Positions 1 to 64,000 of a stretch of DNA of 64,000 nucleotides are shown here, one piece after another. Numbering within the stretch: the stretch's first letter is position 1; each line of letters starts with the position of its first letter. Under the pieces are notes generated by a model that worked only from the letters and a program-made list of their open reading frames with translations, was not told the origin of the DNA and did no database searches. Source of the DNA: a virus (taxonomy: Duplodnaviria > Caudoviricetes); IMG/VR virus record IMGVR_UViG_3300021387_001034, positions 30,600-94,599 of that record. One strand, given 5' to 3'. Made by a program: the position numbers and the translations under genes.

Positions 1-147
1 TAGAAGTTGAAGCTATTCAATGGCGCGGAAATAATACACAAGAAGTACTTAACTTTTGCGGCTGTGGGGCATATCATACGCCGCGGTCTTGCTATATAGT
101 AATATCCACGCTTGCGGGCGAACTACGTGTAATGCCCGGTAATTATA

Positions 148-651
148 TTGTTCGTGCTGTTGATAGTAATGAATACTACGTATATCGGGCACAACAATTT
201 CAAAGAATGTATGAGGAGAACGAGAATGGAAATTAATACTGAAATCAACAAGGTATTCGGGCAGGAAATGGCAAAGCTATTCTGCCAATCAATGGATGAA
301 GAAGAACTAAAGCAAAAGGCGCAGAATATTTGGCGCGAAATCACAAAGAAAGATTGCAGCTGGGGCAGTAGGGGAGATTCGGAACTGGAGAAGTATATTA
401 AGAATGAGTTTATGCGCGAAGTTCTAGATGAGGTAAAGAAAATATTGGCCGAGCCGCAGAATATGGACGCAGTGAAAGCGCGAGCGCGCGAAATGGTTGA
501 GGAATCTAGACGCATTGCGGAAAAAGCCATTATTGAATCAATGGCTACACATATGGTAGAGAATACACTATCCGTATACAATGCGCAATCGAAGTTTACC
601 CAGGATGTAATGAACACATTGCATCTCAAGGAAGCAAACCAGTGGAGGTAA
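148..651 (+). CDS. hypothetical protein (real start probably the ATG at 226 after GAGGAG)
   Basis: ORF track; helical charged protein; ends TAA. Confidence 0.7.
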   Translation: MFVLLIVMNTTYIGHNNFKECMRRTRMEINTEINKVFGQEMAKLFCQSMDEEELKQKAQNIWREITKKDCSWGSRGDSELEKYIKNEFMREVLDEVKKILAEPQNMDAVKARAREMVEESRRIAEKAIIESMATHMVENTLSVYNAQSKFTQDVMNTLHLKEANQWR

Positions 652-655
652 TAGG

Positions 656-829
656 ATGAAGGAAATAGCGGTAAATCTAGATGCAATGGGCCTGGCACCA
701 CATTATGAATATCACGTTAAGGTAAAGACATATAAGGACTTTATCGAGCTTAAAGTGAAAGACGGCCCAATCTACTTCTATACAAGTATGGCCGCAATGC
801 TAAAGGAATGGGAGTTTAAAGAAAAGTGA
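656..829 (+). CDS. hypothetical protein, 57 aa (MKEIAVNLDAMG...)
   Basis: GGAGG RBS at ~644, below ORF-track cutoff, overlaps the next start (GTGA). Confidence 0.65.
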   Translation: MKEIAVNLDAMGLAPHYEYHVKVKTYKDFIELKVKDGPIYFYTSMAAMLKEWEFKEK

Positions 830-1077
830 TAGTAGCAATATGTATTGCGTTTGCAATCGTGGTGGGACTGGGCGGCCTCTATGTAACAATGGAGGTCAAG
901 TCTTCGCGCGCGGAGACTGTATGTTTTGTAATTACGTTACTATGTATTGCGGGCGGCATTTGGTTCTTTACACACCTAGCGCCCGCCCCATCGGTTATTA
1001 ATATTGGGAATCCCGATACTAGTGTGGTAATTACAGTTACTGAAGGACAAGTAGTGGTGCGGCCGCAAGGAGAGTAA
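826..1077 (+). CDS. small membrane protein (2 TM segments)
   Basis: ORF track; hydrophobic segments. Confidence 0.7.
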   Translation: MIVAICIAFAIVVGLGGLYVTMEVKSSRAETVCFVITLLCIAGGIWFFTHLAPAPSVINIGNPDTSVVITVTEGQVVVRPQGE

Positions 1078-1083
1078 TATAAA

Positions 1084-1470
1084 ATGAAAGTATATATACT
1101 AACACAAGGTGAATATTCTGATTATCATATTGTCGGAGTCTACAGTACAAAAGAAAAGGCGCAAGAATTGTGCGATGCAATGCGCTCAAGCGGCACACTT
1201 TGGGATGAGCCGCAAGTTGAAGAGTATGAAATGGATGAACTTACTCCTACTATGGGATACATACATATTGGGTATACGCCAGAACATAATAGTGTTCATT
1301 CATACGGATTTACGTTCGCGCATATCTCTGATTCAATCTTCCCTTATGCTAAGCCGCCAGAGTTCATGTGCACCTTACCATACTCGCCGCGCCTATCTGA
1401 CCCCAAAGTATTACTAAAGGCGGCGCAAGACCGCTATATGCAATGGAAAGCGGAACAGGAGTTGTTTTAA
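1084..1470 (+). CDS. hypothetical phage protein (MKVYILTQGEYSDYHIVGVYST type)
   Basis: AGGAG RBS; N-terminus typical of small phage early proteins. Confidence 0.8.
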   Translation: MKVYILTQGEYSDYHIVGVYSTKEKAQELCDAMRSSGTLWDEPQVEEYEMDELTPTMGYIHIGYTPEHNSVHSYGFTFAHISDSIFPYAKPPEFMCTLPYSPRLSDPKVLLKAAQDRYMQWKAEQELF

Positions 1471-1471
1471 T

Positions 1472-1846
1472 ATGAACAAAACAAATTGCCCAAATTGCGG
1501 CGCCGCACTACCCCAGTTTGGCGGAAAGTGTGAGTTTTGCGGCACCCGCGTAGTTGATTTAACTATGCTTGACTTTGATGCGGCCGAGCCTACTATGTTT
1601 CTATTGCGGCTTCCTAAAAATATAACTGGGGAGGATGGCCGCCGCGTTCTTATTAGTATGTGGGCGCATCCGGAACTTGAGTCAATAACTATGGAGCCAG
1701 AAACGACATATTGCTATGGTAGAAACGGAGTAGTACTTACATCCTTTACTACTGAGCCACAAGTCGCGTTTGAAATGTCTTTGCATCCGTGCGCCGACCC
1801 GCGTGATAAGAGTATGTTTAAGATTGAGACATTGACTTTTGATTAA
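1472..1846 (+). CDS. zinc-ribbon protein
   Basis: CPNCG...CEFCG. Confidence 0.8.
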   Translation: MNKTNCPNCGAALPQFGGKCEFCGTRVVDLTMLDFDAAEPTMFLLRLPKNITGEDGRRVLISMWAHPELESITMEPETTYCYGRNGVVLTSFTTEPQVAFEMSLHPCADPRDKSMFKIETLTFD

Positions 1847-1860
1847 AATTGTGATATAAT
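1832..1860 (+). promoter_or_regulatory. sigma-A/70-type promoter
   Basis: TTGACT-N17-TATAAT. Confidence 0.75.
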
Positions 1861-1981
1861 ATGGATAGACGGGAGAGGTCTATCCTTTTTCTGTATTTTT
1901 TCTAAACTTTTTTTCTAATAAAAAGGAGAAAAGTAATAAAATCAAAAGTAAGGTTATCTCTTACTATATGGAGGTGGTAAA

Positions 1982-2182
1982 ATGATTGAAGTAAAGAAAC
2001 TTCAAATGCTATTTGATTTTGGTATTCCTATACAGATATTGGCGCGCGAATGCCGATGCTCGCCTTCTAGCATAAGAAATTACATAGCAGGAACGGCGCT
2101 TCCATCTGGTAGCAAGCAAATAGCAATTAAAGATGGATTAAATCATATTCTAAACAGCTTAGAAATAATTATTAAGGAGTGA
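1982..2182 (+). CDS. Cro/XRE-like HTH protein
   Basis: GGAGG RBS; IQILARECRCSPSSIRNYIAG HTH pattern. Confidence 0.75.
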   Translation: MIEVKKLQMLFDFGIPIQILARECRCSPSSIRNYIAGTALPSGSKQIAIKDGLNHILNSLEIIIKE

Positions 2183-2188
2183 ATTAGC

Positions 2189-2368
2189 GTGGACGAGCAT
2201 AATTATTACAAAGTGTTTACTTGGAAATTGGCAAATAAACTTAGCGATTTAGGTTTCCGGCCCGTAGGTCAACGTCTAAATTATAAAGACCCAACAAGGA
2301 AAGTAATCCTCTTTGAAGATACACCTGAGTTGCGAGCGGCTATTGAAAAGCTTACAAAGAAGGTGTAA
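2189..2368 (+). CDS. DUF5659-like small protein (59 aa, GTG start)
   Basis: AAGGAG RBS; VFTWKLANKLSDLGF...VILFEDTPELRAAI. Confidence 0.65.
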   Translation: MDEHNYYKVFTWKLANKLSDLGFRPVGQRLNYKDPTRKVILFEDTPELRAAIEKLTKKV

Positions 2369-2386
2369 GCAAGGAGGAGCATTATT

Positions 2387-2842
2387 ATGGCATTGCAAGG
2401 CATTGGAAAATCCGCACCATTGCTCGCTATTGAAGGCGATAAATGGGATAATCGCGGAACATATAACAAAACAGATAGACAAAATGGTTGCTACTTTTAT
2501 CAGCAACCACAAGAAATTATGAATTATATTATGAATGAACTTACAGGGCAACAAGGTAATATGTTAAAGTTAATGCTATTACTCATTAGTACTGATGTTG
2601 GATATGGGGTATCTCAACAATGGGTAATAAATTGCACCGGAATGCAGAAGGATAAATATTATGATGCCCGCGCAATATTAACAGAAATTAATTGGCTCTT
2701 ATATGAAGAACAGCCAAAAGGCCCAGCTCTATTAGGAGTTAATTATGATTACCTTTGGGCTCAAATACATCTCGCGCCTGAATTGCGCGAAAATACACAA
2801 GTAAAAATTAAAAATGCTAAATTAAAATTAAAAATAAAATAA
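2387..2842 (+). CDS. putative replication initiator / winged-helix DNA-binding protein
   Basis: AGGAGG RBS; immediately followed by iteron-like repeats; function inferred from context. Confidence 0.5.
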   Translation: MALQGIGKSAPLLAIEGDKWDNRGTYNKTDRQNGCYFYQQPQEIMNYIMNELTGQQGNMLKLMLLLISTDVGYGVSQQWVINCTGMQKDKYYDARAILTEINWLLYEEQPKGPALLGVNYDYLWAQIHLAPELRENTQVKIKNAKLKLKIK

Positions 2843-3000
2843 AGGTGGCGCTTCAATACCTTTTAAACTTTCTAAAAGGTGGCACTCCGCCCACTTAAAG
2901 GTGGCGCTCCGGGAGAAAAGGTGGCACTTCATCCTTTAAAAGGTGGCGTTCCGCCTACTATAATAGATAATAATAGATAATAATAATAATAAAAAATTAA
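2841..3000 (+). repeat. five AAAGGTGGCRYTYC direct repeats plus (TAA/TAGATAA)n AT-rich tract; candidate origin
   Basis: copies at 2841, 2875, 2897, 2917, 2939; AT tract 2959-3000. Confidence 0.75.
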
Positions 3001-3035
3001 TAGAGTTTTGCGCCTACGGCGCGAGGAGGAACACA

Positions 3036-3761
3036 ATGGAATGGAACACAAATTTATTGGCAGAAGACGATGATTATGGCATTTACGCAATTAAATGTAA
3101 ATCTTAGTTTCTTTATATAGGGATGTATAAATATGAGTGGGAAAGAGAAAAAGAAATAATTGAAAATTATATTACTTTCCCAGAGGGGACTTCCATCCGC
3201 GCTTTTCATAAATTAACTCCAGACGAACGCCTGAATAGTGAAGTAGTTTTACTATTCTCTACAGAAAATATGCGCTTATTGCATTTAAATGAACAAGTCT
3301 TACACTATAATACTTTAATTTGGATTAAATAGGCACTAATTTCTCTATACACTCCTAAATATAATAATTCCACTCTGCTTTTTAATGAGGCACATATACC
3401 CTTTAATTACGCAGATAATCAAGAAAGTCGTGGTTCGCGCGCGGTTGCAAAATGGCTAAAGCAACACGGGGTTCCCTTTGTACGAGAATATCAATATAGC
3501 GATTTAAAAGGGGATTATAAAAATCTACGTTTTGATTTTAAAGTTCAAGATAAACCTATAGTGATTGAATTTCAAGGCGAACAACATTATAGAGATATAG
3601 AAGTCTTTCCTGATTCTGCAACAACAAGACGATATGATTTACTTAAACGAGAATACTGCGGCGAAAAAGGAATTTTATTAATAGAAATTCCTTATAATTA
3701 TAAAAATTTAGATATGTATTTAAATTAGATTATGTATATACCATTTGATAATTTAATATAA
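3036..3761 (+). CDS. endonuclease: GIY-YIG-like N-terminus plus DUF559/Vsr-like PD-(D/E)xK domain (3 in-frame TAG)
   Basis: GAGGAGG RBS; GIYAIKCKS*FLYIG; LRFDF...IVIEFQGEQHY...KREYC..KGILLIEIPY. Confidence 0.75.
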
Positions 3762-3808
3762 TGCGGCGCGTGCCCCTCTGGCGAGGGGCCGCCGCGAAGG
3801 AGTATAAT

Positions 3809-4072
3809 ATGTATAAATCATCAGATGCATCCGCTACTTTAATTATGATTGGTATTCTAATAGTAATCCTTCTCTTCCTAACTGTCGTACGAAGTTGTAG
3901 CTCTTCAACCGCGTACAACAACGGAATCTGTCCCGTTTGCGGCGGCAACTTTGTCTTTAAAGAAACAGTAGGCCACCGCTACTCTACTAATTATATCTAC
4001 ATATGTGACAAATGCGGCTTTCTAATTGAGAGCGGAACTTATTTTGGTTCGGGCGCGAAAGGAGGAACCTAA
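3809..4072 (+). CDS. membrane-anchored zinc-ribbon protein
   Basis: AAGGAG RBS; TM segment then CPVC...CDKC. Confidence 0.75.
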   Translation: MYKSSDASATLIMIGILIVILLFLTVVRSCSSSTAYNNGICPVCGGNFVFKETVGHRYSTNYIYICDKCGFLIESGTYFGSGAKGGT

Positions 4073-4075
4073 ATC

Positions 4076-4402
4076 GTGATAATAATAATAATTTTTTGGA
4101 CTGTTCTTACTTTTTTTCTAGTCTGGCTACCTATGTATGTGGATATGGAATATAAAAACGATATAATATGGGTATCTAAAAACTATGAACTAAATAGGTT
4201 CTTCACCTACTTCCTGCCGCCGCACGCTATTATGTATGAAAACTGCTGCGAGCGCATTAATGGTGATGGCCTTATGTGCCTATTGCTTCTCATTACTTTT
4301 CTAACTCTCCCAACTACTCTAATAATGAGCCTAATTGGCGCAATCGTATCCTTACTTCGCTTTCTATGGAAACTCTTCTGTAAATCTTTTGCGCGCGAAT
4401 AA
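4076..4402 (+). CDS. membrane protein
   Basis: AGGAGG RBS; hydrophobic segments. Confidence 0.7.
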   Translation: MIIIIIFWTVLTFFLVWLPMYVDMEYKNDIIWVSKNYELNRFFTYFLPPHAIMYENCCERINGDGLMCLLLLITFLTLPTTLIMSLIGAIVSLLRFLWKLFCKSFARE

Positions 4403-4487
4403 AAGAAATTGATATTACAGAAATAAAATAATAAAATAATTCAAAGTCATACCACCTATTGGTATGAACAAAACGGAGGTAATGTAA

Positions 4488-4937
4488 ATGGAAAATAAAT
4501 TTTTTCTCCATCGCATTCGTAAAGAAGGCGATACATATAATAAAGGTATCGAGGTACACGATAGCCTTGATGCCGCAATTCAGTCCTTTCACAGCGTAAT
4601 GAAAACCGCATATAACAACCCAGCTAACCCCAACGTAACCTACGTGTCCTGTATGGTTACAGATGGCGAAGACAAAGTAGTAGATAACTATAGCGAGACT
4701 TGGGCGCGCGAACCCGTACCCGAATTCTTCCTTCATTACATTCGCCGCGATGGCGAAACCTACACTAAAGGTATAGATGTTTTCCAAACCTATGCCGCCG
4801 CCTGCCGCAGCTTCCACTCTCAGATGGAGTACGGCTACGGCAACTCCAAATTCCCCAATGTAGGTTTTGTTGCGGCAAAAATTACCGGTGCTAGTGGTAA
4901 GGAACATAAAAGTGAAGCTTGGGCGCAAGGGGCGTGA
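4488..4937 (+). CDS. hypothetical protein made of two ~74-aa internal repeats
   Basis: FFLHRIRKEGDTYNKGIEV / FFLHYIRRDGETYTKGIDV. Confidence 0.85.
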   Translation: MENKFFLHRIRKEGDTYNKGIEVHDSLDAAIQSFHSVMKTAYNNPANPNVTYVSCMVTDGEDKVVDNYSETWAREPVPEFFLHYIRRDGETYTKGIDVFQTYAAACRSFHSQMEYGYGNSKFPNVGFVAAKITGASGKEHKSEAWAQGA

Positions 4938-4941
4938 TTAA

Positions 4942-5751
4942 ATGCATATTATTTCTAAACGAGGTAACTAGGATAATGTAATAACATATGAGCATATATG
5001 CGATACGCAAGCAGATATGGCGTCCATTGAGAGGCAATATATTACGCTTGGCTCCGTTTGTATAGTCCTATAGGGACAGGGCGGCGCAATGGAAGTATAT
5101 ATGGCGGATTCTAGTAAAGAATGGCATAGTATTATTGTAAATGCGGGCGCCGATTCTTCTGCCGCTGGCGGCCTATCTATTCATATATGTTCTGCGGCAG
5201 AAGTATCAAATGGAAAACCTAATATTGAGTTTCCTTTAGCTACTGTGCTTTATTTAGTACCAACCTCTGGAGATAGCGATAATCTATATGATGAGTATAT
5301 TTATGTAAATGATGCGTGGGAGCGCTTTGGCAGCGGCCAAGTTAGCTCTAATGCGCTTACGTATGGAAGTACTGTTAAGAGCGCGAATTTGTTAGTGGAT
5401 GATGGAATTATAACCACTGAAATGGAGCGGCCGGGCGCGATTACGTTAATAACTAACGAAGATTTGGATACAATAATGAACATTAAATTAACAAACTCTA
5501 ATTAGATTCCAATTACACATTATAAAATAGAAGAACTGGAAATAGGGTCAAGTATTATATTTTCAGATCTAGTAAATGATACCTATACTTTAACATGGGA
5601 TTATTATTTAACAGAAAATGATAATACAACTTTTTATATTTATGATATTAATGGACAAGAATTAGCTAGAGAAGTAACAAGTTTTAATATAGAAATTAAT
5701 GACACTTCAGTAATTTATGTATTATCTTTGGATGAAATAGGAGGGAAATAA
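4942..5751 (+). CDS. virion-associated protein, N-terminus paralogous to 48729 (3 TAG read through)
   Basis: MHIISKRGN*DNVITYEHICDT aligns with MTIMSKRGQQDNVVTYEHICDT; LYLVP...YDEYIYVN..WE motif; ends TAA. Confidence 0.85.
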
Positions 5752-5753
5752 AT

Positions 5754-6518
5754 ATGTCTGGAAACATAGATGATAAAGCTTCACAAAAAATAGAACCAAT
5801 CATACCAGAGCTTCCATCAGCTTATATTCCACAAGAAAAAACCGTGCTAACTGATTTTTGTGTTATAATGTTTGTATATTATTTACCTTCTAAAGAAGGA
5901 AAAACAATTGATGAAGGAACATCAGCGCTTCTATAGTTAGCTCACCCGAGTATAGATACTTCACTATTTGCTTTAACTTACAATTCGCAAAATGACTCCA
6001 AGTATGGTTATCATCAATCAATCTCTAATGATGGTTCATACTATTTAATACCTTTAGAAGAAAATCAAGAATTAGATTTTTTTGTACTTTTTGGATTCGA
6101 TCAAGGAAGCGCTATATAGATATGTTCCCGTGATGATTTTTTTTATGGTAGTAGTGAACAGATTGTAACAAATTCTCCCTATACTTTTCATTACATTTTA
6201 TGTAATATTGCATCTTTAGACGATTATAGTAACTTTACTATAACAGATACATATCTTGATATAACTAATTTACCTATTCCAGACATAAGTGATTATCCAG
6301 TTACTACTATACCAGTATCTAAAAATACAATTGTCATCGCAAATGATACTAATTAGTCATATGTTTATACAGATAACGGTTGGCAATTATTTGCAAATAA
6401 TGCAGAAAATATTACAGATGAAGAAACTGAACTTTTTATTCGCGGGTTAATTTATCATGAAAATATTGAAGATGATTCATCTGGTTCTGATGATGGATCA
6501 GGAGGTCAAGAGAAATAA
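5754..6518 (+). CDS. hypothetical acidic protein (3 TAG read through)
   Basis: AGGAGG RBS; open to TAA at 6516 if TAG is sense. Confidence 0.7.
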
Positions 6519-6537
6519 TGGCGCGAGGTGAGTTATA

Positions 6538-8181
6538 ATGGCATAGGTTCCAGGTTCAATAAATAAAACAATACCATCTATTTTGTCTAATAAATTAATT
6601 ACTACAGATGCGTTATGGAATATTCTATCTGAAATGACAACAGAAATTTATAATAATATACCGCAACCAGAAACTGTAGATATATCTGGGAAGGCGGACA
6701 AACATAACACATTACTTACAGGATATTTAAAATTAGATAGTACTAATGATAATCCTCTTTCCAACACTGTGGCTATTGGTATTAATAATCAAATTTATAC
6801 TGCACCTTCAGTCGCAATTGGTGCACAAAATAAAAATCGATCAGATTGTTCTTTAACAGTTGGGAATGGTAATAAAGTAACAAGTTCAAATTCTGTAGGA
6901 ATAGGATATTTCAATTGCGCTTTTGGAGAAAATAGTTTTTCTTCAGGTAGGAATACTATAGCTTTTGGAGCCGCTAGTCATGCCGAAGGCTAGGGTGTAT
7001 CTTCAGTTTCAGTTGGAAAATTGAGTACAAAATCTAGTGCTAATAAAACGATTGTTTAGCTTACTTCCAAGACATCTGATTATTATTCTTATATAGAGCC
7101 CGGTTATGCATTAACGAATTCATCTGGAGAAATCTATATAGTAATTGAATGCTCTCAAGAAAATGAAGAAATTCGATTAAATAAAGATTTTACAAGTTCT
7201 ACGGATGATACCTGGACCCTAGTATATGGAGTAGCGTATGGAGCTTCTTCACATGTAGAAGGGTATGATTCTGTTGCTTCTGGTGATTCTAGTCATGCGG
7301 AAGGATTCCAAACTTTTGCTTAGAATTCAGGAAGTCATTCTGAAGGATCAAATTCAAGAGCAACAGGACACGCAGCACATGCAGAGGGCGGCAGTACTAT
7401 AGCTTCGAATGGATATTCTCATGCTGAAGGCCATAAGTCCCAAGCAACTGGCGAAGATTCTCATGCCGAAGGATATTAGACATTAGCGTCTAGTAGCCAT
7501 GCTCATGCGGAAGGAAACAATACACAAGCAACTGCCTCAGGGGCCCATGCAGAAGGAGAATCGACTACAGCATCTGGGGATAATTCTCATGCTGAAGGGT
7601 ACTTAACTAAAGCAACAGGCAAGTATAGCCATGCAGAAGGCGAGCGTTCAGAAGCTTCTGGTGTAGGGACACATGCAGAAGGGCATCTTTGTAAGGCACC
7701 AGGTCACTATTCTCATGCTGAAGGATTTTACACGGAGGTTCGAGGAGAAAGTGCTCATGTAGAAGGATGGAATACGATTGCAACTGGCGCGTATTCTCAT
7801 GTAATTGGAACTTATAATATAGAAGATTCATATGAAAATTGGCCTAGTTGGAATATGAATACCTCATACAAGATAGGAGATAAAATAAAAATAACACAAA
7901 ACAATTCTCTAGTAGGATATAAATGTGTTAAAGATAATAATGATAGTGTTTTTGATGAAAAAAACTGGCGGCTAGAACCTAAACAAAACTGGGTAGAAAT
8001 TGTTGGTAATGGAAATACAAATCGAAGCCGCTCCAACGCCCGCACTCTCGACTGGGATGGTAACGAATGGCTTGCAGGCAATATAACAGTAAATGGCGGC
8101 TCCCTTACTCTCCATGACCAAGACGGAGATGTTACAATTACTGCCGCACAACTACGATCCTTATTAGCAACTCTACAATAA
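6538..8181 (+). CDS. YadA/Hep_Hag-like head-repeat adhesin or tail-fibre protein (TAG read through)
   Basis: many 14-aa ASGxxSHAEG repeats; C-terminal VGNG...RSNARTLDWDGNEWLAG; joins ORFs 6583 and 7855. Confidence 0.85.
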
Positions 8182-8187
8182 TTCCAA

Positions 8188-8215
8188 TGGGCGCGAAAGC
8201 GCCCACCTTTTTTAT
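8188..8215 (+). terminator. intrinsic terminator
   Basis: TGGGCGC-GAAA-GCGCCCA followed by T-tract. Confidence 0.8.
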
Positions 8216-8244
8216 TTGACTTTTTTCCAAATTTCTGCTATAAT
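8216..8244 (+). promoter_or_regulatory. sigma-A/70-type promoter
   Basis: TTGACT-N17-TATAAT with TG extended -10. Confidence 0.8.
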
Positions 8245-8270
8245 ATAAAAAAAGAGAAAGGGGAATTAGT

Positions 8271-9056
8271 ATGGATAAAACTTCGTTGGGCGACCGTATG
8301 AAGGCATATGAGAATGTAGAAAGAAAGTACCTGACGCGGCGCCTCCCATTGATAGTGAGAATCGACGGCTGCCATTTCCATAGCTTCACACATAACTTCG
8401 ACAAACCATTCGACACCTCCCTTATGTTCTGTATGCAGAGGACTGCTTACTTCCTTTGCCGCAATATTATGGGCGCGAAGCTTGCTTACACTCAGTCCGA
8501 CGAAATCAGTTTACTTCTGACGGATGACGACACCATTGATACTGAAGCGTGGTTTGGCAAGAACTTGCAGAAAATCGTAAGCGTTTCCGCCGCAATGGCA
8601 ACCAACTTCTTTAATGCGGCGGTCTGTTATGAAGTAAATAATAGGCTCGCCTCTGAGGGTCTTGCAGACGCTTACTATGATGAGAAACTCGCTATCTTCG
8701 ATGCTCGCGCCTTCACACTGCCACACGATGAGGTACTGAATTACTTCGTCTGGCGCCAGCAGGACTGCACGCGCAACTCCATACAGATGGTTGGGTGCGC
8801 GAACTTCTCGCAGAAGGAACTGCACGGCAAGTCCTGTAATGCAATTCAGGATATGCTTATGACCCAGAAGGGTATTAACTGGAATGACTTTACGACCTCC
8901 GAAAAGCGTGGTACTTGTGTCATTAAAAAGGACCGCCCAGTTCTCACGCCAGACGGCGAACTAAAAATGCGGGGTGAATGGGGCTTTGATTTCGATATTC
9001 CTATTTTCAATCGGTCTCCTGAGTATATTAATAACCTAGTCTATCACAGAGGGTAA
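8271..9056 (+). CDS. thg1: tRNA(His) guanylyltransferase / Thg1-like 3'-5' polymerase
   Basis: LGDRMKAYE, VRIDGCHFHSFT, YTQSDEISL, FDARAF, WRQQDCTRNSI, KRGT motifs. Confidence 0.95.
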   Translation: MDKTSLGDRMKAYENVERKYLTRRLPLIVRIDGCHFHSFTHNFDKPFDTSLMFCMQRTAYFLCRNIMGAKLAYTQSDEISLLLTDDDTIDTEAWFGKNLQKIVSVSAAMATNFFNAAVCYEVNNRLASEGLADAYYDEKLAIFDARAFTLPHDEVLNYFVWRQQDCTRNSIQMVGCANFSQKELHGKSCNAIQDMLMTQKGINWNDFTTSEKRGTCVIKKDRPVLTPDGELKMRGEWGFDFDIPIFNRSPEYINNLVYHRG

Positions 9057-9060
9057 AGAA

Positions 9061-9534
9061 ATGTTTGGGCGCAAAAAGAAACAAGAACAGGAACGGGCGC
9101 AGGCCCACGAGGAACTGATAAAAGAACTTCTAAAGCCGCCGTGCCAGCGCGCTGGCGGCAGTCATAAGTGGCGCGACTTCCCCGCCTATATTGAATATGA
9201 CGGTTACTCTGTATCTGTATACGAGCCCTACGTCTGTATCTATTGCGGCCAGCGCAAGAATGTAAGGTTGGAGCATATAGTATGGAAGGGCGGAGTTAAG
9301 CCAAAGGAGCGCCAAGAAGAAATAAAGCGTATGGAAGAGCAGTACAAAGACCTCATCAAGCCAAACGCTATTGTAGAAGATATGGTCAACGATGCTATTA
9401 TGGTTGACCGCGAAACCCTAAAGTATTGGGACCAGATACACAATATTGGAGAACAGAAAAAAGAAACCGAGGAAGAGCGCCTTGAGCGCTATGCTAAAGA
9501 ACTATTTGGAAACCCAGAACAATACGAACCATAA
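9061..9534 (+). CDS. hypothetical protein
   Basis: ORF track; CxxC. Confidence 0.75.
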   Translation: MFGRKKKQEQERAQAHEELIKELLKPPCQRAGGSHKWRDFPAYIEYDGYSVSVYEPYVCIYCGQRKNVRLEHIVWKGGVKPKERQEEIKRMEEQYKDLIKPNAIVEDMVNDAIMVDRETLKYWDQIHNIGEQKKETEEERLERYAKELFGNPEQYEP

Positions 9535-9547
9535 GGAGAAAAGAAAA

Positions 9548-9748
9548 ATGCCTAAGACTTTGGAAGAACTCGCAACTATGCTCTCAAAGCGCGATGGTGC
9601 CAGCTTTGAGGAAGAAATGGCGGCCATCCGTGATGCAGCCGCAGAGATGGAATTTGCTTTTATGAATGGTAGCCTCACGCAGGCAGAAGATATTCTGCGC
9701 GAAGACCTTGGTTTGGAACCCGATTATTTGGACCTATTTATTTTCTAA
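9548..9748 (+). CDS. hypothetical phage protein (MPKTLEELA...GLEPDYLDLF)
   Basis: AAGGAG RBS. Confidence 0.75.
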   Translation: MPKTLEELATMLSKRDGASFEEEMAAIRDAAAEMEFAFMNGSLTQAEDILREDLGLEPDYLDLFIF

Positions 9749-9761
9749 GGGAGATGGTAAT

Positions 9762-10013
9762 ATGGAACTTACTGCACAAATGGCATATGAATATGCACTG
9801 CGCAAGCCCGTGCGCGATGCCGCGAATGAACTTGATTTGATAAAAATGAACATTCGTACGAAAGCAAGAAAAGGAGAATTTTATTTAAGAGAAAAGTATA
9901 TATGTCCTCTTAATCTTGATTACCTAAAGTTGCGCGGATTCAGTATAGAGCAAGAAGATAATGGCGACTATATAGTTGGTTGGGAGCATCCAAGTGACCA
10001 AATTTATCATTGA
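9762..10013 (+). CDS. hypothetical protein
   Basis: start MELTAQ after GGAG. Confidence 0.7.
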   Translation: MELTAQMAYEYALRKPVRDAANELDLIKMNIRTKARKGEFYLREKYICPLNLDYLKLRGFSIEQEDNGDYIVGWEHPSDQIYH

Positions 10014-10251
10014 CGAGTACGATAAGTACTCACCTTCTGATAAAGCGGCCGCCCGCTTCATTTTCCGTGACCGCTATAATTCGCAATGGGCAATTAAAGA
10101 ATATGAATATAAAGATGGATAGCTGGCGCGGCCGCTATCCGTCTATGAGAATGATAATATGAACCAGCATTTTATGCTATTTGACTCTTATGATGAAGCA
10201 TACGAGGCTGTAATGACACAGCGGGCGCATGACCATAGGAGACTCGTATAA
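9994..10251 (+). CDS. hypothetical protein (GTG start, one TAG)
   Basis: GGGAG RBS; fills the gap only if TAG is sense. Confidence 0.6.
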
Positions 10252-10267
10252 CTATAGGAGAATAAAT

Positions 10268-10450
10268 ATGGACGAAAATAGATATGAACTTTGGTACGAT
10301 AATTTTGGGGATGGAAAAATTGTAGAACGTATTGCGGCAGACCTAGATTTAGAAACAGCGTGCCTACTTATAAAAGCGGTTATGGAAAAATACTTCGCCG
10401 ATACGCAATTCTCCCTAATCCTCAAGCACGCGGAGGCCAAGAATGAGTAA
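10268..10450 (+). CDS. hypothetical protein
   Basis: AGGAG RBS. Confidence 0.7.
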   Translation: MDENRYELWYDNFGDGKIVERIAADLDLETACLLIKAVMEKYFADTQFSLILKHAEAKNE

Positions 10451-10736
10451 TTATGTATGTCCTTACTGCGGCGAAAGTGACTACTATGAGCAATACTCAA
10501 CCTCTACTTGTATATATAGTCCGCCGCATTATAGGAATGGAATATTAGTAGAGGATAATCCTAACTATTGTACTACTTACTGCCAATGCGCGGTGTGCGG
10601 CCAAGTCTTCGTTGCTACTACACATCAGGGTGATGTTACATATGGCCCAATTTCTGATTCACCAGAAGTGACTTTAAATATGGTGTCTAAGAAAGTAGAT
10701 GTACTTCTTAGCGCATTAAAGGGGCAGCCGCAATGA
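10443..10736 (+). CDS. zinc-ribbon protein
   Basis: CPYC...CAVC. Confidence 0.75.
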   Translation: MSNYVCPYCGESDYYEQYSTSTCIYSPPHYRNGILVEDNPNYCTTYCQCAVCGQVFVATTHQGDVTYGPISDSPEVTLNMVSKKVDVLLSALKGQPQ

Positions 10737-10909
10737 TTAGATATCTAGAAAGTAAAAATCTTATTAATAAATATGCATTCGTGGTAGAGCCAACAGAGAA
10801 GGAAAAGCGCGAACTTGTAGAAAAAGGGTATACTTTCTATAGTCGTGCCGTAATTCAGACTAAGGATAGTCTCGACTATGGGAAGATAGAAGAAATCTGG
10901 ATTAAATAA
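10733..10909 (+). CDS. hypothetical protein, 58 aa
   Basis: ATGA overlap with upstream stop; open to TAA. Confidence 0.6.
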   Translation: MIRYLESKNLINKYAFVVEPTEKEKRELVEKGYTFYSRAVIQTKDSLDYGKIEEIWIK

Positions 10910-10938
10910 TTGACTTTTAGTTAAAATTATATTATAAT
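10910..10938 (+). promoter_or_regulatory. sigma-A/70-type promoter
   Basis: TTGACT-N17-TATAAT. Confidence 0.75.
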
Positions 10939-10963
10939 ATAGTTGTAAGAAAGGAGAGGAAGA

Positions 10964-11140
10964 ATGCGGAAGATTAGATGGTGGTGCGATACTGGTTTTG
11001 CTGGCGATGTACACGAAGGCGAGGTAGAATTATCTGATGATTATACTGATGAAGAAATCAGTGATTATGTTTACGAGGAAGTACTGAACTATATTACTTG
11101 GGGTTGGAACGAAGTAAATGATGAAGATGAAGGAGAATGA
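10964..11140 (+). CDS. small acidic hypothetical protein (MRKIRWWCDTGFAG)
   Basis: AGGAGAGG RBS; ATGA overlap with next gene. Confidence 0.7.
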   Translation: MRKIRWWCDTGFAGDVHEGEVELSDDYTDEEISDYVYEEVLNYITWGWNEVNDEDEGE

Positions 11141-11562
11141 AAATGAACGGAATTAAGATGTCTGATTGTCGGTTTTATGTCAACGAAGAAGAGCGCACGG
11201 TTATCTGCGTACTTCCTAATACTCGGCTTAATTTTATAAGCTATATGTATAATAGATTTATGTATCATAGAAACGTTCGTTTTAAGGTAGACGAGCGCGA
11301 ACTAGAGCTTCCAAAGCAGTTTATGGGCAAGGCCGTCTGTTCCAAGGAAGATGAATGGAGTGAGGAGACGGGCCGTATGATTGCCTTTGCTCGCGCTAAG
11401 AATAAGTTCTATAAGAGCTTCTTCAAGCGCGCAAACTTCCTAGTAAACTCCATTGATAAAGAACTAACCTATATGGTAGATACTTTTAATAAGTACGGCG
11501 AGGTACTCAATCAGAAGGATTCAGACCTCACGGCTGCGATTGAAGCGCGGCTTGCGAAATAA
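11137..11562 (+). CDS. hypothetical phage protein
   Basis: GKAVCSKEDEWSEETGRMIA motif common in phage proteins. Confidence 0.8.
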   Translation: MKMNGIKMSDCRFYVNEEERTVICVLPNTRLNFISYMYNRFMYHRNVRFKVDERELELPKQFMGKAVCSKEDEWSEETGRMIAFARAKNKFYKSFFKRANFLVNSIDKELTYMVDTFNKYGEVLNQKDSDLTAAIEARLAK

Positions 11563-11568
11563 AAAATA

Positions 11569-11590
11569 GGGCGAGGCTTATAGCCTCGCC
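11569..11590. terminator. bidirectional terminator between convergent genes
   Basis: GGCGAGGC-TTATA-GCCTCGCC flanked by A- and T-tracts. Confidence 0.75.
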
Positions 11591-12186
11591 ATTATTTTAT
11601 TTATTATGGAGCGTATTCGCGCGAATACTGCCTTTCTATTCCAGGTTAGTTTAGTTCCTGGATAATAATATTCTAGTATTTCCTTATATGTCTTACCCCA
11701 TTTCGCCATATTAATGGCGCCCATTTGACTCATACCAACACCGTGTCCTTGCTTTGTTTCTTTATCCCAAGTATCAGTCTTCGCCTATAGGTATGGAGTG
11801 TCGGTGCCCCATACCTCCAATCCAGACCTAATGCGGCCGCCATTGGAGTGACAGTAAACTGCCGAAATAGGCTTACCATTATACTCTAAAATCTATCCGA
11901 CCGTAGCTTCCGCCGCCATACGGCAAACCTTATAGTTAATGCGGTTGGCCCTGTAAGCCTATGCTACGCTCGCACTATCGGATATTACTTTGCCATCTAA
12001 TACTCCACGAGAAATGGCATACGTCCTTGCGGCAATAGCTTGCGCCTTGCACGCCTCCAGCTTGGCATTGCCAATTTCTCCTGCTACTACGCATGTAACA
12101 TAGTCTTCTAAGTCTACTTCCACTATCGTATCTTTGTTGCATCCGTAGTATTTCATATTTTCTTGCGTGGTGATTTTAACTTTCAT
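11578..12186 (-). CDS. SpoIID/LytB-family lytic transglycosylase (3 TAG at conserved Gln positions)
   Basis: [66 protein letters not shown]. Confidence 0.93.
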
Positions 12187-12225
12187 TTTCTCACCTCCTA
12201 TACTTTTTAGTATTAACACTACCAT

Positions 12226-12254
12226 TTGACTTTTATAATTTTTTATGTTATAAT
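12226..12254 (+). promoter_or_regulatory. sigma-A/70-type promoter
   Basis: TTGACT-N17-TATAAT with TG. Confidence 0.8.
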
Positions 12255-12275
12255 AAAAATGTTAGGAGGGATAAG

Positions 12276-12707
12276 ATGAACTACCAGCACTACTTGGATA
12301 TTGCGGCGGAATGTGCCGAATTTTCTACCTATACTGGGCCGAATCCGGTACAACTCGGATGCATTGCGGTGTACCACGGTACTATTCTGGCGAAAGGCAG
12401 CAATAGTGATAAGACCCATACGCGCCAGGCAAAGTATAACTACTTGCGCTATAGCGCGCAAACGGCGCATTACTATCCAGCTAAGGGTCATGCAGAGATA
12501 AACGTATTGGCTCGCATCAAGTATCTGGACATTGACTTCTCCAAGGTTACTCTCTTTATCTACCGCAAGCATAAGGATGGAACTCCCGCGCTTGCACGCC
12601 CGTGCGTATCGTGTGAGAAAGCAATCCGCGACCTGCGAATTGGGCGGGTAGTTTACTCCACTGATGATGGCTATGCGATTGAAAAATTTGTTTATAGCAA
12701 AGAATAA
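12276..12707 (+). CDS. zinc-dependent cytidine/dCMP-deaminase-family protein
   Basis: HAE...ARPCVSC...IGRVVYS. Confidence 0.9.
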   Translation: MNYQHYLDIAAECAEFSTYTGPNPVQLGCIAVYHGTILAKGSNSDKTHTRQAKYNYLRYSAQTAHYYPAKGHAEINVLARIKYLDIDFSKVTLFIYRKHKDGTPALARPCVSCEKAIRDLRIGRVVYSTDDGYAIEKFVYSKE

Positions 12708-12814
12708 AATAATAAAAACAGTTATAGCCTTTTCCTCATTATTATGAGGAAAAATGTTTTGAGACGCATTTAATGCGTCTCTATTTTTAATTTGAGAAAA
12801 AGGAGGTAAATGGA

Positions 12815-15800
12815 ATGGCGTATGAAAAATAGACCTGGACTGCCGGTGATGCGATAACCAAGTAGCGCATGGACCATATTGAAGATGGTATTTATGATGC
12901 TTCATTAGGCGAAGATAAAGTTAATAAATCGGCTGTCGCAAACAGGCTAGATGTGAATACAGAAGGTTATGTTTTAGATGCACGTCAAGGATAGGTTCTT
13001 AGCGGCCGCATTGCTGATGCTTTAACTGCAGCACAGCAGGCACAAGGTATGGCTAGTGCTGCACAACAAGGTAACCAAGCAGGTACGGACGCAAAGACGC
13101 AGATAGTTGCGGCTACTACAGGTGCAACTCCAAATTATGAATCATTAGCAGCAAGATTCGATGCAATAGATAAAACCTTTGGTATTAAAATTGTAGAAGG
13201 AGAACCTGTTTCAATTTATGGACCATCTCGCAGTGTGGCTTCTGTTGTAGAATTGATTAATAGTAATGCAGAAACTATTTTACGAGAAGTAGAAAATGCT
13301 AGAACAAACAACACGACTCATAATACATACGAGTCTTTAAGTGCACATCTAGATACTATTAATAGTAGTATTGCTACCTTAAGAGGCAATGTAGCGGATA
13401 TTAATGCCGCAGCCGGAACTGGGCATACACTTGTTGAGCGTATTAATCAGTTACAATTACTTCAAGACGAAGTAGACGCAGCACATCGTGAAGTAGCAGA
13501 AGGTGCTCCAGCAGACACATTAGTTGCACGCTTTACTGCAATAGAACAAGCGGCTTCTGATTTAGCAGCTACTGTATCTGCATTAGACACTGCAGTAGTT
13601 AAAAAGGTAGATGTTAAAGATAATTTTACGTCTAACGATACTAACTTACCCTTAAGTGCGCTTAAAGGTAAAGAATTGCGGCAGATGATTGGTGGTAACT
13701 TTGATGCCACTAATACTGTAGCTAAAGCAATCATTGATGCACAGAATACCGCGCAAACAAATGCCATCGACCACGCTGATGATAATAAGGTAGATAAGAC
13801 TAATATCTACAACGATTTAGACTATGTGCCAGCGCAAGATGCAACTGATGATAAGGTATTAGATGCGCGCCAAGGTAAGGCTTTAAAAGACTTAATTGAT
13901 AGTATGGATACTGCTTACAAGGCAGCAGATACTGCATTAGATGGGCGCGTTTCTGATGTTGAAGACGCTATTGATACTTTAAATGGTGATGCTTCTACTG
14001 AAGGCTCGGTATTAAATACTGTTAATACTCAAATTGCAGCCGTAGTTGCAGAAGCACCTGAAGCATTTGATACATTAAAGGAAATTGCAGATTGGATTGA
14101 TGACCATGGCGCGGATGCACTTGAAATGCAGCAAGACATTAGTGATAATGCTGATGCTATTACGGCCTTACAAAACACAGTAGGAGATGAAAACTCTGGT
14201 CTTGTTGCAACTGCTAATGCAGCGTTGTCTAAGGCTAATGCGGCCGCAGTTAAGACGGAAGTTGATAGTTCTTTAAGCGGATTAAATACTCGTTTAAATG
14301 CTATTGATGGCGGCGAAGCACTAACTGGTGCGAAGACATTAGCAACTCGTGTTAGCGAAGCAGAAAGTGCAATTACTAATCTACAAAGAGAACCCAAATC
14401 TGCGACTGAGGTTATTAGCGTAGAAGATTTTGAAGCCTTAGAGGCAAATGAAGCCAATAGCAATAAGGATTACTTAGTTGGTCCCGATAGTGATAATCTA
14501 TATAAGTATTATCACATTATCGAAACCTCAGATAATGTTTATACAAAAGTGTTAATTAGTGGCGGCGGAAGTGGTTCTGGCAATACTACTGGTTTAGACC
14601 TTTCTGCGGCTGAATTTGACGCTTTAACTTTAGACGATGTAAGCGAAAATACCGACTACTATGTTACTCGCGATGATGGAGTACATCACTATCGTTATGT
14701 ATCAATAGAAGATGCAGAAAGTGGTGAGTCTGTCTTAACTAAAGTTGAAATCGGTCAATTTGTTGATATAAATAAAATTAAACGTTATAATATAGCAACT
14801 GCCGCAGGTACTCAGGTCGATGAGAATGGGAATTAGGAAGCAGTTACTTATTTAAATTTCTATCAATACGACTATAATGAAGACAATACCCAAATTGATA
14901 CTTCAAAAACACCCTTTAAGCAAATTGTTCTTCCACAAGGTGGCGGAACCTCCTCTGCTTAGGTAAATAAGTTAATTCGTTTTGGTGATTAGACTGTACA
15001 GAAAATAGTAGGCTCTTAGATATTATTACGCGGCTTCTATTCTTCTTGGGATGCTGATGGAATACAAAGTACTGCAGGTACCGCGACATTACGTACTGGT
15101 AATACAGTAATTCAATCTAATTATACATTAGCTAGCGGCGCAAAGGATGCTGTTTTAGGTAATTGGACTATTGTTGATAATCCAGCATTTGAAAATAATG
15201 TTCCAGTTATTAATAATCCAGATACTAATAAAGTTTATATTATTAATCAAGATAATACTTATAGTACTTGGACCTATGATGGTAGCGCTTGGAATAGTAG
15301 TGAAGGTGCGCCTACTGGTTTCTATGTATTCGATGTTACAGATTATTGTTCTGTTGGTACTACTCAGTTTAATTTAAGTGTACAAGTCAATAATGATACA
15401 TTAGGTACTAGTTGGACTGTAAATATTATTGATTTACATCTAGAATCCGATGCACCCGAAGTATTACTTATTAATGCGGCCGAAGCTTATAATTTTCCAT
15501 ATACTGCTTTTGGCGCACTTACTAAGACCTTACATGTAATTATAGATGATGATACAGAGCATAAAATAACACAATCATTGTCTTCTGTTACTTCTGGGCG
15601 CGCGGCCTATGTTGCTATTCCTGCACAAGCTCACGGCGCGCATAAAATTGAAATGTATTTAACCGCAACGGTGGGCGGAAGTATTTAGACAACTGATAGT
15701 ATTATTCGTGAGTATATCTGGTATGATGTTAATAATACTGATGAACCTTTAATTTTAGCCTCTCCTAAAAATGGATAGACAATTACCGCTCAGCAGTATG

Positions 15801-18800
15801 CTACTATAGAGATTCCTTATTAGGTATATAAGAAGGGTACAAATAGTATAGTAGTTGATTATTATGCTGATGATACTTTATTTGGTTCTGTTACATTAAA
15901 CGATACTAACACTGGAACATTATCTTACCTTGCATCAGATACTGGCGCACATACATTAAAAATTATGGTAGATAACGATTCTGAAACAGCGTTAATAATC
16001 AATTTAAATATTACAGAACTAGATATCAATATTGCTCCTGTTGCGGGCGCGATTATTGATTTCGATCCAACTATGCTAACAAATAGTTCTACTAATCGTT
16101 TACCAAGTTGGACAGTTGGCGCAAATACCTATTCTTTAACCGCATCAGATAACTTTAACTGGTCTGAAGATACTAGTGGCGGTGGATATAAAGTTGATAC
16201 TGACGGCAAAGCTTTTGTAATTAAGGCTGGCTCATATGTAGATTTAAATTACCCAATGTTCGCGCGAAAGGATAATAACAATATTCTCACCACTGGTGCA
16301 GAAATGAAAATTATCTTTAAGGTTGGCGCTGTTCGTGACGTTAATGCTGTATGGTATCAAAACGTAGGTATTCTAACAGAGAAAACAGTGGGTATTCAAC
16401 TTGGCGCACATTCTGGTTGGTTAAAGACTGATAAAGCTACTGATACAACTACCGCTACCACGAATAGTGAATATCCAAAATGGGTATCTGGAACCACATA
16501 TGCATTAAATGATATTACTATTTATAAAGATACAATTTATAAATGTATTAAACTTTGTGAAGATCATACTGGTGTTGTTCCAGGTACAACCGCAGGTGAT
16601 ACTTATTGGAAAGTATTAACTGGCGATAATATTCCAGCAGATACGAGTGAAATAAAAGCTTGGGCTACTGGTACTGAGTATGCAAAAGATACTATTGTAA
16701 GCTATAATGCCGCATATTATAAATGCGCGAAAGCTATTATAAATGAAATCACAACTAATCCAAAGACTGCTTCTGATAACTGGTTATCAATGGGTAAGAT
16801 TGAAACCGAGATTTTAGCAACTAACTCTTATCTATATATGCCTTATTCTGAAGAGGATAAGATTGAACTAGACATTAATATTAATAAATATAATGCTAAT
16901 ATAGATACAAACTTTATAATGTCTTATGAAGATGGCGTTCCTAGTAAAGCATATGCTTATGAATATGGCGCAGCAGGCGATGGATTATATCATAACAATA
17001 CAATTCGTATTGGTTCTAATGATTGCGATGTTTATATTTATCGCTTACGTATTTATGATAAGTCTTTAACTACTGCTGATATTCTACAGAACTTTATTGC
17101 TGATGGTAATGGCATTTCTGAAAAGGTAGAGCGCTATAATCGTAACTGTATATATTGGGATAGCACACAAGAAAAGTACTTTACTTCTCCATCTGCTACA
17201 GCTGTGTTAGACCCAATTAAGCTAGCTGAAGTAATGCCAGATGTTAAGGTATTAATGTTAGACACACCCGTATTTACAGTAGGTAAAAAGAATTTTGTAC
17301 AAGGCAGTTCTTTACGTTGTATTCACGCGGATGGTGGTAACGTTTATAAGTCTCGTGGAGACGCTGATAACTGGCTATTTACAAATGGTTTCCACAGCGG
17401 CCAAGGTACTACTTCTGATAACTACGGACAAAGTGCTCGTAATGTTGACTTCTTATTTGAAGTTGATGGTGTAAATTATCCAACCAAGAAGAAGAACATG
17501 GGTACTTACAAGCCAAGCTCAGATTATGTATCTAAAGTTTATATTGGTAAAAATGCTTCTAGTTGGAATGGAACAACATGGGAGCCCGCGCGCGAACCCA
17601 CTGATAATGAAGTATGTGATAATTGGAAAGGAGATAAATGTAAAGTTAGTTTAACTGAATCTTCTGTTCCAAATAACTACTTCAACTTAAAGGTTAACGT
17701 TGCTTCTTCTGAAAACGTTAATAACGCGCTATTCCAGAAGCGCTATGATGACTTCCTAGTATATGATGCTCCTGCGCAAACTGCTCAAATTGCTAAACAC
17801 CGTGCAGCGTATTCTGCTTTAGGATTAAATCCCAATAAGATTAAAGTAAAGAATAGTATGGAGTTTGTACCAGCGGTTCTATTTGTGCGTGAAAATGAAC
17901 CTGATTTAACTAAGCATACTGAATTTACCGATACCAATTGGCACTTCTATGCTTTAGGTAATATCGGCGACTCCAAGAAAACAGACTATACTCGCGCATA
18001 TGACCCAGATGATATGAATGAATTTACTTGCGAGAACTCTGATAACAATACAAATAATGGTCAGTTCCAGTCTGGTGTATTTATGTATTAGAATGTTCGC
18101 GCGATTGAAACTCCATACGAAGCCTTTGATAGCGAAAAGACTTATAAAGCAAATGATATTGTTGTTAATAATGGTAATATTCAAATTTATGATGGTACGT
18201 CTTGGTCTAATGCTACATTAACTAATTGGACAGATAGCAAAACTCCATATTTCGCGCCATATACTGCTCCAAATACAATGCAATATTTATTCCCAGTTAC
18301 TCCTAGTGAATGGAATGTACAAGTAAATGGTGAATACGTTAACTATAAACATTATACATTAGTTAATGAAGAATTTGACGGCGATCATTCATTTGAATTC
18401 CGTTATGCTTGCCGTGGAGATTATCGTGACGGTGATTTAATTAATGTGACTGAAGATCAAGATGATGATGCGCAGTTTGATTTAAACCATAACGTTGTAT
18501 TAGCATTCTATGAATGGCTAGTAACCGCTACTGAAAAGCAATATGCCGCAGAAGCTCCACAGTGGTTCGTTAAGAGCGCTATGGAATTCTTCTATGCTTA
18601 CACCCATTATTATACAATGATGGACAACCGCGCGAAGAATACATTCTGGCATTTCGCTAAGACTGGTACCTACATTGAAGTTAGCCGCCCTGTAAAAGAA
18701 CTATTACATGTTTATGAAGAATCAACCGATGGCGGCAGTACTTGGGTTAAAGCTACTGGTACTGAAATTGATCCAGATAAGAAATATCGCACTCAATACG

Positions 18801-21800
18801 CATTTGACTTATGGGCTTACGATATGGATACAGCTTTAGGTATTGATAATAACGGCGCATTAGTATTCCCATATGGTAAAGAAGATGGTGATTATCGTAC
18901 TGAAGGCGACCCCGCTTCCGGTTATGCATTTAACGGTGCAGGTTCGATTTTCTGGCGTAGACTTAAGAATACTTTCTCTGGTGATTTAGCTGATATTATG
19001 AATCAAGCAAAAGATTGTTTCAAGTCAGAAGATTTAATCAATGAGTTTGATACATATCAGAATTGCTATCCAGAAGAAATTTGGCGTCTAGATATTGAGC
19101 GCAAATATATTCGTACATTTACGGGAATCACTCAAGCTTTATCATACGATAATTCAGTAGCTGCTGGTAAGCAGAATCCACGTTTCTTAACTTCTATGAT
19201 GCAAGGGCGTAAGAAGTATCAACGTCGTCAATGGATTCGTAACTAGGGTGTATATTTCAACAGTAAATATCGTTTAACTGACATTATTGATAATAGTAAT
19301 ACAATTGAATTTAACTGTACTACTCCCGCAGATATTGAAAATATTGCTGTAACTCCAAGTTATTATTTACAGTTAGTTCCTTATCAGGATATGTATTTAA
19401 ATGTATAGGTAGGTAATGGAAATTATCAAGATAGTTATATTACCGCCGATGGTAGTAAGAATTTACGTGCAAAAGCGGGACAAACTTATACATTTGCATT
19501 AGGAATTAGTGGTAAATTATCAGTTCAGGAAACCCGTATTTATATTAATGGCGCAAATCATCTTTCTGCAATTGGCAACCTAGCACCAATGTATCCATAT
19601 TCATTTGACTTACGTGCGTTAGCGCATATTAAGACTTTAAATATTGGTACTGATGTTAGTGAGTATACTAATACGAAGTTCACTGAACTAAAACTTCCTA
19701 CCTTTATGCCACTATTAGAATCTTTAAATATTAAAAACTGCCATAGTGTTGCTGGTACAATTACTTTATCAACCGCAAATAATATCAGAACAGTAGAAGC
19801 TACAGGTACGGCAATTAGTGGTATCTCTTTACCAGATTATACCAATATTGAAACCTTACACATTCCATCTACTGTAACTGCATTGAACCTCTATGGCGCG
19901 AGATTTTTAACAGACTTTAAGGTATATAGTAGCGCTGGTGTAAATGATTATAGTACATTATATAAATTACATATTTATGATAGTGACTATTCATCTGAAG
20001 TAGATTGGATTGATATTGCATCCGCAATATTATCTAAACAAAGCTTACAGACTGAACTTTCATTATTGAAACTATCAACTGCAACGATTGGAGATATTTA
20101 GGAACTAGAGCCGTTCAATGAATTCAAATCTACTCTTGAAAATAATGGCGGCATCCTCGAACTCGGTGGCACGATTCATATTACTGGCGCTTGGTCTGAA
20201 ATTGAGCGTGATAATTATATGTCAATTTGGCCGCAGTTGACCTTCGATACGTCAGCAGGAACTAAGCAAACAAAACATAAGGTTACATATAAATATGACG
20301 CCTATGAAGATAATGATGGTAATATTGTAAATGGTGATATTATTAAAGAGCTTTATGTAAATGATGGTGCGACTGCGCCGGATATTTATAGTAATGGAAT
20401 ACTCTCTGAGATGCCGCATCGTGACCCAACAGTACGAGTTTCATATGAATTCGGTAGTATTGATGCTCTTAGCGATACATATATTCCATATTCTGGATGG
20501 CAATTATCAGGTTCTACCACTTCTCTATATGAAGCAGGCGGTGCTCCTATTATTCGTCAGGATACAGTAATTGAAACTCACTTTGAAACTGTATCTAGAG
20601 CATATTATGTAAAATGGTTTATGAACGAAGATCCGGCTTCATTAGTAAAAACCAGCACGGCGCCAGTAGCCTATGGAGAAGGATACGATCTAGAAGCGCC
20701 AACAGTAGCCGAAATTCACGCGGCAGGGCAGACAACTTGCTCAGTTAATATTAATAATATCGGACAAGCTACTTATTCTATATTTAATGGATGGGAAAAA
20801 CTGCCAACAAATATTACGCCATCAGCTAATGATGAAACATATAATATTTATGCAACCTATGATACTGGCACTGTAATAATAGATGATTTATTCAATGCTA
20901 ATAATTTAGATAACTTAACTCCAGTACAATTGTTGGTATTATCAGCATTAGATTCTACTGGGAAATCAACTTATGGCATTGATAGTAAAATTGCTGTAGG
21001 TAAGAGAGTTACCTATACAATGGGTCAAGACAGTATTGCGACAGGAACTACATTAGTTAGTGGAAATCCATTACGCTTAGATGGTGCAATTGATGCTAGT
21101 TATGCTACAAATATCTAGCCCTTAAAAGCAGGTAATGATGCTTTTACATTAGCAATTGACTACTGCTTTAATCCCAATGCTACATATAGTAGTAATGCAT
21201 CTTTCGCGACATTAGCTAGTGTATATTATGGTTCTACTACTGAAGGTATTCGTAATGGTTTAAGTTTATTCTATGGTTTGAATAGTTCTATATATGGATT
21301 ACGAGTTGGTTGGGGAGATATGTATAGTCAAGCAGGTCAATCTAAAATAGTAGGAAATACTACTAATATGGGACAGCGTAATATAGTTGTATTACGTCAT
21401 CCTAAAGGAAGCAATACACTTTATATTTATTCAGGATTAAATGGAAATATTAATACTCCTGAGAATGTTGAAGTCTAGACATTAGATTGGTCTAATTACA
21501 ATTCCGATGCTTATTTAAACTTTGGGCGACTTACAAGCGGAACAACAGATAGCACTGATGATATTCCTAATACTGTTGTTAATGGTAAAGGAACTATTTT
21601 CTGGGCCAAATATTGGCCTGAAGATTTAGGCATAGGAGAATGTAAACGCTTAGCGGCATGGCCGCATGAAACTATTACATATGCTATTTCTCAATTAAAG
21701 AGTAGTAGTACTAGCACTACACGAGTTTCTTCTACTACGGCGGTATCACCTTCAATTTATTTATCTGCGTTAACTGCTTCTTCTCATATTAAAATTGCAT

Positions 21801-22624
21801 AGGCTAAAGTATAGGGCATTACTAACTTTAGTGCAAGAGATTATTCAGTAGCAAGGACACTATGTAATAAACGTGTATTTGCAGGGTTGCCAACTAATAT
21901 TTAGGCAATTATGTGTCAACCTAATATTTCTTATACACAAGTGAATTACTCGGCAGATCAAAATAGTGGTAATATATCTTATACATTAAACGAAAACAAT
22001 TCGTTAATTGGAAAAGATTATGTATTCTAGTATAGCGCCGGTAACTTAACAAATAAGGTTTCGACTTATATCCAGCGCGAAGATGGAAATTTCCCATGGT
22101 TAAACAATAATGTTGTTGCATATACTTATTCCTCTTCTAGCGGATGGACTTAGAATTCTAATGATTCTAACTCTTATTATATGAATATTCGTACTCCATT
22201 TAAAGCATTAACTTGGAGCGGTTCAAATAAGATGCGTGTCTTTAGAGAGTACAATACTCAAATTCCGTCAAATGTACAAATTGCTAGTAGCATTGCTAAT
22301 ACTGGTGAAATTAGAAGTGGAGATATTTATATTGATACTTATAATCAAGCTTATATTTATGTATTAAATAGTGAAATATAGGCACTAGGTATATAGATTA
22401 TGCCTACTACTGGGGACTATGCTAAATTTAATACAAGTAATCTTAGCAATACTAGCTTACGTGGCGGTTGGGTCCGCGCAGAAGACTATTGGACTCGTTC
22501 TGTAATTGCTGGTAGCAATGCTGAAAACTTTGCTTATGTTAATGAATATGGCGAAGTTGAAACAACAACGACTAATAGTGCTAACTCAGCTGGTCTAAAT
22601 GTTATGTATACATTTGCAATCTAA
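12815..22624 (+). CDS. giant virion protein (~3269 aa): coiled-coil N-terminus, CBM5/12-like repeats, LamG-like segment, CotH-like kinase motif region, LRR-like region
   Basis: AGGAGG RBS; MAYEK*TWTAGDAITK*RMDHIEDGI; ORFs 13049/15965/18278/19589/20219/21278/22181/22400 share one frame and are separated by TAG; ends TAA. Confidence 0.88.
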
Positions 22625-22630
22625 TATAAT

Positions 22631-22660
22631 AGGAGGCAACAGCAATGTTGCCTCCTTTTT
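22631..22660 (+). terminator. intrinsic terminator-like hairpin
   Basis: AGGAGGCAAC-AGCAAT-GTTGCCTCCT-TTTT. Confidence 0.7.
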
Positions 22661-22672
22661 GGAGGTATTTAA

Positions 22673-23392
22673 ATGAAATATTTTAAATTAATTAAAGATC
22701 AACAGATAGTTGGAGCAGCCAGTTCTAATGACTTTATTTACTATTCTCCTATAGTAGATTGTTATTTGCATACAACTGAAGAGTATGGTGAATACATTTC
22801 ATTTTAGAACAAGCTATATAGAGATACTTGGATGTCTCCAACTAAGTTACCCGAGAACTATATTTCAGTTTAGGTAACAGAAATCACTGAAGAAGAATAT
22901 AATATTTTCATGCAAGCAATTGAGCATAATGAAACTATTATTGAAGAAGATGATACTGAATGGCCGGATTACAATGAACAGCCATTAATACCAGATGATG
23001 GGGCCGTAGATTTCGTACGTCAATCTAAACTTTCCGAAATGTCCTACGCCTGCCGCCAGGCAATTGAATCTGGTATTGACTTACAAATCCAAGGTGAAAA
23101 CCGTCACTTCTCTCTTACCACTCAAGACCAACTCAATCTAATGACTTTAAGCGCAACAGGTGAAGGCGCACCCTATCACGCAGATGGACAAGAATGCACT
23201 TTCTACTCTGCTGAAGAAATTCAATAGCTTATGGCCGCAGTAAACAAACACAAAACCTACCATACCACTTACTATAATTCTCTAAAGAATTACATCAACT
23301 CACTACAAACAATCGAAGAGATTGCCGCAATTACTTACGGTATTGAAATCCCAGATGAATACAAATCTGAAGTATTGAAGGTGATTGAATGA
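22673..23392 (+). CDS. DUF4376-like tail-associated protein (3 TAG)
   Basis: GGAGG RBS; HFSLTTQDQLNL...YHADG..C..YSAEEI...YHTTYYNSLK. Confidence 0.8.
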
Positions 23393-23805
23393 AACGTGTA
23401 TTTAAAGATTTAATCTTATTTATAATCTTTGGCGCAATTTATTTTGGTCTTGAATGTATATGGAAAGGCGCGGCAACGCACTGGACAATGTTCGCAATGG
23501 GCGGTTTTATGGGCGTATTAATTGGCGGCATTAATGAAAAAATTGGATGGGATATGCCAGTTTTCCAGTAGTGCACAATTAGTATGGGCGTAGCTATTTT
23601 CTGTGAAGCCGCATTAGGAATAATATTAAACATCCTATTGCGCCTAGACATTTGGCAATATACAAAAATGGCATTCTTTTGGAACCAATGCAGCCTACCT
23701 TTCTGCGTTATTTGGTTTGTACTTGGAAGTGCCTGTATCTTCCTCGATGACTGGCTTCGTTGGAAGCTTTTTGGAGAAGAAAAACCTCATTATAAGTTAA
23801 GGTGA
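23389..23805 (+). CDS. 4-TM membrane protein (putative-ABC-permease-like family; 1 TAG)
   Basis: joins ORFs 23389 and 23584; THWTMF..GG, LDIWQY, QCSLPF. Confidence 0.8.
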
Positions 23806-23810
23806 TGTAA

Positions 23811-24170
23811 ATGGCAAATAGAGTTGCCGCAGTAGCCTTATAGTACAGTAAATGGCTCAGCCGCTTTATATGTTGGGTCTGGGCCATTTACCGTTTTTCA
23901 GTTATTATTGCGGCCGCAATTGTACCATCTGCGGCAACGGCGCTTGTTTCTACTATCGCGGGGCTAGATACAATTATGCTTGTTAATGAAGGTACGTATC
24001 TAGTAAACAGCCTTGGCGAGAAGATAATCTATAGCGACCGCTTTGTACTGAAATGGCTAGAAAAGGGCGGCTTTAAATCATTAATAGGAAAATTAGCTTC
24101 TCATATAGAAGAAGAAGGAGATGAAGAAGATGGCGACAGCAACGACGACAGTAGTGATAACAACGGATAA
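23811..24170 (+). CDS. membrane protein, possible holin/antiholin (1 TAG)
   Basis: hydrophobic, acidic tail, directly upstream of endolysin. Confidence 0.6.
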
Positions 24171-24951
24171 ACTTATTGAGAAGTTTTAGTATGCATTAAA
24201 TAACAAGTGGGGCTATATCCTAGGGGCTTGGCATACTAAATGGTCTCAAGCTCTACAAAATGCAAAAGTAAAACATATGGTTACCACATACGGTGATAAT
24301 TGGAAGTCAGATGCGAATGCAAAGAAAGACAAGAACTACACTGCCGCAGCATATGGTGAGAGATGGATTGGCAGATATGTAACTGACTGTTCTGGCCTAT
24401 TCTATTGGGCTTTTAAAGAACTAGGCGGCTATATGTATCACGGCAGTAATACTATGTGGAAGAAATACTGCGTTAACTAGGGCAAATTGATTAATGGCAA
24501 GCGCTCAGATAATTGCAGATTAAAGCCCGGTACAGCGGTATTCGTACTAAAAAACGGCTCTGACCGTTCACACGTTGGTCTATACATTGGCGGCGACACC
24601 GTTATTGAAGCATCCGGTACTAAAACTGGTGTAATTACTAGTAAAATTACAGATAGCAAATGGGCCGAATGGGGTGAACTCAAGGGAGTGCTCTATGGCA
24701 AGACTGTATAGGAAGAAGAGCACGAAATCGCGCCAGCTCCTACTCCAGCACCAGCGCCAGAACCAGAAAAAATTGCCGTGGCAATAGTAAACAATGTTAA
24801 GGTTGCACTTCGTGCAGCGCCATCTACAACCGCCGCGGTGCTTGCTCGTCTTGATAAGGGGACGTAGGTAGAACTTGTAAAAGACGAATGGACTAAAGTA
24901 AAATATTAGGGTAAGGTTGGTTATATGATGACTAAGTTCCTTAATACTTGA
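24130..24951 (+). CDS. endolysin: NlpC/P60 peptidase + Pro-rich linker + SH3b (5 TAG)
   Basis: DCSGL...HVGLYIG...VIEA; PAPTPAPAPEPE; LRAAPST...GYMMTKFL. Confidence 0.9.
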
Positions 24952-24977
24952 CAAATTATTATAAAATGTGGTATAAT
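24948..24977 (+). promoter_or_regulatory. sigma-A/70-type promoter upstream of holin
   Basis: TTGACA-N18-TATAAT with TG. Confidence 0.65.
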
Positions 24978-25000
24978 AAAAGAAAAAGGAGGTCATGAAT

Positions 25001-25321
25001 ATGACTAATGTTACTTGGATTTTAATTGGTTTAATTATTGCGGCAGTTGGCGCTTTCTTTGGTATAGTGCGCCCGTGGATTCACGCTCGTCTTGACCCAC
25101 AGCAGTTAGCTATGCTATAGGTCTTTGCAAGGAGTGCTGTTGCCGCAGCGGAGTAGATTATTACTCTTACTACTGGCAAAGATAAGAAAGCCTTTGCAAT
25201 GGAACAAGTTAAGAAGTTCCTAGAGAAATATGGTATGACATTTGACGAGGACACCGTAAGTACAGTTATTGAAGAGCAAGTATATAAGATGAATCAGGAA
25301 AAGAAAGGTGAGGAACAGTGA
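25001..25321 (+). CDS. LL-H-family holin (2 TAG)
   Basis: AGGAGG RBS; N-terminal TM; SAVAAAE*I..TGKDKKAFA (family AV.AAEQ...G..KK); absent from the standard ORF track. Confidence 0.82.
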
Positions 25322-25590
25322 TTGTTACGGCTCCTAGTGGCAAGACAGTGAACTTGCGCAATAGGCCCTCACTTGTTTCTAAAATTATACGTCAGATACC
25401 TGTTGGCGCAGATGTAACTGTAACTAAAGAATATGATGCTGAATGGTCAGAAGTTAGTTATAGGGGATATACAGGTTTTATAATGACTAAATTTTTAATA
25501 AATTCAGACACAAGTGAAACCATATCGGCGCTTAAAACTAAACTTCAACAAGCCTTAAACTTATTGGATAAATTGGAGGCTTAGAAATGA
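25318..25590 (+). CDS. SH3b-domain protein
   Basis: VNLRNRPS...WSEVSY.GYTGFIM; reads through TAG 25582 to TGA overlapping the next ATG. Confidence 0.8.
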
Positions 25591-26003
25591 ATAACTTTAT
25601 GAATCAATCGTCTCAAATGTAGATGGGAAATGCGTCTTTTATTCCATATCAGTAGCCAAATATATGGGGTAATTATGCACAAACACAACGATTACCTGTA
25701 TATTAGGCGCCCTTGATGCACGGAGAAAATGCTGCTTGGCAATTTCCAATGGGTCCAAATAGTGAAATTTGGTTGCCTGACGCAGACCAAGATATAATCT
25801 GGTGGATTAAAACAGACCAGAATGGAAATCGCTCTGTGCAGCCATTTGATGTAGCGCCGCATAAGCAACCGGCGCCAGTAGATACTAACGATTTAGCCGC
25901 AAGATTGGCGGCCGTGGAGGAATGGATAAATGCCAAGTCTAATAAGCCAAATGCGAAACGGGCAACCGCCCCAGCAACAGTAGGGGTGGACACCGCAACT
26001 TGA
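25587..26003 (+). CDS. conserved Firmicutes-phage hypothetical protein, Gln-rich N-terminus (3 TAG)
   Basis: GGAGG RBS; extends ORF 25713. Confidence 0.8.
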
Positions 26004-26223
26004 CCAAGCAACGGCGCAAGCGCGCGCGATGATGCAATAGTTGGAGATGGCTTCTAATAAGGAAGCTATGTTAAAAAATATGATTTCCAACAATCCACAA
26101 TTCGCGCAAATTGCTGCTATGATGAAGACTAATCCAAACGGGTTAGAAGGAATCGCAAAGCAAATGGCGCAAGCAAATGGAATTGATATTAATCAATTAT
26201 TAGAACATTTAAGTGCGAAGTAA
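25930..26223 (+). CDS. Gln/Met-rich hypothetical protein (2 TAG)
   Basis: PPQQQ*GW; extends ORF 26041. Confidence 0.75.
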
Positions 26224-26243
26224 AATTCGCACTTATTTTTTTT
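26211..26243 (+). terminator. intrinsic terminator
   Basis: AAGTGCGAA-GTAAAA-TTCGCACTT followed by T-tract. Confidence 0.75.
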
Positions 26244-26337
26244 ACCCATTTGTAGAAAAATCTAAAGAATAGTGCTAGTGCTTCCTCTTATTTTTTGAGG
26301 GATGTAATTCCTCAAATTCTAAAAGAAGGTGATTGTT

Positions 26338-26967
26338 ATGGGCGAAAACGGAATGACTCCTGCTGACATCGCAGCAGTTAATGGAAATGGCATGAACAAT
26401 GGCTGGGACGGAATGATTTGGCTATTCGCTATCCTCGCTATGATGAACGGCGGCTTTGGTTTTGGCGGCGGCTATCGTCCTCAGTACGCAACTCAGGATT
26501 TCGTACAGAATGGATTTAACTTCAATGACCTACAAGACCAGAATCGTGATATCATGAACGCTATTAATTATGGTACTTCTCAGGCCATAGCTACTACTAA
26601 TCAGGTATACCATGACATTATGGCTGGTATCTATGATAAGTATGGCGAGCTTCAACGTGATATCGCTGCTCTACAAGTCGGGCAGGCTAATCTATTAGCT
26701 AATCAGAACGAATGCTGCTGCAACTTACGCACTCAGCTAATGCAGAATAACTATGATGCTGCTATGCGTGATGCTGCTACTAATGCAAACTTCACCGCTC
26801 AGATTCAGGGTCTAAAGGATATGATTAAGGACGATAAGATGGAAGCTATGCAGAATCGTATTAATCAGCTAGAACTCCAGAATCAGCTACAGGGCGTAGT
26901 TCGTTATCCACAGGGATGGACTTATAATGCCGGCAATTCTCCTTTCTGCGGCGGATGCAATATGTGA
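26338..26967 (+). CDS. conserved Firmicutes-phage protein (GFGFGG...ECCC coiled coil)
   Basis: Gln-rich but no TAG; strong codon bias. Confidence 0.85.
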   Translation: MGENGMTPADIAAVNGNGMNNGWDGMIWLFAILAMMNGGFGFGGGYRPQYATQDFVQNGFNFNDLQDQNRDIMNAINYGTSQAIATTNQVYHDIMAGIYDKYGELQRDIAALQVGQANLLANQNECCCNLRTQLMQNNYDAAMRDAATNANFTAQIQGLKDMIKDDKMEAMQNRINQLELQNQLQGVVRYPQGWTYNAGNSPFCGGCNM

Positions 26968-27000
26968 GTGTATACAGTACACCTTTAATTAGATACCTAT

Positions 27001-27032
27001 AAGGGCGTACTAACTGTACGCCCCTTATTTTT
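27001..27032 (+). terminator. intrinsic terminator
   Basis: GGGCGTAC-TAACT-GTACGCCC followed by T-tract. Confidence 0.7.
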
Positions 27033-27054
27033 ATTATATATGGAGGTAATCGCG

Positions 27055-27468
27055 ATGTTACAAGTATATTCTAGTAATCTAGCAGTAGAAGCTAATGCTC
27101 CATTTGTATTTAATAATGTAGTTCTAGACAAAGGATGCGGCGAGCGTTTAAATGGCACTTCTACTATTGCTCTTGAAAGACGTGGTATTTATTTAGTAGA
27201 AATGGATGGCTTTGCTACTCCAGACGCCGCAACAGAAGTTTCCGTTCAGCTTTTGGTAAATAATGTACCACTACCCCAGGCCGTTACCACATTTGTTCCT
27301 GCCGCAGTCACCGATACACGTACTTTTGGCTTTAAGACCTTTGTACGCGTAATGGAAAATAATTGCAACTGCAATTGTCTCACAAGCCCAACTACTCTTC
27401 AGTTTATAAACGGCACGACCGCATTAAGTGATGCACATATTAATGTAGTAGTGACTCAGATTCGATAA
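27055..27468 (+). CDS. beta-sandwich (BclA C-terminal/C1q-like) protein
   Basis: GGAGG RBS; FNN...GIYLV..D pattern. Confidence 0.7.
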   Translation: MLQVYSSNLAVEANAPFVFNNVVLDKGCGERLNGTSTIALERRGIYLVEMDGFATPDAATEVSVQLLVNNVPLPQAVTTFVPAAVTDTRTFGFKTFVRVMENNCNCNCLTSPTTLQFINGTTALSDAHINVVVTQIR

Positions 27469-27510
27469 TATAGGGCGGGTAACCGCCCTTTTCTTTAAGG
27501 AGGATATATC

Positions 27511-28047
27511 ATGACAGTAGAAGAGATTTTCAATAAACTAGCTTCTCACATGGTAGAAGGAATAATGTATCATGATGATATGGCAAAAGCGTATGATTTC
27601 TTGGGCCTTAGCGGCTTTGCTAGATGTCATGATTATCATCACATTTGTGAAACAAAAAACTATCGTAAACTTTCGCATTATTATGCAACCCATTATCATA
27701 AGCTAATTAAATTGGAATAGCTTGATTAGCCAAAGATTATACCGGATAATTGGTATAAATATACAACTCCTGATGTGGATGTTGCGACTAAACGAAATGC
27801 CGTTAAAGACTTAATGGCAAAATGGGTTTCTTGGGAAAAAGAAACTAAGACATTATATCAATCCATGCGCCAGGAACTGTGTGCAATTGGTGAAGTTGCG
27901 GCAGCTCTGTATCTTGAATGCCTCATTTGCGATGTTGACGAAGAGTTAACGTGGGCGCAGAAAAAATGGATAAAATTTGAAACACTTGGCTATGACATTG
28001 GCGAAATACTCCAATGTTCAGAGGCCCTACATAAGAAGTATAAGTAA
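27511..28047 (+). CDS. ferritin-like four-helix protein (2 TAG)
   Basis: joins ORFs 27511 and 27775; His/Glu-rich helices. Confidence 0.75.
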
Positions 28048-28060
28048 GTGGGGTGATAAT

Positions 28061-28420
28061 ATGATTAGAGTAATTTAGCGGCGTCTAATTATTCCTCGCG
28101 GCGATACGGGGACTTTTACTTTGCCTTTACTTCCCGGGACAGAGTAGGGAGACACTGCAGTCTTTTATATATATGACCCATTGACACGGGAAGTAATAAA
28201 ATCAAAAAAACAGGTTGTAGATGGCGACGAACTTAATTTTGAATTTGTTCGCGCGGACACAATTGAAATTGAGCCTAGTAATCGGTATTAGTGGGATGTA
28301 AAAATTTTTCATTAGCCAACTGTATTTGATGAAAATGAAATCCCTACTGATGGAGCTTCAGTTAATTCGTACTATGCCGCATTTTAGCTTCCAACTTGTG
28401 AAGTGAGGGAATTCGTATGA
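28061..28420 (+). CDS. BppU-N-like baseplate/tail protein (5 TAG)
   Basis: IIPRGDTGTFTL...Y*WDVKI; invisible in standard code. Confidence 0.75.
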
Positions 28421-28887
28421 GATATATAGATACAAGACATAGAACAAGAGATTTATTACTCGAATACGAGCCCTCTATAATGCCATTGCACCCTCGCGCC
28501 GGAGGGCTTGCAATGGTTTATCCTTGGGGTAATAATAATGAAAGTGGTAATGTAATGCCGCCATTTCCTAATCCATCAGCAATTTAGCAAATTTATCCTT
28601 GGGAAATGTAGAACCTTGCTATTATGGGTGACTGGCTATTTGCTTTTGCCGCTAATAGCGGATATAATGGAACGCGTGAAGAATTTTATAAATATTTTGG
28701 TTCATATCTAGAAACAAATAGATAGGAAATTATGTTTGATGAATATAATAATTTTCCTACTATTGGTGAGTAGGATATGTTATATTTTGACCTTAATGAA
28801 AAAGTCCTATATTATTGGAATGAAGAATATATTCCAGTCAATGCCATGTTAATTACAAATACAATTCTAAATGGAGGCGAAGCCTAA
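28417..28887 (+). CDS. tail-associated protein (4 TAG)
   Basis: AANSGYNGTREEF; FPTIGE*DMLY; ATGA and TAATG overlaps. Confidence 0.75.
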
Positions 28888-29612
28888 TGGCAACTAATAC
28901 AGTAAAAGTTACTTTACAAATTAGGCACGATGAAGCCGCCGATTGGACTACAAGAAATCCCGTACTTGCCGCTGGCGAGTACGGGCTTGAGTCCGATACT
29001 TTTTTAATAAAGGTAGGTGACGGCGTTCGTGACTGGGCGCATTTGCCGTACCTAAATAAGTTAGATACTCGTTATTTTAAACTAATGTCCGATGGCTCTC
29101 TTACTTTCAGTGATAGTTTTGCGGAAAACTTAGAAGTTATTTCTGCAATCGCAGGCGACGCTATCGAGCACCTAACAATCACTGACCCGCCTGTTGAACC
29201 AACCGATGCAGTTAATAAGCAATATGTTGATGAGCAGATTCTTGCCGCTAATCACTTAAAGCGCGCAGTTGTAACTGAATTACCTGCGGCCGCGGAAGCC
29301 GATGAAAATACCTTATACATGATGCTTTCTACCGATGGAAGTCATTATGATGAGTATATGATTATAAATGGCACTTGGGATGTGGTAGGCGCGACCGGTG
29401 ATGGTTCTGGTACTTTCACACTAGAAGTTGCAACTAATATACGCCTAGGCGGCGTTAAGTCCGCACCACTAGATAACGAAGGAAACGTAATGACAGATTA
29501 GGATTATGTTATAGTTTAGAATACCGGATTCATGACATTCAATCAAGTTTCAACCTCCAAGTTATATGTACCGACCGGGGATACGTTAGTTATTTATGGA
29601 GGTACAGCATAA
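28887..29612 (+). CDS. tail protein with Mtd-N/hyaluronidase-N-like domain
   Basis: QIRHD..W...NPVLAAGEYGLESDT..IKVGDG...W.HLPY. Confidence 0.85.
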
Positions 29613-29626
29613 GGAGGTGAAGCGCA

Positions 29627-31384
29627 ATGGCGGATCATGTTTTAGAAACGAAAATATAGTTACGATATGGTACCTATAGCCAATGGATGAATAGCGATGT
29701 TATTCTAATGTAGGGCGAGGCCGCTATCTGCGCTTTTCCCAACAATCGCGTTATAGAAACTCTTTCTAATAGCAGACCAGAAAATACACCTCCAGCTATT
29801 GGTATTAAAATAGGCGATGGTACGCACTATTTTAGTGAACTACCGTGGGTATAGGCAATCGCCGCAGATGTATATAATTGGGCGAAAGCATCCTATAAAC
29901 CATCATATACTGCGTAGGAAATTGAAGGACTACAAAGCTTCGTTGAGAATTTAGTTGGCGGCGATGTGGATGTTAATATTGCGCCGCGAATTTATTAGCT
30001 CACGCGAGGCACTGATGAAAATATAGATAAATACTATCTACGTTATAAAGAAAATAACGAAGATTCGCCCTGGATTTTAGATACTAGTAATTATATTGAC
30101 TTAAGCGACTTAACCGCTGTTATCAATTGGATTGGGCGTAATAATATCGAAGACTATCCTAACTTATTAAATCGTGTATATGTATAGGTATAGTACATAT
30201 TAAGCTTAATCTAGAATGCGGATGTTGCACGAGAACATTAGTTTGTTACCGCTGTTGTCTAGGAGAATGGATAGGTTAGCGTAGAACGCGCTCGCCCAAC
30301 ATTTGAAGACGTAACTGGCACTGCCACTGTTGGTTAGGGCGGGACAGGACGCTCATCACTAACAGAAGATAGCGTCCTAGTTGGTAATGGTACAGACCCA
30401 GTTAAGCTAATTCCTATTGCAGATAGCATTGCCGCCAATAATTACTTAGTTCCTAACTCAGTAATTAAAGCCTATGTTGATAATGCAACTTCGGGCATTA
30501 CTGGGGCAATGCATTTTATTGGTGAAGCGAGCGTTGTAATTACTAATAATAGTAGCATTGACCCTCGTATTGGAGGTTACTTATTTTCTTAGGCATAGCC
30601 AGGTGATGTAATCCTATCCGAATAGAAAGAATATGTTTGGACAGGAAACAATTGGCGCTTGCTTGGCGATGAAGGTAGCTATGCTGTTAAAGGTAGTATT
30701 CGTGATGCAGATATTGACGCAGAAGCGGAAATTCAATAGAGCAAAATTGCGGGATTAGATACTACTTTTAATACTAAGGTAGATAAAGTAGAGGGTAAAT
30801 CTCTAACTTCTAACGATTTTACCGATGAATTAAAATAGAAACTCGATGAAATAGAAGAAGGCGCACAACGCAATTCTATCGAGCATATTCTAGTTAATGG
30901 TAATGAAGTTCCACCTGCTACAGTAAACAATCTAGACCGCACGGTAGACTTATAGATAAAAGAATTCGATGATAGTTCGCGCGCGAAGCTTGAAGGAATT
31001 TAGGCAGAAGCGCAGGTTAATAAGATTGAAAAAATTAAGTATGACGGAGAAGAACTTGTTCCTGATGAAAACCGAGTGGTAAACATTGTTTCCGACCCAC
31101 ATACTGAACACGAAAATAAAATTGAATCTATTTTCATAAATAATGTTGAATGGGCGCCTAATGCTAATAAGGAAGTAAGAATAGTATTGGATTAGGCCGC
31201 CTTAAACTTAAATGTATTAGAGGGCGCGCAAGTGCCCCTTGGAAATGGAAAATAGGAAGTAGAATAGATTAATAAAAAATTATAGTTAGCGCATATAGCG
31301 GTAACAGGAAATATTAGTAGCTTATTACAAACAGCAGATACATATGTAATTCTCGACTGCGGCAGCAGTACAGAGGTTACTTAA
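29627..31384 (+). CDS. tail-fibre protein with Mtd-N-like domain (585 aa, ~23 TAG by hand count)
   Basis: AAGGAGG RBS; KI*LRYG aligns with LQIRHD of 28887; KIGDG..ELPW; TGAMHFIG; KVDKVEGKSLTSNDFTD. Confidence 0.85.
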
Positions 31385-31418
31385 CACTTGCTTGAAATGA
31401 TAGCAAGGAGGTCTTTAT

Positions 31419-31958
31419 ATGGCAACTTCAAATAATACTATAAAGACGAGAATTCGGTTGAAAAGCGATACCGAAGCTAATTGGAATAAGGCCGGTCCTA
31501 AGGACGGGTCTGCCGGTTTCGTACCGCTTTTGGGTGAGTTGATCGTCTATAGTGCAGACGCAACTCACCCTTTTTCTCGTTTAAAGGTTGGGGATGGGAA
31601 TACTAATGTAGTAAATCTTCCATTTATAGATTCCGGAACTTTAAATGGGAATGAAACCGAGATTGTTAAAAAGGATAATTTTTCCTAGTTTCCCTCACCC
31701 GGTTCAGATGATAAGTTATATGTTGACTTATCAACTAATCGTATATATCATTACGCCCCGGCGAGCGGATATACGCAACTTTCTAATTTTAATTTCAATG
31801 TAAAGCAAACAACTGTTGGCAGTGTAGTTAGCTGGCTACCAGGAGTAACTACGCAAGCTTCGATAGAGAATAATGTATTTAAAGTGAATAATGGCCTATT
31901 ACCCGAATTACTTTGGGAAAAGAGAACAGTAGTAACTGATGTTACTAAGGAGGAATAA
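31419..31958 (+). CDS. tail protein with Mtd-N-like domain (1 TAG)
   Basis: KTRIRLKSDTEANW...LKVGDG...LPF. Confidence 0.82.
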
Positions 31959-31961
31959 TAA

Positions 31962-33044
31962 ATGGCAAGTTATATTGGTAAAGTATAGATAGGTGCCGCT
32001 GGCGATTAGATATTAGTTGGTTCAACACTATATGGTATTTGTGCCTCTGACGCCACAGCCGCCGCAAAAATAGTAACATTACCAGACTTTGACGCCGTGA
32101 TGCACGGTATTACTGTGCAAGTTAGATTTGAAAATGGTAACTCAGTTACTACAGGAGTTACATTAAAAGTTGGCGGCACTAACGCCTTCCCAGTAGTAGG
32201 GAATTGTGTTTGCTCGGCAGACGATGTAATTGCTTTTACTTTGTCACAGACGGGAAGTAGCACTGTATGGTATGCCAACCATAGCATTAAAGTAGAAACC
32301 GGCAGCACTGATGGTACCATTAAGATTGCAGGAGAAGAAGTTGCAGTTGCAGGGCTAGGTTCTGCGGCATATACCGATTCTACTGCGTATGCTACTGCCG
32401 CACAGGGTCAGAAAGCGGATGATGCTATGCCGAAGAGCGGTGGTACTTTCACTGGGCCAGTACTTATGTCTGAAAGCACCACTGATAGTTCTGCGGCTTT
32501 AGCAGTAGCCACTAAGGATTACGTTGTAGCAAAAACTGCGGGCTTAAGCGGCTTAACTGGTGCAATGCACTTCCGCGGCGAAACTCCTAATTCGGATGCT
32601 TCTGGACATCCTATTGTTCCTAATAGTACAGATAGCTTTAATAACTATGATTCTGGTGATGTACTATTAGTTGGTGATCAAGAGTATGTATATTCTAAGA
32701 GCACCACTGCCGCGGCATCTCAGTGGATTTTACTAGGCGATGAAGGGAGCTACGCATTAAAGTCTAGTACAGACGTTGTAGGCAGCGCTAGCGCGTGGAA
32801 TGCGGGCACACTGCCAACTCTAGGAGATGCAATTGATGCAGATGATATTACTAATTGGGATGCAGGTAGCGCCTCTGATGCGACAGTAAACTAGGGCGTA
32901 TTACGCCTAACAAATAGTACTGTACCTACACTCGCTTATACTGCGAAAACAGTGCCAAATGTAACTAATGTAGGTACTCTTCCTTCTATTACTATTAGCG
33001 ATAAGACAGTAGTTGTACCTGATAACACCGGTGGTGGGAATTAA
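31962..33044 (+). CDS. tail-fibre protein (3 TAG)
   Basis: GLGSAAYT, TGAMHFRG, WILLGDEGSYA shared with 29627. Confidence 0.82.
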
Positions 33045-33688
33045 TGGGATATATACATGCAGTATAGCTTAATGACAACAGTACTCACTTAATAGAACCA
33101 AAACTGTTTGCTACCGCCGGTGGCACTAGTACAGCTTTAACAGCAGGTATTAGTAATTTTGAACTTGCTGCAGGAGTATATGTTAATTTAAAGGTAAGTA
33201 CTGTTGATGCAAATGCAACATTGAATGTGAATAATACGGGCGCGAAACCTATTTACTATAATGGTGTAGCTATTAATGCAAATACTCTTTCCGAAGATAA
33301 TATCTATACTTTTATTTATACTGGTGTAAACTGGGAAATAGTAGGAGATATTACTGGGAAAAATATAATGATAGGGACAACGGCGGAGTGGCAAGCACAT
33401 TCTGCCTATATCGCTCCGGAAGGGACGATTTGTATTTATACCGATAGAGGTTCATATATTAATAATGGAAATACAGTAATCGTACCAGGGATTAAAATTA
33501 GTGATGGAACATCAGCGGTTTCTGGGTTGCCATTTGTTGGCGATGATGTAATTGCTGCAGTTAGGTCAGAACTAAATGACCACATTAATGATAATATTAG
33601 ACACATTACAAGCGCAGAGCGCACTTTTTGGAATAACAAATTAAATACCGATATAGACGGGGAGATACTCGTGTTAAATCGTTCATAA
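33044..33688 (+). CDS. tail-fibre protein (1 TAG)
   Basis: LNVNNTGAKPIYY; HINDNIRHITSAERTFWNNK. Confidence 0.82.
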
Positions 33689-33702
33689 GGAAGTGAAAAT
33701 AT

Positions 33703-34842
33703 ATGGCTAATGAGATTTCTCAAATAAAAATGCCTAATAATGTCACATATGATATTAAAGATGCTGTCGCTCGTCAATCTATTGCGGGTAACGGTACTTT
33801 TGTAATTGCGTGGGCGGGAACCTCCGACCCTAGCACCGCCGCGGCACAAGCATTAATTCCCGCTGGGGTAAAAGTAAAATTTGGTAGTAATGCAGAGCGT
33901 ACGGGTACTCTAGAAGCGAGCGCGAACACATTAAAGAAATTTTATTTAGTTAAATCTTCTACTCTACCAGATTCTGAAACTTTAGATATATATGATGAAT
34001 ATGTAACAGTATAGGGCGGAACTACCTCTTCTCCAACATATAGCTGGGAAAAAATTGGAGATACATAGATTAAATTATCTCAAATCGTTACTAATGTTAC
34101 ATTAGATACAAGTAAAACTGCTTCTGTTATTGGCGCAAATTCTACGATGAAAGTAACGACGGCGCCAACTTATACAGTTACACCTGCTACCACATATGTA
34201 AAAGGAACTGCTTCTGGTGCTGCGGTTTCTTATAGCCCAGATACTGATACCTTCTTAAAGAAAATTACTCCATCCAGTAAGAAATTACAAACAACGTCAG
34301 TAATTGGCGTACAAAGTAGTACTACAACTGCATCTAAGGCAACCGCGGCAGATTCTCAAACAACTGCAAAAGGTACTGGAACTGCTAGTACTAGTACAGA
34401 TGCTTGGATTAAGGGATGGAGTGTTTCTAACGAATTACTTACACTTGGTGGAGTTACTATGGATACATAGACTACTACATAGCATACTTTCGCGGATGTA
34501 ACTGTTCCTATTAAAAACACAAATGCAACTACTGTAGCAAACGGGAGCTTAGTTGCAACTTCAACTACTGCCAATGTTGGAGGCACTATCGTAGAAAGCG
34601 TTACTTCCAGTGGAACTGGATATACGGCTAATGCGGTTACTTCCCTAGGTAATCCTACCATTACTTAGCCTACTATTACATTATCTACATCTGCGACAGA
34701 ATCTACTGGTTCAGCTGAAGTTGCTTCACCGACTCAAGTTAATGCCGCGAATACAAATGTTGGCGCGGTTGGATGGAATAGTAAAGACGCGAAAACAGTT
34801 CTATTAAATACTACTAGTATAACTGTAACACATGCAACATAA
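33703..34842 (+). CDS. Thr/Ser-rich tail protein (TAG read through)
   Basis: joins ORFs 33703 and 34147; ends TAA. Confidence 0.8.
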
Positions 34843-34859
34843 TAAGGGAGGTGGCTTAA

Positions 34860-37800
34860 ATGGCCGATGGATATATTAGTCAAATAAAAACTCCCGATAA
34901 TAAAGTTTATGACTTTCGAGATCAGCATTTAAAGGTTTATACCGGTTCTTGTACAACCGCGGCGGCAACGGCTATTAAGGATGTTACAACTGACGGTAAT
35001 TTTGAGTTAGAAAAAGGCGCAGTCGTATTTGTAAATTTTAGTGCTACAAATACCGCTGCCGTAGCTAATTTAAAATTACGTGTTAATAGTAGCATAGATA
35101 CAGATGCAAAGCCATTAAAACATCAATACAATGCTACAGAATCTAATTTACCTGGTACTGGTTATATTAGAGCTAATCAGACATATGCTTTTTATTATGA
35201 TGGTACAAACTGGGTAATGATAACTGATTATAATACTAATAGTAATGATACAGGCTATTATATTATAACAAATGGATTTCGTCAAACTGTAGGCACTAAT
35301 AAAATACCTCGGAGAACTCTATTTGCACGTATTGCAAATGGAAATTATGAAGCCTTTACAGTAACAGTAAATACTGTTGCAACTACTAAAACAAAAAATA
35401 CGAATGGTTTTTTGCCTGAGGGGAAAATATATTGGAATGGTTCTGATACAGATTATGCCGCGGGTGTATAGTCATTTTCACCTTATGAACAATACCATAG
35501 TATAGATTACAGGTATACTTTCAATATCACTGCTACTGGTATTCCTGCAAATGCTTAGACTTATGTAAAATGGACATATGCAGATGGCTTGCTGTATCTT
35601 GCAGACGAATGGTTTGCGACAGCATTACCTACTACTGAAGACGGTTTTATTTATTAGAGAATTGGTAGTAACTATTATGGAAGCGCAGAATATCGTGGCT
35701 CGTTACTATTGAACAATCCATATTATATATATAAAAATGGAAGCGTACAAGTTTGGAATCCCACTCATCTATCTGCTATAACCGGCGCCGATGATCTCAA
35801 AGCAATTGAAGCAATTAGCGGAACTACGGGTTTATTAAAGAAGACGGCGGCAAATACGTGGACGTTGGATACTAATACATATCTAACTTCTCATCGTACC
35901 TATACCGCTTTTACCGGCAAACCTACTGCTAATTAGACTCCTGGATTTGGTAGTACTTTTACTATTCAATAGATAAGTTAGAGTACAACTGGGCAGGTAA
36001 GTGGGACAGACAGAACTGTAACTATTCCAGCAATTACTTCGTCAGATATTCCAGTTACATTTACTCGGGCACAATTAATAAGTACAGAATAGATGGCATT
36101 TAGCAATTGGTTACCAAAATATGGAAATGGTACAACAGTTCCTGCAAAAACTATGGCATTATTTGCAGATGGGTTAGCAATAAAAAGTCCTGCAACACAT
36201 GCAGATGCAGGATGGATACGTGTTACAGGTACTGATGAAACTGATACAGTATTAGAAATTGCTACAAGTGATGATGCAAATAAAGCTAATTCTGAAAAAA
36301 TCGTTGTAAGGTAGTATAATAGTTCTTCTGCATAGCATGAAGCGATTCTATTGGGAAAGATTGGAGATGTTTATGGGGCGACTAGTTTTCCAGTATAGGT
36401 AACGGCTCCTAAATTTATAGGTAATTTAACTGGAACAGCAGATAAAGCTACTGCCGCAAACCTTACCTCAACAGTAAATGCGATCGCATATTATATTGAT
36501 ACCGCTGGAAAATTCGGTAGTAAAGCAAGTGCTAATGGAGCTCTATATGCTACATCAGCCAATGGAGCATTATAGTGGGGTACTTTACCTATAGCACAAG
36601 GTGGTACTGGAAAAACTAGTGCAACCGAGGCTTGGACCGCATTAGGCGGTGGAGCATCAGGGAAACATGCTGATTCCTATTTTATTAAAGCTATTACGTC
36701 TGTAGCAAATCGGCTAGTGAAATTTACAGATACGAGTAGCACCGTGGCAAGTACGGGAATTACGGTAGATAGTAACGATAACTTATCTACTTCTGGTAGT
36801 TATATAGAAAATGCCGGTGGACGTATTCAATATGTACAGCTACTGCCCGGTGGGGCTTGGACAAATTATGCCGCAGATACGTGGTATAGATGCTGTAAAA
36901 TTACGCCTAAGTATCACTACATAAATGGTATAATTCAATTTAGTGGCGAGTGGTCAACTGGTGCACCAACAATAGCCACAGTTAGCGTATAGATTCGTAA
37001 TACTGCCGCAAATCTTACTCTATTACATTGTGCCTATGTGGGCAATATTAAAGCGGTGCGTTTAGTACGTAGCGATAGCAGTTGGTGGCTAGACGTATAG
37101 GTTAATATGTAGTCAAGTGGTACTTTGGGTGCACAGACAGCAACTTTTATTGGAAATATTATCGCTACTGATATAAATACTACTTTAACTGCTACAACCG
37201 ATACTACCACGGCAGCTTCTACTATTACTTTTTCAACTAATTATTTAGCTAATACTATATATAAATTAAGTAATGCCGTCAGTATTTTAGATACAACTGC
37301 TTCCACCACCACAGCAACTGGCGCACTCTTAGTTAGCGGTGGCGCAGGCATTGGCGGCCGAGTTACTGCATAGGAATTTAATGCCACGCGTTAGATGGTA
37401 TTATCAGCAGGAAAGGTATATAGCAATATAAGCGGTAGTAATGTATTGCTACCAGCGAAAACCACAACAATATATGCCAATGGTATTGCAATAGCCAATC
37501 CTGGGCTTACAGCCGCAAACGATGTTGGATGGATACGTGTTTTAGGCACAGCTGAAACTGATATGGTATTGGAAATTGCGACTGGAGACGATGGCGGCAG
37601 CGGTGAACAGATTGTCGCGCGTTAGTATAATACTTCTAATGCAATAGCACATGAGGCTGTATTGTTAAGCAAGACTGGTGCTACTACTTTTCCAGTAAGC
37701 GTAACAGCTCCTTCTTTTAGTGGCTCTGGTGCTTCTCTAACTTCCCTTAATGCCTCTAACCTTGCTTCTGGTACAGTTCCAGCGGCACGATTACCCCTTG

Positions 37801-40800
37801 CAACAGCCAGTGCTGCGGGAGCAGTTAAAATTGGTAGTGGTATTTCAGTAAGTGACGGAACTATTAGCGTAACCGCCGCAAATCTAGGTCTCTCTAACGC
37901 TATGCACTTTATCGGCATCGCAACTACAGCAATAACTGATGGTGGAACCGAAGACCCCACTATTGATGGTTATAGTACAAAGACAGCAGGAGACGTTGTT
38001 ATTGATAAAGATACGCGGCGTGAGTATGTATGGAGTACTACAAATAAATGGGAATTATTAGGATTCGACGCTTCTGCAAAGTATGAGAAGACTACTAGCG
38101 GCAATACTTTTATCTCTAAAATTACTCAGGCTACAGATGGAACGGTAACGGCAGAAAGTAGAGCATTAGATACAAGCGGAACGTGGAGTGGTACTGCCAC
38201 GAAAGCGACTAAAGCAAATCTAACTACAACTACTAATGCATTAGCTTATTATACAGATACAAGTGGAACATTTGGTAATGCAAGTAAAATAACAGTATAT
38301 AACGATACAGATATTACAGTGCAAAATGCTACAAAAAAACGTAACGGATTGCATTTATATGGAACTACGTATGGTAATACTGCTTCTGATTTAACAAGTA
38401 ATACCGTTGGAGTAATGCGTTTTGAAGATGGTGGTCCAAGAATTGAATTTTCTGAAACTAATAATGAATCAGATTCTGGCGCTATATTATTTACAAATCA
38501 TGATGGTGCTTTAACTGGCGGTGGTTCATCTTTTCATTTTGTAGGGAAAAATGGTAGCAATAATACTGGTGGTAATTTAGCGGTTACAGCTCCAGATTTT
38601 GTTGCACGTAGACGTATGACTGTAGGCTATAATTTTACAGATACTAATTATGCATTAAAAGTAAAAGGCGCATCTTTATTTGCAGGTAATTTTGAAGTTA
38701 GAGGCAATACTATACGTTTAAGAAATGCAAATAATGATAATAATTAGGCCGGTACTGCTCCATATATTACCTCTTTATTAATGGGTGATGGTTCTTATGT
38801 ATCATTTAATGAATTTCATGATGATTGGCTTGCTATTTAGTCTAAAGGATTGGTCTTAAATGTTCGTAGTTCACCAATTGCAGTATATGATGCAACTAAA
38901 ACATATGCCGTTGGCGATGTTGTTTGGTATGATAAAAATTATTACATATGTAATACTGCAATTACAACAGCAGAAGCTTGGACTGCAGGGCATTGGTCAT
39001 TACGTAATCCAAGCGGTGCTATTTTAAGTGAAAGCAGCATCATTCCTTGGACTAATAATACTTATACTTTAGGTAATAGTAGTTATAAATGGAGTACTGT
39101 TTATGCTACTACATTTAGTGGCAATGCAACCAGTGCTAATTATATAAATTTATATGAAGCACGTGGCACAACCACCACACTTAATAAGGCAGCTAATTAT
39201 GTTGCAGCAGGTGCTATGTTTCATTTAATAGCAAGTTCTAATACAAATGCAACAGATAATGGAAAAACACCAACTGATGCCAATATTTTACAAATGAACT
39301 GGGACAATAGTGGCGGCTATGATGCATAGCTAGGTATTGCTACCGGTGTAAATCGTATGTATTTTAGAGCCAGACCCTCTTCAAAGACAGCTTGGGATGA
39401 GGTGGCGCATGCTCCGGTTGGAACTGCTGGGGTTGGCAATTCCACACAACCAGTTTATATGACCTCAGAAGGAGTTATCACTGCTTGTACATCATATGCT
39501 AATGCTTCAGTTAATTATGCAACAAGTGCAGGCAGTGCGACAAGTGCTACAACAGCAACTTCACTTACTGATTTTGTAGTAAGTAAATATAGTATTCCTG
39601 CCGCGACAGGCGTTCGAATTAAATACCCTACATTTGCCCCAGTATTAATTAGTGTTCAACGAGCAAATGGCGGTGGACGTTTAATATTACTAGGTGGTGG
39701 ATATGGAGCTAATACTATTCGAAATGATTTTACTGAACTAGTATCTCCGTCTACTACCAATTTTACTTGGAGTATTCCAGCTTCTGATTCAATTGGTAAT
39801 TCAATTGAAGTAATGAATCTTGCGACTAGCGGAGAAGCTTCTGTTGTAGTTTGGAGTAAAGATGCTTGTACCTTTACCTCAATTACAGCATTAACTACTG
39901 CTGCAATAAATAGAACTTTACTTCATAGTAGTAACTATACTAATTATGCCGTGGCCAAAACCGCTGGCGTAACGGCAGTCACTTGGGATGCGACTAATAA
40001 AAAATTAACTCGTACAATTAACGGTACCGCCGCGGATGTCATGACAGCAGCATAGATGAGTACGGCATTGGGATTAGGTACTATTGCATCTAAAGATACA
40101 ACTGATTTTGTTCCATTTACAGGTGTATTAAACTCCTCTCTTGGATCTGGTACCCCGGCTGCCGCAACTAAAACTTATTGGACTGATAATATTCCTAACA
40201 ATAATGTTTCTATTGGCTATAATACTGCTGGATATGAAAATACTATTATATTTTCTCGTGGCGGCTCATAGAATGTAGGAACTATACTAAAATATGGCTA
40301 TAATGATGCTTATATATATATATTACGATAGGCAAATGGATGGAAATCTACAGATTGGGAAAAAATTAGCGCTGGATATGCAGATAATGCTGGTAGTGTT
40401 GCTTGGGCAAACGTATCAGGTCGTCCAACAAACCTTAATCAATTTACAAATGGCCCAGGTTATATAACTGGTTATACTGAAACTGATCCAACCGTTCCAG
40501 CATGGGCAAAAGCAGCTACAAAGCCATCATATACCGCAAGTGAAGTTGGTGCAGCACCAGCAGTGTCTGGCGGATACTTACCTTTAAGCGGCGGAACGAT
40601 GACAGGCCGATTAAATGCAAATAAGGGTTTCACTAATTTATTAACAGGAACTGGAACGGCTGGTGTTAATAATAATGGAACGTATACTCCTGTTAAGTGG
40701 ACTTTTAATACAGGTATGACTGCTGTAGATGGAGATAGATTTACTGTAAAAATTCCCAACACTAGTAATGCTGATTGGGGTATCTTTATGTCTATTAATA

Positions 40801-43232
40801 ATGGTACAAATTATTATCCAGTTGTTTGTAATGGTAGTGGTAGATTAACAACACATTTTCCAGTTAATACGTATATTGATGTAGTTTTTGAATCTACCGG
40901 CTCCGCAGCGTCAGTATTTCCACTTGCTGGCGGTACTGCTAGAACTACCGTATCCGGCGGTGTCTGGCGTGTCTTAAATTTTTATGATACAAACAACAAC
41001 GACATGGGATATTATCACAGACGTATTTATCCAAACTTAAAAGCAGGCGGAGCAATTCATCCATTTAGTATTATTATGCAATTGCCAAATGGGCGATGGA
41101 GTGGCATTACTACTACAGCTCCAAATAATCCAGTTTCTGGCACAATTTCTCCTAAAGATACTGGAAAAGCAGCGAGTACAAGCGGTTATATGCTTGGTCA
41201 CGTATTACTTATGTATGCTCGCGCAACCTATGCAGATGGTAATGATATTGGAACTTATAATATATGGTCAGCCCATAGCGGATTAATTGATGCACGTTAT
41301 TCTTTTAATTTGGCTAATTCTAGTGGTAATGGCTTTACTCGTTATACCCCAGTTTATATTGTAGGCACTATAACTAATGGTTTATTTTATTTAGATACTA
41401 CTAAATGGTGGACTTAGACACTACCAACTTCTGATGATGGAAAAGTATATATTTATATTGGTGATGCATATGACTGGTATAGATTAACTTTCACTGAAGA
41501 AAAACCTATTTATTGGTATAAAAATGGAGCTGTTAGTTTATATAATGGAGCTAGTGCGGCTTCATCATCAGACATATCAGTAGGATGGAATACATCTACA
41601 ACCATTGCAACAATTAATGGAACGGCAGTAAAAATTAAAATTCCAGCAAATCCTAATACTGATCATTATGCCTGGACGGATATTACATCAAAACCAGCAA
41701 CAGCCACTCGTTGGCCGACTTGGGATGAAGTTACTGGTAAACCAAGCGTATTCACACCAGATAGTCATACTCATAGTTATCTTGTACCTGCCGCAGCCAT
41801 TAGTAGTGGTCAATCTTCCCCAAATAATACATTGTTATTAGCAATTAAAAAATATTTTGAAGATAATAAAACTACTGTTCCACGTAATAGATTATTAGAT
41901 TTATAGGTTGGCGCATATAGTAATACTATTAATGCTTTTGGATATTTTCTTCCTGAATATAACAGTAATCCTTATGGTGGTTTTTATGCTGCACATTATA
42001 ACACGCCAAGATATGTAGGCATTTCAAATGGTACTTATGACGAATCACGTCTTGCACGAATTGACGTAACTAATGCTATAACCAGCGGGCAAGTTATTAT
42101 AGCAGATGGTACAGATGGAAAAATTAAAACTAGCGGTTATACAATTGCCAAATCAGTACCTTCAGACGCTAAATTTACTGATAACAACACAACATATACT
42201 TTCGCAAACGGCACTAATGGTTTTACTGTTACTCCATCTGGAGGAACCGCACAAACAGTGACTGTGACGCCTTCAATTGCTAATAATATTACCGGCAGTG
42301 GTACTGCTAATCATTTAGTAAAATTTACCGCAGCACATACTATTGGTGATACAGGGATTACAATTGACGCTAATAATAATTTAACTATACCCAGTAAAAG
42401 TATTAAATTTAGTAGCATAGGCGAAGGTATGGAAATTACAGAAGATGCTAATTATTTTGGAAGTAATATTGATGCGCGTATTCTATCTATTATTGATACG
42501 AATCCTAGTGCTAACACCACCACTGTAGATGGTGGCTTTATTATTCGTGCTATAGGACGTCTATCTGGGGTAGATACTGTTCAAGAATTATTACGCATTA
42601 GAAATCATAATGGTAGCGCGGATTGGAAAACCGGAGAATTTTAGTGGAAAACTAAAGATATAGTAGTTGAAACTGGAACTACTAAAACTTGGGACATTTC
42701 CATTAGTGGTAATGCCGCTTCTGCTACTCACGCGAATTATTTAACCGGATTCTCTTCTCGCGCCACAACCATGACTTGGGGTAATCAGACCGGTTCAGTT
42801 ATTACCTGTTTTGCTACTCCTAAAGGTGGCGGCTGGGGCTTCCGCGATGATAACCCCGCGGCTGGCCAAGTATCAATGACAATTGATGGCACTGTTTATA
42901 TTAAAGAAGGCGGTGTTAACGTCGGCGATGCTATTAAATCAATTAGTCGCTCTGGCACTACATTTACATATACTACTCTATGGGGTACTACAGGTACTTT
43001 TACTTAGCAAGATACAAATAATGCCGCCACCCATACTGTCAAAACTACAACTAAATACTACGTAACCGGTACTGAAACCGCTACAACCTCAACTGGTGGC
43101 GACACCTTTGATACCGGTATTTACGCAACTACAACTGCAGGTCAGCTTAATGCTACCAGCTATAAAGTAGATGAACACGTAACATTACAATACAACACAA
43201 CAGACTCCTCCCTCGAGTTTGTATTCGCATAA
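34860..43232 (+). CDS. giant mosaic long tail fibre (~2790 aa)
   Basis: thirteen ORF-track fragments in one frame separated by TAG; internal repeat LEIAT.DD...IV.R*YN occurs twice with TAG at the same position. Confidence 0.87.
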
Positions 43233-43246
43233 GGATGGTGACTCAC

Positions 43247-43588
43247 ATGTATTCAATTACACTCGCAAACGGAACCACCCTCTCAAACCTTAATCGCGCC
43301 AATAATGGCGCGTTTTGGTTTGAGGGGATGACATTTCCAACTGGTATTTTGACGCCAGAAAATCTAGCATTCGCAACCATTGAGAAAGATGGGGAATTAG
43401 ATGAGGTATTGATGGACTATACTTTACAAGACCTTTGTGTATAGGGCGGTTATGTGTAGTTTAGAGTCGCGCCTTTGAAGAAGTATGAGGATGAGGATAA
43501 GCATAGGAAAGAGAGAGAATAGAAGAAGAAAAGAGAGAAGGTAGAAAGAATAAGAATGGAACAAGAAATGGAGAAGAAGGGGTGGTAA
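43247..43588 (+). CDS. hypothetical tail-assembly-like protein (3 TAG)
   Basis: YSITLANGTTLSNL; charged C-terminus. Confidence 0.7.
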
Positions 43589-43589
43589 T

Positions 43590-45791
43590 GTGGCATTAAG
43601 AATATGGGCGCCATTAAATGGAGATTTAAGGCAAATTGGTGCCTCCAATGCAATACTGACAAATGATGGCGCAACTATAGATAATAATGGAAAAATAGGA
43701 AAATGCTATGCATTTGCCAATACACATATTATTATAGACAGTACGGATGTACAAGATTTCTTTTCATCTACTTCTTAGCCATTTTCAATAGCGTGTTGGA
43801 TTTACTTAAATAGTGATGAAACTGATAGAGTAATTATTTTTGGTGATTATAATGCTAATCCCTTTATTAACTGGGAATTAGCGGCTAATTGTACACAAAG
43901 GTTATGTGTAGGAGGAACTAGTAATTATACTACCAAAGGTGGTGGAAGCGCAGTTCCAAAAACTACTTGGACACATATTGCTGTTACCTATGACGGAAAT
44001 AATACTACATTCTATTAGAATGGAACACAAATATATACTGCAACTGGCGCGAATACCTTAAGTACAAAAACTCCAAGTGCGCGTTTTTATTTAGGTAGTG
44101 ACGTTCGTAATGATGCGACTCGTTTAAAGGGCAAAATGAATGATTTCCGTTTATATGACCATTGTCTCTCCGCTGCCGAGGTACATGAGATTAGTTAGGG
44201 ATTAGTATTGCACTATAAATTAAACGATATATTAAACCCAAATCTTCTACCAGCTACAGTTCAAAATGCTGATGCTTGGGTCGGCGATGGAGCTACTAAA
44301 ACCGCGGATATTGGCGCTATTAAGTTTGCTCCAACCGGAGGAACGCGCCGAATATATATTGGTGTTAGTAATGTCTGGACAACAAGTCAAGGAAAATATA
44401 CTGTTAGTTTAGACGCAAAGGCGGATACAAATGGCCGCATTTTATAGGCATCGCGTTCAGTTGCAGATTATGCACCTAATATGACGCTTACAACGGAATG
44501 GGCACATTATACAGGAATTATTACGCTTACTGCTACCAGTACCAGTGGTACATTATCTTTATAGGGGCCGACAGGGAGTACGATTTGGGTACGTAATGTT
44601 AAAGTTGAAAGAGGAGAAATTGCAACGCCATTTAATTTAAATGGAGATACAATTATAGCTGAGGATAGTAGCGGTTATGGGCATAATGGAACTTCTAATG
44701 CACCAATAACCATTTCTGAAGATACAAGTCGATATGAAAAAGCAAGTTATTTTGGAACATATAATACTCCAGTTTTAACAGTAAACAATTTTTCAGCCAT
44801 AGCCCCAGCTCTAACATCCTGTACAATTACCTGGTGGGGTAAATATGATACTACAACGACATTATTATTAACAGGCCAATCTACTTCATTCTATGTCGCA
44901 GCATCTGCAAACAATAATTATTATCATGCTAATATTGGTTCTCCAACTATGTATAAAGATGGCATTGCGGGTACTTATAAATGTGCGGCAGATGGATGGC
45001 ATCATTTTGCTTTAACGGGAGTCAATTTCAGTACTTGGACAACTTTGAAGCTAAATGGGTATAGTAGCAGTTGGCCATTAAAAGGATACATAAGCGATTT
45101 CCGCATCTATAGCACTGTTTTAAATACAGATACAATTCGATAGCTCTATGAAGTTGGCGCAAAAATTGATAATAAACAAAACCTTCATACCTTTGAATTA
45201 AATGAAACTAATACTAATTTATTATAGGGTATACTGTGGTGCGCACCTTTTAGTTCACATACTCCTTTTACTTCTCCATTTACAAATTATAATTCTAACG
45301 GAGAACCTCAGTTTACTTCCAATGGTGCATCCGCTGGCAGTGATTATATAGAAATTAGTCCTACAGGTCATACTTATGAATATGATTATACTATCTCAGT
45401 TAATGCAGGGAATCAATTTTATATCGGCTTCGAGCGCTATGATGCTAATAAAACAGCTCGTTCTAATAATGCTTGTGTATATACATTTGCTTCAAAACCA
45501 TCATCAAATATAGTTAAATAGCATTATACTGGGACAATAAACTTAGCTACGGATGGAACTAACCCTTGTAAATATATAGCCTTACGTATATTAAATGGCT
45601 GGTCAGGCACAACTAGCGGTGTCACAGGAACTGCAACTATTCATAGTATCAGTTTACGACAAATTGGTACTAAACAGCAGACCAAAATAACTAAAACTGG
45701 TCTATGTATAGGAGAAGAATTAAAAGAAGAGACTAATACCAAATTACACAAAAATGGAATAATTGAAACCAACAATTTAATAGAACTCTAA
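43590..45791 (+). CDS. LamG/concanavalin-A-like repeat tail protein (GTG start; TAG read through)
   Basis: WTHIAVTYDG...MNDFRLYDHCLS; WHHFAL...ISDFRIYSTVL. Confidence 0.85.
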
Positions 45792-45794
45792 CAC

Positions 45795-45824
45795 TTGACA
45801 TCTCAAAACCAAATATGATATAAT
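45795..45824 (+). promoter_or_regulatory. sigma-A/70-type promoter inside the tail region
   Basis: TTGACA-N18-TATAAT with TG. Confidence 0.6.
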
Positions 45825-45936
45825 ATAAATAGTAGATAGATGCTGCTTCGCGCCATTTATTTACTGAACCTAGTAGGGCCTCTGCGGTGCAGGACCCTAT
45901 TATTATGAACGCAATACGCGCAAGGAGGAATGACTT

Positions 45937-48327
45937 ATCGCCTAGCTTAAAAGTACAGTCGTGCAAGGGAGCTTGCGCGTTACGGATACAACATATACGA
46001 CGGATTTAATAATAAGTAATACAACCGCCCCTACAATTGCTACTAATGATTACTTATTATTAGCGGATAATTCAGATAATAATAAGATATTAAAAGGTCC
46101 AGCATTAAACACTGGTAATACAACAAAATGGCTCACATAGGCAGGAACTTGGACTACACCTACTGCATCAAATGTTGGACTTGGAAATGTCGAAAATACT
46201 AAGTTAAGTACATGGGCGGGAACATCTAATATTAAAACTGTAGGCACTATAACTTCTGGTACTTGGAATGGAACTGCAATTGGAGTAGGGCATGGTGGCA
46301 CTGGAAAAACCAGTTGGACGTAGTGGGGCGTTTTATATGCTAGTGCTTCTACAACATTAACTAATACTGCCGCAGGAACCGCTGGTTATTTGTTACAAGG
46401 TAATGGCGCTGCGGCTCCTAGTTGGATTCAGGCAACTAACTCTAATACTGCTTCTACAATAGTAAAACGTGATAGTAGTGGGAATTTTAGTGCAGGTACA
46501 ATTACAGCTTTATTAACCGCTAATAGGACTACCGCAGGAAATTATATAACATTACAGTCTAATGGAACATAGGCAGGTTCTTTAGAACTAACTACGCGAG
46601 GCACGACAAGTGTAGAAGGGAAGATTACATTAGTATTAGGTAATAATAAAACAAACACTACTGCAGAAAATGCCAATGGGAAAATTCAACTATATGGTGC
46701 TGGTAATGGCAGTTATGCAAAAACATTAACAGTAGAACCAGAAATAGTTTATGATGTAAATAGTAATGCGGTGGCGCCAGCAATAAATTCTGATGACGGC
46801 TCATTTGTATTATAGAATTTATTAGCTACTGATAATCTCTTTACAAGGGGTAAACTTATTCTTGGAGATGGAAGTAATGGAGTTGCTTGTTTAAAACAAA
46901 CTGTTAAAGGAACCAGTTCGGCAGAAGGAAAAGCTACATTATGTTTGGGTAATGATACTCCTTCTAATACAGCAGGAAATGCTACTGGCGAGATATTACT
47001 TTATCATTCTAATGGTGAAACATCTACAATATCCGCTTCATTTGACTCCATTGCTACTACAACCAAAGCAGTAAAAATTGATACCGGCCTATCAGTTGTA
47101 AATAGTATTGAAACAACTACTGGTTATTTATATGTTCGTGCAGGAAGTATTTGGGCAGGAACTACAGCAAGCACAACTGCAGAGCGTGACGTCGGCGCCA
47201 GAGCAGGGTCGGGAAATATTTATTTATACGCGGCTGCAGCAACTACAGGTAATAGAGGACTATAGGGAACAAATGCCGCTGGAACAAATGCCGCGATTTT
47301 GACAGTTAATTAGAGTAATTAGATTAGTGCTTTAACAACTATTGCTTGTTCGCCTGTTTTAACAGCTACTAGTGCTTTTACTAAAGCAGGACAATCAGTT
47401 TCCTTTATTAAAGGGCGAGATTCTGCAATAATCAAAACTACTTCGTATAGCGGATATAATACTGCTTTCAGTTTAAAAACTACTGCTGGTGACTGGAGTT
47501 TTGGCGTATATAATAATAATTATGCTTATCTAACATATGCCTCTGATACAAACTATTCTTCTAATACCAATACATGGGGCGGGCAGATTGAATTCCGCTC
47601 AGAGGGAACTATAGTTACTAATGGTTTAATAGGGTCTATCGGTGCTGGTATGCACTATGTAGAAGCATAGAATAGTACTTATGGCAATCGTATTATGATG
47701 GATGTAGAAGCTAATGGTCAAGTCGCCGGCATTTGGAGTAGCGGATATGTTAATAGTAGCGGAGCATATACTGCAGGCGCCAAATGGCTTATTTATAGAA
47801 ATGCGAATAATGCTGTAGTTGTTGGAGATAACTTATGGATTTCTGGAGCAGGATATGCTAATTCAGGTTTCCAAGTTAGTGGTACTTATACTGCTTTAAC
47901 AAATAACTATTTAGATACATCATATTGGACTATGCATTTTACTAGTGGCCAAGTTCAATTCCATTTTAATACTAATGGAACTGGCCGCTTAAGTAATAAA
48001 GTTGCGCACCTTACATCTAGCGGCGTATTCACTAATTCTTCTAAAAAAGTAAAAACAAATATTATTCCCTTACAATCAATGGGGAATATAATAGATAATT
48101 TAAAGCCAGTTGAGTTCTCTTATACATACGACCCAAAACGTGCTCGCAATTATGGTTTAATTTATGAAGATACCATTAATTTATTACCTTATATATGTGA
48201 CGCACCAACGTCAGCAGATGACCGCCCCGGCATCAACTATGCCGCATTAACTCCAGTATTACTAAAAGAAATCCAAGATTTACGCAAACGCGTAAAAACT
48301 TTAGAAGAACAATTATCACAAAATTAA
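45937..48327 (+). CDS. tail fibre/spike with C-terminal peptidase S74 intramolecular chaperone; apparent ATC start
   Basis: AGGAGG-N8-ATC GCC TAG CTT AAA (MAQLKSTVVQGSLRV); S.K.K.NI...LKPVEF.Y...GLI.ED...INY...LLKEIQDL. Confidence 0.8.
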
Positions 48328-48391
48328 TCCTATTCACATTACATACTAATAGAAGTTTATCTTCTATTTTAAATAAAAGGAGGAATCTTTT

Positions 48392-48682
48392 ATGGCTAAC
48401 ATTATTTTTAACGGAGAACATACCTATGAACTTAATAGCTTTACTCGTGATACTACTTTTAATTTTACGGACGATACAATGACTAGCACCGCATATATGA
48501 ATCTCAAAGATACAGATGCGCAGCTTGAAGCACTAGGTCATTCAGTCATTACATCTCTTCAGATTAAAGTAAATGACGAAGTAATCTATTCTCTACCAGA
48601 AATTACCGCTCATATCACCAACCTAAATGAATCCCTAATGGGCGATACGATGACGACCAACTTGAATATCTCTTTTACCTAA
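48392..48682 (+). CDS. hypothetical protein
   Basis: AGGAGG RBS. Confidence 0.8.
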   Translation: MANIIFNGEHTYELNSFTRDTTFNFTDDTMTSTAYMNLKDTDAQLEALGHSVITSLQIKVNDEVIYSLPEITAHITNLNESLMGDTMTTNLNISFT

Positions 48683-48683
48683 T

Positions 48684-48712
48684 AAATACCGGCCTCGCGC
48701 CGGTATTTTTTA
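48684..48712 (+). terminator. intrinsic terminator-like hairpin
   Basis: AAATACCGGC-CTCGC-GCCGGTATTT-TTT. Confidence 0.7.
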
Positions 48713-48728
48713 ATGGAGGCGATTAAAT

Positions 48729-48959
48729 ATGACAATTATGTCTAAACGCGGGCAGCAAGATAACGTAGTAACCTATGAGCATATTTGCGACACTACGGCA
48801 GATTTAGCCACGATTGACCCAAAGTATGTAACTCTTGGCTCTATCGCGCTTGTACTCAAAGGCGCGGCTGGCCTAGAAGTATATATGGCTACTTCTACCG
48901 GAGAATGGGTAAATCTCTTAGGCGCAAGCGAGGAAGAGGAGGACGAAAATAATGGTTGA
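48729..48959 (+). CDS. small virion-associated protein, paralogue of the 4942 N-terminus
   Basis: SKRGQQDNVVTYEHICDT...TLGS...EVYMA. Confidence 0.85.
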   Translation: MTIMSKRGQQDNVVTYEHICDTTADLATIDPKYVTLGSIALVLKGAAGLEVYMATSTGEWVNLLGASEEEEDENNG

Positions 48960-50871
48960 TATTATTGATGTCGTACTAGCTCGCGCCTTAACCCCACAGG
49001 GGCAAATAGAATCTTATGCCGCCTAGTCTCAAGCCGCAGTTACCAAAGCCAATGCCGCTGTATCTCAAATTGAGACTATTACAGAGCAAACTAATGCAAA
49101 TAATACCAAGGCCGCGGAAACTTTGGCGGCCGCAGAGCAAGCAATGGAGAACGCTTCTGCCGCAGAAGCACGCATTGAGTCTGCACTTGAAGATATTCAA
49201 GGCGCAACTACTCAGCAAATTGATGAGGAAATGGATAAACTTGCCATTTCTCTCTCTTAGGTTAGCAATTCTACCTATAATTCTCCAACCTTAGTACTAA
49301 CAATGCCATCTGGCGAAACTAAGACTATTGAAAATCTAATAAAAATGTACAGTACCACTGGTCAAAATACCGATGGCACTATGACTCAAAAGGCAATTAC
49401 CGATGCTATCACCTCAGCTTATAATGCCTTAGAGATTCGCATTAATAATATTCCTACTGGCGGCAGTGGCGGTATCTCTAATCTTGGTACTGACGCCGCA
49501 GGTCATATAGTAATCGTAGGCCCAGATGGCAACATTACTGCTAGTGATATGACTGAAAGCGAGCTAATTCAGGCGCTAATGAATCCAAGTTCTTATAGCA
49601 CTGGCGGTTCAGTCGGACTTACTATTGATTATGAGAACAAGTCCTTTGAGCGCACACAAGATGCCACTTCTTATACACAGGGCGCCGACTTTAATAAATA
49701 TTCAATGTTTGGCGGTCGTATGCGTTGTAATGTAAATAACGATGGTACTATTACTGCTTTCTATGGCGACTCTAACTATAAAGAAGATGGTTCTAATGGC
49801 CAAGTAATGGTATATCAGCCCAAGTTCTATTACCAGCGCACTCTAATGAGTTCTAGTGTAACTGCGCGCGGCACTAAAGTATATAAAGAAAGTCTAATTC
49901 TTTCGCCAACCGCACGCGCAGGCTTCACTTTACATCCTCTTTTCAAGTCTGACGATGTAGAGCTAGATTACGTCTTACTTCCTGCCTATGAAGGCAGCAT
50001 TGAAGATGTAAGTCAGTCTAGCTATCTCAAAAACAATGAATCCGGCGTAACTGTCGCGCAAGACCGTTTAAGTTCTATCGCGGGCGCACTACCATTAAAT
50101 GGCTATAACAATACTATTTCTTTAGACAACCTCAAGCAACTCGCGCGCAATCGTGGTACTGGGTGGCAGCTCACTACAATTGAATTTGAATCTGCCAACC
50201 AGATGCTCGAGATGGTAGAGTTTGGTACTACTAATGTACAGACTGCACTAGAAAATGGCGTAGTTAGTATTAATAAAAATAGTAATGACAACTGTGCTGC
50301 CATTACAGGTTCTACCGCTTCTCTTGGTAACACAACTGGCGCCGCCGCGAATACTACGGTCGTTCTAAATAACAATCGTACTACCTACTCTACTCCTGGC
50401 TCTCGCGCTATTAGCTACCGTGGTATGGAGAATCCTTGGGGCAACCAGTGGCGTATCGTGGGGAATATGACCATTAAAGGCACTGGCAGTAATGCCGGGT
50501 CTCCTTACTATAACAGTGAAGCCACATTAAATATTACACTTCCATCGGCTTCTTCTTATTGGATTGAATCCTTTGGCGCCGATGCCAACTATGACTGGGT
50601 ATATATGCCTCTTGCTTGCGGCGGCAACGCCAATAGTGCTTTGCCAATAGGTGATAGTCTATGGTCTCTCTCCAATCTAAATGGAGAAGCGCTTATTTCT
50701 GTAGGCGGTATGTGTAATTCTGGGAATGCCGCGGGTATATTCCACTATGGATGCGATATATCCACAACTGCGGCTCTACGTGCTAGCGGCGGTCGTATTA
50801 TGTTTGTCCCGCAGAAAAATACAATCTATAACAGCAATATAACCAAATGGCGTCAACATTATGGAGGTTGA
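48952..50871 (+). CDS. tail/receptor-binding protein with C-type-lectin (FGE/Mtd-like) C-terminus (2 TAG)
   Basis: GQNTDGTMTQKAIT; GQVMVYQPKFYY; SYRGMENPWGNQW; GG....G..AG.F. Confidence 0.8.
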
Positions 50872-50876
50872 GTATA

Positions 50877-51122
50877 ATGAAAAATTATGGTATCGTTTAC
50901 GGCACAACGGAGCCTCAGCCAATTGAAATAACTTCAACTTCTGTATTTACCGCTTCTAATGTAGAGCCTTATACGCAAGAAATAGAAGGTAAGACTATCT
51001 CTGGTTATCAGTATGAATATACTGAGTATACCAAAGATGAATATCTTCTATCTCAAGCCGCTAGTATTGCTTCCTTACAGGAAGAACTTGCGGCCGCAAA
51101 GGTGCTATTGGGGGTGGAGTAA
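50877..51122 (+). CDS. small tail-associated protein
   Basis: GGAGG RBS; YEYTEYTKDEYL. Confidence 0.8.
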   Translation: MKNYGIVYGTTEPQPIEITSTSVFTASNVEPYTQEIEGKTISGYQYEYTEYTKDEYLLSQAASIASLQEELAAAKVLLGVE

Positions 51123-51125
51123 TAA

Positions 51126-51530
51126 ATGACTTTATTAGAATTGGCGCGCAAATTGCGTCCATATATTGAGAAAGCGGCCTTATCTCTTTCAGATGAGGAC
51201 GCTCTTGAAGCCGTTTAGTTATTTCCCAATTGGAATGAAAACGCAGCCTATTTAGAAGGCGATAAAGTTAATTATGAAGGCATTTTATATAAATGCCTTC
51301 AATCACACGCGGCTTAGGCCGCTTGGACTCCTACCGCCGCTCCAAGCCTATGGGCGAAAGTACTTATCCCAGATGAAAATGTTATCCCAGAATGGGAGCA
51401 ACCGGATAGTACCAATCCTTATATGCGCGGTGATAAAGTAATGTTTGAAGGGCAAGTATATGAAAGCGCCATTGATAATAACATCTGGTCACCAAGCGCT
51501 TACCCAGCAGGATGGTAGGTAGTATCCTAA
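51126..51530 (+). CDS. CBM5/12-like (chitin-binding-type) repeat protein (3 TAG)
   Basis: LFPNW...Y..GDKV.YEG.LYKCLQSHAA*AAWTP..APSLW; WEQPDSTNPYM.GDKV. Confidence 0.88.
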
Positions 51531-51533
51531 TAT

Positions 51534-51562
51534 TTGACTTTTTTCAATTTTTGTGCTATAAT
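51534..51562 (+). promoter_or_regulatory. sigma-A/70-type promoter (start of RNA island)
   Basis: TTGACT-N17-TATAAT with TG. Confidence 0.8.
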
Positions 51563-51633
51563 ATTTACAGAAGGTAAGGAAAGGAACTTACCTTCTGTGA
51601 ATAATTTTTCATTACATAAGGAGGTAATGAAGT

Positions 51634-51972
51634 ATGAAGTACTACGGTGAACGCACGAACCGTCTATACAATACTGAAAAGGAATGTATGGATGCTGAGT
51701 TCGCGGCAAAAGAACAGGAAAATCTAGCTAGAATTCAAAAAGAAAAGGCAGAAAGAGAACTAAAGGAGAAGAAAGAACAAGAAACAGCTCTTCGTAAAGA
51801 AGCCGCAATGAAGGTGGATGCGGCACGTAAGGCTTATCTAGAGGCGCAGAAAGCCTATCGTGAAGAGTTGGAATCTTTCTGTAAGACATACGGTACATAT
51901 CATTACAGTATTGATAATGCCGATGAAGTTCCTTCTCTATTTGATGTACTGAAGTATGCTTTTACTTGGTGA
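51634..51972 (+). CDS. coiled-coil hypothetical phage protein
   Basis: AGGAGG RBS. Confidence 0.85.
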   Translation: MKYYGERTNRLYNTEKECMDAEFAAKEQENLARIQKEKAERELKEKKEQETALRKEAAMKVDAARKAYLEAQKAYREELESFCKTYGTYHYSIDNADEVPSLFDVLKYAFTW

Positions 51973-52008
51973 CTGAACGGCTTGGACTGAGCCGTAATCA
52001 GTCCTTTT
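51971..52008 (+). terminator. terminator-like hairpin just before the CUA tRNA
   Basis: GACTGA ACGGCTT...GAGCCGT AA TCAGTC CTTTT. Confidence 0.5.
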
Positions 52009-52012
52009 AAAT

Positions 52013-52101
52013 AGCCCGTAGGTGTGTGGCTGCACGGGGGCTCTCTAAAAGCCCGGCTTCTGAGGCGAACGGACTGGGTTCGATTCCCAGGCGGGCTGCC
52101 A
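52013..52101 (+). tRNA. amber-suppressor tRNA (anticodon CUA), atypical long variable region
   Basis: AGCCCGT/GCGGGCT-G-CCA acceptor; GGGCT-CTCTAAA-AGCCC; CTGGG-TTCGATT-CCCAG; 19-nt variable region. Confidence 0.85.
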
Positions 52102-52108
52102 ATAACTA

Positions 52109-52181
52109 TCGGCACGAACAGCAATATTTTATAATTATTGTCACCATATTTATTGATAGCAGACAAACTATCCAGTGCCGA
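52109..52181 (+). ncRNA. CAGCAA-clamp element 1 (short cargo)
   Basis: TCGGCAC/GTGCCGA stem + ACAGCAA. Confidence 0.55.
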
Positions 52182-52187
52182 GCATAT

Positions 52188-52258
52188 GCACCATTGGTGT
52201 AAAGGTAACACAGGTGCCCTCCAAGCATCTGATGCCCGTTCAATCCGGGTATGGTGCT
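52188..52258 (+). tRNA. trnG: tRNA-Gly(UCC), C33
   Basis: cloverleaf; GGTGC-CCTCCAA-GCATC. Confidence 0.85.
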
Positions 52259-52260
52259 CT

Positions 52261-52612
52261 TGCTGGGGAGCAATAGAACCCAGGTGCCTTTCAGCCTGTT
52301 TCGCGAATAAATGGAAGGACGCAAGCAAGCACGTATGCTACTCGGGAGTCACTACCCCGTAAGCCAGCCTAGGATGACAGATGTGTGAGAGCCGGTGTTA
52401 GGCTACTATAGTAATATAACAACGAATTTAGTGTTCCGTAAAAACACTCATCTATCTCCGAGATGTTAAATTGGAGCGTAGTCACAACACGTTATATTGC
52501 GGGCACGGCGACGCCATACTTCGCCCGTGGTCGGGGAGTTGCGAACCCGCGGCCACACCTCCGTATCCCTATCAGGCTAACGCAATTAGTTTCTGAAATA
52601 TACGGAGTTTTT
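52261..52612 (+). ncRNA. candidate structured ncRNA(s) ending in a terminator
   Basis: GC-richer non-coding stretch with multiple stems (AGCCTA/TAGGCT, ATATAAC/GTTATAT, GTGGTCG/CGGCCAC, CTCCGTAT/ATACGGAG-T tract). Confidence 0.45.
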
Positions 52613-52615
52613 TAT

Positions 52616-52644
52616 TTGACTTTTAATAAAATTTCTGTTATAAT
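52616..52644 (+). promoter_or_regulatory. sigma-A/70-type promoter
   Basis: TTGACT-N17-TATAAT. Confidence 0.8.
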
Positions 52645-52667
52645 ATATATGTAAAGGGGATGAGAGT

Positions 52668-52925
52668 ATGGCTTTAGATAAGGCTATAAAATTCGGGAAA
52701 GAACACCGAAGACCATATCGCGGTTCAAAACGGATTGATTGTTCTTGCCGAAACCACGGTTCTTGTCCTTATTGCGAACAAAATCGCAAACATAAGTTTC
52801 TTGACTTGAAAGGAGAGCAGATGTTAGACGATTTTATTATGAATTTCTCTTGGGAAGAACTTGAGGCCGAAGAATGGTCTATTGAAGATTTGGAAAATGA
52901 TTATTTGACAAAAGAAGAAAATTAA
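52668..52925 (+). CDS. conserved phage hypothetical protein (KAIKFGKEHRRPYRGSK.IDCSCRNHGSCPYC)
   Basis: motif common in tRNA-rich phages. Confidence 0.85.
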   Translation: MALDKAIKFGKEHRRPYRGSKRIDCSCRNHGSCPYCEQNRKHKFLDLKGEQMLDDFIMNFSWEELEAEEWSIEDLENDYLTKEEN

Positions 52926-52933
52926 GGTATAAT
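52905..52933 (+). promoter_or_regulatory. sigma-A/70-type promoter
   Basis: TTGACA-N17-TATAAT. Confidence 0.75.
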
Positions 52934-52962
52934 AATTACGAAAGAAGGAAAGGAGAAAGAAA

Positions 52963-53148
52963 ATGGAAACGATTAGATTTTGGTATACTTTCGATGATAA
53001 GGATGGCGATATGTCCACTAGTGACATTGAAGTTAGCCTTTCTAATGAAGGCGGCGTAAATCTTGGAGAGGTTTGTGAAGCCTTCGCGCACTTCCTTGAA
53101 GCCGCAGGTTTCTGCGCCGAAAATTTGTCTGAATACTTCATCGACTAA
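52963..53148 (+). CDS. small acidic hypothetical protein
   Basis: AAGGAG RBS. Confidence 0.75.
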   Translation: METIRFWYTFDDKDGDMSTSDIEVSLSNEGGVNLGEVCEAFAHFLEAAGFCAENLSEYFID

Positions 53149-53151
53149 TAT

Positions 53152-53180
53152 TTGACTTTCAACAAAAATTATGATATAAT
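53152..53180 (+). promoter_or_regulatory. sigma-A/70-type promoter
   Basis: TTGACT-N17-TATAAT with TG. Confidence 0.8.
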
Positions 53181-53200
53181 AATTATGTTGAAAGGGCAGG

Positions 53201-53293
53201 AACGTAGTGTAGAGGTTCAAATCCTCTTGCGGTGGCTCAAAGTAACAAGTTAGTCGCTTGTGCTCGCCGCACGGATATAGGCGATACCGCGTT
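53201..53293 (+). ncRNA. circularly permuted tRNA-like RNA (no CAGCAA clamp)
   Basis: AACGT/GCGTT closing stem; T arm AGAGG-TTCAAAT-CCTCT first; closed acceptor-like stem TGCGGTG/CGCCGCA. Confidence 0.55.
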
Positions 53294-53325
53294 TGGCAAG
53301 ATGACTGCTTGCACTGTTTGTATGA

Positions 53326-53402
53326 CGGGCGCTAGCACAGTCGGTTAGTGCAGTGGTCTTATAAACCAAAGATGCAGAGTTCAAATCTCTGGCGCCCTAC
53401 CA
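53326..53402 (+). tRNA. trnI: tRNA-Ile(UAU), C1:U72 mismatch
   Basis: TGGT-CTTATAA-ACCA; CCA encoded. Confidence 0.85.
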
Positions 53403-53870
53403 CGTTGCTACCTTACCTGAGCAACTAAAATATAATGGGCAAGCGGTTAGGTGAGAAGGTATTTCTAGACTCCCCACACGCGGATGTCCGAGAACATCAA
53501 AAGGAGCCGGCTAGGACGCAGAAGATTGAATTGGTTATGCAACGCAGCGAGATGGCAGTGCAAACTATAGTACGCGTATGGGTTATAAGTTATCCTCGCC
53601 AAGGCGGAAAACTTAACGGCTGAAAAACGAGAGAAATATGGAGAAGGCTCCGTTTGGCTAGAAGTAGCTACCTAGACCAAAGTAAGTGGATTAGAAGAAC
53701 CGCGTTCTTCACCGCCCACTCCTCGTCACGATGTGTAGGCCACGCATAGGAGTAATAGGGAGCGAGTACGAATAACTCACATATGCCCGTACAGGACTAG
53801 TACTGTGGTCTGGTGAGTAGTAGCCAGCTATGCGCCGAGATAGGAGACTCGGTTATCAACTCTCCTTGTA
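53403..53870 (+). ncRNA. candidate large structured ncRNA (~470 nt)
   Basis: purine-rich non-coding stretch between tRNAs with many short stems; no RBS-led ORF. Confidence 0.45.
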
Positions 53871-53871
53871 T

Positions 53872-53942
53872 GCACCATTGATGTAGCGGCAACATAGCAC
53901 GTTGCCAACGTGTTTTCACCAGTTCAAGTCTGGTATGGTGCT
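53872..53942 (+). tRNA. trnG: tRNA-Gly(GCC)
   Basis: GCACG-TTGCCAA-CGTGT. Confidence 0.9.
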
Positions 53943-53945
53943 CAT

Positions 53946-54063
53946 TTAGACGGGTCAGCAATCGTTCTTTTGCATTGTAGAGCACGAGGTTCCAGGTTCA
54001 AGTCCTGGGTTGGGCCCTATGCCCAATTAGCTCAATTGGCAGAGCGCGTAATAGTCCGTCTAG
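53946..54063 (+). ncRNA. CAGCAA-clamp element 2 with circularly permuted tRNA (YrlA-like topology)
   Basis: TAGACGGG/TCCGTCTA + TCAGCAA; T arm CCAGG-TTCAAGT-CCTGG, closed acceptor GTTGGGC-CCTAT-GCCCAAT, D arm TAGCTC-AATTGGCA-GAGC. Confidence 0.85.
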
Positions 54064-54068
54064 TTTAT

Positions 54069-54141
54069 GCCCAAAGATAGTTTAAGCAGGAGAAAACAAC
54101 GCCAGTGGCGGGAGAGATGAGGTTCGAATCCTCTGAGGGTA
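54069..54141 (+). ncRNA. degenerate tRNA-like RNA without anticodon loop
   Basis: D arm GTTT/AAAC, CGCC-AGT-GGCG, T arm GAGG-TTCGAAT-CCTC. Confidence 0.45.
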
Positions 54142-54183
54142 TCGCGATTGTATCGGCAACTGATACATCTAGCAAGAAGTTGC

Positions 54184-54307
54184 GGCCGTATCTCAGGGTC
54201 AATCTGAGAAGAGGGAAAATATTAGTTTTGGGTTGCAGGTTCGACCCCTGCTGCACTGGGCAAAGCGCTCGGTGTAATCGAGAGGAATACCGCAAACTAA
54301 TACGGCT
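54184..54307 (+). ncRNA. permuted tRNA-like RNA (T arm then closed acceptor-like stem)
   Basis: TATTAGTTT/AAACTAATA closing stem; GCAGG-TTCGACC-CCTGC; TGCACTGGG/CTCGGTGTA. Confidence 0.55.
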
Positions 54308-54359
54308 TAGCTAGCCTTACCTCGGTCAGCTTGGTCGCGACAAGTTGACTTCTTTATAT

Positions 54360-54432
54360 CGCACCTAGGACAAACGGTTAAGTCACGGCGCTCATAACGC
54401 TTGAGGAATCGGTTCAACTCCGATAGGTGCCA
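54360..54432 (+). tRNA. tRNA with CAU anticodon (Met or Ile2), C1:C72 mismatch, A8
   Basis: GGCG-CTCATAA-CGCT; ATCGG-TTCAACT-CCGAT. Confidence 0.8.
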
Positions 54433-54525
54433 CACTCGGCTTAGGGTATCCCGCCTGAGCCATCATAGGAACACTATTAGCCGCCTGTTCCGCCTCATTT
54501 GAGGAACTTTGGGTAGGCAATATTT

Positions 54526-54596
54526 GGCCCCTTAGCTTAATGGTAAAGCGGGCGGCTGTTAACCGCTTGATGGGAGTCCGATTCTCTCAGGGGCCG
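54526..54596 (+). tRNA. trnN: tRNA-Asn(GUU), T-loop TCCGA
   Basis: GGCGG-CTGTTAA-CCGCT. Confidence 0.9.
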
Positions 54597-54660
54597 CTTT
54601 CGAAAGACACAGCGGTCATTCGATATTTTTCAGCAGGGCCGGAACCTCCCTGCTACCCTT

Positions 54661-54732
54661 GGCCTTATCGTATAGTGGTAATTACGTAGGCTTGTCACGC
54701 CTAAAACCGCAGTTCAATTCTGCGTAAGGTCG
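54661..54732 (+). tRNA. trnD: tRNA-Asp(GUC)
   Basis: TAGGC-TTGTCAC-GCCTA. Confidence 0.9.
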
Positions 54733-54782
54733 CTCCTATCATAATAACACACCTTCATTTGCACGGCGCGAAAGCGCCGCAT

Positions 54783-54854
54783 GCCCGATTGGACAATCGG
54801 TTAAGTCACGTGCCCTTCAAGCACGAGTGTCCAGTTCAACTCTGGGATCGGGTA
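54783..54854 (+). tRNA. trnE: tRNA-Glu(UUC), C33
   Basis: CGTGC-CCTTCAA-GCACG. Confidence 0.88.
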
Positions 54855-54860
54855 CTTTAG

Positions 54861-54921
54861 TAGACACCTACAGCAAACCTTTAGGAATAATTAGACATAA
54901 AATCTAATGAAGAGGTGTCTA
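54861..54921 (+). ncRNA. CAGCAA-clamp element 3 (anticodon-arm-like cargo)
   Basis: TAGACACCT/AGGTGTCTA + ACAGCAA; ATTAGA-CATAAAA-TCTAAT. Confidence 0.75.
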
Positions 54922-54924
54922 GAT

Positions 54925-55400
54925 TTTTGGTAGTATGCGCCGTTGGACCGCTCGGGGCCTGCCCCGGTCGAGGTTTTCTACCAAATGAAACGGACACTTG
55001 CATTTTCAATGGACGATGGCGGTAGCAAGTAAAAAACAGACCTTTCGCCCGCGCAATTGCTGACAACTGAGATGTGCGCGTTATAAATGTCGGAACTAGT
55101 TGTGCTCCGGTTTTACGGCTTTTATAAGATGGGAGCTAAAACAAAAGCCGCGGCGCGTGTACACGCTGTTTAAGGTTTCTCTTGGCCGCGGGGAAGTGCC
55201 TCGAAATCAAGAACCGCCGGTAACTTGCGGTATATAAAAAGAGCGATTACTCCCAATACATGAAAAACCGGGCGTTTCTAGAGCGCAGAGATAGTGCGGT
55301 AGAGGGTTGTATACTATCAAAATTACAGGAGTGATGAGAAGCTACTTCACTTAATACTCTGCTTGACCATAGACGTATGGCGAACGAATCCTGTATTTTT
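54925..55400 (+). ncRNA. candidate structured ncRNA(s)
   Basis: non-coding, many stems (TTTGGTAG/CTACCAAA, CGGCTTTT/AAAAGCCG, TACAGGA/TCCTGTA). Confidence 0.4.
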
Positions 55401-55410
55401 CTTATTTTGG

Positions 55411-55492
55411 CGGGATATGGTGTAACTGGCAGCCACACAGCACTTAAAATGCTGCGCTTTATAGCGTCCGGGTCCGAATCCCGGTATCCCGA
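55411..55492 (+). tRNA. trnL: tRNA-Leu(UAA), T-loop TCCGA
   Basis: CAGCA-CTTAAAA-TGCTG; long variable arm. Confidence 0.9.
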
Positions 55493-55496
55493 CTTC

Positions 55497-55520
55497 GCCC
55501 CATTAAAGTGGGGCATTTTC
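55497..55520 (+). terminator. intrinsic terminator
   Basis: GCCCCATT-AA-AGTGGGGC-ATTTT. Confidence 0.7.
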
Positions 55521-55538
55521 TATATGGAGTTGATGCAT

Positions 55539-55610
55539 ATGAAAAAACTCTTCTTTATTCCTATACTTATCCTTTTATTCCTCTTCCTAACAATGCGTAT
55601 CGCATACTGA
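55539..55610 (+). CDS. 23-aa hydrophobic peptide
   Basis: GGAG RBS; MKKLFFIPILILLFLFLTMRIAY. Confidence 0.45.
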   Translation: MKKLFFIPILILLFLFLTMRIAY

Positions 55611-55620
55611 GGTGATAACT

Positions 55621-55704
55621 ATGAGTTGGGGATTACTTATACTTGCTATATTTTTCATACTTGTAATTTTAAATGATTGTTATAATGGAACTCCGAAAAT
55701 CTAA
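55621..55704 (+). CDS. 27-aa hydrophobic peptide
   Basis: GAGGTG RBS; MSWGLLILAIFFILVILNDCYNGTPKI. Confidence 0.5.
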   Translation: MSWGLLILAIFFILVILNDCYNGTPKI

Positions 55705-55707
55705 TAT

Positions 55708-55736
55708 TTGACTTTTAATAAAAATTCTGTTATAAT
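55708..55736 (+). promoter_or_regulatory. sigma-A/70-type promoter
   Basis: TTGACT-N17-TATAAT with TG. Confidence 0.8.
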
Positions 55737-55863
55737 ATTAATGTACCAAGGGAGAAAAGCTACTTCCGGAAGTTACGGATGCCCGGTTAATCGTACGTAA
55801 GACTGGGGTCACGGCAGGATTGGTACAGAATACTTAGTGGGCCGTAACTATAAGTATTCAACA

Positions 55864-56119
55864 AACGGGCCGTAGGCTTAAAAGCAGCCATCGGTTAAAG
55901 AGTATCTCGCAACTAAGATTGTAGTGAGTAAGTTGGTAGAACCAACTAGCTAACAATCACATGTAGCCTCCCGCAGACCAAAGGCATGGTTAGGCGCTAC
56001 CGCTGTCGGTTAGAAGGGCTTCCTTCATAGTTAGTAATGACAATTCGTAGTACAATCGCGTTACTAGCTATCCGTCAAGTTGTACTACTGTGGAGATTTT
56101 GGCGTAGTAGCACACCGTT
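55864..56119 (+). ncRNA. 23S rRNA H43-H44 (uL11-binding GTPase-associated centre) mimic with large insert
   Basis: AACGG-GCCGTAGGCTTAAAAGCAGCCATCGGTTAAAGAGT [insert] GGCGTAGTAGCACA-CCGTT. Confidence 0.75.
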
Positions 56120-56123
56120 CTAT

Positions 56124-56199
56124 GCTCCTATCGTACAGCAGTCTAGTACAATCGCTTCGTAAGCGATAAACCTCGGCGCGCATCCGAGTAGGAGCTCCA
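56124..56199 (+). tRNA. trnT: tRNA-Thr(CGU), aberrant T-loop
   Basis: ATCGC-TTCGTAA-GCGAT; CCA encoded. Confidence 0.85.
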
Positions 56200-56223
56200 T
56201 TAAAAATTCTGAAAGGAAAAGTT

Positions 56224-56445
56224 ATGAAAAAGATTTATGTGGTTTTTATTGAGCGATATACTGATTGTGAATGCAGAAATTGGCGTATGGAAAGAGAATA
56301 TGTAAAAACGGATAATATTGCAGCATATATCGAATTAAAGAAAACACAGATTGAATCTCGTAGTTATTGGTGGATGGATTATTGTAAGGGCGCGGATGAC
56401 CGGCCCGATGTTAAAGCAGAAGAACTTGAGATTAAAGTATTTTAA
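56224..56445 (+). CDS. hypothetical protein
   Basis: AAAGGA RBS. Confidence 0.75.
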   Translation: MKKIYVVFIERYTDCECRNWRMEREYVKTDNIAAYIELKKTQIESRSYWWMDYCKGADDRPDVKAEELEIKVF

Positions 56446-56673
56446 TATACCAACGGACAAGGCTTAAGCGCATGATGTCTATATTGAGGAAGTTACTTGA
56501 AAGATAGAACATGCCTCGAATATAGATAAACAGGGCGGTGGGACGCGAGTGGTTGGTACTATTTCCCGACTAATGTCTAAGTCTTTTCGAGTTAATTGAT
56601 TCTCGGTTTCAGCCAACAGAAACAAGCGATGAGGTTTCCCTAGAGGGCGCCAAGAGTGGTCGGGATTTTATAT

Positions 56674-56759
56674 GCCAGAGTAAACCGTAAGTAGTAGCGG
56701 GTGCGACTGTAAATCGCATGTCAATGACTCGGGTGGGGCAGCTCCATCCTCTGGCACCA
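56674..56759 (+). tRNA. trnY: tRNA-Tyr(GUA)
   Basis: TGCGA-CTGTAAA-TCGCA; long variable arm; CCA. Confidence 0.85.
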
Positions 56760-56841
56760 GAACTCCGCAACCAGTAACGTGCTGGCCAATTCCACAAATA
56801 TTGCGGCAAGTTTTCGGGTTCTTGTCAAAAATCCCGTCCAT

Positions 56842-56915
56842 GCCTCTCTAATCCAACTGGCAGAGATGACACGCTCAAAACGTGTAAAGTGTGAGTCCGA
56901 ATCTCACGAGAGGTA
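56842..56915 (+). tRNA. trnL: tRNA-Leu(CAA), short variable loop, T-loop TCCGA
   Basis: ACACG-CTCAAAA-CGTGT. Confidence 0.85.
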
Positions 56916-57227
56916 CGATTGTTGTTCAGCTGACAACCCAGTGGATGGATTTGACGCATCCCATGCTACTACTGTGAGAGGGTTCACGCCTAGGCTTTGC
57001 ATGCGCACCACGACCCATGAAGGTAGCACCGCTAACATGGATTCGTGGGGACGATAAACTACCACCGGCAACAACTGAATTAGAGAAGCCAATTTAAGTG
57101 GCCCAATAAAGTTGTTGATATGTGGCTTAGTGGAAAGCGGTATATAAGAAAGCAAAGTAATGGTCTCCACCATCTCATGTACCAAGTGTACAAAGAGTTT
57201 CCGGATGCGTGGAAGCGCATCCTGCTT

Positions 57228-57299
57228 CTCCGGCTAGTCTAAGGGAAAGAACACGTGGCTACGGACCACGAAATCGGCGTTCAAATCGTCGGCTGGAGA
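57228..57299 (+). tRNA. trnR: tRNA-Arg(ACG)
   Basis: CGTGG-CTACGGA-CCACG. Confidence 0.88.
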
Positions 57300-57341
57300 C
57301 ATCGCGCGAAGGCGCAAATTCATTTTGGAGGTACCTATATT

Positions 57342-57881
57342 ATGAATGAACCCAGACTAAAAATCCTACCACCTTGGACAATTGTGGTACGTAAGCTAGA
57401 AGCTCTATTTGACGGTGACCCACTAATTGCTTTCAATGTGGACTTCAGCGGCGAGCATCCTTCTGTCGTTCTCGCTTGTAGCAACGGAGATAAGGTTGCT
57501 GCTCTTCAGCAGATTCTACCAGAAGAAGTTGGCTTTGGTAATATTAAGCTAAAGGTAATGGTGGATGGAGTCCCAAGCAATCGCGCTTTTAAGAGCAAGG
57601 TTGAACTATTTGATACTGCTTTCAAGGGGAATCCTGCTTATGCATATTCTGTATGCCCTGCAGAAGAAGGTTATCAGTGGATTGGTACTACATATGTTGT
57701 ATTTAACAACTGCGTGGTACAGTTCGCCGCCGATAATCTAAATGATTGCCATGGCGTTATTAGTACTCTATATGAAACAATTGCTAGTGAGCTTCTAACT
57801 GGCCCTGCAACCGAAGGCGTCTTCTTCAATACGAATGTTGAGCGCGCAGGACTTGGAATGCCGCTTGGTGAATGGCCCTAA
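57342..57881 (+). CDS. conserved phage hypothetical protein (VVQFAADNLNDCHG)
   Basis: GGAGG RBS before MNEPRL; the ORF-track start lies inside a tRNA. Confidence 0.85.
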   Translation: MNEPRLKILPPWTIVVRKLEALFDGDPLIAFNVDFSGEHPSVVLACSNGDKVAALQQILPEEVGFGNIKLKVMVDGVPSNRAFKSKVELFDTAFKGNPAYAYSVCPAEEGYQWIGTTYVVFNNCVVQFAADNLNDCHGVISTLYETIASELLTGPATEGVFFNTNVERAGLGMPLGEWP

Positions 57882-57977
57882 TTGACGAGTAATCGGGAAC
57901 AAGTTACCGTAGAAGACTTGCGCGCACAGCGGACCTGTAACGGGGAGAGGAGGTCGTAAATATCCCCTTTCCACTAT

Positions 57978-58050
57978 GCCGTTGTAGCTCAGCTGGTAGA
58001 GCACATCCTTGGTAAGGATGAGGTCGCCAGTTCAACTCTGGCCAGCGGCT
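57978..58050 (+). tRNA. trnT: tRNA-Thr(GGU)
   Basis: canonical cloverleaf. Confidence 0.95.
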
Positions 58051-58126
58051 CAATTGGGTAGTTTAAGTCAAAACCACGTGCTAGCCACCGTGATGTTGGG
58101 TCTGCGAACGGCGCCAACCCCTATAT

Positions 58127-58202
58127 GCCCGTTTAGCTCAGTTGGTAGAGTGCTTCCCTTACAAGGAAGATGTCGGCGGTTCAAGTCCGTCAGCGGGTAC
58201 CA
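58127..58202 (+). tRNA. trnV: tRNA-Val(UAC)
   Basis: CTTCC-CTTACAA-GGAAG; CCA. Confidence 0.93.
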
Positions 58203-58307
58203 AATCCCATAATCGCCAGGATAGTGTGGACCTATGGACGCCCTTTAAAGTTGTTCGCGGTAGTGGAATAACCTTCGCCGTGGCGAAGTAAAAGAGCCAC
58301 GGAATAT

Positions 58308-58379
58308 ACCTCTCTGGCGTAATGGTAGCGTCGCAGACTCTTAATCTGTCAGGTAGGGGTTCAAGTCCCCTGGGAGGTA
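58308..58379 (+). tRNA. trnK: tRNA-Lys(CUU)
   Basis: GCAGA-CTCTTAA-TCTGT. Confidence 0.9.
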
Positions 58380-58383
58380 CTTT

Positions 58384-58455
58384 GCTCGTGTAGCCAACCG
58401 GTAAGGCACTAGACTTTTAATCTAGGTACAGTGGGTTCAATTCCCACCACGGGCA
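58384..58455 (+). tRNA. trnK: tRNA-Lys(UUU)
   Basis: CTAGA-CTTTTAA-TCTAG. Confidence 0.9.
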
Positions 58456-58459
58456 CTAC

Positions 58460-58536
58460 GCCTCGTTAGTTCAGCGGAGTAGAACAACGGCCTTCTAAGC
58501 CGTGTGTCATAGGTTCAATTCCTATACGGGGTACCA
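58460..58536 (+). tRNA. trnR: tRNA-Arg(UCU)
   Basis: ACGGC-CTTCTAA-GCCGT; CCA. Confidence 0.93.
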
Positions 58537-58537
58537 T

Positions 58538-58612
58538 GTGGAATGTGATGAAATTGGTAGCCATGCTCGGCTGTGACCCGGGATTTTGCAGGTTCAAATC
58601 CTGTCGTTCCAC
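58538..58612 (+). tRNA. trnH: tRNA-His(GUG) with genomically encoded G-1:C73
   Basis: G-TGGAATG/CGTTCCA-C; CTCGG-CTGTGAC-CCGGG. Confidence 0.9.
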
Positions 58613-58639
58613 CTTAATTTTTGTTATATAGGTGATAAT

Positions 58640-59104
58640 ATGAAAGCATTAGTAGATAATTTCACTATTGAAGAATTAACACAAAAAGTAAAAGAATCTA
58701 ATTGCTGGAGAGATTTGGTATTAAAATTAGGATATAATTCTGATGGCGGCACTGGTTATAAAACTGTACGAAATCGTGTTGAAAAATATGGTATTGATAC
58801 TAGTCATTTTTATACTCAGGAAAAAATTGAACGCGCACCAGAAAATATATTTGTAGAAAATTCTACCGCTAATCAATCTGTATTACGTCGTTGGTATGTG
58901 AAAGGAAATTATACAGAATATAAATGCGCTATATGTGGATTACCACCAGAATGGCAAGGAAAACCATTGGTATTAACTCTAGACCATATTAATGGAAAAC
59001 ATAGAGATGATAGGTTAGAAAATCTTCGATGGGTATGTCCTAATTGTGATAGACAATTACCTACTTATTCTCGTGGCGCGGGAAGAGTAGATATGAAAGA
59101 ATAA
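58640..59104 (+). CDS. HNH homing endonuclease inserted in the tRNA array
   Basis: CAIC...LTLDHING...DDRLENLRWVCPNC. Confidence 0.9.
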   Translation: MKALVDNFTIEELTQKVKESNCWRDLVLKLGYNSDGGTGYKTVRNRVEKYGIDTSHFYTQEKIERAPENIFVENSTANQSVLRRWYVKGNYTEYKCAICGLPPEWQGKPLVLTLDHINGKHRDDRLENLRWVCPNCDRQLPTYSRGAGRVDMKE

Positions 59105-59118
59105 TTTTCTTTCATTAT

Positions 59119-59193
59119 GCCCAGGTAGCCAAATGGAAAGGCTGGAGACTGAAAATCTCCCACGCGGTGGTCCGATTCCACCCCTGGGCACCA
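59119..59193 (+). tRNA. trnF: tRNA-Phe(GAA), T-loop TCCGA
   Basis: GGAGA-CTGAAAA-TCTCC; CCA. Confidence 0.9.
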
Positions 59194-59197
59194 ATAT

Positions 59198-59226
59198 TTG
59201 ACTTTTAATATAAATTATATTATAAT
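59198..59226 (+). promoter_or_regulatory. sigma-A/70-type promoter
   Basis: TTGACT-N17-TATAAT. Confidence 0.8.
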
Positions 59227-59255
59227 TTATATGTAAGAAAGAAAGGAGCAATGAT

Positions 59256-59414
59256 ATGCTTATTGCAACAGATTATAGAGGTATTGAACTCGTAAAATGT
59301 TCAAACTGTGGTAAAATTTATCCTGTTGATGCGCATGGTTGCCCAGAATGTGGTTCTAATATTATAAGTTTGATATTGAAAGAGGAAGACAATGAGGAAT
59401 CCAAATCGTATTGA
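59256..59414 (+). CDS. 52-aa zinc-ribbon protein
   Basis: AAGGAG RBS; CSNCG...CPECG. Confidence 0.7.
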   Translation: MLIATDYRGIELVKCSNCGKIYPVDAHGCPECGSNIISLILKEEDNEESKSY

Positions 59415-59598
59415 TGAATTTTGTAACGAACTTAAGGCTCTTTGGCATCAAGTACCAGATTGGCGCTTTGGGCAGTTTATTTTTAATATGGAACGTGCCT
59501 GTCGTGTGAATACTGGAAGAGATGTATTTTTCCTTGAAGACGAAGAATTTTTTAAGTTTATGCGCGAATTTTTAAATGAAGTTACACAATCCACCTGA
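59392..59598 (+). CDS. conserved phage hypothetical protein (MRNPNRID...PDWRFGQ)
   Basis: recurrent phage motif. Confidence 0.85.
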   Translation: MRNPNRIDEFCNELKALWHQVPDWRFGQFIFNMERACRVNTGRDVFFLEDEEFFKFMREFLNEVTQST

Positions 59599-59790
59599 TA
59601 TGGCTGTGACTACAAGGCGCGGAAAGGTGGCGGCAATCTCTTACCCGAGCAAGTTGAAACGATATACACCCTTGGGATGAAAAGCCTTAATGAGCAAGAT
59701 AGAGATACCACGTGAGTTTACTGTATATATGTATGTGTAGTCGGTCTCCCTGTGGCCCGTTACGTAGTACGTTGGCACAGGGGAAGCTTC

Positions 59791-59867
59791 CGGGCATTAG
59801 CACAATTGGTGAGCGCGCAGTCCTGATAAGACTGAGGTTTCTGGTTCGATTCCAGAATGCCCGACCA
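59791..59867 (+). tRNA. trnI: tRNA-Ile(GAU)
   Basis: CAGTC-CTGATAA-GACTG; CCA. Confidence 0.93.
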
Positions 59868-59959
59868 CTTCTTATAATAGGAGTCATGACCTATTATAAG
59901 CGAGAAAGAAAACCAGGAAAACCGCGAAGCATCTCGTTAATCACTGCGGCGGTACGCGT

Positions 59960-60030
59960 AGGAGCGTAAGATAATGGTAGTCGCGCGGTCTCCAAAATCG
60001 CTCGTGTTGGTTCGAATCCAGCCGTTCCTG
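59960..60030 (+). tRNA. trnW: tRNA-Trp(CCA)
   Basis: GCGGT-CTCCAAA-ATCGC. Confidence 0.9.
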
Positions 60031-60034
60031 TATA

Positions 60035-60104
60035 AAGACCTGTCAGCAAGTATTTTTATCAAGTATTAGACTGTAAATCTAACCCGCTTCACAAAACAGG
60101 TCTT
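60035..60104 (+). ncRNA. CAGCAA-clamp element 4 carrying a Tyr(GUA)-like anticodon arm
   Basis: AAGACCTGT/ACAGGTCTT + CAGCAA; TTAGA-CTGTAAA-TCTAA. Confidence 0.8.
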
Positions 60105-60110
60105 GTTTAT

Positions 60111-60184
60111 GCCCGAATAATCGAATTGGCATAGGTATCCGGCTTAGAACCGGAGTTTTGGAGGTTCAAATCCTCTTTCGGGCA
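60111..60184 (+). tRNA. trnL: tRNA-Leu(UAG), short variable loop
   Basis: TCCGG-CTTAGAA-CCGGA. Confidence 0.88.
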
Positions 60185-60329
60185 CTACCTATCATTTCAA
60201 AAAGTTTTCCAGTAGGTGTCGTTATGGAAAGCCTCTCGCTATGGTTAATGGTTCAAATTCTGCCAGCAATAAAGCAATAGAGATCCCGCATGGTGAAAGC
60301 GCGCCAATAGGATGCTCAGCGAGTTATAT

Positions 60330-60404
60330 GGGCTTGTAGTTTAATGGCCAGAACAGTTGGTTTGCACCCAGCAGATGAGGTTTCGATTACCTCCAGGTCC
60401 ACCA
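60330..60404 (+). tRNA. trnA: tRNA-Ala(UGC)
   Basis: G3:U70; GTTGG-TTTGCAC-CCAGC; CCA. Confidence 0.92.
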
Positions 60405-60429
60405 TAATAATAAAAAAGAGGAAAGTAAA

Positions 60430-61554
60430 ATGAATGTAATTAATGCTGGAAGTCGTTATCAAATTTATGGAGAAGATGTTAAGACTTATACTCAATTGCC
60501 GGTGGGAACGTACCTTGTCAATTTTAGCCAAATGTCAGGGCACTATCTTTCTATCCGTCATGATTTGACAGTTACCGAGGAAAAAATCTATGGTAATAGT
60601 ATTGAAAAGGTAAAGAAAGTTATGCGTTCTTATAATCTAATGAACCGTAATTTTGGTGTACTTCTTTCTGGCCAGAAGGGAATTGGTAAGAGTCTATTCG
60701 TAAGGCTTCTGGCGCGAGAGGGTATCGCCGCGGGATTGCCTGTTATTACTGTTACCGAATCTGTTCCTGGAATTGCAAATTTTCTTTCTTCAATTGAGCA
60801 AGATTGCATTGTAGTATTCGATGAATTTGAAAAAACTTTTACAATCAATGATGAAGAAAACCAGCAAGATGAATTGCTTTCTCTATTTGATGGTATGGAT
60901 GGCGGCCATAAGCTTTTCATTGTTACCTGTAACAACCTTGAGCAGATAAGTCAGTATATGCTAAACCGGCCTGGCCGTTTCCATTATCATTTTACTATGA
61001 TGCCGCCTACACCAGATGAAGTAAGAGAATATATGGAAGATCAACTTCTTCCTGCATATAAAAACAATATTCATGATATTGTTAATTTGGCAAATGTTGT
61101 TGATATGCCTTATGATTATCTGCGCGCAATTGCTTTTGAACTGAATCAGGGATATTCTCTAAGAGAAGCAATGTCAGACCTTAATATTACTCGTACCGAT
61201 ACTACGCGTTTTGATATTATTGTCTTTCTTAGTAATGGGCTTCGTTTTGAAGAATGGAATTATACCATTGACTTTAATGAGCATGAAAGACAATACTTCC
61301 GTGTGCGGCGCTATGACAAAGATAATTATCCTCATGACTTTTCACTTGGCCTTGATTTGTCCAAGGCTCAAATCGCCGATGGCGATTTTGTAATGACAGA
61401 AGGATTCACTCAGCCACATTGGGATAGTTACGATTTTGAAGGCTCAGAAGAAGAGTGCGATAAATTGGCACGCGAATGGAACGATAATGTTGAGATAACC
61501 AAGGTTGTCCTTCATAAGGTAGCTTGCGCTAACGTTGCGAGGTATATGGTATGA
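60430..61554 (+). CDS. AAA+ ATPase
   Basis: Walker A GQKGIGKS, Walker B VVFDEFEK, NRPGRF arginine finger. Confidence 0.92.
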   Translation: MNVINAGSRYQIYGEDVKTYTQLPVGTYLVNFSQMSGHYLSIRHDLTVTEEKIYGNSIEKVKKVMRSYNLMNRNFGVLLSGQKGIGKSLFVRLLAREGIAAGLPVITVTESVPGIANFLSSIEQDCIVVFDEFEKTFTINDEENQQDELLSLFDGMDGGHKLFIVTCNNLEQISQYMLNRPGRFHYHFTMMPPTPDEVREYMEDQLLPAYKNNIHDIVNLANVVDMPYDYLRAIAFELNQGYSLREAMSDLNITRTDTTRFDIIVFLSNGLRFEEWNYTIDFNEHERQYFRVRRYDKDNYPHDFSLGLDLSKAQIADGDFVMTEGFTQPHWDSYDFEGSEEECDKLAREWNDNVEITKVVLHKVACANVARYMV

Positions 61555-61579
61555 GAATGGAAGATGGAGGATATTAATT

Positions 61580-61990
61580 ATGAAGAAATATCCGGTAATA
61601 ACTCTGTGCGGCTCAACGAAGTTTAAGGAGGATTTTGAGCGTGTTAATAGAGAACTTACCTTGGCTGGCAACATTGTTATTAGTGTTGGTGCTTTTGGTC
61701 ACGCTGGCGATGTCTTCTCGGATGATCAAAAAGTAATGCTTGATGATATTCATAAGCGAAAAATTGATATGGCCGATGAAATTTTTGTAATAAATAAAAA
61801 TGGCTATATTGGCGCCAGTACGCGTAGCGAAATTGAATATGCTAAAGATCATGGCAAGCCAGTTAATTATATGGAACCGGTTTGCCATTCTTGGCGCAAG
61901 TTTAATGATGGTTGGTTTGACTATTATTATAATACTGCAACAGGTGAACAAAAGTTACACCTTGATGCAGATGATATTGAAGTTGACTAA
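61580..61990 (+). CDS. DUF4406 / nucleoside-deoxyribosyltransferase-like protein
   Basis: ITLCGSTKF...HKRKIDMADEIFVIN..GYIG.STRSEIEYA. Confidence 0.8.
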   Translation: MKKYPVITLCGSTKFKEDFERVNRELTLAGNIVISVGAFGHAGDVFSDDQKVMLDDIHKRKIDMADEIFVINKNGYIGASTRSEIEYAKDHGKPVNYMEPVCHSWRKFNDGWFDYYYNTATGEQKLHLDADDIEVD

Positions 61991-61991
61991 T

Positions 61992-62078
61992 GGCCACTTA
62001 ACTAGTAAAGTTACTAGGCCCGCCTCGAAAGCGGTGCGCGCTGAAAGGCGTGGGGAGCGGTACCTCAGGTGGTCGCCA
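61992..62078 (+). tRNA. trnS: tRNA-Ser(CGA), unusual D and T loops
   Basis: CCGC-CTCGAAA-GCGG; long variable arm; G73 CCA. Confidence 0.8.
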
Positions 62079-62103
62079 TTATATATTAAATGGAGTGATA
62101 TAT

Positions 62104-62352
62104 ATGCGTAGTACTGCCGAAAAACGCCATAATGATTGGAAAAAGGCTATACGTAAACGGAAAATTGTTGAAGAAGTATACAAATGGCCTGAAGGATGGT
62201 ACGATAATCTTCATCAGTACTCCAAGAATAAAATATATTGTTCATGCCCTTTATGTCGCGGTTTAACTAAGCATGGTGAAAATACAATTTCCGATAAGCG
62301 CAAACTTGAAGAAATGAAAGATCAAATGCTTGACAATGATGAAAATTTATGA
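62104..62352 (+). CDS. basic hypothetical protein with CSCPLC
   Basis: GGAG RBS before MRSTAEKRH. Confidence 0.8.
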   Translation: MRSTAEKRHNDWKKAIRKRKIVEEVYKWPEGWYDNLHQYSKNKIYCSCPLCRGLTKHGENTISDKRKLEEMKDQMLDNDENL

Positions 62353-62358
62353 TATAAT
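62330..62358 (+). promoter_or_regulatory. sigma-A/70-type promoter
   Basis: TTGACA-N17-TATAAT with TG. Confidence 0.75.
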
Positions 62359-62538
62359 TATTACAGAAAGAGAGATAAGAGTAGAATTAAGAGGCAACAT
62401 GATTGAGCTTGCAAAACATATGTAAATCATCTCCTTTCTTTCCCGTCATGGTTGGTCATTACTGGTTCGATTCCAGTGTCGGGCGGTCTGATAGCCAGGC
62501 CCGTTAAAATAGGCTTTCGCGGCAAAAGCCGCATTTAT

Positions 62539-62611
62539 CGAGAATGTAGTGTAATCTGGTAACACGGGTGCTTCGGGAGCACCAGTTGCGGTTCAAATCC
62601 GACATTTTCGA
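62539..62611 (+). tRNA. trnP: tRNA-Pro(CGG), apparent 8-bp acceptor and short T stem
   Basis: GGTGC-TTCGGGA-GCACC; CGAGAATG/CATTTTCG. Confidence 0.8.
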
Positions 62612-62616
62612 CTTTG

Positions 62617-62717
62617 TAGATAGTAACAGCAATATAACAGTATGTCGCTGGTTCGAGTCCAGTCCCACCCGTTCGGATGGGTAGCTCAATTGGTAGAGCA
62701 ATTGTCGATGCTATCTA
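62617..62717 (+). ncRNA. CAGCAA-clamp element 5 with circularly permuted tRNA (YrlA-like topology)
   Basis: TAGATAGTA/TGCTATCTA + ACAGCAA; T arm GCTGG-TTCGAGT-CCAGT, closed acceptor CCCACCC-GTTC-GGATGGG, D arm TAGCTC-AATTGGTA-GAGC. Confidence 0.87.
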
Positions 62718-62721
62718 GTTG

Positions 62722-62816
62722 TAGGCCATTACAGCAATTTTATAATAAAGGTTGAAGAAAATTTTTTGATGTTAAAATTTTTGAGAAGGTTCAATTCCTT
62801 CATTTTAAATGGCCTA
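62722..62816 (+). ncRNA. CAGCAA-clamp element 6 with T-arm cargo
   Basis: TAGGCCATT/AATGGCCTA + ACAGCAA; GAAGG-TTCAATT-CCTTC. Confidence 0.8.
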
Positions 62817-62825
62817 GCTTTTTAT

Positions 62826-62934
62826 TAGACCAAACAGCAATGTAATCTGCTCTTAGCAGAAGTAGTATAAGGGTAGTACATTTACCGTAAAAAGTAAAAG
62901 ATTGTGGTTCGAATCCGCACTTTAATTTGGTCTA
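62826..62934 (+). ncRNA. CAGCAA-clamp element 7 with non-permuted D/anticodon/T cargo
   Basis: TAGACCAAA/TTTGGTCTA + CAGCAA; TAGTATAAGGGTAGTAC, TTTAC/GTAAA, TGTGG-TTCGAAT-CCGCA. Confidence 0.8.
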
Positions 62935-63152
62935 GCATTATTTGAATAGAATATACATGAAGTTCATGTATATCACTAGATTGCCGCGTTGGTGAGTTAA
63001 ATCCTGTACCCTTGTATCAGAAATGAGAAACTCGGATAGGTTCAGCAGGATAGGACGAAATAAAAGGGTATTAGAATAAGTCCCAGACCTTTTTGAAAGA
63101 GGCAGAGTAGTATCTGCAACTCTTCCGCGGCGTTTTTTTCATTGGAGGAAAT

Positions 63153-63368
63153 ATGTATACATTAGAGGATGGAACGCAAGTAGATGGCATTATTGACAAA
63201 ATACAAATGCCAAATGGAAAAGTATATGCACTTCAATGTAAATTGATTGAAGCACATCCAATTACTTGTCCTAAATGCGGCAGTACATTTGAATTATCAT
63301 TCGGGCACGGTAGGTGCGATTTTTGCGGTACGTATTTTACTACTGAATTTAAGATTACTGAAGTTTAA
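63153..63368 (+). CDS. zinc-ribbon protein
   Basis: GGAGG RBS; CPKC...CDFC. Confidence 0.8.
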   Translation: MYTLEDGTQVDGIIDKIQMPNGKVYALQCKLIEAHPITCPKCGSTFELSFGHGRCDFCGTYFTTEFKITEV

Positions 63369-63371
63369 TAT

Positions 63372-63458
63372 GACACTATGGCGGAATGGTAACGCACCTG
63401 ATTGCTAATCAGAGGTTACTTGTAAAAGGGTATGCACGTTCGAGCCGTGCTAGTGTCG
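63372..63458 (+). tRNA. trnS: tRNA-Ser(GCU)
   Basis: CTGA-TTGCTAA-TCAG; long variable arm. Confidence 0.88.
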
Positions 63459-63461
63459 CGT

Positions 63462-63599
63462 ATGCGGTGGTGGAATAGGTAGACACAAGTGCTTGAAGGG
63501 AGAGACTGTTTGGTAACCCACTTCACAAGAAGGGTTGACTTACGCCCATCAAAAGGTAAGCGGCAGGCAAATATGCAAGGTGCAAATCCTTGTCCGCAT
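63462..63599 (+). ncRNA. tRNA-Leu-like shell with anticodon arm replaced by ~85-nt insert
   Basis: ATGCGG/CCGCAT; TGGTGGAATAGGTAGACAC; GCAAGG-TGCAAAT-CCTTGT. Confidence 0.7.
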
Positions 63600-63623
63600 T
63601 AAATAATAGTTTAAATTAGTATA

Positions 63624-63758
63624 TGGTGGCGGAATAGGTAGACGCTATGGGCAAGACAGATAAAGGGAGAACAGCTATTAGGTTAGCAGTATTGCTGAAT
63701 TATACTAAGGCAATATATTAGATTCGGGGCTGTCATGTGAGGTGCAAATCCTCACCCA
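63624..63758 (+). ncRNA. second tRNA-Leu-like shell with ~90-nt insert
   Basis: TGGCGGAATAGGTAGACGC; GTGAGG-TGCAAAT-CCTCAC. Confidence 0.7.
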
Positions 63759-63795
63759 CTTTGAATTAATTAACAATGTAAATGGATGCGATAAA

Positions 63796-63975
63796 ATGGC
63801 TAAACCAAAGCGAAAACCGCGACCGTCCATGCCACGTTGGTGGTGGTTGGATACCGATGGATGCTGGTGGTGTAACAATCGCAACAACTGTAGCTCCTGT
63901 AAGATTCTCAGAAAATCAGTACCAAAGAAAAGAGAGTTGCAGGAGCGGGAGAAAATGAAATCAAACCGTGACTAA
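63796..63975 (+). CDS. small basic Cys/Trp-rich protein
   Basis: MAKPKRKPRPSMPRWWWLDTDGCWWC...C..C. Confidence 0.65.
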   Translation: MAKPKRKPRPSMPRWWWLDTDGCWWCNNRNNCSSCKILRKSVPKKRELQEREKMKSNRD

Positions 63976-64000
63976 AAAGAGTTTTAATGCGGTGGCGGAA

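Follow-up and report, generated by a model that had tools for sequence, protein, structure and literature searches.

The + strand of the tRNA array in a 64,000-nt stretch of DNA from a gut/rumen phage (the window) carries seven handle RNA elements, E1-E7, built on a common plan of a 7-9 bp closing helix (the clamp), 0-3 nt, the hexamer CAGCAA and a tRNA-derived cargo. Because many unrelated phages share the same handle together with a Ro60-shaped protein, the elements point to an uncatalogued kind of Y RNA in the phage-host tRNA conflict. We think it probable that E1-E7 are small, stable, Y-RNA-like RNA genes, with the handle held by a phage Ro60-fold protein and the tRNA parts displayed as bait or adaptor.

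Architecture of the seven elements

An initial annotation of the sequence had described seven elements with a terminal stem, CAGCAA and a variable cargo, and all seven were confirmed on the + strand. Six of the starts stand as annotated, and that of E2 is 53947, not 53946. CAGCAA begins at positions 52119, 53956, 54871, 60044, 62627, 62732 and 62835 in E1 to E7, respectively, and a search of the array for one-letter variants of the hexamer yielded no additional copies. The clamp is present in every minimum-free-energy fold of E1-E7 (z-scores −2.6 to −3.9), and every element lies 3-9 nt from the preceding tRNA or the preceding element.

Three elements carry anticodon-arm-like hairpins. E1 (52109..52181, 73 nt, z −3.68), which starts 8 nt after the end of the suppressor tRNA(CUA), has the 7-bp clamp TCGGCAC/GTGCCGA, a 3-nt gap (GAA), CAGCAA at 52119-52124 and, within an A/U-rich cargo, an 8-nt loop on a 5-bp hairpin stem. 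E1 is the weakest copy; its orthologue in contig L022 has 89% cargo identity and a compensatory stem change from A-U to G-C. E3 (54861..54921, 61 nt, z −3.24) has a 9-bp clamp, an A and CAGCAA followed by a single hairpin (stem UUAGA/UCUAA, loop CAUAAAA), and belongs to the short stem-loop-only elements that are the commonest class of the handle family. In E4 (60035..60104, 70 nt, z −2.90) CAGCAA follows the 9-bp clamp immediately, with an anticodon stem-loop of the Tyr GUA type (loop CUGUAAA) as cargo.

E2 (53947..54062, 116 nt; clamp of 7 bp plus one G.U) and E5 (62617..62717, 101 nt, z −2.79; 9-bp clamp including one G.U) both carry a permuted tRNA-like domain, in which alignment to the YrlA model shows the annotated order of T arm, closed acceptor stem and D arm. 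The E2 acceptor stem has 7 bp and is closed by a 5-nt loop, and the element has neither an anticodon loop nor CCA; its orthologues in L045 and L085 differ at 3 and 5 stem pairs, respectively, with pairing kept in all. In E5, a 5-bp anticodon-stem-like helix (ACAGU/AUUGU) runs on into the clamp. E6 (62722..62816, 95 nt, z −3.92; 9-bp clamp) has an A/U-rich cargo with a terminal T arm, GAAGG UUCAAUU CCUUC, 6 nt from the 3' clamp strand, and has orthologues in L108 (two stem pairs differ) and L035. In E7 (62826..62934, 109 nt, z −3.32; orthologues in L108 and L147) a 9-bp clamp takes the place of the acceptor stem, and CAGCAA is followed by a 6-bp hairpin and then by D, anticodon and T arms, the anticodon loop having 8 nt. 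The tRNA model gives this body 38.5 bits, with the acceptor pairs flagged and the acceptor stem poor, and ARAGORN reports it as 'tRNA-???' taaa. The cargoes are thus those that the initial annotation had claimed.

An alternative is that the elements are working tRNA genes of odd form, whether permuted, lacking arms or bearing a four-letter anticodon, that mature to decoding tRNAs, E4 for example being the missing tRNA-Tyr. No tRNA-Tyr, tRNA-Cys or tRNA-Gln was called in the window, the Tyr anticodon loop of E4 is perfect, the E7 score lies above the gathering score of the tRNA model, and there is a precedent in the YrlA of M. smegmatis, which RNase P can open and to which CCA can be added (PMC4201824). 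However, the anticodon loop is wholly missing from E2 and E5, E1, E3 and E4 have no D arm, T arm or acceptor end, and E7 has non-standard acceptor pairs and an 8-nt loop. A junction of the splicing endonuclease type is not evident, the handle of relatives bears any tRNA part, and the array of the closest relative has ordinary tRNA-Cys and tRNA-Gln genes elsewhere. We regard this reading as very improbable.

Spread and covariation of the handle

We gathered 364 distinct handle copies from phage contigs. The family handle consists of a 7-10 bp helix with a purine-rich outer 5' strand, 0-3 nt, (A)CAGCAA and a G-poor linker, and G/UG-UU is conserved after the 3' clamp strand. There are 1-12 copies per genome, dispersed in tRNA arrays. 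The same cargo classes turn up in different phages, and in relatives any tRNA part may sit on the same handle. Most members bear a cargo other than a permuted tRNA, mainly a bare anticodon stem-loop, with CUUUUAA (Lys UUU) the commonest loop and Asn GUU the next.

The stems had been described as differing in sequence while keeping their pairing, and across the family they covary, with plentiful homologues outside this genome. A pattern search that required no stem, only CAGCAA with a T arm and a D arm, found 95 phage loci; of 96 matches, 91 possess a clamp of 6-11 bp, and the clamps differ in sequence. In 907 kb of related loci, a clamp of at least 8 bp occurs at 29% of CAGCAA sites as compared to 2.5-4.4% for nine control hexamers, an excess of 7-10 times over the controls. 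An alignment of 29 permuted members shows two-sided changes at all 7 clamp pairs. Paired cells make up 97.4% of this alignment versus 69.9% when shuffled and 31-46% in slid controls; the element ends were chosen for the best pairing, and this choice raises the percentage but not the diversity of pair types. The covariation score was 0.75 versus 0.20 in shuffles and was equalled by none of 500 shuffles. E2 and E5 belong to the permuted-member alignments used for covariation (E2 in alignment A4).

A Ro60-fold gene accompanies the handle

The complete 185-kb contig L128 is 99.99% identical to positions 53153-64000 of the window and continues beyond it. On the + strand, at window-equivalent positions 69165-70649, lies a DUF2828/DUF7788 gene, 5.2 kb past the window end and ∼6 kb downstream of E7; the gene lies outside the window and is known from this near-identical contig alone. 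An AlphaFold model of the L128 protein (pLDDT 81.6) predicts a Ro60 fold, matched over its full length: all top 11 Foldseek matches were Ro60, and VIA-align to 1yvr gave Z 18.2 with 411/494 residues aligned, versus Z of at most 11.4 for vWA-only matches. PF11443 was found in 33/49 clamp-bearing records and Pfam TROVE in 0/49. The initial annotation had proposed a Ro60/TROVE- or DUF2828-like partner not seen in the window; the DUF2828 gene with a Ro60 fold bears this out, whereas Pfam TROVE does not.

The DUF2828-type gene tracks the handle across unrelated phages. With a family profile, it was found in 14/16 records at least 90% complete that match the handle plus permuted tRNA pattern; of the two records without it, one (G042) has a doubtful clamp only. 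DUF2828 homologues occur in 711/50,697 cultured phage records (∼1.4%). At 80 loci chosen by the protein alone, clamped CAGCAA occurs 154 times on the strand of the gene versus 13 times on the opposite strand (controls, 3-30), with a peak less than 1 kb upstream of the gene; many of the IMG/VR loci are related to each other and some contigs are shared by both sets. Among 11 cultured phages, 8, with hosts in the Actinobacteria, Firmicutes, Proteobacteria and Fusobacteria, have 1-5 handle RNAs within ∼600 nt of the gene, while Milchi, GAP32 and D484 have the gene and no handle RNA within 3 kb. CAGCAA is clamped at 23/41 sites on the + strand of the 11 cultured loci versus 3/19 on the − strand. 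Gene-adjacent handle RNAs occur in Felix O1-type phages, Listeria A511, a mycobacteriophage (DuncansLeg), and Staphylococcus, Campylobacter and Fusobacterium phages. The linkage could arise in part because related phages keep both features in their early region, which is rich in tRNAs.

The strand bias bears on whether the elements are RNAs or repeats at the DNA level, for instance recombination sites or miniature mobile elements bounded by terminal inverted repeats. Terminal inverted repeats and several copies per genome would suit repeats, but such a strict bias relative to neighbouring genes would not. The G.U pairs arise solely in the + strand reading, the arms vary between copies and still pair, the reverse of what is expected of transposase sites, and neither target-site duplications nor transposase genes were seen. 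We give DNA-level repeats a negligible probability.

Two described phage proteins resemble the candidate partner. The Ro60 of Thermus phage phiLo, which is among the best structural matches of the model, is likewise a phage Ro60-fold ring with its partner RNAs, Yrl1 and Yrl2, beside the gene (PMC12135203; PDB 9L5Y, 9KOP). It binds the phage Y-like RNAs and host PNPase, a proposed hijack of a host RNA enzyme (PMC12135203); unlike the protein studied here it is a TROVE protein, and in its RNAs, for which no likeness to tRNA parts is described, a stem-bulge-stem holds a CGAA motif. In the Felixounavirus Bas63, the Ro60-like gp130 counters the Ppl defence system, and its authors guessed that Y RNAs might be present among the neighbouring 'tRNAs' (PhageMaP preprint, PMC11482910). 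By description and position, gp130 is like the DUF2828 homologue gp047 of Felixounavirus wV8 in lying directly upstream of tRNA genes, and we found four handle RNAs interleaved with tRNAs just downstream of gp047. The Bas63 work differs in that the RNAs and the handle were not identified and the phenotype was assigned to the protein only.

Relation to known RNA families

No Rfam model matched E1-E7 at its gathering score. The nearest, YrlA, aligned to the permuted copies only, with 42.7 bits for E5 end to end and 30.5 bits for positions 23-88 of E2, against a gathering score of 69. In these alignments ACAGCAA stands where YrlA has GNCGAA, which is absent from both copies. GNCGAAN0-1G defines the Ro-binding site of YrlA (PMC4201824), so recognition would have to differ from the known Ro60-Y RNA contacts.

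The likeness to YrlA/YrlB and Ro60/Rsr (RF02553; PMC4201824) extends to the paired 5' and 3' ends, which form a stem that serves as protein handle there and may do so here, to the arm order and conserved T- and D-loop letters of E2 and E5, and to a further hairpin that may precede the T arm. A same-strand Ro60-fold gene with RNA-repair genes nearby also recalls the Salmonella rsr-yrlBA-rtcBA operon. The phage system differs in its motif, (A)CAGCAA, in its DUF2828/DUF7788 rather than Pfam TROVE protein, and in its mostly other cargo and 1-12 scattered copies per genome. If the elements were canonical YrlA-type Y RNAs partnered with the host Ro60 (TROVE/Rsr) instead of a phage protein, the YrlA alignments of E5 and E2 would be accounted for, and gut Bacteroides do encode TROVE proteins, a control search having been positive for B. 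thetaiotaomicron. We consider this quite unlikely, since both scores fall far under the gathering score, ACAGCAA replaces the Ro-binding motif, 5/7 elements are without the YrlA-type tRNA domain, and the handle tracks the DUF2828 gene and not TROVE.

The hexamer itself has a counterpart in the dictyostelid Class I RNAs (RF01414; PMC7919456, PMC5054030). In these small RNAs (42-65 nt) the ends pair in a short covarying stem, a single-stranded motif directly 3' of the 5' strand of this stem ends in CAGCAA (CCTTACAGCAA), and the remainder is variable; they share with many phage copies an AAG-like start and a CUG(U)-like end. C6, C9, A10 and A11 of the 11-nt motif are nearly invariant and CAGCAA is its conserved end (PMC5054030, PMC7919456). 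Class I RNAs differ as eukaryotic nuclear genes with a DUSE promoter and five extra conserved letters before CAGCAA; their cargo is not known as tRNA-like and their known binder is the RRM protein Rnp1A/CIBP. The RF01414 model gave E6 13 bits against a gathering score of 41.5. Thus the annotated claim that motif and cargo swapping match no recognised family holds at Rfam thresholds, but CAGCAA was already known as the end of the Class I motif.

Phage T4 has stable tRNA-like RNAs in its tRNA region, counterparts of those of T5. RNA1, RNA2, RNA3 and others of T5 (NC_005859) are small stable RNAs of unknown function, some tRNA-like, co-transcribed inside a tRNA array, as the handle RNAs probably are. 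They are a different family from the handle RNAs; T5, with 25 tRNAs, has no clamped CAGCAA in the tRNA region and no DUF2828 homologue.

Proposed expression from the tRNA array and proposed role

Each unit of the array that holds handle RNAs has a putative sigma-70-type promoter upstream on the + strand. Near-consensus promoters (11/12 matches) lie at 51534..51562 (17-nt spacer and TG extension; a consensus match only) before the suppressor tRNA and E1, at 53152..53180 before E2 and E3, and at 59198..59226 before tRNA-Trp and E4, and a consensus promoter (12/12) lies at 62330..62358, ∼260 nt before tRNA-Pro and the cluster formed by E5, E6 and E7. The handle RNAs would be co-transcribed with the phage tRNAs from these early promoters and then excised from the array.

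Their position also suits a role as processing punctuation of a polycistronic tRNA transcript (RNase III, E, P or Z sites), with no dedicated partner and with decayed tRNA debris as cargo. All copies in the window lie between tRNAs or other copies, few nt after a tRNA 3' end, and most tRNAs of this phage have no encoded CCA, so that their 3' ends must be processed. The conserved G/UG-UU resembles an RNase E-type site. However, the elements adjoin the DUF2828 gene and do not sit between tRNAs in Listeria A511, DuncansLeg, and the Staphylococcus, Campylobacter and Fusobacterium phages, and the T5 array manages without them. A double-strand RNase site needs no invariant single-stranded hexamer, and the cargo is not decaying, since types such as the Lys-UUU stem-loop and the sealed T-acceptor-D domain are conserved and covary. 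Punctuation is therefore unlikely.

In the Y-RNA-like reading that we favour, the constant part (helix, CAGCAA and linker) would be the handle gripped by the DUF2828 plus DUF7788 Ro60-fold protein. The variable part would show tRNA modules, which may be a T arm, bare anticodon stem-loops, a body of D, anticodon and T arms or a sealed T-acceptor-D domain. Particles of RNA and protein formed in this way may present tRNA look-alikes to tRNA-recognising enzymes. They could be baits that lure host anticodon nucleases and other defence effectors directed at tRNA, or they could serve as adaptors, delivering such enzymes or damaged tRNA to the ring protein and to the RNA-repair enzymes encoded nearby (kinase, phosphoesterase, RlaP nucleotidyltransferase and RNA ligase). 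The DUF2828/DUF7788 gene is flanked by PTH2, AAA_33 kinase, Metallophos_2, RlaP and RNA ligase genes. Three of five complete relatives searched (G050, G022 and G018) have an RNA_ligase match 2-6 kb from the DUF2828 gene; in G022 the match falls below the Pfam cut-off, as does the one closest to the gene in G018. A Thg1-like gene lies at 8271-9053.

Seven clamped CAGCAA elements in the tRNA array

The window forms the final 64 kb of a 94.6-kb IMG/VR phage contig with a completeness rating of 52%. Its tRNA array, with 26 tRNA calls on the + strand, extends from 52 kb to the window end, and seven near-consensus sigma-70-type promoters, assigned by consensus match, are spread across it, every one on the + strand. 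Megablast of the array against cultured phages returned no match. We scanned for CAGCAA located 0-4 nt after a strand able to pair with a strand 40-160 nt downstream. Within the array, the scan returned exactly the seven + strand elements reported in the initial annotation: E1 (52109-52181), E2 (53947-54062), E3 (54861-54921), E4 (60035-60104), E5 (62617-62717), E6 (62722-62816) and E7 (62826-62934). The other matches in the contig have 7-8 bp stems, lie outside the array and look like chance occurrences. We refer to the helix joining the RNA ends as the clamp, to the clamp with its CAGCAA as the handle, and to the enclosed tRNA-derived part as the cargo. Six of the clamps are 8-9 bp long and start with UAGR or AAGA, the exception being E1 (7 bp, followed by a 3-nt gap). 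The clamp is present in the minimum-free-energy structure of all seven elements (z −2.6 to −3.9), and no one-letter variant of CAGCAA with a clamp was found in the array. Each element lies 3-9 nt 3′ of a tRNA or of the preceding element. As an unlikely alternative, we considered that the clamps are processing punctuation of the array.

The cargo assigned earlier was borne out for all elements. E2 and E5 carry a T arm, then a loop-closed acceptor stem and then a D arm, with no anticodon loop. E4 carries a Tyr-type anticodon stem-loop, E1 and E3 carry anticodon-arm-like hairpins, E6 carries a T arm, and E7 carries a D/anticodon/T body that ARAGORN calls as a tRNA with a four-letter anticodon. 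The unusual feature of the system is that the RNAs of a single phage form a set in which the tRNA part differs from one member to the next.

A widespread family with a covarying clamp

We searched IMG/VR for CAGCAA, a T-arm core and a D-arm core in this order, with no stem demanded. The search yielded 95 loci, and 91 of 96 matches fell inside a clamp of 6-11 bp, the clamp sequences differing from one another. Across these loci and the window (907 kb), 280 of 969 CAGCAA sites (29%) had a clamp of at least 8 bp, as compared to 2.5-4.4% for nine control hexamers. We count 225 distinct elements, or 364 once a second set of loci is added; the family is undercounted because the scans demanded the exact hexamer. 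In the commonest cargo class, the elements are short (53-75 nt) and have just one hairpin. Other recurring classes are the permuted T-acceptor-D order, often with a whole anticodon arm ahead of the T arm, a D-anticodon-T body with the clamp instead of an acceptor stem, and a T arm alone. Among bare anticodon loops across the family Lys-UUU is the commonest, followed by Asn-GUU and others. The handle logo exhibits a purine-rich outer 5′ strand, free inner pairs, the hexamer and then about 8 G-poor positions; 0-3 variable nt precede CAGCAA, and an A occupies position −1 in 64% of copies. The E6 orthologue in one related locus (L035) has ACAGCAT in place of ACAGCAA, and the last A of the hexamer is thus not absolutely fixed.

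A further alternative that we considered, and regard as very unlikely, is that the elements are DNA-level repeats. In the alignment of 29 permuted members, the RNAalifold consensus predicted the clamp, the T arm, the sealed acceptor stem and the D arm, and 17 of 23 consensus pairs vary on both sides. Paired cells make up 97.4% of this consensus structure vs 69.9% in shuffles, and the covariation score is 0.75 vs 0.20 shuffled, a value reached by none of 500 shuffles. When the partners are shifted by 1-3 columns, pairing falls to 31-46%. All seven clamp pairs have changes on both sides. Element ends in this alignment were chosen by best pairing, which raises the share of paired cells. Compensatory changes were taken from this alignment and from per-element orthologues: one between E1 and its orthologue in locus L022, three and five between E2 and its orthologues in L045 and L085, and two between E6 and its orthologue in the closest relative's locus (L108). 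A cargo-only BLAST table was discarded because gap-length shifts put many flanks out of register. The short stem-loop class was judged by anchored scans with control hexamers, its MAFFT alignment being off register at the 3′ strand.

Comparison with known RNA families

Only ordinary tRNAs and, outside the handle RNAs, a cow-rumen-4 RNA score above their Rfam gathering thresholds. The Rfam comparison proposed at the outset identified YrlA (RF02553) as the nearest family, below its gathering score of 69: E5 matches the model end to end at 42.7 bits and E2 partially at 30.5 bits, while E1, E3, E4, E6 and E7 gave no match at E up to 5-10. In agreement with these scores, the YrlA-like topology noted earlier, with a T arm, sealed acceptor stem and D arm inside a terminal stem, is found in E2 and E5 only. 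YrlA RNAs are defined by a tRNA-like domain, the motif GNCGAAN0-1G near the 5′ end and a Ro60 gene within ~4 kb (PMC4201824). This Ro60-binding motif is absent from all seven elements. In the cmscan alignment of E5, ggCgaAUG of the YrlA model stands opposite GAUAGUAA, and (A)CAGCAA is found there in all seven copies; the YrlA motif is lacking because GAUAGUAA aligns at its place with ACAGCAA just beyond in every copy. The genes differ as well. The YrlA partner is a TROVE-type Ro60 gene within ~4 kb on the same strand, whereas here Pfam TROVE is missing from the contig and from all 49 related records, and the same-strand gene is a Ro60-fold DUF2828 gene located downstream, at a distance of 6.2 kb from E7 and 17 kb from E1. 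These points speak against another explanation that we considered, that the elements are canonical YrlA RNAs working with a host Ro60, and make it unlikely.

The handle also resembles the dictyostelid Class I RNAs, which are 42-65 nt long and have a 6-bp covarying stem joining their ends (PMC7919456, PMC5054030). An 11-nt motif, quoted as CCTTACAGCAA, directly follows the 5′ strand of that stem (PMC5054030); C6, C9, A10 and A11 are near-invariant, and the RNAs begin with AAG and end with CUGU (PMC7919456, PMC5054030). The phage elements likewise combine a covarying end-joining stem with a conserved motif right after its 5′ strand, but the full 11-nt motif is not found in them and the common part is its final six letters. 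The best match of the Class I model (RF01414) to any element is 13.0 bits (E 0.98, E6), as compared to a gathering threshold of 41.5. The same architecture and the last six letters, but only this score, indicate resemblance to Class I RNAs rather than membership.

That the elements are unusual but functional tRNAs was considered as well. A tRNA (RF00005) has a cloverleaf in which the acceptor stem is paired, the anticodon loop has 7 nt and the 3′ end is free, a combination that the elements lack. Only the E7 cargo passes the tRNA model score (38.5 bits), with acceptor pairs flagged as non-standard, an 8-nt loop and an enclosing clamp, and E2 and E5 depart from the cloverleaf in their sealed acceptor stems and missing anticodon loop. 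Rfam ribozyme models (HDV-like theta, hatchet, hammerhead, twister and pistol) gave no match to the elements at E up to 5-10. By eye, the first nucleotide pairs with the last, which differs from the HDV-like order, a nested double pseudoknot P1-P2-P3-P1.1.

A DUF2828 gene with a Ro60 fold beyond the window

The initial annotation had proposed a Ro60/TROVE- or DUF2828-like partner that is not seen in the window, and the contig indeed has no PF11443 match. An exact-protein look-up with the 71-aa product of 63153-63365 identified a 185,479-bp ENA contig that is 99.99% identical to window positions 53153-64000. Past the window end, this contig encodes on the + strand a PTH2 protein, an AAA_33/KTI12-type kinase, a Metallophos_2 phosphoesterase, a DUF4406 protein and a 494-aa DUF2828+DUF7788 protein (window-equivalent 69165-70649, + strand). 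A RlaP nucleotidyltransferase and a DUF5662 protein follow on the + strand, and an RNA ligase of the PF09414/PHA02142 type is encoded another 3.8 kb on, also on the + strand. The candidate partner is therefore of the DUF2828 type, with a Ro60 fold, and not a Pfam TROVE protein: the contig has no TROVE match, and neither does any of 49 related phage records, including 16 with a completeness of 90% or more.

Precomputed matches (E ≤ 1e-5) place both PF11443 and PF25043 in the 494-aa product, and for the orthologue in G050, the closest complete IMG/VR relative, the scores on these two Pfam domains are 91.5 and 143.5 bits. The AlphaFold (AF2) model, built from an 18-sequence alignment, has a pLDDT of 81.6 and consists of helical repeats followed by an alpha/beta domain. 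In a Foldseek search of the PDB, the top 11 matches were Ro60 structures (Thermus phage phiLo, Xenopus, human and Deinococcus) with E values of 1e-6 to 5e-5, and VIA-align against 1yvr gave Z 18.2 and an rmsd of 4.6 Å over 411 of 494 residues. Structural matches to the vWA domain only had Z no higher than 11.4, and there was no sequence-level PDB match for the protein. The predicted model thus has the Ro60 architecture of a HEAT-repeat ring and a vWA domain.

The kinase, phosphoesterase, RlaP, RNA ligase and PTH2 genes around the partner gene, together with a Thg1-like 3′-5′ nucleotidyltransferase gene (PF04446, window 8271-9053, + strand, 103.9 bits) that encodes another tRNA-repair or editing enzyme of the phage, are a tRNA repair and maintenance kit. 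RtcB, which the earlier annotation suggested looking for, is present in only one of five complete relatives, and the linked ligase is of the RNA_ligase/PHA02142 type. The neighbourhood resembles the Salmonella rsr-yrlBA-rtcBA arrangement and the RNA-repair modules of jumbo phages (PMC7824862).

Handle RNAs and DUF2828 genes occur together

Of 49 clamp-bearing records, 33 have a PF11443 match. Three more divergent homologues were picked up with a family profile, bringing the gene to 14 of the 16 records at least 90% complete; in one of the two gene-less near-complete records the clamp is doubtful. In G050, whose neighbouring ATPase has 72% identity, the partner gene lies ~6 kb after the E6 and E7 orthologues. 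As a reverse test we picked 80 loci by the partner protein alone (34-80% identity). These loci, partly related to one another and to the first set, contain 154 clamped CAGCAA on the gene strand vs 13 on the opposite strand, with 3-30 for control hexamers. The density of clamped CAGCAA is highest in the 1 kb upstream of the gene, and in ~20 of the 80 loci one occurs within 125 nt.

Cultured phages provide a more independent test. By tblastn, a homologue is found in 711 of 50,697 records (~1.4%). Carriers of DUF2828 include Felix O1, Listeria A511/P100 and many mycobacteriophages, as well as thousands of metagenomic phages. Mycobacteriophage DuncansLeg has three elements right after a gene annotated 'Ro-like RNA binding protein', four are interspersed with tRNAs just after the gene in Escherichia phage wV8 (Felix O1 type), and Listeria A511 has three immediately before gp57. 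At the gene there are five in Bacillus 2S-4, three in Staphylococcus S-CoN_Ph8, two in Campylobacter F370, and one each in Enterococcus VRE9_3 and Fusobacterium phiKSUM. The large gammaproteobacterial phages Milchi, GAP32 and D484 have the gene with no handle RNA within 3 kb and no evident handle variant in the flanking gaps. Across eleven cultured loci, 23 of 41 + strand CAGCAA are clamped vs 3 of 19 on the other strand (controls 1-9). Phage T5, with 25 tRNAs, has no DUF2828 gene and no clamped CAGCAA in its array. The DUF2828 clusters returned by the Protein Atlas were all viral, none being eukaryotic.

Protein-mounted tRNA mimics as a possible function

In the established Ro60/Y-RNA paradigm, a small RNA is held through its terminal stem by a ring protein, and the other module of the RNA gates the ring or tethers an enzyme such as PNPase. 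By analogy, the clamp and CAGCAA would be the handle for the DUF2828 ring and the cargo would be the effector module. Protein-mounted tRNA mimics may soak up tRNA-directed host effectors, or they may bring these effectors, or else damaged tRNAs, into contact with the ring and the repair enzymes. Anticodon nucleases classically target tRNA-Lys(UUU). Bacterial YrlA uses a tRNA-like module (PMC4201824), and a phage-encoded Ro60 has both phage Y-like RNAs and host PNPase as binding partners (PMC12135203). Bas63 gp130, a Felix O1-type homologue, counters Ppl defence experimentally, and the authors guessed that Y RNAs might be present among the adjacent 'tRNAs' (PMC11482910). The Ro60/Y-RNA analogy, the Lys-UUU loops, the repair-kit neighbourhood and the Bas63 gp130 phenotype lead us to favour protein-mounted tRNA mimics, and for the handle RNAs we infer transcription, processing, binding of the handle by the protein and a role as mimics.

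A broader reading, which we regard as rather unlikely, would make the stem and CAGCAA the universal ligand of DUF2828-type Ro60 paralogues, in an ancient, uncatalogued ribonucleoprotein family that would span phages of four or more bacterial phyla as well as the social amoebae with their Class I RNAs. The phage cargo slot would be a programmable display of tRNA parts, each RNA baiting or recruiting one tRNA-directed enzyme; candidates would be PrrC-, RloC- or PARIS-type anticodon nucleases, retron-linked tRNases, or modification and repair enzymes. If this were so, the RNA set would be a modular system for counter-defence or for guiding tRNA repair.

Neither phage Ro60 proteins nor tRNA-like Y RNAs are new, and the Ro-likeness of DUF2828-type phage proteins is present in annotations ('Ro-like RNA binding protein'). 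Rfam and the searchable literature yielded no account of CAGCAA handle RNAs as a family, of the modular tRNA parts that they carry, of a link between them and DUF2828 or of their similarity to Class I RNAs. If handle RNAs do partner DUF2828 proteins, an orphan domain gains an RNA partner and a testable role, and many "odd", "pseudo" and "undetermined" tRNA calls in phage arrays would be re-read. The modular display of anticodon loops, mostly Lys-UUU, points to phage-host conflict over tRNA, a very active field that includes PrrC, PARIS, retrons and tRNA-supplying phages. It suggests protein-mounted tRNA mimics as a new strategy alongside plain tRNA replacement and repair. For the Class I RNAs, whose molecular role has been in question since 2004, a concrete candidate type of partner emerges from the phage system. 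The RNAs also offer a way into the mechanism of a homologue with a counter-defence phenotype (Ppl, PMC11482910).

Codon reassignment and further RNA-like features

The phage reads TAG as a sense codon. Reading TAG as Q joins fragments into + strand frames of 3269 aa (12815-22624, 23 TAG) and 2790 aa (34860-43232, 27 TAG). In-frame TAG is nearly absent from the array region, as it is from the DUF2828 gene cluster, which is the pattern expected of early genes when a phage switches code. A CUA-anticodon tRNA on the + strand (52013-52101), in which the variable arm is long and CCA is encoded, is labelled Pyl by ARAGORN and scores 29.2 bits with the tRNA-Sec model. It is probably the suppressor that underlies this recoding. 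The cow-rumen-4 RNA (RF02948; 51565-51630, + strand, 67.7 bits vs a gathering score of 48.5) directly follows a near-consensus promoter (51534-51562), just before an ORF at 51634-51972, and looks like a 5′ leader element.

Several tRNA-like pieces on the + strand have a T arm, lack the CAGCAA handle and are uncalled as tRNAs (53201-53293, 54067-54262 and 62440-62504). T arms at ~54115-54131 and ~54230-54246 reside in a stretch with pairable ends UGCCCA...UGGGCA. The annotation of the phage T5 tRNA region (L234, NC_005859 30284-33949) lists 'stable RNAs with unknown functions', and some of these (RNA1, RNA2 and RNA3) are tRNA-like. None of these has a CAGCAA handle, and they are a second, separate family of array-embedded tRNA-like RNAs.

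Tandem tRNA-like shells occur at 63462-63599, 63624-63758 and 63987-64000 (+ strand). They have a common class-II-type D arm, GGAAUAGGUAGAC, a T arm with the loop UGCAAAU, and ~85-90 nt where the anticodon arm would be; they go uncalled by ARAGORN, whether or not introns are allowed, and by Rfam. Immediately beyond the window, ARAGORN -i identified a tRNA with an 86-nt anticodon-loop insertion (10959-11118 of the near-identical contig L128, window-equivalent 64111-64270). A group I intron would be longer than this insertion, and the corresponding tRNA-Gln(UUG) of the closest relative (L108 12997-13070) is uninterrupted.

ORF-poor stretches lie between the tRNAs on the + strand (52260-52600, 53403-53870, 54925-55405, 55750-56120, 56200-56840 and others), with a G+C content of 0.46-0.52 vs 0.33-0.43 in nearby coding DNA. 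Rfam gave no match for any of them, and the one stretch folded, 53403-53870, was no better than shuffles (z −0.15). Within an ORF-free stretch of the array, positions 55868-55910 (+ strand) weakly match positions 1096-1145 of the bacterial LSU rRNA model (22.1 bits, E 0.002), which correspond to the GTPase-associated centre region, and this piece may be another RNA mimic. Between tRNA-Val and tRNA-Lys(CUU), a spacer of 115 nt (58193-58307, + strand) is 95.7% identical to its counterpart in the closest relative (L108 5517-5632). It is more conserved than the adjoining tRNAs (82-94%) or the ATPase gene (78%), and may be a further small RNA.

Follow-up and report, generated by a model that had tools for sequence, protein, structure and literature searches.

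A free-standing mimic of the uL11/thiostrepton domain of 23S rRNA, the GTPase-associated centre (GAC), is the supported reading of positions 55864-56119 of a phage genome fragment, where it is set among tRNA genes. The window, that is, the whole 64-kb stretch of DNA that was analysed, comprises bases 30600-94599 of a 94.6-kb IMG/VR record which is ~52% complete. The likeness of this RNA, whose predicted length is ~260 nt, to the GAC exceeds chance in the two model comparisons described below, and it belongs to a large family of phage non-coding RNAs. The function that we propose, namely that the RNA folds as the GAC, becomes loaded with host uL11 and acts as a decoy off the ribosome, is one for which we consider the balance of probability to be about even.

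Setting and anatomy of the RNA

The RNA is carried by a TAG-recoded phage. When TAG is read as sense, broken frames merge into long genes (two of the ORFs have 3269 and 2790 aa), and virion, tail and tail-fibre proteins are found in the window (PHROGs). The plus strand bears 26 tRNA genes at 52-63.5 kb of the window, one of them a CUA suppressor; the tRNA with this anticodon (52013-52101) has a long variable arm, and the genes of the phage need TAG as sense. For a tRNA-like gene at 62855-62928, the anticodon was called as four bases (taaa). The RNA island opens with a cow-rumen-4 RNA (Rfam, 67.7 bits; 51565-51630), which supports a rumen or gut origin. Relatives of the phage were collected by means of a 208-aa protein encoded at 57255-57881 and proved to be phages of 130-190 kb, some of which have terminal repeats. 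Among cultured phages, blastn of 50,697 records gave a sole match of 53 nt in the promoter region, which is irrelevant to the GAC mimic.

The split architecture is complete at 55864-56119, with all its parts on the plus strand: a closing stem, H43, the junction UUAAAGAGU, a stemmed insert after U1090, a UUU(G/A) linker and GCGUARYAGCAC with A1101. In the numbering of E. coli 23S rRNA, the closing, H42-like stem is formed by AACGG at 55864-55868 (1051-1055) and CCGTT at 56115-56119 (1104-1108); it has 5 bp, while 7-10 bp are usual in the family. The H43 equivalent (1056-1081) occupies 55869-55894 and consists of a C-C-G/C-G-G base, a GGC/GCC stem and the 1067 loop, with the A1067 equivalent at 55880; it is delimited by a local match to the Rfam LSU model and by alignment to the family model R1. 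Its base pairs, C-G and C-G, are a rare variant (8/127 cores). The junction (1082-1090, 55895-55903), read from family counts, holds the U1082-A1086 pair, A1084, A1085, G1087, A1088, G1089 and U1090. It is followed by an insert of 194 nt (55904-56097) that is predicted to fold on a closing stem of its own (55904-11/56089-97), and by the linker UUUG (56098-56101), which family counts mark as family-specific and which has no counterpart in rRNA. The 3′ part of H44 (1091-1103, 56102-56114), placed by the family alignment, comprises a GC/GC stem and the loop GUAGUA, with A1095 at 56106; A1101, which is U in rRNA, pairs with U1090. The nucleotides of the tertiary contacts (U1060, A1088, 1082:1086, C1072, G1071, A1067 and A1095) are all present. 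An earlier note on this DNA had recognised the domain from an H43-side string (55872-55903) and from GGCGTAGTAGCACA (56101-56114), enclosed by the pairing of AACGG with CCGTT, and these elements are located exactly where it had put them. The stem that it described at the base of the insert also exists, since ATCTCGCA (55904-11) is complementary to TGTGGAGAT (56089-97) apart from one bulged G. The position that it gave for the insert, at the H43/H44 junction, has to be corrected: the insert actually lies within the 5′ strand of H44, between U1090 (55903) and the UUUG linker that precedes G1091 (56102). The minimum free energy fold calculated with ViennaRNA pairs the 3′ part of H44 with the tail of the insert, so that H44 is not formed (z = -2.2 for the element); this fold and the short closing stem speak against the proposed reading. 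The ORFs that overlap the mimic are all short.

Upstream of the element there is a sigma-70-type promoter-like site (55708-55736, plus strand; TTGACT, a 17-nt spacer with TG, and TATAAT; 11/12 consensus matches), and tRNA-Thr(CGU) (56124-56199, plus strand, 49.4 bits) begins 4 nt past the closing stem, in agreement with the promoter at 55708 and the tRNA setting that had been noticed earlier. The promoter block (55701-55752) is kept and repeated in related phages. A separate structured RNA of ~120 nt (55744-55862, plus strand), recognised by folding and with no Rfam match, lies between the promoter and the mimic; its closing stem is GTACCAA/TTGGTAC and it has a hairpin at 55828-55859. In one relative (G053), the segment with promoter and 120-nt RNA (window 55703-55862) is 95% identical and no GAC element comes after it, the following segment (55863-56445, with the mimic, tRNA-Thr and a 73-aa ORF) being replaced by 76 nt. 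On this comparison the 120-nt RNA is an independent module and not a part of the mimic. The promoter-like site probably drives a unit composed of the 120-nt RNA, the GAC-mimic RNA and tRNA-Thr, and transcription of the window RNA is suggested both by this site and by the adjoining tRNA. According to the mechanism proposed here, the transcript from the 55708 site would contain the three RNAs, and tRNA processing would free the 3′ end of the mimic, which would be defined by the 5′ processing of tRNA-Thr (RNase P). The same arrangement is frequent in the family: among the 133 unique elements listed, 41% have a same-strand tRNA at 20 nt or less and 70% have one within 1.5 kb, and an opposite-strand tRNA is near none of them (0/133). 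This adjacency argues for co-transcription with the tRNAs and for release by tRNA processing.

The relation to 23S rRNA was assessed with two models. The Rfam model LSU_rRNA_bacteria gives a local match of 55868-55910 to model positions 1096-1145, with 16.7 bits and an E of 0.007 (701 bases searched). A match restricted to H43-H44 had been expected by the earlier note, and this was borne out for H43, where the only local match is found; H44 is unmatched. R1, a covariance model made from 42 IMG/VR phage elements with the window left out of the alignment, matches 55862-56124 over all positions (1-164 of 164) with 82.5 bits and E 3.8e-21, and this match is the sole one in the 64-kb window. Together, the LSU match and the R1 match confirm that both halves of the 23S GAC (H43 and H44, E. 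coli 1051-1108) are present, as had been claimed. A 23S rRNA gene (RF02541) is not what is found, the score being 16.7 bits vs a gathering threshold of 50 and the neighbouring rRNA domains being absent in 64 kb; the window has no rRNA gene at all, and the earlier note, too, had seen no other rRNA sequence nearby. At 55600-56300, no other Rfam family is matched at E up to 10, intron, ROOL, GOLLD and leader families included.

Conservation of the core across phages

IMG/VR was scanned with the exact H43/junction string (92 loci among the matches listed) and with a pattern of the 3′ half (at least 119 loci). Real rRNA is found at one of the 92 loci (L078). At nearly all loci of the first scan, AAAGAGU is followed by a variable insert, just as in the window, and nearly all own a 3′ half made of the linker, GCGUARYAGCAC, A and a sequence complementary to the 5′ flank. 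The two scans together yield at least 164 elements, at least 133 of them unique and with at least 129 distinct cores, which have one split architecture in common; the inserts of the elements listed from both scans measure 23-365 nt (median 145). The homologues with variable inserts that the earlier note proposed to look for do therefore exist, and their inserts are mutually unrelated across the family. In prokaryote assemblies (one genome per species), 35 of the 120 pattern matches are true elements, mostly on MAG contigs of phage-like size that look, for the most part, like binned phages; 86 of the 120 have no 5′ half, and ~277 chance matches are expected for the 18-nt pattern. A contig binned to Candidatus Limenecus has two GAC mimics ~1 kb apart, with inserts of 280 and 114 nt (L304:4000-5400), and a phage tRNA array that also bears a GAC mimic includes a tmRNA gene (L017:4045-4349).

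The distribution among the closest relatives of the window phage is patchy. Those having a GAC element bear it at another place, and their inserts (88-96 nt) are unrelated; no GAC mimic was detected with R1 in G054, a complete close relative of 182 kb. Since G054 is without it, and because of the cassette-like indel in the window described above, the RNA is best regarded as an accessory cassette and not as a core part of TAG recoding.

The fold of the family is well documented by covariation. In an alignment of 42 members, window excluded (A1), 22 pairs were scored: 94.9% of the cells are paired, and both sides have changed in 16 of the 22 pairs. When the partners are slid by 1-3 columns as a control, pairing collapses to 36-57%. 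The covariation score is 0.617 vs 0.168 in shuffles and was reached by 0/500 of these. The closing stem covaries through all four Watson-Crick types; pairs 1057:1081 and 1058:1080 also covary (the latter as GC, UA, AU and CG), 1064:1074 is CG and AU in the family, and the tertiary pair 1082:1086 of the GAC covaries as well (UA 85, CG 25, AU 10). Invariance was counted for each half solely in elements retrieved via the other half (n=67 for the 5′ half, n=59 for the 3′ half). U1060, G1063, C1072, C1075, A1084, A1085 and G1087 to U1090 are invariant in 67/67, and G1091, G1093 and A1098 in 59/59. The linker has UUU in 58/59, followed by G/A in 59/59, and A1101, a U in rRNA, is present in 57/59; the UUU linker and A1101 are therefore family-specific near-invariants. 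Position 1067 is less strict, with G in 19/67 (28%), and loop positions 1096 and 1097 vary freely. This pattern of conservation fits selection for the fold and for the uL11 site.

A quite different explanation is that the RNA has no function of its own and represents a decaying rRNA fragment, a cis-acting leader of the r-protein type or a piece of intron-split rRNA. Its closest sequence is indeed 23S rRNA. Against this stand the hundreds of copies with compensatory changes, the features foreign to rRNA (A1101, the UUU linker and the closing stem) and the lack of any other rRNA nearby in the window, and we regard such an origin as very improbable. The family keeps its own fold and signature and therefore does not consist of recently captured pieces of rRNA. 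An rRNA pseudogene was rejected on the grounds of covariation, family-specific invariants and the missing rRNA neighbourhood. An r-protein leader was rejected since the downstream gene is tRNA-Thr, PF00298 is absent from 50 carriers and no leader family is matched. As for a self-splicing intron, no intron family is matched at E up to 10 over 55600-56300, and inserts of 23 nt cannot self-splice. ROOL, GOLLD and other described large phage ncRNAs were discarded because no Rfam match is obtained at E up to 10.

Variable inserts

The insert of the window RNA contains a 13-bp hairpin at 56026-56070 plus a possible pseudoknot between its loop and the tail (56047-55 with 56080-88), and folds slightly better than shuffles (z = -1.9). 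The pairings of the H-type pseudoknot that the earlier note described are indeed present in the sequence (12 bp with two G-U, and 9 perfect bp), and the predicted stems are thermodynamically plausible (-12.5 and -9.8 kcal/mol); comparative support is what they lack. A perfect complement of at least 9 bp arises in 5.2% of dinucleotide-shuffled inserts (chance P ~0.05), for which reason the pseudoknot is treated as unproven. No relatives of this insert were found among 131 other inserts (all-against-all blast) or in two metagenome scans, and a search of IMG/VR with the pattern of the insert boundary returned chance matches in coding sequences plus L038, with no insert relative. The view that a pseudoknotted insert is the defining feature of the RNA is weakened, as the inserts of the family are unrelated, are down to 23 nt or absent, and that of the window is without detectable relative. 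The best explanation is that the 194-nt insert is a lineage-specific expansion and not a conserved working part.

Two members of the family are informative in this sense. At L065:1592-1655 there is a GAC mimic of ~60 nt with no insert, a C-G pair at 1090:1101 and no UUUG linker, situated 8 nt upstream of tRNA-Met in a complete 190-kb phage; in L023, the insert is reduced to a 23-nt hairpin. Because such members exist, the GAC core is taken as the functional unit.

The inserts fall into several classes. The largest, with 37 inserts (for example, L002, L005, L042, L063, L135, L174 and L181), has ACCCCGUAAC(U)GGUAAGG near the 3′ end and a closing stem that reads RGGRC...YCCY; this motif is a second conserved domain. 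Another class has GGGGAAGGACAAGUACAG in common. Three members with inserts of ~310 nt (L021, L125 and L183) contain a hairpin like that of the sarcin-ricin loop, with an AGUAC-GNRA-GGAA loop (AGUACGGGAGGAA, GGUACGAGAGGAA and AGUACAGAAGGAA), so that a single RNA would copy both halves of the GTPase docking site. Among the inserts, the motif is present in these three alone, and it is absent from that of the window.

With regard to the window insert, an identical 12-mer, TAGTACAATCGC, is found at 56048-56059 (loop and stem of the insert hairpin) and at 56144-56155 (D-arm/anticodon-stem junction of tRNA-Thr), and nowhere else in the 64 kb; the duplication may have been left by recombination, or the insert may imitate a fragment of the tRNA. 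CCAAAGGCATGGTTA (55978-55992) is a 14/15 match to a conserved 23S segment located ~55 nt upstream of the GAC, a marginal likeness that 13/300 shuffles equalled. The idea that inserts are copies of other rRNA regions was rejected, since blastn-short against real 23S (L078) gave scattered chance matches.

The inserts might also be the part that works, with the uL11-stabilised GAC fold as a nuclease-resistant handle or scaffold for an aptamer, an antisense RNA or a protein-binding site. Inserts which are long, structured and lineage-specific, with several conserved classes, speak for this possibility, as do the somewhat better than shuffled fold of the window insert and the 12-nt string that it has in common with the adjacent tRNA-Thr. 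We consider it unlikely, however, in view of the members that have no insert or a 23-nt hairpin alone, of a core, UUU linker and A1101 far more conserved than any insert, and of a window insert without detectable relative.

Partners and proposed function

The partner of the RNA was sought first of all in the carriers themselves. Neither uL11 (PF00298) nor RelA/SpoT (PF04607) is encoded in the 50 carrier records examined, 23 of which are at least 90% complete and one of which is that of the window, and no protein cluster recurs beside the RNA in more than 7/133 loci. A GTP_EFTU domain occurs in 2/50 carrier records, both classed as provirus. With no phage-encoded partner found in the carriers, the partner is probably encoded by the host. 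Specific binding to the isolated GAC domain is known of a single protein, uL11, and from the conserved fold this protein is expected to be bound by the window RNA. The earlier note had also named uL10. L10(L12)4 needs conserved features of H42, and the H42-like closing stem of the mimic is a plain helix of free sequence; uL10 is weakened as a candidate for that reason, and its binding by the GAC mimic appears unlikely.

The preferred reading, a uL11-loaded decoy, would operate as follows. Both ends of the RNA would fold into the tertiary structure of the GAC and would rebuild its 58 nt, with H43, H44 and the upper end of H42, as a domain closed upon itself, from which the 194-nt insert would exit via a three-way junction after U1090. 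The folded RNA would bind host uL11 and so give rise to an off-ribosome copy of the stalk base. This copy could act as a decoy or sponge which draws uL11 from ribosomes, and in consequence the activation of RelA and the RF1-dependent termination at UAG would be dampened. The N-domain of uL11 has been linked to RelA activation. [quoted passage not shown] The idea of stop-codon readthrough, put forward in the earlier note, would fit a TAG-recoded phage with a CUA tRNA and the known biology of uL11 and RF1. Readthrough is nonetheless not a general or obligatory role, because a complete close relative (G054) lives without the RNA. Moreover, titration would need expression at a level similar to that of tRNAs, because uL11 is abundant and mostly ribosome-bound.

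An alternative outcome of the same folding would be that the RNA draws off host factors or toxins which recognise the docking site. A sarcin-ricin hairpin is superfluous for a pure uL11 sponge, and the RNA may therefore be aimed at a factor or toxin which recognises the docking site in its entirety. Withdrawal of uL11 and capture of site-recognising proteins are both plausible, and one does not exclude the other. The members which combine the GAC with the sarcin-ricin motif and the patchy, cassette-like distribution favour protein capture; a relaxed A1067 together with a strictly kept fold favours simple binding of uL11.

Two further explanations dispense with uL11 as the target. In one of them, the RNA would be a docking platform that engages EF-G, RF3 or RelA directly. 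The 1067 and 1095 loops are present, with A at both positions in the window, and the long members with GAC and sarcin-ricin motifs would copy both halves of the factor site. However, A1067 is replaced by G in 28% of the elements sampled without bias at this position, a translational GTPase of their own is found only in the two provirus carriers out of 50 and RelA/SpoT in none, and sequestered elongation factors would presumably harm the translation of the phage too. A direct platform seems to us quite improbable.

In the other, the RNA, with or without uL11, would be a counter-defence decoy that soaks up a toxin which modifies or cleaves the factor-binding site of the ribosome, and the ribosomes would keep working. 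Phage tRNAs are known to counter tRNA-cutting defences. Toxins against exactly the GAC and the sarcin-ricin sites exist: Tre23 ADP-ribosylates the H44 nucleotides 1095-1098 of the GAC (PMC8661411), and VapC20 is reported to cleave the sarcin-ricin loop. The combination of the GAC with a sarcin-ricin-like hairpin in some members points in the same direction, as does the tRNA-array setting; the patchy presence in close relatives and the cassette-like indel are typical of anti-defence genes. On the other hand, a search of the literature on the sarcin-ricin loop and anti-phage defence showed no defence that acts on GAC or sarcin-ricin sites, the window member is without the sarcin-ricin motif, and positions 1096 and 1097, within the target of Tre23, vary freely in the family. 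We know of no anti-phage defence system that targets the GAC. This explanation is rather unlikely in our opinion.

Taken at its widest, the proposal is that many phage lineages make a ribonucleoprotein copy of the factor-docking site (the GAC with host uL11, sometimes with the sarcin-ricin loop) which disarms defence toxins or withdraws uL11. This generalisation is put forward tentatively, at somewhat less than even probability.

Relation to known RNAs and biological meaning

The phage RNA resembles the 23S GAC in its secondary structure, the H43 loop, the UUAAAGAGU junction, 1082:1086, U1060/A1088, the GC/GC stem of H44 and the hexaloop with A1095. It differs in that it stands alone on a closing stem of free sequence, while the GAC is embedded in a 2.9-kb rRNA; in that it has A1101 for U, the UUUG linker, an insert of 23-365 nt after U1090 and often G1067; and in that it is encoded by phages amid tRNA genes. 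The mRNA leaders of r-proteins mimic rRNA protein-binding sites (PMC10931766), and in this respect the uL1 site in the L11 operon leader and the L10(L12)4 leader are similar cases. These leaders, however, act in cis on their own mRNA and copy a local motif, whereas the phage RNA is proposed to act in trans, copies a whole tertiary domain and has no r-protein gene downstream or in 50 carriers. To our knowledge, rRNA mimicry has been seen solely in such cis-acting leaders. ROOL, GOLLD and the phage tRNA arrays that counter defences likewise belong to phage tRNA islands, lie on the same strand as the tRNAs and are probably processed together with them; the conserved core of the phage mimic, unlike that of ROOL or GOLLD, is an rRNA domain. 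6S RNA is a mimic of the open promoter. Phage pseudo-ToxI mimics an antitoxin (PMC3475682). The proposed logic is the same in both, an abundant RNA that imitates a nucleic-acid site and captures its binding protein, with the difference that the thing imitated here is a ribosomal functional centre. A search of the literature (full text) gave no description of the family and no earlier decoy of a ribosomal functional centre, and Rfam 15 has no family for the GAC mimic. Neither are we aware of any earlier decoy RNA that imitates such a centre.

Samples from the rumen, lakes, soil and the sea have yielded hundreds of phages in which the GAC mimic is conserved. If the proposed reading is true, viruses would possess a new class of RNA for host takeover or anti-defence, founded on the mimicry of an rRNA domain, and by copying an entire functional centre of the ribosome in a trans-acting RNA they would have a new route to interfere with the control of translation. 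Withdrawal of uL11 would dampen the stringent response; in phages that have recoded TAG, it would also weaken RF1, which would then lose to the CUA tRNA at amber codons. The family would offer a handle on the means by which large phages overcome the stringent response or defences aimed at translation, and on how RF1 is outcompeted by stop-codon-recoded phages. It would also indicate which changes a minimal, protein-binding form of the GAC can absorb (A1101, G1067 and an insert behind U1090), and it may provide synthetic biology with a candidate compact, natural uL11-binding RNA module.
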